A stretch of 64,000 bases of DNA from Blepharisma stoltei ATCC 30299 (GCA_965603825.1 CBFDEM010000025.1:434001-498000), one strand, 5' to 3'. Positions 1-64,000 are shown, numbered from the stretch's first letter. Notes: generated by a model from the sequence alone, not told the origin. Translations and numbers: made by a program.

Positions 1-625
1 GCTGCAGAAACGTGCACATGTGCAGATATCCATGCTTCTTTTGATGAAGCGTCTCTTAAATGTACCTGCAGCACAGGATTTTACTTAAATGACAAAGTCG
101 CTTGCACTGCATGTGCATGCCTGTGCTCTTCATGATCAAATTCAGCTACTTTTTGTACTGCTTGTGAAGATTCAACTCATATGACCTTTGACTCAGCTGC
201 AGGAACGTGCACGTGCTCTGATTTCAAGGCTTCTTTTGATGCTGCTACCCTTCTATGCACCTGCAATGCAGGATTTTTTCAAATAGCCAAAATACTTGCA
301 TTGCATGCACCACTCCATGCTCTTGATGCTCAAATTCAGCTACTTCTTGTACTGCCTGCGATGATTCAACCCATATGGCTTTCAGCTCGGCTGCAGGCAC
401 CTGTACATGTACTGATATCAATACTCCTTTTGATACTACAACTCTTCTATGTGCCTGCTGTGCTGGATTTTACTTAAATGACCAAGACACTTGCATTGCA
501 TGCATAAACCATGCTCTTCATGCAATTCAGCTACAGTTTGTAAGGGATGTATCGATGGCTGCTATTTAGATTCCACAACTTGTAAAGCTTGCACTAATCA
601 ATGCGCTAATTGCTCTTCAGCACAG
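1..625 (+). pseudogene. Frameshifted fragment of the 64-aa Cys-rich repeat ectodomain (type A) of the 55367-61462 gene; runs in from the window edge
   Basis: Encodes DSTHMTFDSAAGTCTC..GFYLNDQ..CTNQCANCSSAQ pieces in three frames, near-identical to the reverse complement of ~59490-60130; ends abruptly at a chimeric junction near 625. Confidence 0.85.
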
Positions 626-990
626 GTACTAGCAAACCAACAGTTTATGAAAATCAAAAAGATGATGAGCCTCAGAAAGATATTCCACTAAAATCAAATA
701 AAGCAAGCCCATTGGAAGCAGAATCCAGAAATGATGGAAAGTTTATAAAAGACAAAAGCATTATTCACCATAAAGATAAAAGAGAATGAAGGAATGACAT
801 ACAATCCGAAAAAGTTAGCAATAGCTCTACCCATAATGAAGATGAAAGAAATACTGTAAAGAAGCTAGAAAGGCGTTTAGCGTGTACAGACGGGCAAAAT
901 CATTGTCAGACATGTTCAGGTGATGACTGCACCCAATGCGACTCAACTGATTACGCATTAACATCGTCATCACCAGTAGTTTGCTCGCCT

Positions 991-2470
991 AAATGCACAG
1001 CTGGCTCAAACGGGTGCGCAACTTGCACAGATGACACTACTTGCGGGTCTTGCACTTCAGAAAGCGACGCAGTATCTTCAACTTCTCCAAACACTTGCTC
1101 CGCAAAATGTACAGCTGGCTCAAACGGCTGCGCAACTTGCTCAGATACTACTACTTGCGGGTCTTGCACTTCAAAATACGACGAAGTATCTTCAACTTCT
1201 CCAAACACTTGCTCAACTAAAAAATGCACAGCTGGCTCAAACGGCTGCGCAACTTGCACAGATGACACTACTTGCGCGTCTTGCACTTCAGAAAGCGACG
1301 CAGTATCTTCAGCATATCCAATTGCTTGCTTACCTAAATGCACAGTTGGCTCAAACGGCTGCGCAACTTGCCCAGATGACACTACTTGCGGGTCTTGCAC
1401 TTCAGAAAGCGACGCAGTATCTTCAACTTCTCCAAACACTTGCTCCGCAAAATGTACAGCTGGCTCAAACGGGTGCGCAACTTGCACAAATGACACTACT
1501 TGCGGGTCTTGCACTTCAGAAAGCGACGCAGTATCTTCAACTTCTCCAAACACTTGCTCCGCAAAATGTACAGTTGGCTCAAACGGGTGCGCAACTTGCA
1601 CAGATGACACTACTTGCGCGTCTTGCACTTCAGAAAGCGACGCAGTATCTTCAACTTCTCCAAACACTTGCTCCGCAAAATGTACAGTTGGCTCAAACGG
1701 GTGCGCAACTTGCACAGATGACACTACTTGCGGGTCTTGCACTTCAGAAAGCGACGCAGTATCTTCAACTTCTCCAAACACTTGCTCCGCAAAATGTACA
1801 GTTGGCTCAAACGGGTGCGCAACTTGCACAGATGACACTACTTGCGCGTCTTGCACTTCAGAAAGCGACGCAGTATCTTCAACTTCTCCAAACACTTGCT
1901 CTCCAAAATGCACAGATGGCTCAAACGGCTGTGAGACTTGCACAGATAGCACTACTTGCGGGTTTTGCACTTCAACAAGCGACGCAGTATCTTCAACATC
2001 TCCAAATTCTTGCTCACCTAAATGCACAAATGGATCAAACGGCTGTGCATATTGCTCAGATAGCACTATTTGTGTGTCTTGCCTTTCATGAACCGACGAA
2101 GTATCTACAGCATTTCCAAACACTTGCTTACCTAGATGCACAAATGGATCAAACGGCTGTGCATATTGCTCAGATAGCACTATTTGTGTGTCTTGCCTTT
2201 CATGAACCGACGAAGTATCTACAGCATCTCCAAACATTTGCTTACCTAGATGCACAGATGGCTCAAACGGCTGTGAGACTTGCACAGATAGCACTACTTG
2301 CGGGTTTTGCACTTCAGCAAGCGATGCAGTATCTTCAACATCTCCAAACACTTGCTTACCTAAATGCACAGAAGGCTTAAATGAGTGTACAGCTTGTTCA
2401 GATAGCACTACTTGTGGGTCTTGCTTATCAGCAGATTATGTAGTATTTGGAAACATTTGCATAGTAAAAT
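991..2470 (+). repeat. Coding tandem repeat, 114-bp unit (38 aa, repeat type D), about 13 copies
   Basis: Unit aaatgtacagttggctcaaacgggtgcgcaacttgcacagatgacactact... recurs every 114 nt (e.g. 1561, 1675, 1789). Confidence 0.95.
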
Positions 2471-2983
2471 GCACAGAAGATCAGAACAATTGTAAGATCT
2501 GCTCATCAGATGGCTCAAACGGTTGCGCATCATGTGCAAATGGATATGCTTTAATATCAGGTGCCTGCGTTGCCTGCGCAGACGTGGATAATTGTTTAAA
2601 TTGTGATGGGGATATATCTAAATGCGCTCTGTGCAAAGATCATTATGGTATAGTGTCAGGGGCATGCATCCAATGCGCAGATTCCACTAACTGCTTGATC
2701 TGTGATGGAGACAAAGATGCTTGCATGAGTTGCCGCTCTGGTTACCATATAATTAGTGGGGGCAAATGCGTCAAGGATTGCACAATTGGAGTTGATAACT
2801 GCGATGCATGCAGTAATATCTATACTTGTGAAAAATGCGCTGATGGGTATCGTATCGCATCAAGCGTATGTGAAAAGTGCACAGATACAAACTGCATTGA
2901 GTGTTCAGAGAACAAAGATATTTGCACTAAATGCAAGGGCCAACATTATTTGCATACTATTGGAGAATCCATAACTTGTGCCT

Positions 2984-2998
2984 GTAATTAATATTTAG
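2984..2998 (+). other. 15-nt spliceosomal intron (heterotrich type)
   Basis: GTAATTAATATTTAG, A at position 10; contains the only in-frame TAA of the reading frame; same position as the 15-mer 40807-40821 in the paralogue. Confidence 0.85.
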
Positions 2999-4399
2999 AT
3001 TGCAGCGTTGATTATAATAGCTATAACCCAAATACTGATACTTATTTATGTGGAAATCAAACTAAAAATACATGTGATACGTCGAAAGTTGGCTATAGTT
3101 TGGATTTCGATAACGGCGACATAATTATCAGTTTTGCATCAAATTTAGGTAAAATTTTGGAAAAGAAAAATTTCAGCATTAAACTCTCTGATGGGACTAA
3201 CTATTCTACAGAAAATTGCAGCTTGGCAATGGAAAGCATGATAAAATACACAATTCATACTGATTTAAGAGAATGTGATTTGCCTATTTTTATCGATCTG
3301 AAATTCAGCCTAATTTAGTTAATTACTTAGATAATAAAAATATATTCCAAAGAAAAATTAATTGATGGCAATGCTTAATTGGACTCAAAAATTTCCACCA
3401 AAATTATAAATTATTTATAGCTCTAAGATTTATCTCGCTTCTTCTGTGTTTATCTTAATATTGATCAATTTTATGCTCATTTATATAAGATCCTCAGCTT
3501 TTCAATCACTTTTTGTAAACAATAGTTTAGATTTTTATTGCGGTAATAAATTTATTGATTAATTTTTAAATAGAGTTTATTGGCATTTAAATTGCTACTT
3601 TCATTTGACTGTTTGACTGTGCACTCTTGGGCTCTTTTTTCAACTTTATTAATGCTGAAATAAGGATGGGTTTGTATGACCATATTTCTATGTGAGACCT
3701 AGAGCCTCTCTATGCTTAAGCACATATTGGGATACTCATAGAATTATAAAAGCTTTTAGCAAATTATATTATAATGATAGTGGATTTTCAGTGAGATTTT
3801 TATTTGCTAGCTCATCACTCCATCCTTGATCGAATCTATTGTCATTCTTCGATTAAGTATATATCTTATTATCTCCATACTTGACAATAAAATTATTCTT
3901 CTGTAGTGTTCTTTATAAGTTTGCTGCGAAATTAATCATAATTTTTCTTTCATAGAAATCAAGCTCAAGCCCAGCTGAAGAATTGTTGCGGTTTGAGCTG
4001 AATTTACCATATAATTATTTGTCAGTTTCACATAAATAAGAGCTTTATTATAAATATGCTGCATTGTGGAACTATAAACTCCTCAGAATTCCCAAAGTAT
4101 CTTTGTGCTTACGCCGAACCCGGAGTTTTACTTTGCAAACTTCATAATAATCAGCATTTCAATCTATGTTCAAGAAGCCCATATGAAATTAACTTCAAAT
4201 TATCAAAAAATATTTCAGCATTATCTAATACAATCAGAAATGGAAAGATTTACCAAATATTAAACTAAGTTTGGTAAAGAAATTGCTTCATTGATATTCA
4301 CATCTTTAAATATATAAAGTTATTGAATGCTTACATTCGAAAATTGAGAAAAGAAATAAAACAGCTCCTCATTTATCAGATATTTTAATTAAATATCAA

Positions 4400-6800
4400 A
4401 GTTTTAATGAAAAATTCGGGAAGGATTAAAAAGCTGTAAATTATTGACTTTGAATATGAATTGTAAGCCAGTAAATGCAAATCAGATTGAGTTGAAAGTG
4501 GCAAAAAACATATGTATAGATATTCCAAAATGAAACAATATAGAAATTCTAAAAAAAGCTCTTTTAGCATCATTAAATTTAATAATAGAAAACAAATTTG
4601 TGTACAATTGAAAGAATTACTAACAAATAATTTAAGGTTCAATGATTCAATATTTTACTCATGCTAAAAGAAATTCAAAGTATTTTTACAGCAGCAAGCA
4701 ATGCAGCAACAATTTTAAATGCATCAGATTAAGGTTTAATTATAAGGGCTTAACTCCTATTAATAGTTTTTATTATTCTAATTAAATTCTAATATTTAAA
4801 TTAATATTTCTAATAAGGATAGTAAGTAATATCAGTGCCGTACGCAAATTTCTCGGAAACATTATTTACTAGGATTGATTTTGAAAACTATGATTTAAAT
4901 AACGCGAATTTTTCTCATTCCAGTAATACAAATCTGAATTTCAAAAGTGCTATGATGCAAAATGTTAATTTTAGGGCAGATTTCCTCATGAAGACTACAT
5001 TAGCACAGCCATTATTTCAAAATATGGGAACTTTATAGTATCTGGAGGTTCAAAACCATTAATATTAATATGAAATTTAAATATTCAAGAAATTCTTATA
5101 AGTCTTAACGGCCATACAAATTCAATATCATCGGTTTCTTTCTCTCATAATAGGAAATTATCAGTTTCAGGCTCATATAATCAGACAGTCAAAGTTTAGG
5201 ATTGGGAAAATTCAAAGAAATTCATCAATTTACTGGGCACCAATCCAATGTCTATTGTGCAATATTTTCTTTATAAGATAAATATGCAATTTCAAGCATC
5301 TCAAAATGAGTTATCAAATGATGGGATTTTGAGAACGACCAACCACCAAAATATTAAAAGGTCATAGGTATGAGATCCGATCTCTATCACTTTCTCCATG
5401 CGGACGATTTCTTGCCTTAGATAGTTTTATTGAGTCAATAAGAACTTGGGATATTGAAAATGAGGCAGAAATAGGCAGATGCAACGTGACAAAAAATATT
5501 AAAAGTGTTTGCTTCAGTCCTTATGGGAAATATTTCGCTTTTGTTAATGATTGAAAGTTGTTTTATGAGAAATAAAGACTATGAAAGATGCCCAAATTTT
5601 TTGAAGGGCACAAAAGCGATTTCAATTCTGTAACGTTTCCTCCTTATGGGAAATATTTGATATCAGCTAGAAATAATAATAAAATAATTATTTGAGACTT
5701 AGAATCAAATAGAAATGTCAGGAAATTTTATCATGATAAGGCTGTAAACTCAGTTTGTTTTCACCTAAATAAGAATTTAGTGATTTCAGGAAGTAGTGAT
5801 TGCAAAATAAAAGTGTGGGACTTTGATAGCTGGGCTAAGAATGGACAATTTGAAGGACATAAAAATGGGATTTCTTCAGTAGCCATTTCTCATAATGATG
5901 AAATTTTTGAGACTTGTGGGAAAGATAAAGCAATAAAATTTTGGAATATGGATAATTTTAAGCTAGTTAGTATTGCTAATCACAAAACATATAGCATATT
6001 TATAGCGTTCATTAAATGTGATAGACTCGTCATGACAAATTCAAGTTTCAGAGATTGAATTGATAGATCTCGTTGTTCAATGTAGGCTCAAGGGGAGAGA
6101 GTATCGTTAATATCTGAAATATTAGTGATACTAGTTTCTTTAGCAGCTGCAATGAGCATTGAAAAACAATTAAGTCGATTTGCTTTAGTCCAAATTCTAT
6201 CAATCAAGCAGCAGGAAGCACTGACAAAACAATAATGATTTGAACTAAAGAAAATTGCTATTCTGCAATTAATACATATTACACGCACAAATCAGACGAA
6301 AACTCAGTATGCTATTCTCCATGTGGTAATTTTCTTGCTTCTGGCTGTTCAGATAAAAGGATATTTATTCATGACATTAAAAAATATGTATATCAGCAAG
6401 AAGCATTTGCTAAAGAAAGCTGTGCGGCTTACCAAGTTATTTATTCGCCATGTGGAAGGTTTTTAGCTTCAGTTGGTTGAGGACCGATTATAAGAATTCA
6501 GGTCATTGAAACAAAAGAAATATTTCGATCATTTGCTGGGCATAAATTAAGAGTGAACTCAATTTTATTTTTGTCTTCAGGGAAGCACCTTATTTCTGGA
6601 AGTGATGATCAAAACATAAGAATATGAGACATTGACAGCCAAAAAGAAGCTGAAATATTTGGCAACCACCAAAGAGGAGTGACATGTCTTTCTCTTTCGC
6701 ATTCTGGGGTCTATTTCAGCTCAGCAAGCTCAGACAAAACAGTTAAAATGTGGAAATTCAGAGACGAGTTTGGCCCTAATCTAAAAATCACTTCTTATAT
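4400..6800 (+). pseudogene. Degraded pentapeptide-repeat plus WD40-repeat gene (C-terminal part of a NACHT/pentapeptide/WD40-type protein)
   Basis: AASNAATILNA (~4690-4725), pentapeptide-like YANFSETLFTRIDFENYDLNNANFSHS (4835-4970), then many WD40 units (GHTNSISSVSFSH; SGSSDCKIKVWD; GHKLRVNSILF..SGSDDQNIRIWD; SASSDKTVKMW) broken by frameshifts and TAA/TAG. Confidence 0.8.
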
Positions 6801-6987
6801 AGATTTTAATCTCTAGATTTTTGTTGAGTTTAATTTCATAAAAACTTCATATTGAATTCTATTTGGACAAAGATAAGCAAAATATCGGTCATCGATCCTC
6901 CATATATTTTAAGCCTTTAATAAAACTTTTTTAATCCTACATTAGTTTTAAAAAGTGCTAATTAAATTATTATTATAAAAATTTAAT

Positions 6988-7500
6988 ATGAATATTTCTG
7001 AGTAGGATTTGCAAATTTCTGAGACTCACACTATTCTGGTGTTGGACGATACCCACACATTTTTGAAGGACAACGAATTCATTCACTCAGGATATCGCAT
7101 CAACTTCAGCACAACCAAAAGAATCCATAATGAGTTAGTCAATATCTGAACTCACTTGATTGGGCTTTTTTCATTTTTATTTTCCTGTGATACTCAATTG
7201 AATTTTTAGATATTGCTGAAAGTATTGGCATTCAATTAAGCAGATCTCAGCTTCTCCAAGTTTTAAGAGAAGCTTTCAGCAGCAGTTGATACTTTGGATT
7301 ATTGACTTGGGAACTCCTGAGCAATAAAGTCCACGCACTTGTGAGAGACTGGGAGAATGAAGTCCTTTATGCTATAGAGGCCCAGTGAGCTTTATTGAAC
7401 TCTAATGACATAAAAGAAATTATTTCTCAAAAGATCGAGGAATATTAAAGCTTTATAATCTTCAGGATTCACACAGAGGGCTTCATAAAACCTCTGAAAA
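6988..7500 (+). pseudogene. PAQR/adiponectin-receptor (HlyIII family) 5' remnant
   Basis: FLKDNEFIHSGYRINFST..HNELVNI[TGA=W]THLIG matches the PAQR DN..I..GYR..HNE..NIWTH signature; frame breaks follow. Confidence 0.75.
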
Positions 7501-7529
7501 AAAAAATCAAAAACACTTCGGTAACGACA

Positions 7530-8480
7530 TGGACTTCACAGATGCACAGTGTGGGGCATTAACAAGAAACCCGATTTCTCCGAAATATTTATCGTGCCTA
7601 AAGTTGTATATCAAGCTTTAGATGTTGGATGTAAACTTCAACTTCTCCTGACATGATGAAATAAAGTGATCTGCTTGCTTCTTCTTCTTCTTCTTCTTCT
7701 TCAAATATTGAATCTTCAGAGGCGTAAGCTTGATATGTAAGTAGCCTTGGGATGTGGATTACTAATTCCTTTGAAAATATCCCACTATTAAATAATATGC
7801 AAGATTTGATGACATGCCAATGAAAGTGGTCGTAAATTTCATCTTTTAATGGCCCACTGGATAAATCTATGATATTTTGTTCATCATGCTCGTAGTCTAC
7901 ACCTACTTCATGCATATAGTCAATATAGCTTCTGAATCGGAATTGGAGATCTGTAGATAGGCTTTCTTTTTCACATAGCGGTTGATGGCTTGAATCATGA
8001 TTCTATATTTATCTTCTTTTGCACTGCTTCTGATATTAATGAAGATAGGTTTCCTATGATTTTTAAAAATGTAGCTGATATGCAGACCATAGCAAGAATC
8101 CCGTCAAACCTTTCCACATCTGAGGTGGATGAGGTCTCCATATCAGCTGAAACCATTAATGTAATAGCCCAATACATTGAAGAAATTAAAATTCTTATTT
8201 TGAGACTTTATCCATCAAGAATCTGATAATTCATGATCCAGTTATCGCTTTGCTTTGTAATGTTTATATTTAATAAAAGAACAAGCAAGCTGCATAGTGT
8301 GCAATTAATAAAATACGTTAAAGCAGCTTAATAAATAAAAATCAAATGAAAGCTAGCTGATTTTTAAAATAATCGTCTTCTACAGGAATGACAAAATACA
8401 AGGAAACTGGAATTGAAATTGCCAGTTAGAGAGGGCAGCAGAGGATCAGAATGCCTAAGATGATACAAAAATAATAGTTG
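7530..8480 (-). pseudogene. Cyclic-nucleotide-binding-domain cation (K+) channel remnant
   Basis: YWAITLM (pore helix), IIGNLSSLI (S6), C-linker LSGPLKDEI, cNMP domain SIFEE..LYFIMSGEVEVY..YFGEIGF; frameshifts present and selectivity filter degenerate. Confidence 0.75.
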
Positions 8481-8999
8481 GGGTGAAAAAAAAGTGGTAT
8501 ACCAGGATTCTTTGATTTTATTTTGATGAAATATTAAAAATTTGAGGAATGGAGACTTTGAAATTTTTTAGAGTGTGAATACGGTCGTTATGGGTTAAAG
8601 GAGGCTGAGATTGCTCGTTACTGATTAATTTTTAGGAATCAGGAGTTTTTTGGTCTTTCTTTTTAATTATTTCCATTTATGATCTATGCATTCAAGAAGA
8701 TACTTTATCAGCTATTTATTTTGGTCGATGCATTGAAGAATTCTTTATTTTAAAAAAAATTTATTAAATTCTTTACAGTCATTTTTGATTAGAAAAAGTA
8801 GGTGGAAAAACTACATGGAGATTTTTTCCACTTCACCCTCCATATTTTCTTAATCTATGCTTGCTCCTTGCATATTGCTATTAAAATAGGACTATAAGCA
8901 GAGCTTCAACGAAATTTAATCTAAATGGTATTAATATCTAGTTTCACCGGGTTTATCTGGGGTACAGCTTCATCATATGCAAGTGCTCAATCATTAGCC

Positions 9000-10682
9000 G
9001 CACTGCGTACTCAGCAACCACATATAGGTCTATGATGCATCCTAATATGGATTTGCATTTAATTCCGGTTCAAAATCTTGTGTGTGTTCAATAACAAACT
9101 GTAAGGCTTGCTCAACAACTAATTATGGAACTTATTAAAGATTACCACGCTGCAATCTGGCAAATACTATCTGCAAGACATAATGATTTCTTATGATGTG
9201 GCTCTTTTCTTTTAATTGCATTACCTGTTCAGATAGCACAACGTGTTGCAATGTGATTCAGCAACAGTTTGTCATCAGGATCTTGAGTATGTACAGCTGG
9301 AAAGCACCATTGTGAGACTTACGTAGCTGGTAACTCAGATGGTTGCTCAAAATGTGACTCAGGAACGATACTGACATCAGGATCTTGCCCATGCACAGAT
9401 GGCCAGAATAATTGTAAGACTTGCGCAACTGATAACTCTAATGACTGCGCATCATGCGCTGATGGATATCAGTTGACGTCTGGATATTGCACTGTTGCAT
9501 GTGCAGTTGAAAATTGTAAAACGTGCTCAGGATCTAATTCACAAATTTGCGATACTTGTCAATCCGGGTTAGGCTGGGATTCTACTTCATCTAAATGCTT
9601 GTGCTCAATTGCTAATTGTGCAACCTGCTCAACAACTACATGTAGAAATTGCGATACATGCGTTTACTTTAAGACTCGATCAAATCTTGCGAGTGCTCAA
9701 TACGTGACTGCAAGACTTGCTCAACGGCATATATGGAATATGCCAAGAGTGTCAGTCTTGGCTTAGTTGGAATGCTACAACACCAAATTGCAAATGCTCA
9801 TTGGCTCACTGTGATACTTGCTCTACCATAGTTATGGAACTTGCAAAGCATGCACATCAACATTTGAAGGATCTGGAACATCAACTCGTGCCTGCTCATC
9901 TACCAGCTATTTAGATATAGACACCTGCAAATCATGCACTAATCAATGTTTATCTTGCACAACTGCAACAAAATGTACTAAATGCGTTGATAATGCATCT
10001 GGCATCTGAATTGATTAAGAATATGCTCGCTACCAGCAGCCCATATTCATTCACAGCAACTGCTTCTCAAGACAATAGTGGAACAACAGTTACTGGCAGT
10101 GCTACAGTTTCTATTGCAGTTGCATCTTCTCCTCTATATATTGAGTTGTCTAAGGCTATGCTTGGGCCTGAAATGTATTGAAGCTGATGGCTCAATCTTA
10201 CTAAGCAGCAGCGAAGCAAATAGCGCACTTACTATTCCTTCATGCGAAGAACAAATACTCAGCAAATGCTTCTGCAAGCACTGTCTCTACGTTTATATGG
10301 TCTCAAAAATCTGGTGATGGAATTGCATATGTATTCACTTTGAAGATTACAGACTTTGGCAGTGTAAGCTTAAGCGTTGACTTGTCTATCTCAGTTAACT
10401 TAGGAGCATCTTGTGAAGGAGCGTTCAGTGTGTCGCCAACAACTGGAATTGCTTTAACTGATGCTTTTACAATGTCAATAAGTGGGTGCGTTGATCGTGA
10501 TGATGAAGACTATCCACTTCTTTACACGTGCAGGTGCTCTCCATCTGGATCAAACTCGAAATACACTATAGAATCTACCACTGAAGAAAGCCAAATTTCA
10601 TCCAAACTGTCTTCAGGCGAGTAGGCTATTTTAGTCCATGTGTGCGATCAGCCTGATACTTGCGAAGATTACTCATCTTCTA
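9000..10682 (+). pseudogene. Multiply internally deleted, inverted copy of the polycystin-like pseudogene at 16700-19780
   Basis: Blocks colinear with the reverse complement of ~19780-16710 (CAVENCKTCSGSNSQIC; SPYSFTATASQDNSGTTV; GCVDRDDEDYPLLYTC), with large deletions at ~10000, ~10155, ~10243 and ~10313. Confidence 0.85.
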
Positions 10683-10734
10683 AGTGGATGGTTAAGCATG
10701 CGGTCTCAATAAAACTCACACTAGTCGATAAAAT

Positions 10735-11326
10735 TGCATTTAGGCGAGCAAACTACTGGTGATGACGATGTTAATGCGTAATCACTTGAGTCGCATTGGT
10801 TGCAATCATCACCTGAACATGTCTGATAATGATTCTGCCCATCTGTACACGCTAAATGCCTTTCGAGCTTCTTTACAGTATTTTTTTCATCTTCATTATG
10901 GGTAGAGCTATTGCTAACTTTTTCGGGTTGCATGCTATTCCTTCATTCTCTTTCATCTTTTTGATGAATAATGCTTTTGTCTTCTATAAACTTTCCATCA
11001 TTTCTGGATTCTGCTTCTTATAGGCTTGCTTTATTTGATTTTAGTGGAACATCTTTCTGAAGTTTACCATCTTTTTGATTTTCATAAACTGTTGGTTTGC
11101 TAAGTAAATCAGAAGAAGTTTCTCCTCTTATGGTTTCACTCGCTCCAGCATTGTTATCCTTTTGACGAGCAGTGCTTTCTTGGGCTGGATGATAGATACT
11201 TTTACGGCCTTCGTCGATTGAGCTAGAGTCAAAGTTTGAGTTTATTAAGTCTTTGGATGAATCTGAAGTACTTTTTCCATCAGCATGAATTAATAGAAGC
11301 AGAAGAAGAGACAAAAACTTTAACAT
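10735..11326 (-). pseudogene. Isolated 5' end (signal peptide, pro-region, RHL, first Cys repeat) matching the 630-3318 gene
   Basis: MLKFLSLLLLLLIHADG signal peptide; SKPTVYENQK..KKLERHLACTDGQNH..VVCSPKC highly similar to 630-997; one in-frame TAA at 11018-11020; truncated at ~10735. Confidence 0.85.
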
Positions 11327-11829
11327 TTTTATTATCAACTCGAAATTTAGCTCAAATATTTAATTGGTTTAAAATCTCATATAGCTCTTATATCTGCGTA
11401 GCGTGTCTCTGGAATATCGGATATAAAATCTGGATTTTGGCCTGCTAATACATTTTGAATAAGCCTTTAAATCTGCAGAGAGAGAAGCCATTAAGAGGGC
11501 ATTTGCTAAAAGTCTAGATTTTTGTGTTTATTTGCTTTGAGAGCATGCTAAATGCTTAACCATGGAGCCTAGGCTTGATAATACAAAATATAGAGATATT
11601 ACAGCATCATCAATCTGGAACTTCATTTATAAAAACTTAGAATTAAAAATTTATAATTTCAGAATATAGATAAATAAGCTCTAATAAGTATTAGACATTT
11701 AATTAATCCATTCCATTGATGACTACTAATTTTAGTATTAATTTTAAATATCTTTGAATAAAATTGCTCATTCATTGAAAACTTAGAAATGAAAAATTCT
11801 TTTCAAGTAAGAAAAATTGTTAAATTCAT

Positions 11830-13443
11830 ACTTTATTATTGTGCTCAATATTTATAACTTCTTAAAATTATTAAATTGTTTGATGAGTTTTTAGCACTTT
11901 TTAATTTTGGATAACTCACTATATCTATTCATTGTTCTTTTTCTTCTAGCGTTATCAATATCAATAAAAAATCTGAATTAACTTCAAAATATTTTGCTTA
12001 AAATTAAGTAAACTCTCTATCTTGCTCTAACTGTCTTTCTTGGCATGGTATCTCTAAAGTCTTTCATTAATATTTGTTATTTAAAAAGTGATTTTAATAA
12101 ACTATTTCTAGATAAAGCAATATATAAATAAATTCGTGTAAACATTTTCTTATTGAAGAACTATAAATTTTTGATCTTAAAAGATAAAGAAGCATTCAGC
12201 TAAGAATTTTAGAGACTAAATTATAGGTAGATATATAAAAGCATAATCTATCTATTAAATTCAAAGAAATACCTAAAACCCTCGAAAGCCGAACTAATTG
12301 ATGCACATCTTTGTCATGAATAAGTGTAAGGGAAAGTGCACTTGCATGCATATTCGGTTAATCCTTGCATTCTGAATTGAAATACAGCTTCATCTCCATT
12401 TCCTATTATTTATAAAGCATATTCGCATTCTATATTATTTAAGCTGAATAAATTATAGACATAGTTATTTAAATGTATATCAAAAGATATTTTTACCTTA
12501 TCTAAATGCCAAATAATTTCGGAAAAAGCCTTAAAATCTCAAAATAGCTATTAATATTCATTTAATTATTAATTTAATAATACTTCAAAACGTTGATATT
12601 GAAATAAGCTTCTATCACTTATAAAATATATTAGCCCGCATTTATGATAGAAAAGGTAATTTAAGCTTTAGATTTTTTCTCTTCAACTGGAGGAAAAACA
12701 TTTATGATGAAGTATCTTGCAATCATAGCAATTGTTTCCATGATGAAAACCTCAATGAAGGTCTCCCAAGAGAGCTTGCAGCCCAATATCCACTTATCTA
12801 AGCATATAATTTCAATAACGGAGCCAATAATAATAAAAACTCCTATAGATACTGCAGCTACTGAGCTTTTTGGAGCTTATTCCTGTCGATGCTAAAGGCA
12901 ACATCAATAAAGATTTAAATAGGCATTGCAATTGGCAAAGCGGCAATCATGTATCCAAACTATATAGCCTCATAACCATCAGAAAAGGTCTCAATTTCTA
13001 TTTCTGTTCTTGCACTAATATTTTCAGATCCAAAGAGCAGCAATCCTTCAAGCAGCAACTCAAAAATAATAATTACCACTAAGGTAAACAGCCTGATGAC
13101 TCTAGTAAAGGAAGGTCGATATATGATAAGCCCGAGAGCTAAATGATCTTCAAGCATCATGAAATGAATAAATTTGTAATAAAAATTAAATATAGCGATT
13201 TTTGATTATCTTGTGCTAAATTAGGGATTGAGACAAGCCTTTTAAAATTTTAATTCCATCCTACATGAGAAAAAGTCTTTTCTTGCCTTTGAATCCTGGT
13301 CAGAGGCGCAAAGACATTCATAATATATAAGCTTGCATTTAATCTACACCTAGAAAGGCCTAAGCTACCTACTAAATCGTAGGAGATTTATAATATAGAG
13401 TCCTGGAGCAAAGAGTGATATCTATTGGAACTTTGAATGTTAT
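11830..13443. repeat. Dispersed direct duplication, copy 1 (copy 2 at ~52440-53973)
   Basis: ctttattattgtgctcaatatttataactt.. through ..tctattggaactttgaatgttat is colinear with 52440-53973, with indels. Confidence 0.9.
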
Positions 13444-14275
13444 TGTAGCAAATACATATGATGGGCTGTATGCTGCTGATAAAACATCAGCAGGAGCCAA
13501 ATACTTTTACAGTTATACATTTATTTGTTATAGGATAGAGAGTACCCAGAATTGCAGACACAGCTTTTTGACGGTGAATCGTATGAAGAATTCGTTCTGA
13601 AAGTACAAGTAGTCCCAGCTAGCTCTTCATTTGTGACGCATACAGTGCAGTTTTGCCCTTTAGAAGCAGAGCAAGAAGAGCAAAGATCATTGCAGGCTGC
13701 TACACAATCGTTATTTGCTTTGAAAGAAAAGCCACTATTGCAAGAGCATCCCTTTTCACATATGCACTTTTTGCGAGTTGAACAGTCTTCAAGATCAGCA
13801 TTCTACGCAACTAGAGCATATTTGTGCTGAAGAGCAATTATCGCATTGATTAGTGCAAGCTTCACAAGTCGTGGAATCTAAATAGCAGCCATTGATGCAT
13901 CCCTTACAAATAGTAGCTGAATTGCATGAAGAGCATGGACTTATGCATTCAGTGCAAGCGTCTTGGTCATTTAAGTAAAATCCAGCATTGCAAGTACATT
14001 GAAGAGTTGTAGTATCAAAAGAAGTATTGGTATCAGTACATGCACAGGTGCCTGCAGCTGAGTCAAAAGTCATATGGACAGAATCCTCGCAGGCAGTACA
14101 AGAAGTAGCTAAATTTAAGCATGAAGAACATTTTGCAGTGCATATAGTGCAAGTATTTTGGCCATTTGAATAAAATCCTGTATTACAGATGCATAGAAGG
14201 GTAGAAGCCTTGGAACCAGATCACATGCACGTTCCTGCAGCTGAGTTAAAGGTCATATGAGTCGAATCTTCACAG
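12661..14275 (-). pseudogene. Chimeric, internally deleted polycystin-like pseudogene (type A Cys repeats joined to TM2-TM5; REJ and GPS missing)
   Basis: LEDHLALGLIIYRPSFTRVIRLFTLVVIIIFELLLEGLL at 12960-13160; 13420-14275 near-identical to 58985-59960. Confidence 0.85.
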
Positions 14276-14802
14276 ATTTTGAATATGGGTTGAGCTTAAA
14301 TGTTAGGCTGATGAGTCTATAATTTTAACAGAGATTTAAATGAGCTTTTTGGTCTTACTGGATAAATTTTTGAAGAAATAATTAAAAATAATTTTTTTGC
14401 AAAGAAGAGATTAATTAGCAAGTTACTCTTTAGCTATTTATAATTCGAATAATAAATTATAATAGACTTAATGCAGGATATCTCTTCGATTACAAAATAA
14501 CTAAATTTTTATTAATTGCAGCTAATTAATTATCAAGTATTTAAAATTAACTTAAACAGAAAATTTCTTTTATACATTTACTTTTATTTAAAATATAAAA
14601 AAATTTTAAATTACTAAATGCTTTATAAGTAATATAATTTTGATATTTAGTTTTCACTAAGTTATAAAATGTTTGATGTGATTCTCAAAGCAATATCTCT
14701 TATAGAGTCTATATAGATTTATTTTATAAACAGAATTATTTTTTACTCCTAATTAAGCTTACATTAATTAGAGGAGACAAAAAATTAAGAATAAAAGGTT
14801 AT

Positions 14803-17800
14803 TTAAGCCTTAGATTTGCTTGCTTCAACCGGAGGATAGCTTGAATGATGAAATACCTGGCAATCATGTAAATTGTTTACATGATAAAGACATTAATTAA
14901 GATTCCCCATAAGAAGCTAACCCACTCCATTTATGGCAGAAGTCATAGCTTAGCATCACAATTCCAACAATAGATCCAACGAGAATGGCAACTCCAAGAG
15001 CCACTGCAGCTGCTGACCATTGTGGAGCTTTAGTTCTATCAATGCTAAACGCAACAATCATAAAGATTTCAACAGGGATTGCAATTGCTAAAGCCAAAAT
15101 CATATACCCAAAGTAGTTTCCTTCATAGTCATCAAACAGTGTCTGAGTTGCTGTTTCGCTTCCTGAGTTGATATCTTCAAATCCAAAGTGCAGCAATCCT
15201 TCAAGCAATAGTTCAAAGATGATGACTACAACCAAAGTGAAGAGCCTTGCTACTCTCGAGAATGTTGGCCTATAATAGAATAATCCAAGAGCTAAATGGC
15301 CTTCAATTAACTCTTGAAGCTCATACTTGATTTTATCCTCAGACTTTTCATCATTTGATGGTCCTGCAATTTTTTGGACTATTGAGTTTTCAGTCAAATC
15401 AATTTCTTGCGACTCAACAACTTCATCGTCTAAACTGCCAGACTCTCCGCTTTCAACTGATTCTTCTCCTTGGATGCATGAACACTTATATCATGACGCA
15501 TTAGTCCTCGTTCAGTTGGTCTTGGAGAATGGAATGGTGAGTTGTGAGGCACATTCTTAGGGACTTAGTTTTGATCTGAGTGACTGCAGGGTGGCTAATT
15601 CTGTTGATAATCACCATAATTGGGGTAGAACCAAATCAATAAACAAAGTGATAGCAAGGATATAGAGAGGGGCGTAGTTATCGTCGCAGCTTGAGCAACT
15701 AGTTGGCACATAAGGAGGTGGATTGTCGCTAGGATTGATCTCTACAAGTTTGTACATTGAGAAATGGTAGACCTTGATTGTTACTGTTTGATTTTCGTTG
15801 TTGATGTTTGCAACCTTGCAGTTTGACTCAGTCCAATTTGAGTTCGTTTCACTATAATATTGCAGCCCCACACCATTCCTACAGAAACATTCTTGTAGAA
15901 AGACAGCTCAATGAGGAATGGATAGTTAGAAGATGAGTATGGAGCATAAGTTTCATCAGTATTTGTAAGAGTGTAGTCTTTATATGTGCCTAAATTTCCA
16001 AAGCTAAATATAGCGATATCAGAATGGCTATTGTTTGAATATCCCTGGTAGAAATTAGCTCTCATGTTCATAATGCTATCATCATCAAATTAAAGGGTGC
16101 TAGGATAAGTAAGTGTTTTATTGCTAGCATATTTCCTGCATTTCTTTTCTGAAATTTCTATCTTTATAAATCTGGACATTATCGGTATTTTGATTTCCAC
16201 TTAGCGATGATTGAGTCACTAGGCCATCATGGGTTGCTTTGATTGGCCAAGTAAGATAGAAGTCGTTGACGTACAAAACCGGTTTTTAAAGGCTTTTATC
16301 TAAGAAGCTAGTACTATTTCCATGATTCAAATAGCTCTCACCTATCAAAATCACTGTATTCATATTATCTTGGCTTAGGTAAAGTGTATTGTAAGTAGTC
16401 AAAATGCTATTAAGCCAAGTTATCAACTGCTCATACATACTAATGCTCATTAAATCTGTTTGGCTGTTCATAGAGTAAGCAGATCCCAGCAGATCCCAGC
16501 AGAGACTGAAATAAACTGACTATCATACTGCTTTTGTTTTGGACATAAGACTGCAAATCACTCCACATCTTTGCAAACAAAGAACTATCAATTGTAGCTC
16601 CTGAGCATATCAAAGTAATAGTAGATGGGATATTATCTGGATCAAGAGTCATGGGCAAGTAAGTAGTGTCTAGACGCCTTCCAGGCGAGTATTTGCTAAC
16701 TGTAAGTTTAGAAGATGAGTAATCTTCGCAAGTATCAAGCTGGTCACACACATGGACTTAAATAACCTGCTCGCCTGAAGACAGTTTGGATGAAATTTGA
16801 CTTTCTTCAGTGGTAGATCCTATAGTGTATTTCGAGTTTGATCCAGATGGAGAGTACTTGCACGTGTAAAGAAGTGGATAGTCCTCATCATCACGATCAA
16901 CGCAGCCACTTATTGAAATTGTAAAAGCATCAATTAAAGCCATTCCAGTTGTTGGCGACACAGCGAACGCTCCTGAGCAAGATGCTCCTAAGTAAATCGA
17001 GACAGACAAGTCAACGCTTAAGCTTACACTGCTAGAGTCTGTTATCTTTAAGGTGAAAGCATATGCCATTCCATCACTCATTGTTCCAGAAGGAATTGAA
17101 AGAGACGAAAGATTATTTGGTGAAATTGAAATCGATAATCCAGATTTTTGAGTCCATATAAGCGTAGACCCAGTGCTTGAGGAAACACTTGCTGAGTATT
17201 TGTTCTTATTCTGGCTGCTGGCTTTTGTAGCAATAGCTGGTATTTCAATTGAGCTAGAAGTATCAACATTTAAGACATTGAGAGTTATGGCTAAGCTTGC
17301 TGTTCTAGTATCTTTCGATATTGTGCAAGTTATATCCCATTCAGCACCTTTTACAATCTTTGCTGAAGGAATAGTAAGTGCGCTATTTGCTTCATTGCTT
17401 AGTAAGATTGAGTCATCTGCACCTTTGCATGTCGACCCATCTTCGTGATTAGCACAGGTCCAAGCATAAGTAAGAATTGAAGAATCATCTGGATCTTTGG
17501 ACTTATCAGCATTGACGGTATAATCTTTGGATGAAGAAATTTGTCCGCTACTTTAGACAACTCAATATATAGAGGAGAAGATGTAACTGTAATAGAAACT
17601 GTAGCACTACCAGTAACTGTTGTTCCACTATTGTCTTGAGAAGCAGTTGCTGTGAAAGAATATGGACCTCGAGAAGTAAACGTGCTCTTAGGTATCGATA
17701 ATTTTTGAGTTTTAGTGCTTGAAGCAAGAGAAGATGCTTTACTATTATCTGTGGTTGAAACATAAGACCATTTCCAGGATATGGCGCTTGTTGAGCTTCC

Positions 17801-20520
17801 ACAAACTGATGCCACTTTAGCTTTCACTTCTTTGATATCAGAAGTTTTCATTGATACTGAACTGCTTAAGCCAAATGAAACGGATAGAGACTGTTGAGGA
17901 GAAATTGATGTTACTACGGATGCAGAGCTTGCTCTGTCACTGAGCCATTTTTGATTGCTGCAGTCTAGATTAAAAATGCAGCAGAAGATACTGAGGAAAG
18001 TTTGTCTCTAGTAATTGCTAAAGATGGTGATGCTTGCTTTTCAATCCAAGATGTCAAACTTGAAAGAGCAGAAGACATTTTAGCTTTCCAAGTATAAGTG
18101 AAATTACCTCCAAAAGACCCAGAAGACTTATCAGATGAGTAAAGGAGTGAGTCACTTCCGCATCCAAGAGAGATAGATTCTGGGCCTGATAATTTTACAG
18201 TTGGACTTGTGTTTGATCCCATAGCTATTGAAACACTTAATGCTTGCTAGTTTGTTGTACATGCATCTTTTGTATCTTTAAGAATATACGTGCAATCTAA
18301 ATCAATAGACCCATTTCTTAGCTGGAATCCCAAGCCTAAGGCAATTTTCAAATCTTTGAGTCAGTCCAAGAACAAGCAGGGCTGGTTCTCATCATAATAT
18401 AAGAATCATAAGTTAATGTCTTGGAGCAAATTGGATCTGCTGAAATACTTATTGAAACCTTAAATGCTATAATCACAGAAGTGTACGAAGAGCTATATGC
18501 TGCGCTTACAACGTCTGAAGGTGCGAGATATTTCTTGCACACAACATTTTTGCAATTTGAATAAGTATAGCCAGAGTTACACTGACAGCTTTTTGAGGCT
18601 GAATCATATGAAGAATTGGTTGTGCATGCACAAGCTGCTCCAGTTAGCTTTGCATTAGTGATGCATACAGAGCACTTCTTGCCATCATTGGCGTCACAAG
18701 AAGTGCAAAGATTGTTACAGTTACTATACAGTCGTTTGAAGAGTTCAGAGTATAACCAGTATTGCAAGCACACAGGCCATCCGATATTGATGCATTTGCC
18801 TTGCAAGCTGTACAAACTGCAGCAGATGTGCATTAAGAGCATGAAATCGACATTGAGTGTATTTTCAGCCAGATGGATAATAGCCATCATTGAATGAGCA
18901 TGTGCTATCATTTCATTTGCATTATCAACGCATTTAGTGCATTTTGTTGCAGTTGAGCAAGATAAACATTGATTAGTGCATGACTTGCAGGTATCTGTAT
19001 CTAAATAGCTGGTAGATGAGCAGGCACAAGTTGATGTTCAGATCCCTCAAATGTTGATGTGCATGTAGTACAAGTTCCATAACTAGTGGTAGAGCAAGCT
19101 TCACAGTGAGCCAATGAGCATTTGCAAGATGATGTTGTAGCATCCAACTAAACCCAGACTGGCACTCTTGGCATACTCCATATGATGCCATTGAGCAAGT
19201 CTTGTAGTACTAATTGAGCACTCGCAAGACTTGGTCGAGTCGTTAAAAGTAAACCCATATTGGCATGTATCGCAATTTCTATGTGCAGTTGTTGAGCAGG
19301 TTGCACAATTAGCAATTGAGCACAAGCATTTAGATGAAGTAGAATCCTAGCTAAACCCGGATTGATAAGTATCGCAAATTTGTGAATTAGATCCTGAGCA
19401 CATTTTACAATTTTCAACTGCACATGCAGCAGTGCAATGTCCAGACATTAACTTATATCCATGAGCGCATGATGCGAAATTATTAGAGTTATCAGTTGCG
19501 CAAGTCTTACAATTATTCTGGGCATCTGTGCATAGACAAGATCCTGATGTCAGTGTCGTCCCTTAGCCACGTTTTGAGCAATACCTGAGTTATCAGCTAC
19601 ACAAGTCTCACAATGGTGCTTTCCAGCTGTACATACACAAGATCCTGATGACAAGTCTGTTGCTGAATCACATGTGCCACACGTTGTGCTATCTGAATAG
19701 GTAGTACAATGGTTGGCTATAAAAACCCAATCCATATTAGGATGCATTATAAACCTATATGTGGTTGCTAAGAATACATGATATGAGTTCTCGTTGACGA
19801 AACAATGTGCCTTCATGTTTTAGCTCGTTAAGCATTTTTTTACGAACCAAAACCTCTATATGTGCATGCTATCAATAATATAAAAAAATACGTTATTATT
19901 ACTCTAAATTACGTTGAAAAAATTGATATTTCATGTAATTTATTTACCCACAAAAGGCAAAATGAGATTCTCATAGATTAAAATCTATTTAGTTTACTCA
20001 AGAGATACTTCTTATTGGTCTGTTCAATATAAAAAAGTATATTAGATTTTGGAAGCCAACGTTGCATGCTGCTCAATTAGTTGTGCTTTCAGAGCAAGTT
20101 TAAAATGTTGAATCGCAGCTTGTTACATATAAAGAAGCTTTATTAAAGTAGCCAGTATCGCATGTATAAGTAGCTGATGATAAATCTATATTTGATAATT
20201 GATGCAAGCTAAACAAACCGAACTTCCTGATCCTGAACAAGTAGCACAAGCTGAGTCGTAGGCTTAGCAATTATCTGTTGTCCCATAGTATCTAAGCTGC
20301 ATGAGCATAATAAAATTTTTTTGGCCACTCAAGTAGGGGGGAAGTGAGCATCATGAACAAACTTCGCTTTCTTCTGTTGATTTTAAATAGCAAGTTGAGC
20401 AGGCAGAGTTGCCTGATCCTAGAGAAGTAGCACAAATTGAATCGCAAGTTATTTACAGCTCCATAATATCTTGAATCAATGATCAGCAAACGCCTATTAC
20501 TGTTGCATATGATTTTATGG
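14803..20520 (-). pseudogene. Heavily frameshifted polycystin-1-like (Cys-rich, REJ, GPS, 5TM) pseudogene
   Basis: Colinear fragments of 25648-30400: CKKYLAPSDVVSA, AISWKWSY, DRDDEDYPLLY, PGRRLD, KMWSDLQSY, WTESNC..KVYHFSMY, EGHLALGLFYYRPTFSRVARL; stop at the family-conserved aaaggttatttaa 3' end. Confidence 0.9.
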
Positions 20521-20720
20521 CCATTTCAATCATAGTGCTTCATAACGTATTTTACTTTCTTCTGATATATGTATTTTGGAATTATCTAATAAAAAACGTT
20601 GTATAGCTTCTTAATTTTTGATTTTTTCCAAATAAATGCCTTGTTAAAGCAATAATAAAATGATTAGATTTTTGGGTATTGCTATTTTCTCTAATTGCTG
20701 CTGCTAAAATCCCATTTCAG

Positions 20721-22393
20721 CTTAGGACTTCATCAATAACGTTGTATGATCTTTTTATTGTGGGCTTATACAAGATGCACTTTTAGCTCATTTTATTCCA
20801 ACTGTAGTTCCTTTGCAATAATCTATTGTAAATTCGTCAATAGTTAATATTTCTTTATAGCCTTAAAGAAGCTCAATGTCTTTTGCTGCAATTTTTGACT
20901 CTCGAGTACATTAGTATCTCCATCATTGCATGTGGATGAATTCAGTTCCTTTTATACTTATATTCACTCTTTTTCATATAGTAATATATATGATGCCGCT
21001 TTAAATTGTATTCATGTTTAGAGTTCAATATATTAGTTCTTTCATTTACGGATGAAGCTGATAAAACTTTCTATTAATGCTATCGATATTTTTTATATTA
21101 TCGTCATGCTTGATCTAAAGTTTTTTCTTTTGGTAATCAATAATGTTCGGTCATTTTGATATTATCATTTTTTTATGACTAGAGAATAGCTTACTCTAAA
21201 TATTGATCCTATAAAGCGCCAATTGCATAACGATGATTGTCTCTATATTCTAAAATTCTTGATTTGCCAAATAAATATTTTTGATGTTCTTGGTTTTTCT
21301 TTGATTTTTTAATTTGATCTGCCATTCATTAATTTTTGTGTCTTCTTGTTCAGCCCTTCTTTTATGATTTGCATAGACCCAAAAAACTAATCGATCAAGC
21401 TTTCTTGTATAATTATGATACTGCTAATTAGTGAGAAGATCTTTTTCGTAGAAATCAATACCAAAATAGTGAGAAAAAAAAAATCTATTAATATTGTTTT
21501 ACTCAATTTAAATTTTCTGTTCTTCCAAAGGAAACACTGATAGAGTTTGCAGAAAAATGAAGGAATCTATCAAAATTAAGGCAGGACTTGCGTCTTATAT
21601 TATACTTTTCATATGATTTTTTTAGAATTGATGAAAAAGCTTTTATATTTTTTTATGTCATAAATTCAAGCATTTATCAGTGTTTATAATTGCGCATAGT
21701 ATTAAAGAATTAGTTACTACACAAATATCCGTTTAATAACAAAATATGAGGTTTATTTGATATCTTGATCTTAAAATTTTTTCTTAATTCCTTTCTACTA
21801 TTAGAGCAAAACAATTTTTGTTCTAAAATTAAGTTAAATGTCTGGCTCCTAAAATCTTTGCACCTCATATGTAGATACCTATTATATTGATGCAAACATC
21901 CCAAATTTTAAAGATGGTGAGCACACGGCTAAGAGTTCAACAGAAAGAATTCCCAAGGATGCCTACATCAGGGCCTATCCTCTTTAGTCTGGCTATCATT
22001 CACAACAAAACTATCCCCTAAATATAGTTCACCTAACTCTTATAACAAATCTCTCCTTCAGGGTCCTTAATTCAATATATTCCGTGCAGCAATTATTCTC
22101 CTTTAGTTCTTAAAATTACTAAAATTTTTATAACGCTGATTATACTAGAAATACTGTCATCTACTATCTTTGTATTAAAAAATTAATTTTATAATGTAAG
22201 TGAGCTAATTCATTATATAATTAATAAACATTTAGTGAGTAGAAGGGAATTTTGAGTTTCATGATTTTTTGACGAAATTATATGATCTCATTTTAAATCT
22301 AAATTTATTTGGCATAATATAAGATAGTGTGTTGGCTAGAAGATATAAATCCTAAATTGATATTTAAGAATTATTTGAGTTGTATTAAGCTTA
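20721..22393. repeat. Direct segmental duplication, copy 1 (copy 2 at 23954-25128), flanking the LINE fragment
   Basis: cttaggacttca..gttgtatgatcttttta at 20721 and 23954; gatatttaagaattatttgagt..attaag at ~22360-22389 and ~25099-25128; the middles of the two copies differ. Confidence 0.9.
21905..22000 (+). mobile_element. Possible tiny non-LTR reverse transcriptase motif-4 remnant
   Basis: With frameshifts reads LKDGEHTAKSSTE.IP/QGC/.SGPILFSLAI, resembling the RT QG..GP.LFSLAI motif; short and degenerate. Confidence 0.3.
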
Positions 22394-23953
22394 AGAAATT
22401 TAATGATTACTAATGATATTTCTATTCTTGGAATTGCTGAAACATGACTGAAAACTTCCTTATATATTCAAGGATTTATCTGAATTGGAAATAATGGGCC
22501 AATTGCTGGCAACAGAGGATCAGGCGGAACTGGGTTACTAATACATGAAACATTTGCAAATCTAATAACATCAATTGAAACTAACAATCATAGAATAACA
22601 GCAACATTAATTGAAGATTACTTAATAATAGTAGCTTATGCCCCAGTAGTAGCAAATCACCAAAGTAAGAAATCAATTGATGACTATATTAACTTTATCA
22701 TAGAAGTTCAAGAAATTATTCAAAAGAATCAAAAGGATAGACGTCAAATAGTACTATTGGGTGATTTTAATGCACATCTAAAAGGATATTTATCTGAAAT
22801 CGATGATCTAACAGGAGAGATATTTTCTAAATTTATAAAAGATTCTCATCTATACATTCTCAATGATATGCAAATATCAACTTTTAGAGGTCATAATACA
22901 CACAATTATTGATTACATTCTCTCAAACTCAACATCAGAAATTATTTATATAGAAGTCCCTCAATTAAATACTAACCATATTTTACTCCTATCACGCATT
23001 TCGATAATTATATCATTAGGAACTCAAAAAGCAATTATTCCATGATATAAACTAGAAGGAGATGAACATGAAGCCTTTAAAAGCAGACTCTTCCTTAAAT
23101 TCAAAGAAAAAGGTATTTTCATAACAAATAACCCTTCTCAAATCTATACCGAAATAAAGACTATCTTAGATGAAGAATCAATTATTCTAAAAACTAAATT
23201 ACAGCCTGATCATTTTAAAACTCCAGAAATGAAAATTTTAAGGAAAAGAATTAACAAACTCAAAGAATGAATCAAATTTTGCTATTCTCAGAAAAATAAT
23301 GAATTTATTGAAAGAATACGGAAAGTAAAGAAAATATGCATTGATCAGTTAAAAAGACTAGATAGATATGAAATAATAAGTGAAAATAGATTAAAACAAT
23401 GCATAAATGATCCCTATGGAGCTTGAAACAAAATAAAAAGATTATTGAATAAAAACAAACTGGTCTTACCAATGAATGCATTTGAGATTCAATCTTGAAC
23501 AAAAGAATTTGAAGATCAATTTAGGAGTACGATATCTTTTATTCCACAAGCAGGTTGTCTAGAAGATGAACTTTGAAACTCAAAAAAGATTGAGAATATT
23601 ATTAAATCTTTGCCTAACAGAAAAGCTCCTGGACCAGATAATATAACGAATGAAATAATAAAAAAAGGAGGAGATATAATGGTAGAAGCAATAACACATT
23701 TTTTAAATACTTGCAGAATTTATGGTATACCGGATGTTGCAAATGAAGCTAAGACTATTCTTATATATAAAGGTAAAGGAAATCATAAAGAACTGAAGAA
23801 TCACAGACCTATAACATTAATGAACAGTTTTATGAAGATTCTTGACAAGGCTGAACTAAGAAAAATTGAAAACAACGTTAAGATCTCAGATAGACAACAT
23901 GGGTTTAGAAAAGGAAAATCATGCATAACACAAAGTTTCTTACTGAAAAATAC
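22390..23953 (+). mobile_element. LINE (APE endonuclease plus RT) non-LTR retrotransposon ORF2 fragment, truncated at both ends
   Basis: Endonuclease motifs ILGIAET[TGA=W]L, RGSGGTG, AYAP, LLGDFNAH, IIDYIL (one frameshift ~22900). RT N-terminal motifs KAPGPDNI, ILIYKGKG, NHRPITLMN..KILDK, QHGFRKGKSC. Cut before the QG/YADD motifs. Confidence 0.92.
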
Positions 23954-25128
23954 CTTAGGACTTCAACAATAATGTTGTATGATCTTTTTATTATAAGCTT
24001 ATACAAGATGCACTTTTGGCTAATTTTGTTCCAGCCATAAGTTCTTTTGCCATAATCTATTGTAAATTTGTCAACATTAATATTTCTTTATAGCCTTAAA
24101 GAAGTTCAAAATCTTTTGCTGCAAATTTTTGACTCTCGAGTAAATTAGCATCCTCCATCACTGCATGTATATGAACCCAGCTCCTTTTATACTTATATTC
24201 ACTCTTTTCGAACTGTAATATAGTTTATGCCGCTTTACATTGAATTCATGTTTAGAGTTATATATTAGTTCTTTCATTTACAGATAAAACTGGATAAAGG
24301 CTTCTATTAATGTTATCGATATTTTTATATATTATTGTCATGCTTGATCTAAAGTTTTTTCTTTTATTAATCAATAATGTATGGTAATTTTGATATAATT
24401 ATGTTTTTATAGCTAAAGAATAGCTTCTCCAAATATTCATCCTATGAGACTTTCTAATGGAACAGCAGAACAATAAAACAGGTTAGCCGAGATAAATATT
24501 CTCTACTATTTGTCTGAACCATTTAGAGGCTCGACGATTGCTATTTAAAATGTTTTATTGAGTTAAATTGCAAAGCTAAACCTACAGAACTTAAGTAATT
24601 TAAAGATAAAGTTGAAAATATCCCATTTGCTCAGTATCTGGCTTTTATCTATTTATGTTCTCTAATAATTATCATGGCCTTTAGTCAATATAGCTACACC
24701 TAATAACCTATACTATTTATCCATTTTGGTCTGGCTATCCTTCACAACAAAAACCCCTAAATAAATATAGGAAGGGCCTATATAATCACCTAACTCTTAT
24801 AATAAATCTCTCTTTCGGACCCCTTAATTCAATATACTCCGTGCAGCTATTATTCTCCTTCAGTTCTTCAATTTGCATTTGCATTATTTTTTATCCTAGA
24901 ACTATTATCTTTGTATTAAAAATGAATTTTATAATGTAAGTGAGCTAATTCCATATAAAATTAATAAAAATCTAGAGACTAGGAGGAAATTTTGAGTTTC
25001 ATGATATTTTGAGGCAATTATATGATTTAATTTAAATCTAAATTTCTTTGACATAATATAAGATAGTAGCTCGCTAGAAAATATAAAATCATAAATCGAT
25101 ATTTAAGAATTATTTGAGTAGCATTAAG
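23954..25128. repeat. Direct segmental duplication, copy 2 of 20721-22393
   Basis: Shared start and end blocks with 20721-22393, as listed for copy 1. Confidence 0.9.
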
Positions 25129-28100
25129 TTTGCTTAGCAGCATGTGCAATCAATTTATTGAAATTGATTAGAATTTGAATTCAAACACTTTGCAAGATAA
25201 AAATTAGTAATTTTCAGGTAGCCAAGAGCATGCAAAAGTTAATTTTTATTTATTATTCTATTTTAGACATTTAGCAGAGACTCCTGGAGGAATATATTTT
25301 TGATGACAGCTAAGGAAATCACAATTTTTCATAATAAAACTGTGGTTTTAATATACGAACCCACATATTTAACACTAATTCCATATGCCGATTTATGCCT
25401 ATAAATGAAGTAGCATTAAAATGAAATAATGAAAGCCATTTATTCAAAAAGGCTATAAATATTTATTAAAATTATATCAAAAATGATAGAAATTCTAATA
25501 TTTCAAGTAAAGAACTTTGTTATAATAACAATATTTTCTTATCTGTTAGAAATAAACTTTATATATTAATATAGAATATTAAATAAGCAATATGTAATTA
25601 TTAAATTAATATATTTTACTAACACAAAATTAAGAATGAAAGGTTATTTAAGCCTTAGATTTGGATTCTTCAACTGGAGGAAAAGCTTGTATAATGAAGT
25701 ATCTGACAATCATGTAGATTGTTTGCATAATAAAGATCTCGATTAAGACTCCGCGTAAGAAGCTCACAGCCCAGTATCCACTCCATTTATGACAGAAATC
25801 ATAGCTTAGCATCACAATACCAACAATGGAGCCAATAAGAATAGCAACTCCGAGAGTCACTGCAGCTGCTGACCATTGTGGAGCCTTAGTTCTATCAATG
25901 CTAAATGCAACTATCATGAAAATTTCAATTGGGATTGTAATTGCCAAAGCCAAGATCATGCATCCGAAGTAGTTTCCTTCATAGTCATCAAATAGCGTCT
26001 GAGTTGCTGTTTCATTTCCTGATTTAATATCTTCAAATCCAAAGTAGAGCAGTCCTTCAAGTAGCAATTCAAAGATGATAACTACGATCAAAGTGAATAA
26101 TCTTGCAATCCTAGTAAATGATGATCTATAATAGAATAATCCAAAAGTTAAATGTCCTTCAATTAATTCTTCAAGCTCATACTTTCCTTCATCCTCAGGT
26201 TTCTCGCCGTCAGTTGGACCTGCAACTTGCTGGGCAATCGAGTTTTCTGTTAAATGAATTTCTTGAGATTCTACGACTTCGTCATCTGAACTACGAGACT
26301 CTCCACTTTGGACAGACTCTTCTCCTTGAGATGCATGGATACTTATGTCATGGCGCATTAGCGTTCTCTCAGATGGTATTGGAGAATGAGATGATGAGTT
26401 ATGAGATGCATTCTTTGCTTGAGCTTCAGTAAGTTGAGGATGGCTAATTCTGTCAATAATGACCATGATCGGAGCAAGTATCAAGCCAATGAACAAAGTA
26501 ACAAGAAGAATGTAGATTGGAGCATAGCTATCGTCACAGCTCGAGCTTGCTCTTGGGAAATATATAGGAGGATTGTCACTTGGGTTAATCTCAGTGAATC
26601 TGTACATTGAGAAGTGGTAGACTTTGAAAGTAATCGTTTGTTTAGTATTATTTATTTCTGCTACCTTACAACTTGAATCAGTCCAGTTTCCGAGCGTATC
26701 ATTGTAATATTGGCAACCCCATACCATGCCTTCAGAAACATTCTTGTAGAAAGGCTGTTCAATGAGGAATGGATAGTCTGAAGAGGAGAATGGAACTTCT
26801 GTTTCATCTGCTTGAGTGAGAGTATAATCTTTGTATGTACCTGAATTTCCAAAGCTGAATAAAGCAATATCAGAAAAGACATCATCTGTGTACCCTATGT
26901 AGAAATTGGCTCTCATGTTCATAATACTCTCCTCATCAAATTCAAGAGTACTTGGATAAGTAAGAACTCTATTGTTTGCGTATGTCTTAGTTGTATTTTC
27001 CATATCCGCTTTGAAGTTTCTTTCTTTATAAATCATAGTATTATCAGTATTTTGCTTTCCGCTTAGTGAAGATTGAGTTACTAAGTCTTCATAGGTAGCT
27101 TTAGCTGCCCAAGTAAGATAAAAGCTGTTGATGTACAATACGGATTTTTCAAAGGTCAAATCTGAGAAACTGGTGCTGTTTCCATATTTCAAGTAGCTCT
27201 CACCTATCATAACAACTGTGTTCATATTATCTTGGCTTGGATAGAGTGTGCTGAAGGTAGTCAAAATACTATTAAGCCAAGTGATTATCTTATCATAGAT
27301 GCTAATGCTCATTAAATCAGTTTGTCCTGTCATTGAGTAAGCAGATTTTAGAATAGATTGTAATAGTGTCGTCGTCATGTCATTTTGACTTTTAATATAA
27401 GATTGTAAGTCACTTCACATCTTTGTGAACAAAGAACTATCAATAGTAGCGCTGGAGCAGAACAAAGTAATAGAAGAAGAAATATTATCTGGATCAAGAG
27501 TCATTGACATATAAGCATCCATTAATGAACTAGTATCGAGACCCCTTGAAGGAGAATATTTGCTTACTGAAACCACTTTAGATGAGTAGTCATTACAAGT
27601 ATCAAGCTGATCACAAACATGAGCTGAAACATATTGATCACCTATAGACAACTTAGTTGAAATTTGATTTTCTTCAGTTGTAGACCCAATAGTGTATTTT
27701 GTGTCTGAGTTGTTCAGATAATACTTGTATGTGTAGAGAAGTGGATAGTTTTTGTTATTAAGATTTATATATCTAGTTATAGAAATTAAAAATGTATCAA
27801 TCAAGGTCATTCCGCTCGATGGAGATATATCGGGATCAGCTTGACAGGATGCACCTAAGTTAACTGAGATGGATAAGTCAACACTTAAGCTCACACCGCT
27901 AGAGTCTGTAATCTTTAAAGTGAAAACATATGTCATCCCATCAGCCATTGATCCTGAAGGAATTGAAAGAGTTGGGAGATTATTTGGTGATATATCAATT
28001 GACGATCCAGATTTCTGCGACCACTCAAATTTCGAATCAGCACTTGAAGAAACACTAGCTGAGTATTTATTCTTACTCTGACTGTTAGCTTTCGTAGCAA

Positions 28101-30649
28101 TGGCTGGGATTTCAATTGAACTAGCTGTGGCAACATTTAGGACAGTGAGAGTTATGGCTAAACTTGCAGTTCTAGTGTCTTTTGAAATTGTGCAAGTTAT
28201 ATCCCAATTCGCACCCTTTACAATTCTTGCAGAAGGAATAGTGAGCTCGCTCTTTATTTCGTTGCTTAGCAAGACTGCATTGTCTGCGCCAGCGCATTCT
28301 GATCCATCTTCATGATTAGCACATGTCCAAGCATAAATAAGAGATGTTGTAGAGTCATCTGGGTCTTTAGACTTATTAGCATTGATGGTGTAGTCCTTTG
28401 ATGATGAAATTTGTCCATTTCCTTTTGACAACTCAATATACAAAGGAGATGATGTAACTGTAATCGACACTGTAGCGCTTCCAGTAACTGTAGTTCCATC
28501 ATTATCTTGAGAAGCAGTTGCCGTAAACGAATAAGGACCACCAGCAGTAAACATGCTCTTAGAAATTGACAATTTTTGAGTTGTAGTGCTTGCAGCAAGA
28601 GAAGATGCTTTACTGTTATCTGGTGTTGAAACATAAGACCATTTCCAAGAAATTGCACTGGTTGATCCTCCACAAACAGATGTGACTTTAGCCTTAACAT
28701 CTTTGCTATCAGAAGCTTTCATCAAAATTGAAGTTCCTGCGTCAAATGAAACGGATAACGATTGCTGAGTTGAAATCGATGTGGTTACCGATGCTGAGCT
28801 TGTCTCATCACTCAACCAATTCTTGACTTTTACAGTTACTGTCAAGGTTGCCGCAGAAGATATTGAGGTTAGCAAGCTTCTATCAATCGAAACAGTTGAC
28901 GATGATGCTTTCGTAGATGCAATATAAGAAGTCAAACTTGAAAGAGCAGGAGACATAGTAGCACTGCATGTGTAGGTAAGATTGCCTCCAAATGATCCAG
29001 AAGACTTACCAGCTGAATATGAAATTGGGTCAGAACCGCATCCAAGGGAAACAGATGATGGGCCTGATAGCTTAGCTGTTGGATTTATGTTAGTTCCCAT
29101 TGATACTGTAGCACTTAATGGTTGATAGTTAGTTGTGCATGTGTCTTTGGTATCCTTAAGAATATATGTCCCATCCAAATCAATAAAGGCGCTTCTAATT
29201 GAGAATCCTGAGCCTAAGGAAATTTTCAAATTCTTTGAATCAGTCCAAGAGCAAACTAGGCCACTTCCCATTTTTTGGAAAGAATCATAAATCAGCGTCT
29301 TGGAGCATGTTGGATCAACTGTGATATCCACTGGAACCTTAGGTGTTATAGTGATAGATGTATATGATGAACTATAAGCTGCGCTAATCACATCAGAAGG
29401 AGAAAGATATTTCTTGCAAACAACGCATTTGCTATTTGACAAAGTATAGCCTGAGCCGCAAAGACAGCTGTTGGATGTCAAGTCATATGCTGAATTAACA
29501 GTGCATGCGCAAGTTGTTCCAGTTAGTTCAGCATTAGTAATACATGTAGAGCACTTCTTACCATCATTTGCATCAATCACAAGCAGTACAAAGGTTATTG
29601 CATGTAGCAATACAGTCATTTGTAGAGTTCAAATACAAGCCAGATTTGCAAGCACAAAGACCATTGGAAAGTCCTGCATTGGCTTTACACCCTGTGCAAG
29701 CTGTAGCTGAAGTACATTAGAGCAAGAAGTTGGGCATGCAATACATTTCCCGCTTGAAGCATAATATCCGTTATTGCATGAGCAAGTGCTATCAGTAGTA
29801 CTTAGAGAGGCACCTGTAACGTATGCTATACATTTTGTAGCAGTAGTGCAAGTTATACATTGATTTGTGCATGCTTTGCAGCTGTCTGCATCTTTATAGT
29901 AATTAGATGAGCAAATGCAAGCTCCTGTAGCCAAGGCAGCATTTTCTTTGCATTTATCACAAGTTCCATAAGTAGTAGTAGAGCATGTATCGCATAGAGA
30001 TACTGAACATTTGCAAGTTTGTGATGTAGCATCCCAACTAAATCCGCTCTGACACTCTTGACAAGTTCCATAAGTAGTTGTTGAGCAAGTTTTACAGTTA
30101 GTTATTGAGCAAGCACAAGATTTTGAATCGGAACTCAGTTTAAATCCAGATTGGCAAGCATCACAATTACCATATGTGGTTGTTGAGCATGTAGCACAGC
30201 CGGAGATTGAGCACTTGCATGATTTCGATGCTGCATCCCAGCTAAACCCGTCTTTACATGTGCAAGTTCCTGGAGTGGCTGAAAGACTCATATTGTCTTT
30301 GCAACTATTGCATTTAGAACTACCAGATCCAGAGCAAGTAACACAAGTTGAGTCACATGTTTGGCAAATAGTAGTAGATTTTGAAGAGTCCCAATAATAT
30401 CCTGCATTACAGCTGAATGGTCCTGGCAATGTCCCACTCATATGAGTTGAATCTTTGCATGCCTCACAATTAGTTGTGCTTCCAGAGCATGTAGCGCATG
30501 TTGAATCGCAGCTTGTTACGCATGTAGAAGTCGCAGAATCAAAGTAGCCAGTCTTGCATGTACAAGTGCCTCCTGATAAATTCATATTTGATGCGTCTTT
30601 ACAGGTTACACATGCTGAGCTGCCTGATCCTGAGCAAGTAGCACAAGTT

Positions 30650-32100
30650 GAATCGCAAGCTTTGCAGCTATCAGCAGTTCCATAATATCCTGAGTCGCAT
30701 GAACAAACGTTGCTTGCTACTGTTGCGTGAGATTTACAGGTTACACAAGTAGTGGCTGATCCTGAGCACGTGGCACAAGTTGCATCACAAGCTGTGCAAC
30801 TATCAGCAGTTCCGTAATATCCTGAGTCACATGTGCAAACACTGCTTGATACTGTAGCGTGAGATTTACAAGTTAAACAAGTAGGCTTATCCTGAGCAAG
30901 TAGCACAAGTTGGATCACAAGCTGTACAACTATCAGCAGTTCCATAATAGCCTGAGTCGCATGTGCAAGCACCGCTTGATTGTGTAGCGTGAGATTTACA
31001 ACTTAAGTAAGTAGAGCTGCCTGATCCTGAGCAAGTAGCACAAGTTGGATCACAAACTTTACAACTATCAGCAGTTCCATAATATCCTGAGTCGCATGAA
31101 CAAACGTTATTTGATACTGTTGCGTGAGATTTACAAGTTAAGCAAGTAGTGGCTGATCCTGAGCAAGTATCACAAGTGGCATCACAAGCTTGGCAATTAT
31201 CAGCAGTTCCATAATATCCTGAGTCACATGAACAAACGTTGCTTGCTACTGTTGAGTGAGATTTACAAGTTAAACAAGTAGGCTGATCCTGAGCAAGTAG
31301 CGCAAGTTGAATCGCAAACTTGGCAATTATCAGCAGTTCCATAATATCCTGAATCACATGAGCAAACGTTGCTTACTGCTGTTGCGTGAGATTTACAAGT
31401 TAAGCAAGTAGTGGCTGATCCTGAGCAAGTAACACAAGTTGAATCGCAAACTTGGCAATTATCAGCAGTTCCATAATATCCTGAGTCGCATGAGCAAACG
31501 TTATTTGATACTGTTGCGTGGGATTTGCATGTAAGACAGTTAGTTGGGCTTCCAGAGCATGTATCACATGTTGAATCGCAGCTTGTTACGCATGTAGAAG
31601 TCGCAGAATCAAAGTAGCCAGTATTGCATGTACAAGTGCCTCCTGATAAATTCATATTTGATGAGTCTTTACAGGTTACACATGCTGAGCTGCCTGATCC
31701 TGAGCAAGTAGCACAAGTAGAATCGCAAACTTGGCAATTATCAGCAGTTCCATAATATCCTGAGTCGCATGAACAAACGTTGCTTGCTACTGTTGAGTGA
31801 GATTTACAAGTTAAACAAGTAGGCTGATCCTGAGCAAGTCGCACAAGTTGCATCACAAGCTTGGCAATTATCAGCAGTTCCATAATATCCTGAGTCACAT
31901 GAACAAACATTGCTTGCTGCTGTTGCGTGAGATTTACAAGTTAAACAAGTAGTGGCTGATCCTGAGTAAGTAGCACAAGCTGCATCACAAGCTTGGCAAT
32001 TATCAGCAGTTCCATAATATCCAGAGTCACATGTGCAAACACCGCTTGCTGCTGTTGCATGAGATTTGCATGTTTCACAGTAAGTGGTAGTTTCAGAGCA
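30650..32100 (-). repeat. Coding tandem repeat type C, ~132-bp unit (CQACDATCATCSGSATTCLTCKSHATVSNNVCSCDSGYYGTADN), about 9-10 copies with interspersed variants
   Basis: Recurring tatcagcagttccataatatcctgagtc motif. Confidence 0.9.
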
Positions 32101-32149
32101 TGTTGAACATGTTGCATCACAGCTTGACACACATGTCGAAGTTCCAGAA

Positions 32150-35100
32150 TCAAAGTAACCAGTCTTGCATGTGCAAGTATTGCTTGATAAATTCATATTA
32201 TCTGAGTCTAAACAACTTGAACAAGTAGTAGCTGATCCAGAGCAAGTAGCGCAAGGAGCTGTGCAAGCTTTACATGTTTCAGATGATGAGTCAAAGTAAC
32301 CAGTTTTACATGTGCAAGTATTGCTTGATAAATTCATATTATCTGAGTCTAAACAGCTTAAGCAAGTAGTGAGTGATCCTGAGCAAGTAGCACATGGTGC
32401 AGTACAAGCTTTACATGTTTCAGATGAAGTATCAAAGTAGCCAGTTTTGCATGAGCAAGTACCAATTGATAAATTCATATTATCTGAATCCATACAACTC
32501 TCACAAGTAGTGACTGATCCTGAACAAGTAGCACAAGGAGCTGTGCAAGCTTTACATGTATTAGATGAAGAATCAAAGTAGCCAGTTTTGCATGTGCAAG
32601 TATTGCTTGAGAAATTCATATTCTCTGAGTCCACACAACTTGAGCAACTAGTGCCTGAGCCTGAACAAGTATCACAAGGAGCAGTGCAAGGTTTGCATAT
32701 ATTAGATGAAGAATCAAAGTAGCCAGTTTTGCATGTGCAAGTATTGCTTGATAAATTCATATTATCTGAGTCTAAACAACTTAAGCAATATGTGGCTAAT
32801 CCTGAGCAAGTATCACAAGGAGCAGTATAAGTTGCCATACATGTTTCAGATGATGAGTCAAAATAGCCAGTTTTGCATGTGCAAGTATTGCTTGCTAAAT
32901 TCATATTATCTGAGTCTAAACAACTTAAGCAAGTAGTGGCTGATCCTGAACAAGTAGCGCAAGGAGCAGTGCAAGCTTTGCATGTTTCAGATGATGAGTC
33001 AAAATACCCAGCTTTGCATGTGCAAGTATTGCTTGATAAATTCATATTATCTGAATCCATACAACTCTCACAATTAGTGGCTGAGCCTGAACAAGTAACA
33101 CAAGGAGCTGTGCAAGCTTTACATGTTGAAGATGAAGAATCAAAGTATCCAGTTTTGCATGTGCAAGTATTGCTTAAGAAATTCATATTCTCTGAGTCCA
33201 AAAAACTTGAGCAAGATGTGGCTGAGCCTGAGCAAGTAGCACAAGGAGCAGTGCAAGGTTTGCATATATTAGATGAAGTATCAAAGTAGCCAGTTTTGCA
33301 TGTGCAAGTATTGCTTGAGAAATTCATATTATCTGAGTCTAAACAACTATCACAAGTAGTAGCTGATCCTGAACAAGTATCGCAAGGAGCTGTGCAAGTT
33401 GCCACACATGTTTCAGATTAAGTATCAAAGTAGCCTGTTTTGCATGTGCAAGTACCACTTGATAAATTCATATTATCTGAGTCTTTGCAAGTTAAGCAAG
33501 TAGTGGCTGATCCTGAACAAGTAGCACAAGGAGTAGTGCAAGCTTTGCATGTTGAAGATCCAGAGTCAAAGTACCCAGTTTTGCATGTACAAGTGTTACG
33601 TGATAAATTCATATTATCCGAGTCCATACATCTCTTGCAAGTAGTTGCTGATCCTGAGCAATCAGCACAAGGAGCAGTGCAAGCTTTACAAGTTGAAGAT
33701 GAAGTATCAAAGTACCCAGTTTTGCATAAACACATAGTGCTTCATAAATTCATATTATCTGAGTCTAAACAACTTAAGCAAGTCGTGGCTGATCCTGAGC
33801 AAGTATTACAAGGAGCTGTGCAAGGTTTGCATGTATTAGATGAAGAATCAAAGTAGCCAGTTTTGCATGTGCAAGTATTGCTTGAGAAATTCATATTATC
33901 TGAGTCTAAACAACTAAAGCAAGTAGTCGCTAATCCTGAGCAAGTAGCACAAGGCGCAGTACAACTTGCAAAACATGTATTAGATGAAGAATCAAAGTAG
34001 CCAGTTTTGCATGTGCAAGTACCACTTGATAAATTTATATTATCTGAGTCTAAACAGCTTGAACAAGTAGTTGCTGATCCTGAGCAAGTAGCACAAGGAG
34101 CTGTGCAAGCTTTACATGTAGAAGAGCCAGAATCAAACTAACCAGTCTTGCATGTACAAGTTCCGCTTGATAAATTCATATTATCTGAGTCCAAACAACT
34201 GGAACAAGAAGTGGCTGATCCTGAGCAAGTATCACAAGGAGCTGTGCAAGCTTTACATGTTTCAGATGATGAGTCAAAGTACCCAGTTTTACATATGCAA
34301 GTATTGCTTGATAATTCATATTATCTGAGTCTAAACAACTATCACAAGTAGTGTCAGATCCTGAGCAAGTTGCACAAGGAGCTGTGCAAGCTTGACATGT
34401 TTTAGATCCAGTATCAAAGTATCCAGTTTTGCATGTGCAAGTATTGCTTGATAAACTCATATTATCTGAGTCTAAAAAACTTAAGCAAGTAGTAGCTGAT
34501 CCTGAGCAAGTATCACAAGGAGCTGTGCAAGCTTTACATGGATTAGATGAAGTATCAAAGTAGCCAATTTTGCATGTGCAAGTACCACTTGATAAATCCA
34601 TATTATCCGAGTCCATACATCTCTTGCAAGTAGTTGCTGATCCTGAGCAATCAGCACAAGGCGCAGTGCAACCTTTACATGTTGAAGATGAAGTATCAAA
34701 GTACCCAGTTTTGCATAAACACATATTGCTTCATAAATTCATATTATCTAAGTCCAAACAGCTCGAGCAAGTAGTAGCTGATCCTGAACAAGTATCACAA
34801 GGAGCTGTGCAAGCTTTACATTTTTCAGATGATGAGTCAAAGTAGCCAGTTTTGCATGTGCAAGTATTGCTTGAGAAATTCATATTATCTGAGTCTTTGC
34901 AAGTTAAGCAAGTAGTGGCTGATCCTGAGCAAGTAGCACAAGGTGTAGTGCAAGCTTTACATGTATTAGATGAACTATCAAAGTACCCAGTTTTGCATGT
35001 GCAAGTACCACTTGATGAATTCATATTATCTGAGTCTAAACAACTCGAACAAGTAGTAGCTGATCCTGAGCAATCAGCACAAGGAGCAGTGCAAGCTTTG

Positions 35101-35425
35101 CATATATTAGATCCAGTATCAAAGTATCCAGTTTTGCATGTGCAAGTATTGCTTGAGAAATTCATATTATCTGAGTCTAAACAATTTGAGCAAGTCGTGG
35201 CTGATCCTGAGCAACTAGCACAAGGAGCTGTGCAAGCTTTACATGTATTAGATGAAGTATCAAAGTAGCCAGTTTTGCATGTGCAAGTATTGCTTGATAA
35301 ATTCATATTATCTGAGTCTAAACAGCTAGCACAAGTAGTAGCTGATCCTGAACAAGTCTCACAAGGAGCAGTGCAACTTGCTAAACATGTATTAGATGAA
35401 GAATCAAAGTAACCAGTTTTGCATC
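32150..35425 (-). repeat. Coding tandem repeat type B, 141/144-bp unit (CKACTAPCATCSGSATTCLSCLDSDNMNLSSNTCTCKTGYFDSSSET), about 23 copies
   Basis: Recurring aaattcatattatctgagtctaaacaa and ccagttttgcatgtgcaagt every ~141 nt. Confidence 0.95.
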
Positions 35426-36074
35426 GTGTCTTTACATGACGGCAATTTCATAACGGCTAATTTTTTTGGCTATTTCTTGACTCGTTTTTTTTCATCTTGA
35501 TAATGATTAGCTTCAGCTTGCTCAGAATTTGAGCTGGAGAAACCTAAGCCTGCTTCCTCTAATTTTTCTTTACTTACTTCTAGTTTTCTTTTTTCTTCAC
35601 TAGAAGTGCCATCAATAGTGAGGTTCTGTGTCGAGCTATCACTTTTCCCATTGTTCTTTTCTTCTTTGATATAATGCTGAGCGAATTGGGTAAGTGATTC
35701 TGAGTCAAGTTCTCCGGATTTCACTTCATTTCCTTCAACTTTGTCATCCTTATGAGAGACATTGCCTTCTTGGATCGAGTGATTGATGGAGTCTGGGCTT
35801 TTACCGGATGAGCTAAGGTCAAAGATGAAGTTCATAAAGCCTTTGTTTTGATCTGAATGGTCTTGGCCTGCAGCATAGAGCAGCTGGAAGACAAGAAGAG
35901 ACAAAGACAACAAAAGCTTTGACATTTTTTATTACCCACTCTAAATTTAGTGAAAAAATTTTTAAATTAGGGATTTTTAGAATTATTTTAACCATTAAAT
36001 TAAGTTTAACAAAAAATTAAAAATAGTTTGGATAGGAAGTTTAAAGAACTAAGTAAAAAGAGCACTATACTTGG

Positions 36075-36163
36075 CCTAGAAATTTATGTTTCAATTTAAA
36101 CTTCTGTTTCTTCTAACTACCCCTAGAAATTTATGTTTCAATTTAAACTTCTGTTTCTTCTAA
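36075..36163. repeat. Perfect 42-bp direct repeat with 5-nt spacer in the divergent intergenic region
   Basis: cctagaaatttatgtttcaatttaaacttctgtttcttctaa at 36075-36116 and 36122-36163. Confidence 0.95.
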
Positions 36164-37159
36164 GCTTTTATGGGCAGTAGATGGCTTGATGATTTGAAGA
36201 AATATTTAAAATCTATGTATAATGTTATAGGTACGCGCTTGAATAATTTTGAGCAGATAATCTTGTCATTGTGCTATTATTTATTATTGCTAATAAATAT
36301 TTATTTCGCCATTCTAAATTTAGCAAATAGGCTTAAATTTATTACTTAATTTTTTTCTCTTGAGCTATCTGGATCATAAAAATGTAGTTAAAAATTTTTT
36401 AAAAGTTTCAGAAGCTTTTGCCCTTAAGTCGATTCTGATTGCTCAAACCCATTAGGAGCATTACTGATTCTGGAAATGCTTACTAGGCTTGGCTTTTCAT
36501 AATAAAGCGAATATAAATCTAAGCTGCTCGAGCATAAATATGAATTATGCAAAATGGTTTTAGAAGCATCCTTAGCAAGCTTAAATAAAGTGAGTTTTGC
36601 ATTCTTAGGAATTATAGTCCATTCTAATACTCTTATTAATCTGAAAGTCTAAGCTTGATAATTTGAATCATACGTGAAGCTTTTTGTTTCAAAAATGAAG
36701 AGATCCAAAAGATACTTGCTAAATCTGTAATCAATAATCTTTTGAAAGTTTATCTTTTTAAAAGTTGCATTGCTCATTTCTAATTTTATGATTACATTTT
36801 TCTATTACTTATTTTATCATTTTATTTGATAAATAATCCATGATATCTAAATTAAAATATCCAGTTATTTCATAGATTGATATTTCTCAATATTTTTTAA
36901 AAGTCTTGTAAAATCCTGTGATTGCATTTAGGTTTCACGTCAACAAAACATGTTTTAAATCCTAGACCTTTAACAATTGCTAATTGGTAATAATTAATGC
37001 TATTTTTTCCGAAATTCTCCAATTATTACTATCTATAGCATAAATTGGTAAGCCCCAATATCCAGTTTGAGATCTTGTTAAATTTTGTGCTAAACAATTC
37101 TCCAAATCCGCTTTCTAAAATTCCTATAGGATCACAATTTGATCATCCAATTACTAAAA

Positions 37160-37455
37160 ATCTTGATGGCCAAGGATTCTGCTATCACCGATTTATACGA
37201 GATCCACACAATGGAGTGGATGAGCTTCTATTTTAGGAAATCACGACTGCTTCCACTCACGAAGGGACTGAAAAGAGTTAGAGGTTGGATTCGTTTATAG
37301 GATAAATCTAGAAGGGCTTATATGTTAATGATATAGCGCTACTTCTACCATCGAAAGAAGAGTTACAAAAGATGTGCCAAATAGTGAGCACGTGAGCAAG
37401 GAAATTTGAGCTAAATATTAACCCAAGCGAGTCAGAAACTCTGCATATTCCTCAC
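37160..37455 (+). mobile_element. Degenerate LINE RT fragment (motifs 4-7)
   Basis: QG../LSPI.YEI (frameshifted, ~37171-37205), then LYVNDIALLLPSKEELQKMCQIVST[TGA=W]ARKFELNINPSESE (37318-37440), matching LYADD..L...EELQ.M...W...L.IN..KS. Confidence 0.7.
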
Positions 37456-37784
37456 CGAGGGATCAGTAGTCTCCAGAAGCAAACCTTTTTCTACTTTATC
37501 CTGCTAAGGCAGAAGCTTCCATTGCTGGAGGGGAGGGAACCCTAGCCAGAGTGCAAACACCTAGCACTGTAGATTCCTTTTTAGACTGGTTTACTTTGCA
37601 GTAAGCCCTCAAAAGAGGGTAGGCCCGTTACACTCCCCATTTTATCGTTTTATAGGTAAGATATCGATTAATTTTTCAATTTTTTATTATTTTTTGCCAA
37701 ACTCTGTTTTACAAGCAACTATTAAATATTTAATAATGGATAATTTAAGTAATTTTTCACTAAATTTAGAGTGGGTAATAAAAA

Positions 37785-40700
37785 ATGCTAAAGCTTTTGT
37801 TGTCTTTGGCTCTTCTTATCTTTCAGCTACTCTATGCTACAGGCCAAGACCATTCAGATCAAAACGAAGGCTTCATAAACTTCAACTTTGGCCTTAGTTC
37901 ATCTGGCAATAGCCCAGATTCCATCCATCACTCGATCCAAGAAGGCATCGTCTCTCATAAGGATGGCAAAATTGAAGGAAATGAAGTGAAATCGGGAGAA
38001 TTTGACTTAGAATCACTTACCCAATTCACTCAGCATCAAATCCAAGGAGAAATCATTTATCATGGGGATGAGAACAATGGGAAGAGTGAAGCAAAAACTG
38101 AAAATTCAGGGCTGAGTAGCTCAACTCAGAACCTTATTAATGATGGCGCTTCTAGTGAAGAAAAAAGAAAATTAGGAGTAAGTGAAGAAAAATTCGAGGA
38201 AACAGGCTTAAGTTTCTCCAACAAATTCAGCTCAAATTCTGAACAAGCTGATACTAATTATCAAAATGAAAAAAATGAGTCAAAAAAAATAGAAAGGCGC
38301 TTAGAATGCAACGATGGCTATTGACTAGATGGTAGTAATTGCTCATCTTGTACTGAACCTTGTGCTACTTGTTCAGGATCAGCCACTACTTGTGATAGCT
38401 GTATGGACTCAGATAATATGAATTTATCAGCTGGCAGTTGCACATGCAAAACTGGTTACTTTGATACTTGATCTTATACATGTGAAGCTTGCACAGCTCC
38501 TTGTGATACTTGTTCAGGATATAGCACTACTTGCTTAACTTGTTTAGACTCAGATAACATGAATTTCTCAAGCAATACTTGCACATGCAAAACTGGTTAC
38601 TTTGATTTTTCATCTTCAACATGTGTGGCAACTTGTACTGCTCCTTGCGATACTTGTTCAGAATATACCACTACTTGCACAAGTTGTTTAGACTCAGATA
38701 ACATGGATTTATATTACGTTGCTTGCACATGCAAAACTGGCTACTTTGATACTTCGTCTAATACATGTAAAGCTTGTACTGCTCCTTGTGCTACTTGTTT
38801 AGGATCTGCAACAACTTGTGATAGTTGCATGGACTCAGATAATATGGATTTATCAGCAGGCAGTTGTACATGCAAAGTTGGGTACTTTGATATTATATCT
38901 TCGAAATGTGTGGCAATTTGTACTGCTCCTTGTGATACTTGTTCAGGATATACCACTACTTGCTCAAGTTGTTTAGACTCATCAAATATGGATTTATCAG
39001 GCGGTATTTGCACATGCAAAACTGGCTACTTTGATATTTCACCTGAAGTATGTAAAGATTGCATTGCTCCTTGTGATACTTGCTTAGGCTCAGCCACTAC
39101 TTGCTTAAGTTGTTTAGATTCAGATAATATGAATTTATCAAGCAATACTTGCACGTGCAAAACTGGCTACTTTGATACTTCATCTAATACATGTAAAGCT
39201 TGCACTGCTCCTTGCGCTACTTGCTCAGGCCTAGCCACTATTTGTGAGAGTTGTGTGGACTCAGATAATATGGATTTATCAAGCAATACTTGCACATGCA
39301 AAACTGGCTACTTTGATACTTCATCTGAAACATGTAAAGCTTGCACAGCTCCTTGTGATAGTTGTTCAGTATATACCACTACTTGCTTAAGTTGTTTAGA
39401 CTCAGATAATATGGATTTATCAGGCGGTGTTTGCATATGCAAAACTGGTTATTTTGATTCTGGATCTTCGACATGTAAAGCTTGCACAGCACCTTGTGAT
39501 ACTTGCTCAGGATCAGCTACTAATTGTTTAACTTGTATAGACTCAGCAAATATGAGTTTATCAGGTACGACTTGTATATGCAAAACTGGGCACTTTGATA
39601 TGGTATCTTTGATGTGTTGTGCTGAGCCTTGTGCGACTTGCTCAGGATTTGCCACTACTTGTTTAAGTTGTATAGACTCATCAAATATGGATTTATCAGG
39701 AGGTACTTGTACATGCAAATTTGGCTACTTTGATACTGGATCTTCTGCATGCTGACCTTGCAATGCTCCTTGTGATACTTGCTCAGGCTCACACACTACT
39801 TGTTCAAGTTGTTTAGACTCAGATAATATGAATTTCTCAAGCAATACTTGCACATGCAAAACTGGGTACTTTGATACTTCATCTAATACATGTAAAGCTT
39901 GCACTGCTCCTTGTGATACTTGTTGAGGATCAGCTACTACTTGTGAAAGTTGCATGGACTCAGATAATATGGATTTATCAGCTTTCAATTGCAAATGCAA
40001 AGCTGGGTACTTTGATACTGGATCTAATACATGTCAAGCTTGCACTGCTCCTTGTGCTACTTGTTCATGATCAGCTACTGCTTGTGAAAGTTGCATGGAC
40101 TCAGATAATATGAATTTAGAAAGCAATGCTTGCACATGCAAAACTGGTTACTTTGATACTGGATCATCTGCATGTGAAGCTTGTACAGCTCCTTGTGATA
40201 CTTGTTCAGGATATAGCACTACTTGCTTAATTTGTTTAGACTCAGATAATATGAATTTATCAGGTGGGAGTTGTACATGCAAAACTGGCTACTTTGATTA
40301 TGGATCTTTTACATGTAAAGATTGCACTGCACCTTGTACTACTTGCTCAGGATCAGACACTGCTTGTTTAAGTTGCATGGACTCATCAAATATGGATTTA
40401 TCAGGTGCAACTTGCACATGCAAAACTGGCTACTTTGATTCTGGCTCTTCGACATGTAAAGCTTGCACAGCACCTTGTGCTACATGCTCTGGAAGCAGTA
40501 TTCATTGCCTAACATGCAATTCAGCTTACTATTTAAATGGATCGATCTGCGTTCCTTGTGGTCAAAATTGCTTATCCTGCAATAATTCCCAGTGCGTAAA
40601 TTGCAAAAATACTTTCATCAGAAGCACTACAAATCCAGCAAATTGTGAATGCTCCAAAGGCTTTTATATAAATAATCAAGTTTGTACTGGTAATAACTAA

Positions 40701-41117
40701 TTAGCATGCCCAGATGGCTGCACAGAATGCACTTCATCAATAAATTGCACAGCATGCAAAAGCGAGTTTTATTTGCATGATTATGGAGATATTGTAAACT
40801 GCACATGTAATAATAATTTAGCTTGCGATCAGTCAACTTATTTATGTGGAAATCGTACAGAGCTAGCTTGCAGCAATTCTTCAGTTGGGTTTGAGCTTGA
40901 TTTCTATGAAGGAAAAATAATGATTAATTTCGCAGCAAATTTAGGAAGGACACTACAGAAGAATAATTTTATTATCAAGTATGGGGATAATAAGATATAT
41001 GATACCTCTTCTAGTACCTTAGAGTCAATAGACAATTTGCACTATTATATTCATACAACTTTAAGTGACTGTGACCTACCAATAAATGTTGATCTGCGTT
41101 TTAATCTTGTAGCCTAA
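37785..41117 (+). CDS. Secreted furin-like Cys-rich repeat protein (~1100 aa): signal peptide, acidic pro-region, RRL, ~15 type B repeats, soluble C-terminal domain, no TM
   Basis: Single open frame from ATG 37785 to TAA 41117 with TGA=Trp (38322, 38469, 39753, 39924, 40068) and 15-nt introns 40690-40704 and probably 40807-40821; the track ORFs starting 37785, 38559, 40095 and 40773 share one frame. Confidence 0.88.
40690..40704 (+). other. 15-nt spliceosomal intron
   Basis: GTAATAACTAATTAG, A at position 10; removal deletes the in-frame TAA and restores VCTACPDGCTEC. Confidence 0.9.
40807..40821 (+). other. Probable 15-nt intron, in frame and stop-free
   Basis: GTAATAATAATTTAG, A at position 10; same position and phase as intron 2984-2998 in the paralogue. 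Confidence 0.7.
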
Positions 41118-41789
41118 AACATCAATAAAATAAGTAGGTCCTGATATGATAAATAATATATTTTGAAATATTTGAGGTTAAGAATGATTATATCTATATA
41201 AAGCTTTGCAAAATTTCTGGATTTAGATTAAAAATTATGAAGTCCAGATTATTGCATAATTCTTCTTACAAGTCTTTCATCTAAATTAATTGTATAGCAA
41301 TCATGTCACGCTTCTTCTAAAGATTCATAGCCCTATTTGCATCGTCTAAATTTCGATTCTTCGCTGCTTACTCTTTAGAAATTATTTGAAATTTAATAAG
41401 AGATAATCCTTTGCCTAATAAGACCTTCGCAAAGTTAATCATGGCTTTGAGCTAGATTTTATAGTAACTTTTGTTTTTTCAAATACCTTCAGCATTTATA
41501 ACATTAAGAAAAATCGATTCTTCTATAAATTTTATAAAATTATAGGAGGTTCTTTGATAATTTGAAAAACTATTTTTATAATATTTATTTGGCTAAGCTC
41601 ATTTAAATCCTGATGTATAATAATATTATAGCACTCATCTTAAATAATACTTTTCTTAAGACTTTTACAAAACTAAATAAAAATTAAGAATTCAAAGATA
41701 ATCTGCTTTAGTTTTTATTAATGCAATTAAACTTATATCTGATTAGGATCGCAGAGTACATGTATACTCTTACATAAAATTTCATATTT

Positions 41790-42900
41790 ATTCGAATTCA
41801 GTTATGGTCTTAAAGCAAAAATTTGAGTACTAAATGGTGTTTAAGAGTATTCTGAGTCCAACGATTCATATGAACTTTTTGAGCAATTTTGAAAGAGCAT
41901 TTTATAGATAAACAAGGAGATCCAATATATGTATGGTTCAAAAACTAGAAAACCCTCGTCGGCGGTTAAGGAGGTATTAGAGCTTGCGCCGCATAATAGC
42001 CTGCGAGCTAGCCCTTACGATTTCGAATCGAATGGCCTTATAAAAACAAAATCAATAAAAGCAGGGAAAAGATGCAGATGGAGTGCTTATGATTTGACCT
42101 CAAAAATGGCTACCCATGCATCCAAGTCCAAAGTCTTGTGCTCCAAACAGCATGGATAATCCTGGCCGCATTGCTGGCGAAGCACTTACAAAAAATTTAG
42201 ACAGAATTTCATTGAGTCACAAGAAGTAAAGCCTTTAGATAACAGTATAGCTGTTGAAGCTTCACAAAGAGCTGTTTTATAGCTTACCTATAACTAAAAT
42301 GGCGTTAAAGGTGTATGCAAAAGCCAATGGTGCGAAATAGACTCATTTGAAACTAGAGAAGAAAAATAGCTGACAGAGTGGCTAGGATTTTCTTAATGAA
42401 AGGAAAGCCTACGCTCCAAAAAGGCACTTAAAGTAATTTTTTACAACCTAAGGGCTGCAAGATCATCAAAAACTCAAAATTTGGCTGATATAGTCTCTCA
42501 CTAGTTTCTACAAGTCAGCTGCTAAGGGACCAAATTAATGTCAACTGAAGATATAGTCCCTGACTTTATTATAACCAAATTAGTATGAAATAGACTTCAA
42601 TAAATAAATTACAAAATAAGCGAATGGACTTTAGAAGGATTATCAAAATCAATTGAACAAATAAGATTATTAAAAGAATTCAAAATCCAGCCAACTCATG
42701 TCTTTTTCTTTATAAGTTAGATGGATTATGATATGAAGGAAAAAAACAAAGATTTAGGCTCAGTCGCTTGAAATTTTAATGTCGCTTTAATTCCAGAAGA
42801 TCAAGACTTAAGAGAGAAAAGACTCAAAATTATAAAGAGCATTCCATAAAGCTGCATGCAGGATTCACCAACTTTGGGATGAGCATTAAAGTAGATTAAA
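41790..42900 (+). pseudogene. Adenylate-kinase-like (AK8-type, tandem AK domains) pseudogene, copy 1
   Basis: Fragments YELFEQ..IDKQGDPI (docking-domain-like), NGYPCIQVQSLVLQTAWIIL, DIVPDFIITKLVWNRLQ..EWTLEGLSKSIEQIRLLKEFKIQPTHVF; many stops and deletions. Confidence 0.55.
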
Positions 42901-43699
42901 GAAAATTTCATATTTGTTCCTATAATCTCCATTTAATTTCATTTGAAAACTCATTTTCGATAGAAAGAATCTCCAAATTTCCTTAATTTATTTCTAATAA
43001 TGCTAATATTAAAAGATAAATTTTAAGTTCTCTTAATCTTTTAATTTTTTGCTTACATTTTATTCTTTCAATCACAGCTTATATTGACAATAACGACGGC
43101 AATCAGAAAATCTTAATCAACTATATTCTTAATCATGTATTTTATTATAAAAATTGATTTTATATCCTAGAAATACGAAAGATCTAATAGCTGAAGTTTA
43201 ATTAAGTTGAGATATATTTAGTTTTAGTTTTAATTTTATTAATGACTTACTTATTTAACTAATAAAGAAGTATAATAAAAAATACAAAATCTCAATGTGA
43301 TCTTGTTCAGATATGAAAAATTGTTCCATGTGTGGAACCCAAAATCCACATGTGAAGCCCCAATATTTGAATGCTTTGCATTAGAATTTGGATTCGAAAT
43401 AGGAATAATTTTTCATGTCTCATCCTAATCACAAATAATCCAACGGATTATAAATTTGTTTGAATATGGAATTTAATAATTTTTAATTGATTCGGTAAAA
43501 TCTCTATTAATTTATTTCAACAGAAACATACTTGCGAGATTTGAACTATTCTATATCCACTTTAAATCAAAGCAGCCTAATAGAATAATTATTTTAATGA
43601 TTTATATTAATGCTATTAATAACTTATAAGGATGAGATCATTATTTTCTAATAAATCATAGCAAGATTTATATTTCAATTCTTGCTATTCTTATCTCAT

Positions 43700-44420
43700 A
43701 TGATTATTCGTTGGATTTTTATCAATATTTTCAATTTCCTTATTTTATTTGGTTTTTACGTGTGTTTTATTTGCATTTCCTTCTTAGCTTTTTCATTAGC
43801 TTGAATTTTTTTGAGTGCTATTTCTTGTAATCCTTGGATCTTTCTTTAATATTCCGCAACTCCTTTCCTTAATGGATTGCACTTAACAATATTACATCAA
43901 TTTCTGCACCTCAAACTTTTTATAGCCGTATAATTTACTGTTAATCGCTTTAAGATCCATTTCGAATGTATCTTCTTGCCCATATACTAAAAGTTTTTTT
44001 GAAGATCTTCAATTTTTCCATAAAATAAACTTTTTTGATTGCTTAATGCTATTCTCATTTAATAATAATTTTGCTCTGCAGGATGAAAATAGTAAACTAG
44101 CTCAGATAAAGTATCAAAATTCTTCCAACTATATTTTCTAAATAAAATGATCAGAGGGCTATTCGATCTCACTCATTTTAAACTTATCGATTGTTCCAGA
44201 TAAGTTAATGTATAGTGATTTTATTTGAAGGCCCAAGAGATTTTTCACTCTTCATGATTTTTCTGAGTATTATTTCTGTGAGTTCTGGTCTTCCAATATG
44301 TTTAAATTGGTGATTCATCGAATTATAGATATAAAAACAATAAAGAAAATTTTCCTTGCTTTCAAAAATTGTCTATTCAGCTTGAATTTTCAAATATATC
44401 TAATGATAAGCTGTTGAAAA
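43700..44420 (-). pseudogene. Degenerate older paralogue of the 44994-45962 gene
   Basis: Reverse strand gives NHQFKHIGRPELTEIILRKI, matching NREFKMIGRPELTERMLRRI. Confidence 0.65.
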
Positions 44421-44993
44421 TTTCTCTTATTCATTATTTAAATTACTTAATAAACTAATTTATTTGGGATTATTAAAGATTATGTTTCTAAGCATAATTT
44501 AAATAAGAACGACCGATTTTATATATTATAATGCGAAAAGTGTAAGAATTAATGTTTTATATGCTATAGAGATTCTTCATTGATCTAAACAACTTGATTT
44601 TCAAATCAACTATTTTCGAAGAATAGAAAAAGTTTAATAGAGATAATTCGTCCAAATCACGAGAAATATTTTTGGATGCAATCTCTTTATAATTCAAATA
44701 GAAAATTCGATATTAAAAGATTAATAGTTTTAATTTGATTAATCCATAGACTTTTTTGCTGTAAAAGCAAATGGCTGATAAAATCTAAATTCATTATAAT
44801 TAAATTCTTTAAGGTAAAAATTAAAATTTAGCGAAATATAATCATCTCTTTGCTTATTTTCTTATTTCATGAAATTCTTTGACACTATTTTGATGCAGTG
44901 TTGCCTTCTTTAAAAATTAATATTATAAAATTCTGATTTGCTAAAATAAAACATAAAACATTTAATAAGAGTGAAATAATCATTTTATTATAC

Positions 44994-45962
44994 CTAATAT
45001 TTTGTAAAAAATTGATCAGGATTCAGGTCATTATAATCTATCAAACCATCACAGAATTTTTCTATCTTTGCAATATCAGGATCTTTATAAGTAGGATCTA
45101 TATTATTTATAGCATTGCTAGGATTTTTATCAGTAGGATCTATATTATTTATAAGATTTTCAGGATATTTTTCAGTATTTATAAGATTTCCATCTTTTTC
45201 AATCTTCATTTTTTTTTTACTTATATTTTGAATTCTCTTCATTGATTTTAATTTTTTGGGGCGATTAGTATTTTGATTTTTAAGTTCTCTTCTTTTTCTC
45301 TTTTCAACAGTATTTAATGCGACTATTTGCTCTCCTTTATCTGCATAAGGAACCGCAGTCAATAAAATAGCGTCAACATAATAGTTATAATTTAGCATGC
45401 AATAATCACTATTTTTATCTTTGACAACTTTCAGCATATTCAATTTTTCATTAATCATTTTCAAATTTACTTTAATCTCACCCTCATATTTCGTCATCCA
45501 TGATTGAAAATTTTCTTCAAAATGTTTTATCTTTACATTGAGATACATGCGATAAAGCCCAATGCTATCTTCGTTTAAAACCTGTTTTGCCTTATATGCT
45601 GTATATAAAAGAAACCTCTCTGCATATGTATCAAAGTTTTTTCATACTAAGTTTTCTAAATAAATTGCCCATAGTGCAATCTCTAGCTCATTTAGCATAA
45701 GTTCATCAATAATTCCTGATAAGTTTATATATAAAGGTCTTGCTTGGAAATCCTTTGGGATGCGATCATATTTTGTGATACGCCTAAGCATTCTCTCTGT
45801 TAATTCTGGCCTTCCTATCATCTTGAATTCCCTGTTTAAACGATAATAAGCATTTAAGGAGCTTATTATGTCCATTTCTCCTTGTAGCCTTTCAATCTCA
45901 TTCGGTTGTTCACTTTTTGCTGCCAAAATGCTGCTGTTGCTTAAAAAACTCTTTAAGCTCAT
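44994..45962 (-). CDS. Hypothetical protein (322 aa), Lys-rich C-terminus with short 14-aa NIDPTDK repeats
   Basis: Track ORFs 45642-45962 and 44994-45548 are in frame and joined by TGA=Trp (YLENLV-W-KNFDTY); ends in TAG. Confidence 0.8.
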
Positions 45963-47126
45963 TTTATTATTTTGAAACTCTTACTTTTATGATCTGATAG
46001 ATAATTTTTTAAAATGGAGAAAATGGACTCTATCGGTATTTAAAGGTATTTGATATTTATCTAAGAATAAAAAAGATTGATATAAAATAGATATAGAGAT
46101 AATAATTATCTGCTGATTAATATTAGAATAATGAATAAAGAACTGTGAATTCTTTAAGTAATAGTTGATATAAGATCTACAGGTCTAATATTTGAAATTT
46201 TTACGTTGTGATCATTTATGAGCTTTAGTGAGAGTATCTTTTCTTTTATTCATGATATTATTGACTCTTTCCCATATAAATAGACCATTTTTTACAATTT
46301 TCCAATAAATTATTTATATGAAAAAAAGGGTTAAGTATGCTCTTGCTTAGTATTCTCAAGTATGTTTAATTCATGAAATTTTGGACTTAAACATCAATCC
46401 GTAATGAAATATTAATGAGCAACTATAATGAATGAATAATAAACTCAGTTTGAAAATAATAATTTATTATTATTTTTTTATTTTTCATTATAAATATAAT
46501 TTATGAGCTTCTGTTGAGATAAGTAACTGTGATCTGCCAATAAATGTTGATCTCGTTTTAATCCTTTAGCCTAAAACATCAATTAAATAAACAGGCTCTG
46601 ATATGGTAAATAATATATTTTGAAATATTTGAGGTTAAGAATGATTATATCTATATAAAGCTTTGCAAAATCTCTGGATTTAGATTAAAAATTGTGAAGT
46701 CCAGATTATTGCACAAGTCTTTCATCTAAATTAATTGTATAGCAATTATGCCCGCTTCTTCTAAAGATTTATAGCCCTATTTGCATCGTCTAAATTTCGA
46801 TTCTTCGTTTCTTACTCTTTAGAAATTATTTGAAATTTAATACAAGATAATCCTTTGCCTAATAAGACCTTCACAAAGTTAATAATGACGCTAAGCTAGA
46901 TTTTATAGTAGCAGCATTTATAACATTAAGAAAAATTGATTCTTCTATAAATTTTATAAAATTATAGAAGGTTCTTTGATAATTTCGAAAAGTTATTTTT
47001 ATAATCGTTAGCCAAACTAATTTAAATCCTGATGCATAATAATATTATAGCAAAACTAAATAAAAATTAAGAATTCAAAAATATGTATACTCTTGCATAA
47101 AATTTCATATTTATTCGATTTTAATT

Positions 47127-48300
47127 ATGGTCTTAAAGCAAAAATTTGAGTACTAAATGGTGTTTAAGAGTATTCTGTAAAAAGCTCTTTCAAAATTGCT
47201 CAAAAAGTTCATATATTTTCTGATTCAAAAACTAGAAAACTCTCGTCGGCGGTTAAGGAGGTATTCGAGCTCTCGCCGCATAATAGCCTGCGAGCTAGCC
47301 TTACGATTTCGAGTCGAATAAACTTATTAAAACAAAATCAATAAAGCAAGGTAAACATGCAGAAGGAGTCCTTATGACTTTACCTCAGGGCACTTATTTT
47401 ACTGGGGAAACAGTTCTTGATATTATAGTGCCAGATCAAGGCAAAGCTAAATCTTAAATGGTTGCCCATACATCCAATCCAAAGTCTTGCGCTCCAAGAG
47501 GCATGGATAATCCCAGGCTACATTGCTAGCTAAACATTTATTAAAATTTAGACAGAATTTCATCGAGTCACAAGAAGTAAAGCCTTTAGATAACAGTATA
47601 GCTGTTGAAGCTTCACAAAGAGCTGTGATAGAGCTTACCTATAACTAAAATGGTGTTATAGATGTTACAAAAATCAATGAAACGAAATAGACTCATTTGG
47701 GATTAGAGAAGAAAAATAGCTGACAGAGTAGCTAGGATTTTCTTAATGAAAGGAAAGCCCAATGCTCCAAAAAGGCACTTAAAGTAATTTTTTACAACGT
47801 AAGGGCTGCAAGATCATCAAAAACTCAAAATTTGGCTGATATAGTCTCTCATTAGTTTCTACAAGCCAGCAGCTAAGAGACAAATTTAATATCGGCTGGC
47901 GATATAGTCCCTGACTTTATTATTAGAAAACGAGTATGAAATAGACTTCAAGAAAAAAATTCCAAAAAAAGCGAACGGATTCTAGACGGATTATCAAAAT
48001 CAATCGAACAAATAAGATTATTAAAAGAATTCAAAATCCAGCTAACTCATGCGTTTTTCTCTGTAAGCTTAGATGCATTAGTATATTAAGGAATTGTACA
48101 AAGAGCTAGATAGACTCAGCCACTGGGAAATTTTAATGTCGCTTTAATTCCAGAAGATCAAGACTTAAGAGACCGGTTAATGACCCTTAAGAAGATTCAA
48201 ATGAAGCTGGTAAAAAAGTCTCAAAATTATAAAGAACACTCCACAAAGTTGCATACAGAATTCACTAACTTTGGGATGATCATTAAAGCAGAATTAAACA
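47127..48300 (+). pseudogene. Adenylate-kinase-like pseudogene, copy 2
   Basis: Duplicate of 41790-42900; GDIVPDFIIRKRVWNRLQEK..ILDGLSKSIEQIRLLKEFKIQ. Confidence 0.55.
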
Positions 48301-48799
48301 AAAATTTCATATTTATCCATAGAATCTCCATTTAATTTCATTAGAAAATTTCATTAAAAAATTTCATTTTCGATAAAAAGATCCTCCAAATTTCCTTCAT
48401 TTGTTTTCTAATGGTGCTAATATTAAAAAGTAAGTTTTAAATTCTTTTAATCTTTAAATTTTTTGCTTATATTTTATTCTTTCAATTACCACTTATATTG
48501 AAAATAACGACGGCATCAGAAAATCTGACTCAACTATATAAAATTGATTTTAAATTTGTATAGATTTTTTGGATATGGAATTAATAATCTTTAATTGATT
48601 CCGGCAAAATCCCTATTAATTTATTTCAACAGAAATTAAATAGCAAGATTTGAACTATTCTATATCCACTTTAAATCAAAACAGCCTATATAAAATAATT
48701 ATTTTTTATTGATTTATATTAATGCTATTAAAACTCATAAGGATGAGATCATTATTTTCTAATAGACCATGGCAGAATTTACATTTCCAATACTTGCTA

Positions 48800-49560
48800 T
48801 TCTTCTCTGATATAAATATTCGCTACATTTTTATCAATATTTTCAATTTCCTTATTTTACTTGGCTTTGGCGAATATTTTATTTGCATTTCCATCTTAGC
48901 TTTTTTCATTAGCTTAAATTTTTTGTGTGTATTTTCTTATAATCGCTGTATCCTTCTTTATCTTCCGGAGTCCTTTCCTTAATGGATTATGCTTAACAAT
49001 ATTACACCAACATAATAATGTAACTCAGAGTCCTATAATCAATTTCTGCACCTCAAACTATTTTAAGTGATACAATTTACTGTTAATCGTTTTAAGATCG
49101 ATTTCGAATGCATTTTCATGTCCATATATGAAAATTTTTTTGAAAATCTTCAATTTTTCTATTAAATAAAATTTTTGATTGCTTAATGCTATTCCCATTT
49201 AATAATAATTTTGCTCTCTAGGATGAAAATAGCAAACTAGCTCAGATAAAGTATCAAAATTCTTCCAACTATATTTTTTAAATAAAATGCTCAGAGCGCT
49301 ATTTGGATCTCACTCATCTTAAAATCGTCAATTGTTCCAGATAAATTAATGTATAGTGATTTTATTTGAAAGACCCAAGAGAGCTTTCACTCTTCATAAT
49401 TTTTCTGAGCATTATTTCTGTGAGTTCTGGTCTTCCAATAAGTTTAAATTGGTGATCCATCGAAAATAGATATAAAGCAAGAAAGAAATTTTTCTCGCAT
49501 TCAAAAATTGCTTATCCAACTTGAATTTTCAATATATCTGAATGATAAGCTGCTAAAAAT
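48800..49560 (-). pseudogene. Degenerate paralogue of 44994-45962 (duplicate of 43700-44420)
   Basis: Reverse strand reads HQFKLIGRPELTEIMLRKIMKSE. Confidence 0.6.
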
Positions 49561-50150
49561 TTCTCTTAATTCATTATTTGAATTACTTAATAAGCTAATT
49601 TATTATTGCATTTTATTTGGAATTTATTAGACATTAAGTTTCTAGCATAATTTAAATAAGAACGATAGATTTTTTATATTATAATGCGAATAAGTTTAAG
49701 AATTAGTGCTTTATATACTATAAATATCCTTCAATTGATCTAAAAACTTGATTTGAAAATCAAATATTTAGAAGAATAGAAACAATTTAATAAAGATTAA
49801 CTTAGTCCAAATCATGAGAAATATTTTTTATGCAATCTCTTAAAAATTTATTAATAATTCAAGTACAAAAATTCAATAAAATATCAAATCAGATTTTAAA
49901 AGATTAATATTTCAAATTTGATGAACTCATAGACCTATTTGCTGTAAAAGCAAATGGCTGATAAAATCTAAATTTCATTATAATTAAATTCTTTAAGGAA
50001 AAAATTAAAATTTAACAAAATATAATCATCTCTTTGCTTATTTTCTTATTTCATGAATTTATTTGACACTAAAAATTAATATTATAAAATTTCTGATTTG
50101 TTAAAAAAAATAAAACATTTAATAAAAGTAAATTAATCATTATATTATAC

Positions 50151-51088
50151 CTAATATTTTGTAAAAAAATGATCAGGATCCAGGTCATTATAATCTATCA
50201 AACCATCACAGAATTTTTCTATCTTCGTAATATCAGGATCTTTATAAGTAGGATCTATATTATTTATAACGTTGCCAAGATCTTTATCAGTAGGTTCTAT
50301 ATTATTTATAAGATTCCCAAGATCTTTATCAGTAGAATCTATATCATTTATAAAATTGCCATCGTTTTCAATCTTCTTTTTTTTTTTACTTATCTTTTGA
50401 GTTTTTTCAGTTGATTTTATTTTTTTTGGATGTTTAGTATTTTCATTTTTAAGTTCTCTTCTTTTTCTCTTTTCAGAAGGCTTTAATATGACTATTTGCT
50501 CTCCTCTATCTGCATAAGGAACCGCAGTCAATAAAATAGTGTCAACATAATAGTTATAATCTAACGTGCAATAATCACTATTTTTATCTTTGACAACTTT
50601 CAGCATATTCAATTTTTCATTAATCATTTTCAAGTTAACTTTAAAATCACCCTCATATCTCGTCATCCATGATTGAAAATTTTCTTCAAAATTTTTCATC
50701 TTTAGATTTAAGTACATGCGCAAAGGTTCAATGCTATCTGAGTTGAAAAACTGTTTTGCCTTATATGCTGTACTAAGTTTTCTAAATAAATTGCCCATAG
50801 TGCAATCTCTAGCTCATTTAGCATAAGTTCATCAATAATTCCTGATAAGTTTATATATAAAGGTCTTGTTTGGAAGTCCTTTGGGATTTGATCACATTTT
50901 GTGATACGCCTAAGCATTCGCTCTGTTAATTCTGGCCTTCCTATCATCTTGAATTCCCTGTTTAAACGATAATAAACATTCAAGGAGCTTATTATACTGA
51001 TTTCTCCTTGTAGCCTTTCAATATCATGTGGCTCTTCACTTTCTGCTATAAGAATGCTACTGCTGCTTGAAAAACTCTTTAAGCTCAT
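50151..51088 (-). pseudogene. Duplicate of 44994-45962 frameshifted by a 43-bp deletion
   Basis: gctgTActaag at ~50767-50777 versus gctgTA-(41 nt)-TActaag at 45598-45651; the rest of the frame is intact. Confidence 0.85.
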
Positions 51089-53176
51089 TTTATTATTTTG
51101 AAACTCTTTCTTTTATGATCTGATAGATAATTGTTTAAAATGGAAAAACGGATTCGATCGGTATTTAAAGGTATTTGATATTTATCTAAGAATGAAAAAG
51201 AATGATATAAAATAGATATAGAGATAATAATTATCTGCTGATTGATATTAGAATGATGAATAAAGAACTGTAAATACTTTATAATAAGTTCTATAAATTC
51301 TAACAGGTATAATATTTGAAATTTTCACTTTTTGATCATTTATAAGCTTTTAGTGAGAGTATCTTTTCTTTTATTCATGATATTATTGACTCTTTCCCTT
51401 ATAAATAGACCATTCGTTACAAATTTCAAAATAAATCATTTATTAGAAATAAAAAAATGAAGGGTTAAATAATGCTCTTGCCAGTATTCTCAAGTATGTT
51501 TAATTCATGAAATTTTGGACTTAAACATCAATTCATAATGAAATATTAATGAGCCAATATAGTTTAATGATGTTTGCTTGCCAAAAATAATGTGCTGCAA
51601 AAATTTCTGATATTCAGAAATTTGTTGTTTTCATTTAATCGTTTATGGCAAAATTTGATATAAAAACTTATAATTTTATCAATATACATGCATTAGTATA
51701 TTTGATCTGCTTAATCAATTAAAGTAAAGACATCAGAATTACTTTCAGACTTACAAATTAGATAGCTTATAATTTAATTTGGATTTAATTTATATTGCAT
51801 TGTAAAATTTATATTGAACTATAAAAAAGTGATAGTTATTAAAAAATTCAAAAAATTTCTGAATAATCACTAAATTGATTTATCTCTTTAAAGCTTCCAT
51901 ATACACTACTGATAAAATCTAAATTTAAATTATAAATTCAAAAATTTGCTATACTGCATAATAGATGATTAGAATTTACTTTATAAAATTATACAACTTT
52001 AAACAGTCAAAAAACACTTGAAAATATGCAAAGGTTCTTTATCCTCTCTTAGAAAAAATACTTCAGACCGCCAACTTCAGTATCGTGTAAAAATTGCTTA
52101 CAAAAATAAGCATCAGAAAAACAAAGCAAACATTTTCTGGTTAGAAATTTGTTGACAAACTAAAATAAAATAAATCGTGTAAAATTCTTATAAGTCAAGA
52201 AATTTGGTAAACCAACATAGTTTAGTCATATATCGAATGCACCAAAATTAATTTAATTGACCATATTTTTTGGTTTAAAGTTATTTGCACTTTATTTCTT
52301 AAATTCTTCTCAAATCAATTATTTTGTGATGATGCTTCAGTAAGTGAAGCAGGTTTTCGCATGGAGATAAGCAAGGATTCTCTCTTAGAGGAATAAATAA
52401 ATCTATTTTTTGGACTAAATATAAGAGTAAATTCTCAAACTTTATTATTATGCTCAATATATATAACTTTTTAAAATTATTAAATTGTTTGATGAGGTTT
52501 TTATCGCTTTTTTAATTTTGGATAGCTCGCTATTTCAATTCATTGTTTCTTTTTCTTCTAGCGTTATCAATATCAATAAAAAATCTGAAATTTAACTTCA
52601 AAAATATTTTTTCTTAAAATTAAGTCGATTCTCTATCTTGCTCTAATTGTCTTTCTATGGCATGATATTTCCAAAGCCTTCTTTCATTGGTAGATATGGC
52701 TAAAAGCATAATCTATCTATTAAATTCAAAGAAATATCTAAAACCCTCGAAAATCGAAAAATTGATACAAATTTTGGTCATGAATAAGTATAAGGGAACT
52801 AACGTTTGCATGCATATACGATTAATCCTTGCATTCTGAGTTGAAATACTGCTTCATCTCCATTTCCTATTATTTATAAAACATATTCGCATTCTATATT
52901 ATTTAAGCTGAATAAATTATAGACAAGCTATTTAAATGTATATCAAAAGATATTTTTTAAAAATCAAAGCGCATACCTAATCTAAAAACCAAATAATTTT
53001 GAAAAAGAACCTTAAAACTCAAAATAGTTATTAAAATTTATTTAATTATCATTTTAGTTATATACTGCTAATACTTCAAAACGTTGATATTGAAATAAGC
53101 ATCCAAAATTTCAGATATTTCCTAAATTTAACGTATATAAAATATAATTAGCCAAATTTATGATAGAAAAGGTTAT

Positions 53177-54640
53177 TTAAGTTTTAGATTTTCTCTCATC
53201 ACTGGAGGAAAAAATTTATGATGAAGTATCTTGCAATCATTATAAATTGTTTCCAATACGAAAACCTCAATTAAGGTCCCCCAAGGAAGCTTGCAGCCCA
53301 ATATACACTTATCTAAGCATCAAAATTCCAATAATGGAACCAATAGTGATAAAAACTCCTATAGATACTACAGCTGCTGAGCATTGAAGAGCTTATCCCT
53401 GTCGGTGCTAAAGGCAACAACATTAAAGATTTCAATAGGCATTGCAATTACCAAAACGGCAATCATGCCTCCAAAGTATAAAGCCTCATAGTCATCAGAC
53501 AAGGTCTCAGTTGGTGTTTCAGTCCCTGCGCTAATATTTTCAGATCCAAAGTACAGCAATCCTTCAAGCAGTAAGTCAAAAATGATAATTATCACCAAGG
53601 TAAAGGTGACTTTACTAAAGGAAGGCCTATAGTCGATAAGTCCGAGAGCTAAATGTCCTTCAAGTATCCCGAATTGAATAAACTTGTAATAAAAAATAAA
53701 ATATAGGGATTTTTGATTATCTTGTCCTAAAATCACTCAAATTAGGGATTGAGACAAAGCCTTTTCAAAATTTTACTTCCATCCTACATAAGAAAGGCTT
53801 TTCTTGCCTTTGAATCCTGGTAATAGGCGCAAAGAAATTCATAAGATGCAAGCTTGCACTTAATCTGGACCTAGAATAGCCTAAGCTGCCTGTTAAATCT
53901 TAGGAGATTCATAAGACAGAGCCCTGGAGCAAAGAGGATCAACTGAGATATCTACTGGAACCTTAAAAGTTATATTCTTCTTTAAGAAGATTTATCCCAA
54001 AATTAGCATTTAGAGATTATTAAAAACACAAGCATAATTGCAATGCTCAATCAAATATTTCTCTATGTGCCAGGTATGGAAGAATTTTTTCTGGTTGATC
54101 ATAGTTACAGAGGTATATGATGCTATAAGCTGTGAAATCGCATCTGAAGGAGCTAGATATTTTCCAAACAACATATTTCCATTAGAAAATGTATAGCAGA
54201 GCTACAAAGACAGCTTTTTGTCGATGCATCATATGCTGCATGCACAAGCAACTCCATTTAACTCAGCCTCAGTCACGCATGCAGATCATTTATTACAATC
54301 ATTTGCATCACAAGAAGAGCAGAGGTTATCGCATATAGCTATTCATTACGCTCTACAAATACTTTTCGTATTATCCCAATAAAAGCTTGAATTGTATGGA
54401 TAGGTACCACTTCTAGTGTAGCATGGCTGTCTTTGTAAGCATCACACTTCGAACTGCCTGGACCCGTAAATTTCCCACAAGTTGCATCGCATTTGGACAA
54501 AAATAAGAAAAAGCATCCCAGTAATATCCTAAGTTCCACTTGCAGACGTCTCCTGATATAATCGCATGTGCTGTTTACAATTTGAGCAATTGGTTTGTCC
54601 TGAACAAAGTCCACAAGTTGTATCGAAGGCTACACATAAT
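53177..54640 (-). pseudogene. Internally deleted polycystin-like pseudogene (degenerate Cys repeats joined to TM2-TM5)
   Basis: ILEGHLALGLIDYRPSFSKV..IIIIFDLLLEGLLYFG at 53368-53700; CDATCGKFTGPGSSKCDA near 54450; shares its deletion junction with 12661-13420. Confidence 0.8.
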
Positions 54641-54699
54641 ATTCAAAGCTTCTTCAAGATATGCAAACTTAATGTAGATTGAATATTTTGATTCTGGGG

Positions 54700-55255
54700 T
54701 GAAATTAAAGGTTTGGATCTTTCCTCATGCATTGCCTGCACTGCACACAAACTTCTTTTATTTAGCATTTCGATCACAACGAATTAATTATCTCTTTGAT
54801 TGCCACATCTGGGGGAGGGTGCAGTCTATAAAATGCCTTTTTCAGTTGATCTCCCCTCTTAGCGTGAAAGGACAAATCGGCACAGTGATTCCTTTCCGTT
54901 TATACCTTATGGAGAACAGGTTGATTTATGAGAACTCTCGATAGCTTGTCTCCACCAGAAGGAACTACCACATAGCCTGAGGGACCTATAGGACCTCAAT
55001 ATCGATCCTGAAGGAAATATGTTGCACATTTCTGTGCAAATGCTAGGCAGAGATCCTTCTTCTTTTTCTGATCCGACCCCTTAGATAATTTGAAAAGTAT
55101 ATTTTTGTTGATCACTGCAGCAAGTCCTTTTCCTTTTGAATTCCTCCAAAAATAGCATGAGCAGCATCAAATGTCTATTGATGGGCTGATATTTGAATAA
55201 AGTTCTGAGAATCACCAAGAAAATTTCAGAGTGAGAGCATGCGAGCAGCTTCCTG
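54700..55255 (-). mobile_element. Possible degenerate LINE ORF2 C-terminal zinc-knuckle remnant
   Basis: GC-richer island; reverse strand reads KRKGITVPICPFTLRGEIN[W]KRHFIDCTLPQMW (~54800-54900), resembling zf-RVT C.FC...E...H.F.DC...W. Confidence 0.4.
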
Positions 55256-55366
55256 CACTATATTTAATTAGAATATTTTACAATTTTTTCAATGTTTTAA
55301 TTATTTTTATTAAATTAACGATAGTATTTTAAATGGCTCAAATCTAAACACAAAATAAAAGGTTAT

Positions 55367-58300
55367 TTAAACTTTAGGCTTCACTGTAATAACTCTTGAA
55401 TAAGACTTTATGAGAAAGTATCTAACAATCATGAAAATGGTTTCAAAAATAAATACTTCAATTAAAATTCCCCAAAGGAAGCTAACTGCCCAGTACCCAC
55501 TCCACTTATGACAGAAATCAATACTCAGGATGATAATGCCTATAATTGATCCAATGAGTATAGCAATACCTAGAGCAATTGCGGATGCTGACCACTTTGA
55601 AATTTTAGCTCTGTCAATGCTAAAGGCAACTACCATGAAGATTTCAACTGGGACTGCAATGCTCAAAGCCAAGATCATGCAGCCAAAATATTTTCCTTCA
55701 TAGTCGTCAAACAATGTCTGAGTTGACTTTTCGCTTCCTGAGTCAGTGTCTTCAAAGCCGAAATACAATAAACCTTCTAGCAACAGCTCAAAGATGACAA
55801 CCACTACAAACGTGAATAGTCTTGCTAGTCTTGAAAATGATGGACAATGGTACAAAACTCCAAGGGCTAAGTGTCCTTCAATTAAAATTTGCAGATTGCG
55901 GTTGGCTTCTTTTTTAGGCACTTCTATTTCAGTCATTCCATCAACTTGCTCAGAAATTACAGTTCTGCTCAAGTCAACTTGTCTTGGCTTAGCAGTTTCG
56001 CCATCTAGCCTCGTCGGTTCTATGCTCTCAGCAGACTCTTCTTCTTGGAACGATTTTTCCTTTTCACTGTGTCTCGGAGATAATCTTGGTGTATGAGATG
56101 GAGAATTATTTAACACTTCCTTAGAAGTATCCACAAGTAATGAAGGAGGCTTATTTCTGTCAATTGCAACCATTACTGGAGCTAAAATCATGCCAATAAA
56201 CAAAATTACAGCAAGTATATAAATAGGAGCATAATTATCACCACAGCTTGAACTCGTATCCAGGTCATTTGGAGGTGGAATAATAGGATTTATTTCGGCT
56301 AGCTTGTACATTGAGAAGTGATACACTTTAAATTTAACTGTTTTAGCATCATAATTAACACTGACTATTTCGCAGTCTGATTCAGTCCATTTAAAGCTTG
56401 TCTCATTATAGTAAACACAACCCCATTTCGCTCCTTCTGAAATATTTTGGCTAAAAGGCAGCTCGATAATAAATGGGCTGTCTGGAGTTGAGAATGGGAC
56501 ATAAGATTCAGGCGACTGGCTGAGCACATAATTTTCATAAGTTCCTGACTGCCCGAAGCTAAAAATAGCAACACCTGACAAGTCATTGGTAAATCCATGG
56601 TAAAAACAAGCCCTCATATTCATAATATCTGTTGGAGAGTAGTCTAAAGACTCTGGATAGGTAAGGTTTCCGTACTTAGAATATTGACGTGTAGTATTTA
56701 GCATGCTGTTAGGGAAATTTCTATCATTATAAATCATGGTTTTTGCAGTGTTTTGGTCGCCGCTCATTGAGGATTGAGTAACTAAGTCTTCTGCTGTTGC
56801 AGCAATTGCCCAAGATGTATAGAAATTATTGATATAAAGGACATATTTTTCAAAGCTTTGGCTTGAGAAACTAGTACTGTTGCCATAGGTCAAATAGTTT
56901 TCACCAATTAACAAAATAATATTAATATTACTTTGGCTTGGTATCAAGGATGGGAAGGTCTTCAAAATGTTATTTAGCCAATCAATAAGCTCTTTATAGA
57001 TGTCAAAAGTCATCAATGAAGGCTGCTTCGTCAATGAATAAGCTGCACCTAGCACGTTTTGCAAAAGGGTGGTTGTCATAGTACTTATGCTGGTGACATA
57101 AGATTTTAAATCACTCCACATAGTGGTAGACAATGAACTATCAATTGTAGCACTATTGCAAAATGAAATAATAGTAGAGGGGATGTTGTCTGGATCCAGA
57201 ATCATTGATGAATAAGCCGTTCTTAATCTTTCAGAGTCCAAAAGTCTGCTTGTATATGCAGTGACTGCAATAGCTTTACTATATGTATAATCTGCACAGG
57301 TATGGAGCTGATCACATACATGCACTGAAATGTAGTTGTTGCCTTGAGGCAAGATATATGATACTTGAGTTTTCTCTGTGGTTGGCCCAATATTGAATTT
57401 TTCACTGCCATTATTTGAGTATTTAAAGGTGTACAAAAGTGGATAATCTTCGCCGTCACGGTCATAGCAATTAGATATTGATATGGCAAAGCTGGTGGTT
57501 AAAGCAGTTCCAAAATCAGGGGAAACAGAAGGCTGCGAGTCTAAACATGCTGCGCCTAAGTTAGAGCTGATAGATACACTTGTCTTACAGCTCACACTTG
57601 CAGATGTAACAGTTAAAGTAAATACATATGCCATACCTTCAGCTAGAGAACCAGCAGAAAGCGAAAGAGCTGAAAGGTTATTTGGCTCAATTTTCACATT
57701 AGATCCAGAAGACTGAGACCAAATAGTAGAAGCCCCAGAGTCCGCTGAGACAAGAGCTGAGTATTGATTTTTTGCTTGGCCGTTTACCTTTAAGAAGATC
57801 GTCGGAATTTCGACTGAGATATTTGCCTGAATATTTAAAATATTGAGCGTTATTGTATAGCTTGCTGTTCTAGTATCCTTAGAGACCGTACAAGTTAAAT
57901 CCCACTTCACTCCTTTCGTCAGTTTTTCTTTAGAAATAGTCAAGCTCTTATCCTTTTGTCCAGAAAGGAATGAAGCCACTGAGCAGTCCGTCCCATCTAT
58001 ATGATTGCTGCAAGTCCACTTATACCCAAGAGGAACCTTTGAATCAGGATCATCCGGGTCTTTAGACCCATTTGCGTTAACAGTAAAGTCCTTATTTCCA
58101 TTAATATCCCCGCTGCCCGTGGATAATTGAATGAAAAGAGGTGACGAAGCCACTGTAATAGAAATACTAGCACTCCCCATAACTAGAGCTCCAGCATTAT
58201 TTTGAGTAGCAGTTGCAGTAAATACATATGGACCGCCTGGAGACAACAAGTTACTTGAAATTGATAACTTTTGTGTATTGGAGCTAGAAGCAAGATTAGA

Positions 58301-61300
58301 CGCTGCAGCACTGACTGGCCCCGATGTATAAGACCATTTTCAAGAAATTGTACTTGTGGATCCTCCACAGACAGCTGTAACCCAAGCTTTCACGTTTCTA
58401 GAGTTTGAGGCTTTCATTGAAATGGTATCTCCTGAGTCAAAAGAAACAGTCAGCACCTCTTGAGGAGAAATAGTAGTTGTCTGAGATGCAGAATCTGTTA
58501 GGCCAAAGACATTTGTAACTTGAACAGTCACTGTCAATGAGGAACTTATACTGGATTTATCAATTGAAATAGAAGATCCTGACTGTGCGTCTAAAAATGT
58601 TTTTAAGCTTGAAATTGTTGAGCTTCATTTATATCTCAAAATAGAACCATAACTCCCAGTTGACTTGCCAGCTGAGTAAACAAGTGGGTCATTATTGCAG
58701 CTAAGGGAGACTGAATCTGGTCCTGATAGCTTGGCAACTGGGCTTGGAGTTGTGGGCATAGAAATACTTATGCTTAGCGGCTGATAATTATTGGTACAGT
58801 CATCTTGTGAATTTTTAACAATTCATGTGCCATCTAGATTTATTGTGGAGCTTCTAAGGCTAAATCCACTTCCCAAAATAATTTTAAGAGTCTTAGAATC
58901 TGACCAAGAGCATAGTGGGTTGCTTCCCATCAATTGAAGAGTGTCATAAGTCAAAACCTTGTTGCAGGAAGAATCTATTGTGGTATCTATTGGGACTTTG
59001 AATGATATTGTAACAAATGCGTATGATGGGCTGTATGCTGCTGATAAAACATCAGCAGGAGCCAAATACTTTTTACAGGATATACATTTGTTATAGGATA
59101 AAGAGTACCCAGAATTGCAGACACAGCTTTTTGATGCTGAATCATATGAAGAATTCGCTGTGCAGGCACAAGTAGAACCAGTTAGCTCTGCATTTGTGAT
59201 GCATGCAGTGCAGTTTTGCCCATTAGAAATAGAACAAGAAGTGCAAAGATCATTGCAGGTTGCTACACAATCGTTATTTGTATTTAAAGAAAAGCCACTA
59301 TTGCAAGAGCATATTCCATTTGACCCTTTTGCAGCATTATTTTTGCAAGTTAAACAATTTGTTAAAGAGTCGCAGGTTACACAAGAAGCCGGACATAGGG
59401 AGCACGCCCCATTATCTGGTGCATATCCACTTTTACATATGCATTTTTTCGTGCTAGAGTCCAAATCAGCATTTATAACGCAACTAGAGCATATCTGTGC
59501 TGAAGAGCAATTATCGCATTGGTTAGTGCAAGCTTTACAAGTTGTGGAATCTAAATAGTAGCCATCGATACACCCCTTACAAGCTGTAGCTGAATTGCAT
59601 GAAGAGCATGGGCTTATGCATGCTGCACAAGTGTCTTGGTCATTTAAGTAAAATCCAGTATTGCAGGCACATAGAAGAGCTGTAGTATCAAAAGAAGTAT
59701 TGGTATCAGTACATGTGCAGGTACCTGCATTTGAGTCAAAAGTCATATGGGTTGAATCCTCGCAAGCAGTACAAGAAGTAGCTGAATTTAAGCATGAAGA
59801 GCATGGTGCGATGCATGCAGTGCAAGTATTTTGGTCATTTGAATAAAATCCTGTATTACACGTGCATAGAAGGGTAGCAGTATCAAAAGAAGCATTGGAA
59901 TCAGAGCATGTGCACGTTCCTGCAGCTGAGTCAAAGGTCATATGAGTTGAATCTTCACAAGCAGTACAAAAAGTAGCTGAATTGCATGAAGAGCACGGAC
60001 TTGTACATGCAGTGCAAGCGCCTTGGTCATTTAAGTAAAATCCTGTGCTGCAGGTACATTTAAGAGACGCTTCATCAAAAGAAGCATTGGAATCAGAGCA
60101 CGTGCATGCTCCTGCAGCTGAGTCAAAAGTCATATGAGTTGAATCTTCACAGGCAGTACAAAAGGCAGCTGAATTGCATGAAGAGCATGGCGCTGTGCAT
60201 GCAGTGCAGGTGTCTTGATCATTTAAGTAAAATCCTGTGCTGCAGGTACATTTAAGAGACGCTTCATCAAAAGAAGCATGACTATCTGTGCATATGCATG
60301 TCCCTGCAGCTGAGTCAAAAGTCATATGAGTTGAATCTTCACAGGCAGTACAAAAAGTAGCTGAATTCGAGCACGAAGAGCATGGCGCGGTGCATGCTGC
60401 ACAAGTGTCTTGGTCATTTAAGTAAAAACCTGTGCTGCAGGTACATTTAAGAGACGCTGCATCAAAAGAAGCATGGCTATCTGCACATATGCATGTTCCT
60501 GCAGCTGAGTCAAAAGTCATATGGCTTGCATCTTCACAGGCAGTACAAAAGGCAGCTGAATTGCATGAAGAACATGGCGCTGTGCATGCAGTACAAGTGT
60601 CTTGGTCATTTAAGTAAAATCCTGTATTGCAAACACATTTAAGAGTCGTAGTATCAAAAGAAGCCTTGACATCAGTACATGTACATGTTCCTGCTGCTGA
60701 ATCATACGTCATATGGGTTTCATCTTGACATGTAGTACAAAAAGTAGCTGAATTACATGAAGAGCATGGAGCTGTGCATGCAGTACAAACTTCTTGGTCA
60801 TTTAAGAAAAATCCTGCATTACAGACACATTTAAGAGATGCGGTATCAAAAGAAGCATTGGTATCAGTGCATGTGCATGCTTTTGTGCCTGCATCATAAG
60901 TCATATGAGTAGAATCGTCGCATTCATCACAATCTGTAGCTACCGTGGAGCATGTAGAGCAGGGATGTTGACAATCAGCACAATCTCCTGTATCTATCTG
61001 GTACTTTCCAGGGTCACATGCTGATGGATCCAAGCGTCTTTCTGATTCGTTGATATTATTTTTATAAGAAGCTACTTGATTAAAATTTTGAGCTATTTCA
61101 AAGTCTTTTTCCTCTGAATTTCTCCTATTATTTTTATTTTGTCCATCCTTGCTATAAATGATGCTATTTTTCTGGGTATGTCTATCATCACCTTTACTTT
61201 CTATTTTTGCAGAATTTTCCATGTTGTCATTATTTGTAGCATCTTCAATCAGATTCTGGGTGGCTTTGGAAGTAATCTCATCGCCAATATCGCCTAATTT

Positions 61301-61462
61301 CATCTCATTTTCATTAACTTCGCCACCTCCTTGGATCATGGATCTTAAAGTATTTTCATATAGGTCAAATTGAGGGTCTTTTATCATGATATTTTCCTCA
61401 CGCCCGTCACTATAAAGTAGCTGAAAGGCAATAAGAGGTATAAACATGAAAAAGTTGGCCAT
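55367..61462 (-). CDS. Polycystin-1-like / REJ-GPS adhesion receptor (~2031 aa): signal peptide, pro-region, RRL, seven 64-aa type A Cys repeats, further furin-like repeats, REJ, GAIN/GPS, 5 TM
   Basis: Track ORFs 58823-61474, 58340-58537 and 55367-58249 share one frame joined by TGA codons (58823, 58625, 58340); the last two align with W in paralogues (YTWK, ISWKWSY). I translated the gaps and found no TAA/TAG. GPS WGCVYY..WTESDC..KVYHFSMY; PKD1-like H..LG..Y..PSFSRLARL before TM2. ATG 61462 chosen from the conserved gggtaataaaATG context. Confidence 0.92.
59600..60950 (-). repeat. Coding tandem repeat type A, ~192-bp unit (64 aa), 7 copies
   Basis: Seven GF(F/Y)(L/S)NDQ and THMT(F/Y)D occurrences. 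Confidence 0.95.
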
Positions 61463-62583
61463 TTTATTACCCATTCAAAATTTGGTTTAGAAATGCATAA
61501 ATTGCAGATAATTAGAATTATTAGGACCATAATCATTAGGCTAAACTAAAAATTAAGATTGTAAGTGAATTTTCAGGCTTTCACTTTTTTGTGGGTTAAT
61601 AAGGTTTTTTGATATTTAATGCATTTTAAATTTTAGATTTTTGATTCTTGATGAGCAGAGGATATTAATTACCTTGATTTTTCAGTAATTATGCTTTGGG
61701 CAGATCAGAGACGGCTGGCTAATTGGTGTTCTTGAGATTTTATATGGGTATTATCGTAATATTATGGCTTAATTTATTCACCTGATTGTATATTTATTAT
61801 CTAATTTTTAGTTTTATAGTTTATTTGAAATTAGAAAACTTTAATCTGAAAAGAAATTAAAAAGCTTTCATCATTTTGCTCAACAATTTTCCTGCTTTAT
61901 AGGAGATAATTCCTATTAAAATTATCCTTACTCGACTTAGTTTCTTCAGATGGAAAGATCTAGAATTGCCAAAAAATTATTGAATTATGTAAAATGCTAA
62001 ATTATAGCCATATACGTCACTAAAAGCTAGATATTAAGCTTAAAAAATAATTATAGATCAAAAGAAGAATTCTTACAAAATTGTCGAAAACAATTGAAGA
62101 GTCTTATGTTTTGAATTTTTCGAAATTTACTAAAAATAAGCCTAAGATTTAGAATCTATATTTTTTATAAATCTCACTGATTTCTTATGCTGATTAGAAG
62201 TTTTATGCTGATTATACTCCTCTATCTCCCCTAACCGATTTGCATTGTGGTAAAAACACTTTGAAAATATAAATATTTAATAAAACTTTATGCGCATTCA
62301 AATGAAATCGAACATGAAAACAATTAGCGATTATTCTAGGAATTAAAATTTAATTCCATAGGAGTGATTTTACAGTGATTATATGAAAACCGTATTATTT
62401 TTAAAAGTAAACTCTATCAATTTTAACAATTATTTCAATTGTTATGATACGTAATTCGATTAAAGTGTTAATCTCATAATTTATTTAAGAATTCACTTAA
62501 TATTAAATAATCATTATTTAGGGTATTTATTCATTAATTAGGATCCCATTTACTATCTAAATCTTAATACTTATTTGCAGCTT

Positions 62584-63144
62584 TTATTTTCTCTTTGCTA
62601 ATTTCCGATCCCTATATTCTTCATAACTTTCATATCTTACGCTTTTCTTATAATGCTTATCAAATTCATACTCTTCGCGCAGCCTTTTTTCAGTTTCTTT
62701 AATCCTTTCTATATACTCAGCAAAGGTCTCATTATTTCCATCCTTTCCGCTATCAAGCCTCTGATCTATCGTATCAATTTTACCCTTTGGAGGGTTCAAT
62801 AGCTCAGGCTTGTTTAATAAATCGTATTTTATTGCAATTTCTTTTAAAAAATTACGATTTTTGAGGAGAACTGGGATTGTTATAGAGCGGTAGCATAATA
62901 TAAATGTGCAGGATCTTCAAAAGATAGGGTAAAAAAAATCAGGAATAGGAATATAATAAGCAACAGCTATTGATATAGGAGCACCAATAAATCTAACACA
63001 CATGCTGGATATGTGACGAGAACTTATTTCTGCTTGTTCTTTTCTGGTTATGACACCTTTTTTGGCTCTAGAAAGAGCTCGCGTGTAAAAAATAGCATTT
63101 GGGTCTTTCATTCCAAAAAAGACAGCTTCAAGAACTCTACTCAT
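62584..63144 (-). CDS. Hypothetical small membrane protein (186 aa)
   Basis: Track ORFs 62917-63195 and 62584-62799 are in frame and joined by TGA=Trp (FYPIF-W-RSCTFILC); starts MSRVLEA; hydrophobic middle, charged C-terminus; ends in TAA. Confidence 0.7.
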
Positions 63145-64000
63145 TATAAAATTGTTATAAAAATATATAAAAATATCAAGCCAATTTAATTTCAATATGA
63201 AACCACTATAAAATTTTAAGCCTTATCCAGATATATAGTCTGTTGCGAGCGAAAAACTTGCAGATGATGGGGAGCGAGAAATAACCCATTCGATTCCCTA
63301 CTAAATTCCTGATGATACTCTATCTATTTTAATTTATTGAGGAAAAGCACACATTAGGCAATTTTACTTTTAGAAAGAACTGATGTAGGAACTTATATCC
63401 CAAAAATCAATAATTACAGGTATAGATTTATAATGTTTAGCGTTTCTATCTGCTATTTTATGTATATATGCCAAGCTTGAGAGATTTAGGTTTTTGTCCA
63501 AGAACTTTTGAAAAATTAAATAAGGAAACGATACCTTTTAATCTAAATCCTGAAGGGGGCTTAGAAGAATTGAGTGAAGTCTAGTTGTGGTAGCAGCAGA
63601 AATAATAAGCTGGAGCTAGATAATAATATGACCCTTTTTACTTAGCGAAAGAAGCCAACAAAAATCGCAATAATCAGACATAAATCATATTATATCAAAT
63701 TTTTTGAGGAGGCCAATCAGCTAGCAGGAGCCAAAAGTGCTATAGGATGAATATTTATTTTTTCTTTTTAATTTAATTAACAATTCTCTTCAATTGCTCA
63801 ATTATTAAGCAGCAATTAAATAAAAATTAAAATAAGCATATCCTCTCAAAGTAACAAAATTTCTAGGTATATTCCTAGCTAAATCTCCATTCTAGACTAA
63901 TAAAAATCCCATTTTCACGCTTTTAAAAATTTTTTAAATGTCATTAATCTCCCTATTTGTCCTCTTTTTTGTAACCAACTATCTTGTAGAAGCCCAAACT

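Follow-up and report, generated by a model that had tools for sequence, protein, structure and literature searches.

The window analysed here, 64,000 nucleotides in length, corresponds to positions 434001-498000 of MAC contig 25 of Blepharisma stoltei ATCC 30299. When UGA was read as Trp, long ORFs appeared at the coordinates of Table 1, whereas the standard code interrupts those ORFs, and the introns of the genes in the window were 15 nt in length; both observations bear out the sequence-only reading of this DNA, which had assigned it to a heterotrich ciliate that reads UGA as Trp and has very short introns. Eleven genes or pieces of one family are present, about nine of them broken and just two, A (55367-61462) and Bsol (37785-41117), intact; gene-by-gene translation agreed with the earlier count of about ten pieces, two of them intact. 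The common grammar that had been noticed, i.e. signal peptide, acidic pro-region, RRL, Cys-rich array and C-terminal module, is real, and the repeat periods differ among the four repeat types (64, 47, 44 and 38 aa). The window probably represents the decaying core of a cluster of about 200 kb located near one end of the contig. Genome-wide counts given below cover the MAC assembly of 41.46 Mb in 64 contigs.

Table 1. Family members and other features found in the window
Feature	Position	Strand	Description
Type A pseudo-fragment	1..628	+	Remnant (3' part) of a defunct copy of the gene A 5' half; type A repeats and frameshifts
Dsol	630..3318	+	D-type pro-region, ERRL, 38-aa type D repeats, proximal Cys-rich region, intron 2984-2998, soluble beta-sandwich tail
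Soluble-tail fragment with TAA stops	3844..4035	-	64-78% aa identity to Bsol tail; 2-3 TAA codons inside
WD40 pseudogene pieces	5282-6816	+	WD40 E 2.3e-16; ORFs divided over frames
cNMP-binding channel pseudogene piece	7392-8241	-	Weak cNMP_binding match; ORFs divided over frames
Inverted partial copy of psi3	9215..10750	+	Cys-rich piece and REJ pieces
Separate D-type head	10721..11359	-	Signal peptide, pro-region, ERHL, first repeat
A-like copy, internally deleted	12685..14274	-	Type A repeats and proximal region joined to TM-tail piece
psi3, decayed full-length receptor pseudogene	14826..20446	-	C/G1 type, own Cys-rich set
Non-LTR retrotransposon (LINE) fragment	22349..23972	+	Exo_endo_phos_2 E 8.3e-8; RVT_1 E 2.9e-4
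Gene C	25648..35925	-	Head, type B array, type C array, REJ-GAIN-5TM
Bsol, intact	37785..41117	+	Signal peptide, pro-region, ERRL, type B repeats, proximal Cys-rich module, intron, soluble tail
5.5-kb tandem segmental duplication	41062-46427 and 46520-51561 (41062..51561)	.	82.8-86.4% nt identity
TM-tail fragment and Cys-rich remnant	53182..54342	-	41-44% aa identity to A and C tails
Gene A, intact	55367..61462	-	Signal peptide, pro-region, ERRL, type A repeats, REJ, GAIN, 5 TM

Gene A is a single open frame of 2032 codons (2032 aa), in which a signal peptide, an acidic pro-region and ERRL are followed by 64-aa type A repeats, REJ, GAIN with YHF/SMY and TM1-TM5, a disordered loop of about 108 aa separating TM1 from TM2-TM5. 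The REJ domain (PF02010) was found with E 3.6e-33 in A and 6.6e-27 in C. An AF2 model of the receptor tail (pLDDT 79.7) gave a beta REJ domain, a helical and beta GAIN domain (helical subdomain A at 369-514, beta subdomain B at 523-682) and five TM helices with TM1 at 704, and the best Foldseek matches were GAIN domains, namely those of BAI3 (E 3e-9), BAI2 and CELSR1. The Pfam GPS model had no match on the receptor tails; the GPS site V-x-H-x-S-x-F is kept in the family alignment directly before TM1. The REJ match, the GAIN fold, the H-x-S motif and the five TM helices together confirm the REJ-GPS-5TM tail that had been proposed. Judging from the motif and the fold, the receptors may cleave themselves at the GPS, at H-F/S here as against H-L/T. 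The propeptide would be removed at R-x-L, and the proteins may serve as surface receptors or in adhesion.

The receptors had also been called polycystin-1-like, and this likeness is confined to REJ and GAIN. Like Polycystin-1, PKDREJ and suREJ (PKD1 family), they have a big ectodomain followed by REJ and by GAIN/GPS right before TM1, then a long first cytoplasmic loop and four further helices. Unlike that family, they have no PLAT, TM6-11, PKD repeats, LRR or C-type lectin, and the ectodomain is an array of Cys-rich repeats. No Pfam match to PLAT was obtained in the TM1-TM2 loop, whose residues 730-812 have pLDDT of about 30 and no predicted structure, and the TRP-like channel half (TM6-11) is absent, the protein stopping 6 residues past the predicted TM5. 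The 5-TM part has no sequence similarity to the solved PC1, and a profile search matched no PC1 or PC2 chain.

The A-like copies are broken in various ways. The fragment at 1-628, which begins outside the window (C25:432840), is 89.7% identical in nucleotides to 59492-60118 of gene A; its translation requires three reading frames, and its upstream head is 73-87% identical to A in amino acids and contains stops. The internally deleted copy has amino acid identities of 82% to A 502-662, 77% to A 718-792 and 55% to A 1859-1956, its repeats and proximal region occupying 13384-14274 and its TM-tail 12685-13160, with the REJ-GAIN part absent. This copy belongs to a segmental duplication with 52428-53973, in which 52686-53973, containing most of the fragment 53182-54342, is 81.9% identical in nucleotides to 12223-13443.

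Gene C has its head at 35925-35473, a type C array with a 132-nt unit at 30624-32074, and 1784 open codons on the 3' side; its tail shares 77% identity with that of receptor G1 (9337 aa) and 84% with a B. japonicum transcript. At least four frameshifts and two in-frame TAA/TAG stops, none of them introns, interrupt the 5' 5 kb of the gene: a deletion or frameshift at about 35460 eliminates the RRL site, a frameshift lies at about 34330, stops occupy 34138-34140 and 33418-33420, and one frameshift is present in three copies between 30890 and 31940. The pseudogene psi3 is 68-81% identical to C in amino acids across several frames, with many TAA/TAG stops, and its inverted partial copy matches it at 89.8% (9215-9997 with 19710-18918) and 91.4% (10314-10683 with 17077-16708) of nucleotides. 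The separate D-type head has an in-frame stop at 11018-11020, ends abruptly at about 10735 and is 54% identical to the G1 head in amino acids; its part 11102-10735 is 93.2% identical to Dsol 630-997 in nucleotides.

It appears extremely improbable that the frameshifts and unusual junctions arose through misassembly of repetitive DNA: the lesions of C do fall in tandem arrays with 4% indels between units, but an assembler would not be expected to produce in-frame TAA/TAG codons, inverted junctions located in unique sequence or copies that differ by 7-24%, and the B. stoltei genome paper describes a HiFi-based, telomere-capped assembly. The window also contains DNA of other origins (Table 1), including a LINE fragment of a type whose MAC copies are unexpressed or truncated according to the same paper. 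A 328-codon ORF in the tandem duplication, for which a Pfam search gave no match, is uninterrupted in copy 1 and disrupted in copy 2.

The soluble gene Bsol is open after removal of a 15-nt intron (40690-40704) and encodes 1105 aa with 47-aa type B repeats. It is arranged head-to-head with C and resembles the 5' part of C, the heads being 68% identical in amino acids and the repeats about 80% in nucleotides; a genome-wide search found type B repeats nowhere beyond these two genes. Against 68% with the C head, the Bsol head shares 33% identity with the Dsol head, while the Bsol tail is 82% identical to that of the soluble gene C60sol as compared with 47% to that of Dsol. Dsol has an open frame of 897 codons whose pro-region begins with SKPTVYENQ, and a 15-nt intron homologous to that of Bsol; because of its fusion at 628/630 to the type A pseudo-fragment, it has neither ATG nor signal peptide. 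Over its 5' 1.8 kb it runs collinear with the beginning of G1, at 83-90% nucleotide identity. Both C and Dsol retain very long open frames with no usable start; plain decay does not fully account for this, which counts against the explanation preferred below.

The soluble tail is predicted to be a beta-sandwich of about 100 residues. Depending on the query, 25-46 genomic copies were found; it is C-terminal in all copies translated and is under purifying selection (omega 0.14). No similarity was detected between the soluble tail and any of the receptor parts. Most soluble-tail genes have no receptor nearby, and the C23 soluble-tail genes do not share their heads with the C23 receptor.

Secreted members have repeatedly acquired the 5' portion of a nearby gene for a membrane receptor. 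Head and repeats are shared in three receptor/soluble pairs: Bsol with C, Dsol with G1, and C60sol with C60R3220. The two C60 genes are 93-100% identical over CDS nt 0-1900, including stretches of 285 and 205 nt without a difference, but in the 300 bp upstream their identity falls to 55-77%. AU tests, in which the groups were defined after the pairwise identities had been seen, rejected head/tail congruence for the soluble genes (p 9.4e-15 for heads and 2.4e-5 for tails). The dS values were 0.12 and 0.23 for the heads, which are short and of low complexity, as against 0.62 or saturation for the tails, and the heads are therefore younger than the tails. Among the receptor genes, head and tail relationships agree, giving (C,G1) and (A,G2) in both cases. 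The sequence-only reading had proposed reassortment of modules by recombination, with incongruence of module trees as the check; the proposal stands for the soluble genes, through the AU tests and the younger heads, and not for the receptors.

The congruence of the receptor genes is what would be expected from plain birth-and-death with no module exchange, in which repeat types and head similarity come from divergence and within-gene homogenisation; arrays are indeed homogenised within genes, and decay makes up most of the window. We nevertheless regard this explanation as improbable, basing our view on the strong head/tail tree conflict, which already contradicts it for the soluble genes, on dS values placing the heads at 3-5 times younger than the tails, and on the long identical tracts of the C60 pair that adjoin diverged upstream DNA.

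The window is probably best explained by birth-and-death evolution in which 5' partial duplication and gene conversion recurred. The cluster encodes a heterotrich family of giant secretory-pathway proteins, each with a signal peptide, an acidic propeptide extending to the conserved R-x-L and a Cys-rich array homogenised within the gene, and each finished by one of two endings: a receptor ending made up of REJ, GAIN/GPS (an autoproteolysis domain) and a membrane anchor of five helices, or a secreted ending consisting of the unanchored beta-sandwich. Germline changes would include segmental duplication, often inverted, deletion, and unequal crossing-over inside the arrays. At least three times, 5' partial duplication or gene conversion would have brought a receptor head and repeats to a neighbouring soluble-tail gene; for the C60 genes, about 300 bp lying upstream would have moved as well. 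Most products would decay afterwards, leaving the pseudogene field of the window.

A receptor and its secreted twin might also work as a matched pair, the soluble protein being ligand or decoy for the receptor; the ectodomain common to both would then be kept matched by selection via gene conversion. We think this unlikely: although there are three independent pairs in two loci, the C60 partners are both intact with homogenised coding sequence and diverged upstream DNA, and the part shared by receptor/soluble pairs is under purifying selection (omega 0.35), in each pair of the window one gene is dead, C through its broken 5' part and Dsol for want of a start, the majority of receptors lack a twin, and the majority of soluble-tail genes carry different heads.

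In Euplotes raikovi, a pheromone is accompanied by a membrane-bound isoform acting as receptor. Autocrine binding of this pheromone has been described (PMC2116191). The pairs found here are similar in that the extracellular part of a membrane protein recurs in a secreted protein of the same ciliate; they differ in that the Euplotes proteins are small and come from one gene by alternative splicing, whereas here separate genes are kept alike by duplication/conversion. One might further speculate, with little expectation of being right, that the twins form a matched self-recognition or pheromone-like pair in which the secreted form binds or competes at the REJ-GAIN receptor. If so, conversion would keep twins matched while pairs diverge, giving private ligand-receptor specificities in heterotrichs, which could act in Blepharisma mating-pair formation.

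The fragments had been suggested to serve as donors, and a surface-variation or recognition system with silent cassettes supplying expressed genes, comparable to trypanosome VSG or the assembly of Tetrahymena mating-type genes, must be considered. Many truncated cassettes do lie beside intact genes, recombination between paralogues has clearly occurred, and 16 of the 24 family loci are within 100 kb of a contig end as compared with about 31% of the genome. The duplicate pairs in the window, however, are 76-93% identical in nucleotides, most of them 76-90% and the best 93.2%, so that no near-identical conversion tract between a fragment and a gene was found in the window, and the fragments are full of stops and frameshifts and interspersed with unrelated pseudogenes (WD40, cNMP channel) and a LINE EN/RT remnant; the idea of donors is not supported for these fragments. 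In addition, the sequence is that of the already rearranged MAC, the receptor heads and tails are congruent, and orthologues of A and C are transcribed in B. japonicum with 87% (A) and 84% (C) identity, indicating that A and C are stable genes. Such a system is therefore highly improbable here. The locus seems to have evolved slowly in the germline; nothing in it points to programmed variation, and its origin is probably germline, not programmed.

Some known protist systems resemble this family in part. Giardia VSPs and the surface antigens of Paramecium and Tetrahymena are likewise encoded by multigene families whose paralogues recombine, and their ectodomains are also periodic and CXXC-rich; the Giardia VSP model (PF03302) gave 16-25 bits, below the Pfam cut-off of 31.4, and the family ends in the REJ-GAIN-5TM anchor or the beta-sandwich, unlike the single TM with CRGKA tail or the GPI signal. 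The Tetrahymena MTA/MTB locus, whose proteins have furin-like Cys repeats and C-terminal TM bundles, is similar in architecture only, with head-to-head pairs, Cys repeats, TM bundles and incomplete copies in an array (PMC7786109). There, incomplete pairs in the MIC are resolved to one in the MAC (PMC7786109), whereas here the fragments are in the MAC, diverged and with stops.

The preferred reading, birth-and-death with 5' duplication and conversion, concerns a family that extends beyond the window: at least 21 receptor loci were found in the genome, with ORFs of up to 9337 aa, and B. japonicum transcripts and Stentor contain homologues. In Tetrahymena, more than eight GAIN-domain proteins (Arac et al. 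2012, PMC3321182) and expansions of a REJ-domain family (PMC11834939) have been reported, so that the same ancient domains are found in growing ciliate gene families on both sides. The Tetrahymena reports consist of domain annotation only, whereas the heterotrich genes are distinguished by lengths of up to 9337 aa, the signal peptide-propeptide-RxL grammar and the secreted twins.

Long ORFs appear in the window only with UGA read as Trp (for example 2039, 1784, 972 and 793 codons); the genome paper of B. stoltei reports UGA=Trp, 15/16-nt introns and 25,711 genes for the MAC. UGA-containing and spliced proteins were assembled locally, database searches took stop-free pieces and not joined models, and the genome searched comprised 41.46 Mb in 64 contigs. 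Contig 25 measures 534,257 bp, and the distance of the window from its end is 36-100 kb. The sequence-only reading had described a mix-and-match locus of polycystin-1-like receptors and soluble counterparts among silent fragments; its observation is confirmed, its description correct and its interpretation partly supported. At the mean density of the genome, one gene per 1.6 kb, the 64 kb would be expected to hold about 40 genes; we find two intact family genes. For a ciliate MAC, pseudogenes extending over more than 60 kb are unusual.

The features are collected in the table below. The intact receptor-type gene A consists of a signal peptide, an acidic pro-region to ERRL, 64-aa type A repeats, REJ (Pfam E 3.6e-33), a GPS-like YHF/SMY and hydrophobic helices, and the soluble-tail gene Bsol carries 47-aa type B repeats and a non-hydrophobic tail at its end. 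In the other soluble-tail gene, Dsol, a dead copy of the A 5' half stands in place of the signal peptide and the first ~77 residues. Receptor copy C shows in its 5' 5 kb an RRL-removing deletion or frameshift, a second frameshift and two in-frame stops, and in its type C array (132-nt unit) one frameshift copied three times. We considered tiny introns at these breaks, but the only 15-mers of GTA..TAG form found there belong to coding 'CKACTA' repeats, and the breaks are therefore real lesions.

Features of the locus and of related places (window coordinates unless prefixed C25 or C60, for contigs 25 and 60)
Feature	Position	Strand	Remarks
Dead 5'-half copy of A	C25:432840 to window 628		start outside window; joined to Dsol
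Dsol	630-3318	plus	38-aa type D repeats; homologous intron 2984-2998; Bsol-kind tail
Smaller family pieces	3844-4035, 9215-10750, 10721-11359, 12685-14274, 53182-54342
psi3 (receptor-type)	14826-20446		thoroughly decayed
C	25648-35925	minus	1784 open codons at 3' end; 5' 5 kb broken
Bsol	37785-41117	plus	open 1105-aa frame once 15-nt intron GTAATAACTAATTAG (40690-40704) is spliced out
Gene A	55367-61462	minus	single open frame, 2032 aa; intact
R-x-L motif sites	61010-61025, 38300-38330, 880-900		also in G1, G2 and C60 genes
Unrelated debris among family pieces			WD40 and cNMP-channel pseudogene pieces, LINE-like EN/RT fragment, 5.5-kb tandem duplication
Direct repeat 1	20721-21212 vs 23954-24445		86.7%
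Direct repeat 2	21976-22392 vs 24718-25131		78.9%
Tandem duplication, 5.5 kb	41062-51561		328-codon ORF 44994-45980, minus; second copy 50151-51112 split
Receptor G1	C25:327623-355636		open frame 9337 aa
Receptor G2	C25:508074-525146		open frame ~5690 aa
REJ-start pieces	C25:424992-425509		upstream of window
TM-tail pieces	C25:427927-428265, C25:431359-431858		upstream of window; 85-89% identical to A
Dead A head	C25:432840-433299		upstream of window
C60sol (soluble)	C60:623706-626573		15-nt intron site before tail as in Dsol and Bsol

The stop-free last 990 residues of A were aligned with 18 homologues and modelled (mean pLDDT 79.7). Beta-rich REJ modules (residues 1-360) are followed by seven helices (369-514) and a beta sandwich (523-682), which is the GAIN pattern, and then by TM1 (704-728), a disordered loop (730-812) and four further long helices to residue 984. 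The best Foldseek matches are the GAIN domains of BAI3 (E 3e-9), BAI2 and CELSR1, and the family consensus keeps V-x-H-x-S-x-F at the putative cleavage position. The name 'polycystin-1-like' holds for REJ, GAIN and the first 5-TM block but not for the remaining defining features, because the A tail lacks both PLAT and a second channel-like half, and a profile search of PDB sequences recovered no polycystin, its sole match being a weak one to an adhesion-GPCR GAIN domain (E 0.0037). Compared with polycystin-1, the ciliate family is a cut-down 'half polycystin-1' form. To our knowledge, the roles of REJ and GAIN, both ancient, are almost unknown outside animals; here they are part of giant receptors of a ciliate, the longest with 9337 residues. 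These proteins are a variant of known REJ/GAIN kinds, which have been recorded in ciliates at the annotation level (PMC3321182, PMC11834939); the supplement of the genome paper does not mention REJ or PKD.

The receptor tail has 49 genomic match places, about 21 of them full-length, and 307 cluster representatives among public proteins match it, including annotated B. stoltei proteins, Stentor coeruleus, unnamed metagenomic eukaryotes and B. japonicum transcripts. As the B. japonicum transcripts share 87% identity with A and 84% with C, both copies date back at least to the divergence of the two species, and the sister species expresses them. Sixteen of 24 receptor-family loci lie less than 100 kb from a contig end, against ~31% of the genome, with clustering making these counts non-independent; several decayed copies lie 18-35 kb from an end (C38:18-21 kb, C35:745-748 kb). 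G1 consists mostly of 38-aa type D repeats, and on its antisense strand the repeat composition yields, as a by-product, an open frame of 7702 codons, a possible trap for gene prediction. In all complete family members examined, the first Cys is preceded at a distance of 2-7 residues by an R-x-L motif (ERRL, ERHL, ERYL, TRSL, KRLL, ARRL and others), and pro-regions outside it are less than 35% identical. Apicomplexans have RRL/RxL export-processing sites (TEXEL/PEXEL), which the motif may recall by analogy.

Bsol and Dsol end in a separate module of ~100 residues, found at 25-46 genomic places, depending on query and threshold, and located at the extreme C-terminus in the copies translated. It is modelled as a small beta sandwich; fold search gave just generic Ig-like sandwiches (Z <=6.4), Pfam no match and the ESM Atlas no usable one. 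A truncated receptor stalk was considered and rejected, as the tail HMM finds nothing in seven receptor proteins. The tail is under purifying selection between Bsol and its closest relative (omega 0.14). On contig 50 (C50:484001-494000) three soluble-tail genes have other heads, one with a large non-Cys-rich N-terminal region, and one of the three tails is cut short; the differing heads make the tail a promiscuous C-terminal module. At the intron site shared with Dsol and Bsol, the C60sol candidate GTAATAGCTATTTAG has no in-frame stop and the ORF reads through, so that its removal is not decidable from sequence alone. When the last 209 residues of Bsol before the intron were searched against other species, with length limits that exclude full-length proteins, only generic Cys-rich matches were obtained.

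Reassortment of modules, as claimed in the sequence-only reading, is found among the soluble genes and not among the receptor genes. Receptor tails pair as C with G1 (77%) and A with G2 (62%), and the heads pair likewise (C 5' end with G1 41%, A with G2 32%). The Bsol head, on the other hand, is 68% identical to that of C and 33% to that of Dsol, whereas its tail is 82% identical to that of C60sol and 47% to that of Dsol. Over its 5' 1.8 kb, Dsol runs collinear with the beginning of G1 (83-90% nucleotide identity), and the first 2.1 kb of C60sol is common to a 3220-aa receptor 14 kb off. The head tree rejects a single origin of the three soluble heads (AU p 9.4e-15); in the tail tree Bsol joins C60sol (support 99/98), and a Bsol+Dsol grouping is rejected (p 2.4e-5). 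Synonymous divergence (dS) is 0.12 for the contig 60 pair and 0.23 for Dsol/G1, and for tails 0.62 for Bsol/C60sol and saturated for Bsol/Dsol. Type B repeats are confined to Bsol and C.

That secreted-tail genes have repeatedly acquired the 5' end of a receptor gene is thus statistically well supported, and this transfer would have operated on top of birth-and-death. The fusion of the dead A head with Dsol at 628/630 looks like a fourth, failed transfer. The paired genes of contig 60 share 93-100% of their CDS, two stretches of 285 and 205 nt being without any difference, but the 300 bp upstream is just 55-77% identical, a pattern that points to gene conversion following an older duplication. 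Universal receptor/secreted pairing is rejected because the soluble-tail genes of contig 23 and the receptor there are alike only at the generic 25% level of Cys repeats. In each receptor/secreted pair of the window, one member is disabled.

The silent fragments had also been proposed as possible recombination donors of a variation system, and we found nothing that needs one. Against donor cassettes, no duplicate pair in the window is above 95% identity (range 76-93%), the pieces carry stops and alternate with dead genes of other kinds and the remnant of a retrotransposon, and the sequence is an already processed somatic genome. Birth-and-death of a heterotrich family of REJ-GAIN-5TM receptors is the best reading of the locus.

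Transfer of a receptor front end onto a secreted-protein gene is one way by which an organism whose introns are tiny could come to have the same ectodomain in two versions, membrane-bound and secreted, each encoded by its own gene. A precedent for a function of such twins is the pheromone of Euplotes with its membrane isoform. In Blepharisma the secreted twins may have a part in pair formation, and the intact contig 60 pair and gene A are concrete targets for work on localisation, cleavage and binding, including a possible role in conjugation.

An out-of-frame type C repeat of gene C (30940-31002, minus strand) reads 'MELLIVVQLVIQLVLLAQD', a signal-peptide look-alike leading directly into the intact 1764-codon remainder, and the frameshifted unit holding it is present three times (30890-31940). 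It could be a fortuitous new start of C, which might account for the 3' ORF staying open. The 328-codon ORF of the tandem duplication has no Pfam match. The pseudogene field extends upstream of the window (C25:424900-434000). A single inversion restoring gene D was rejected: its halves have 368 nt in common (93% identical), and the structure is therefore an inverted duplication. The LINE-like EN/RT fragment (22349-23972) is flanked by direct repeats within 20721-25131.
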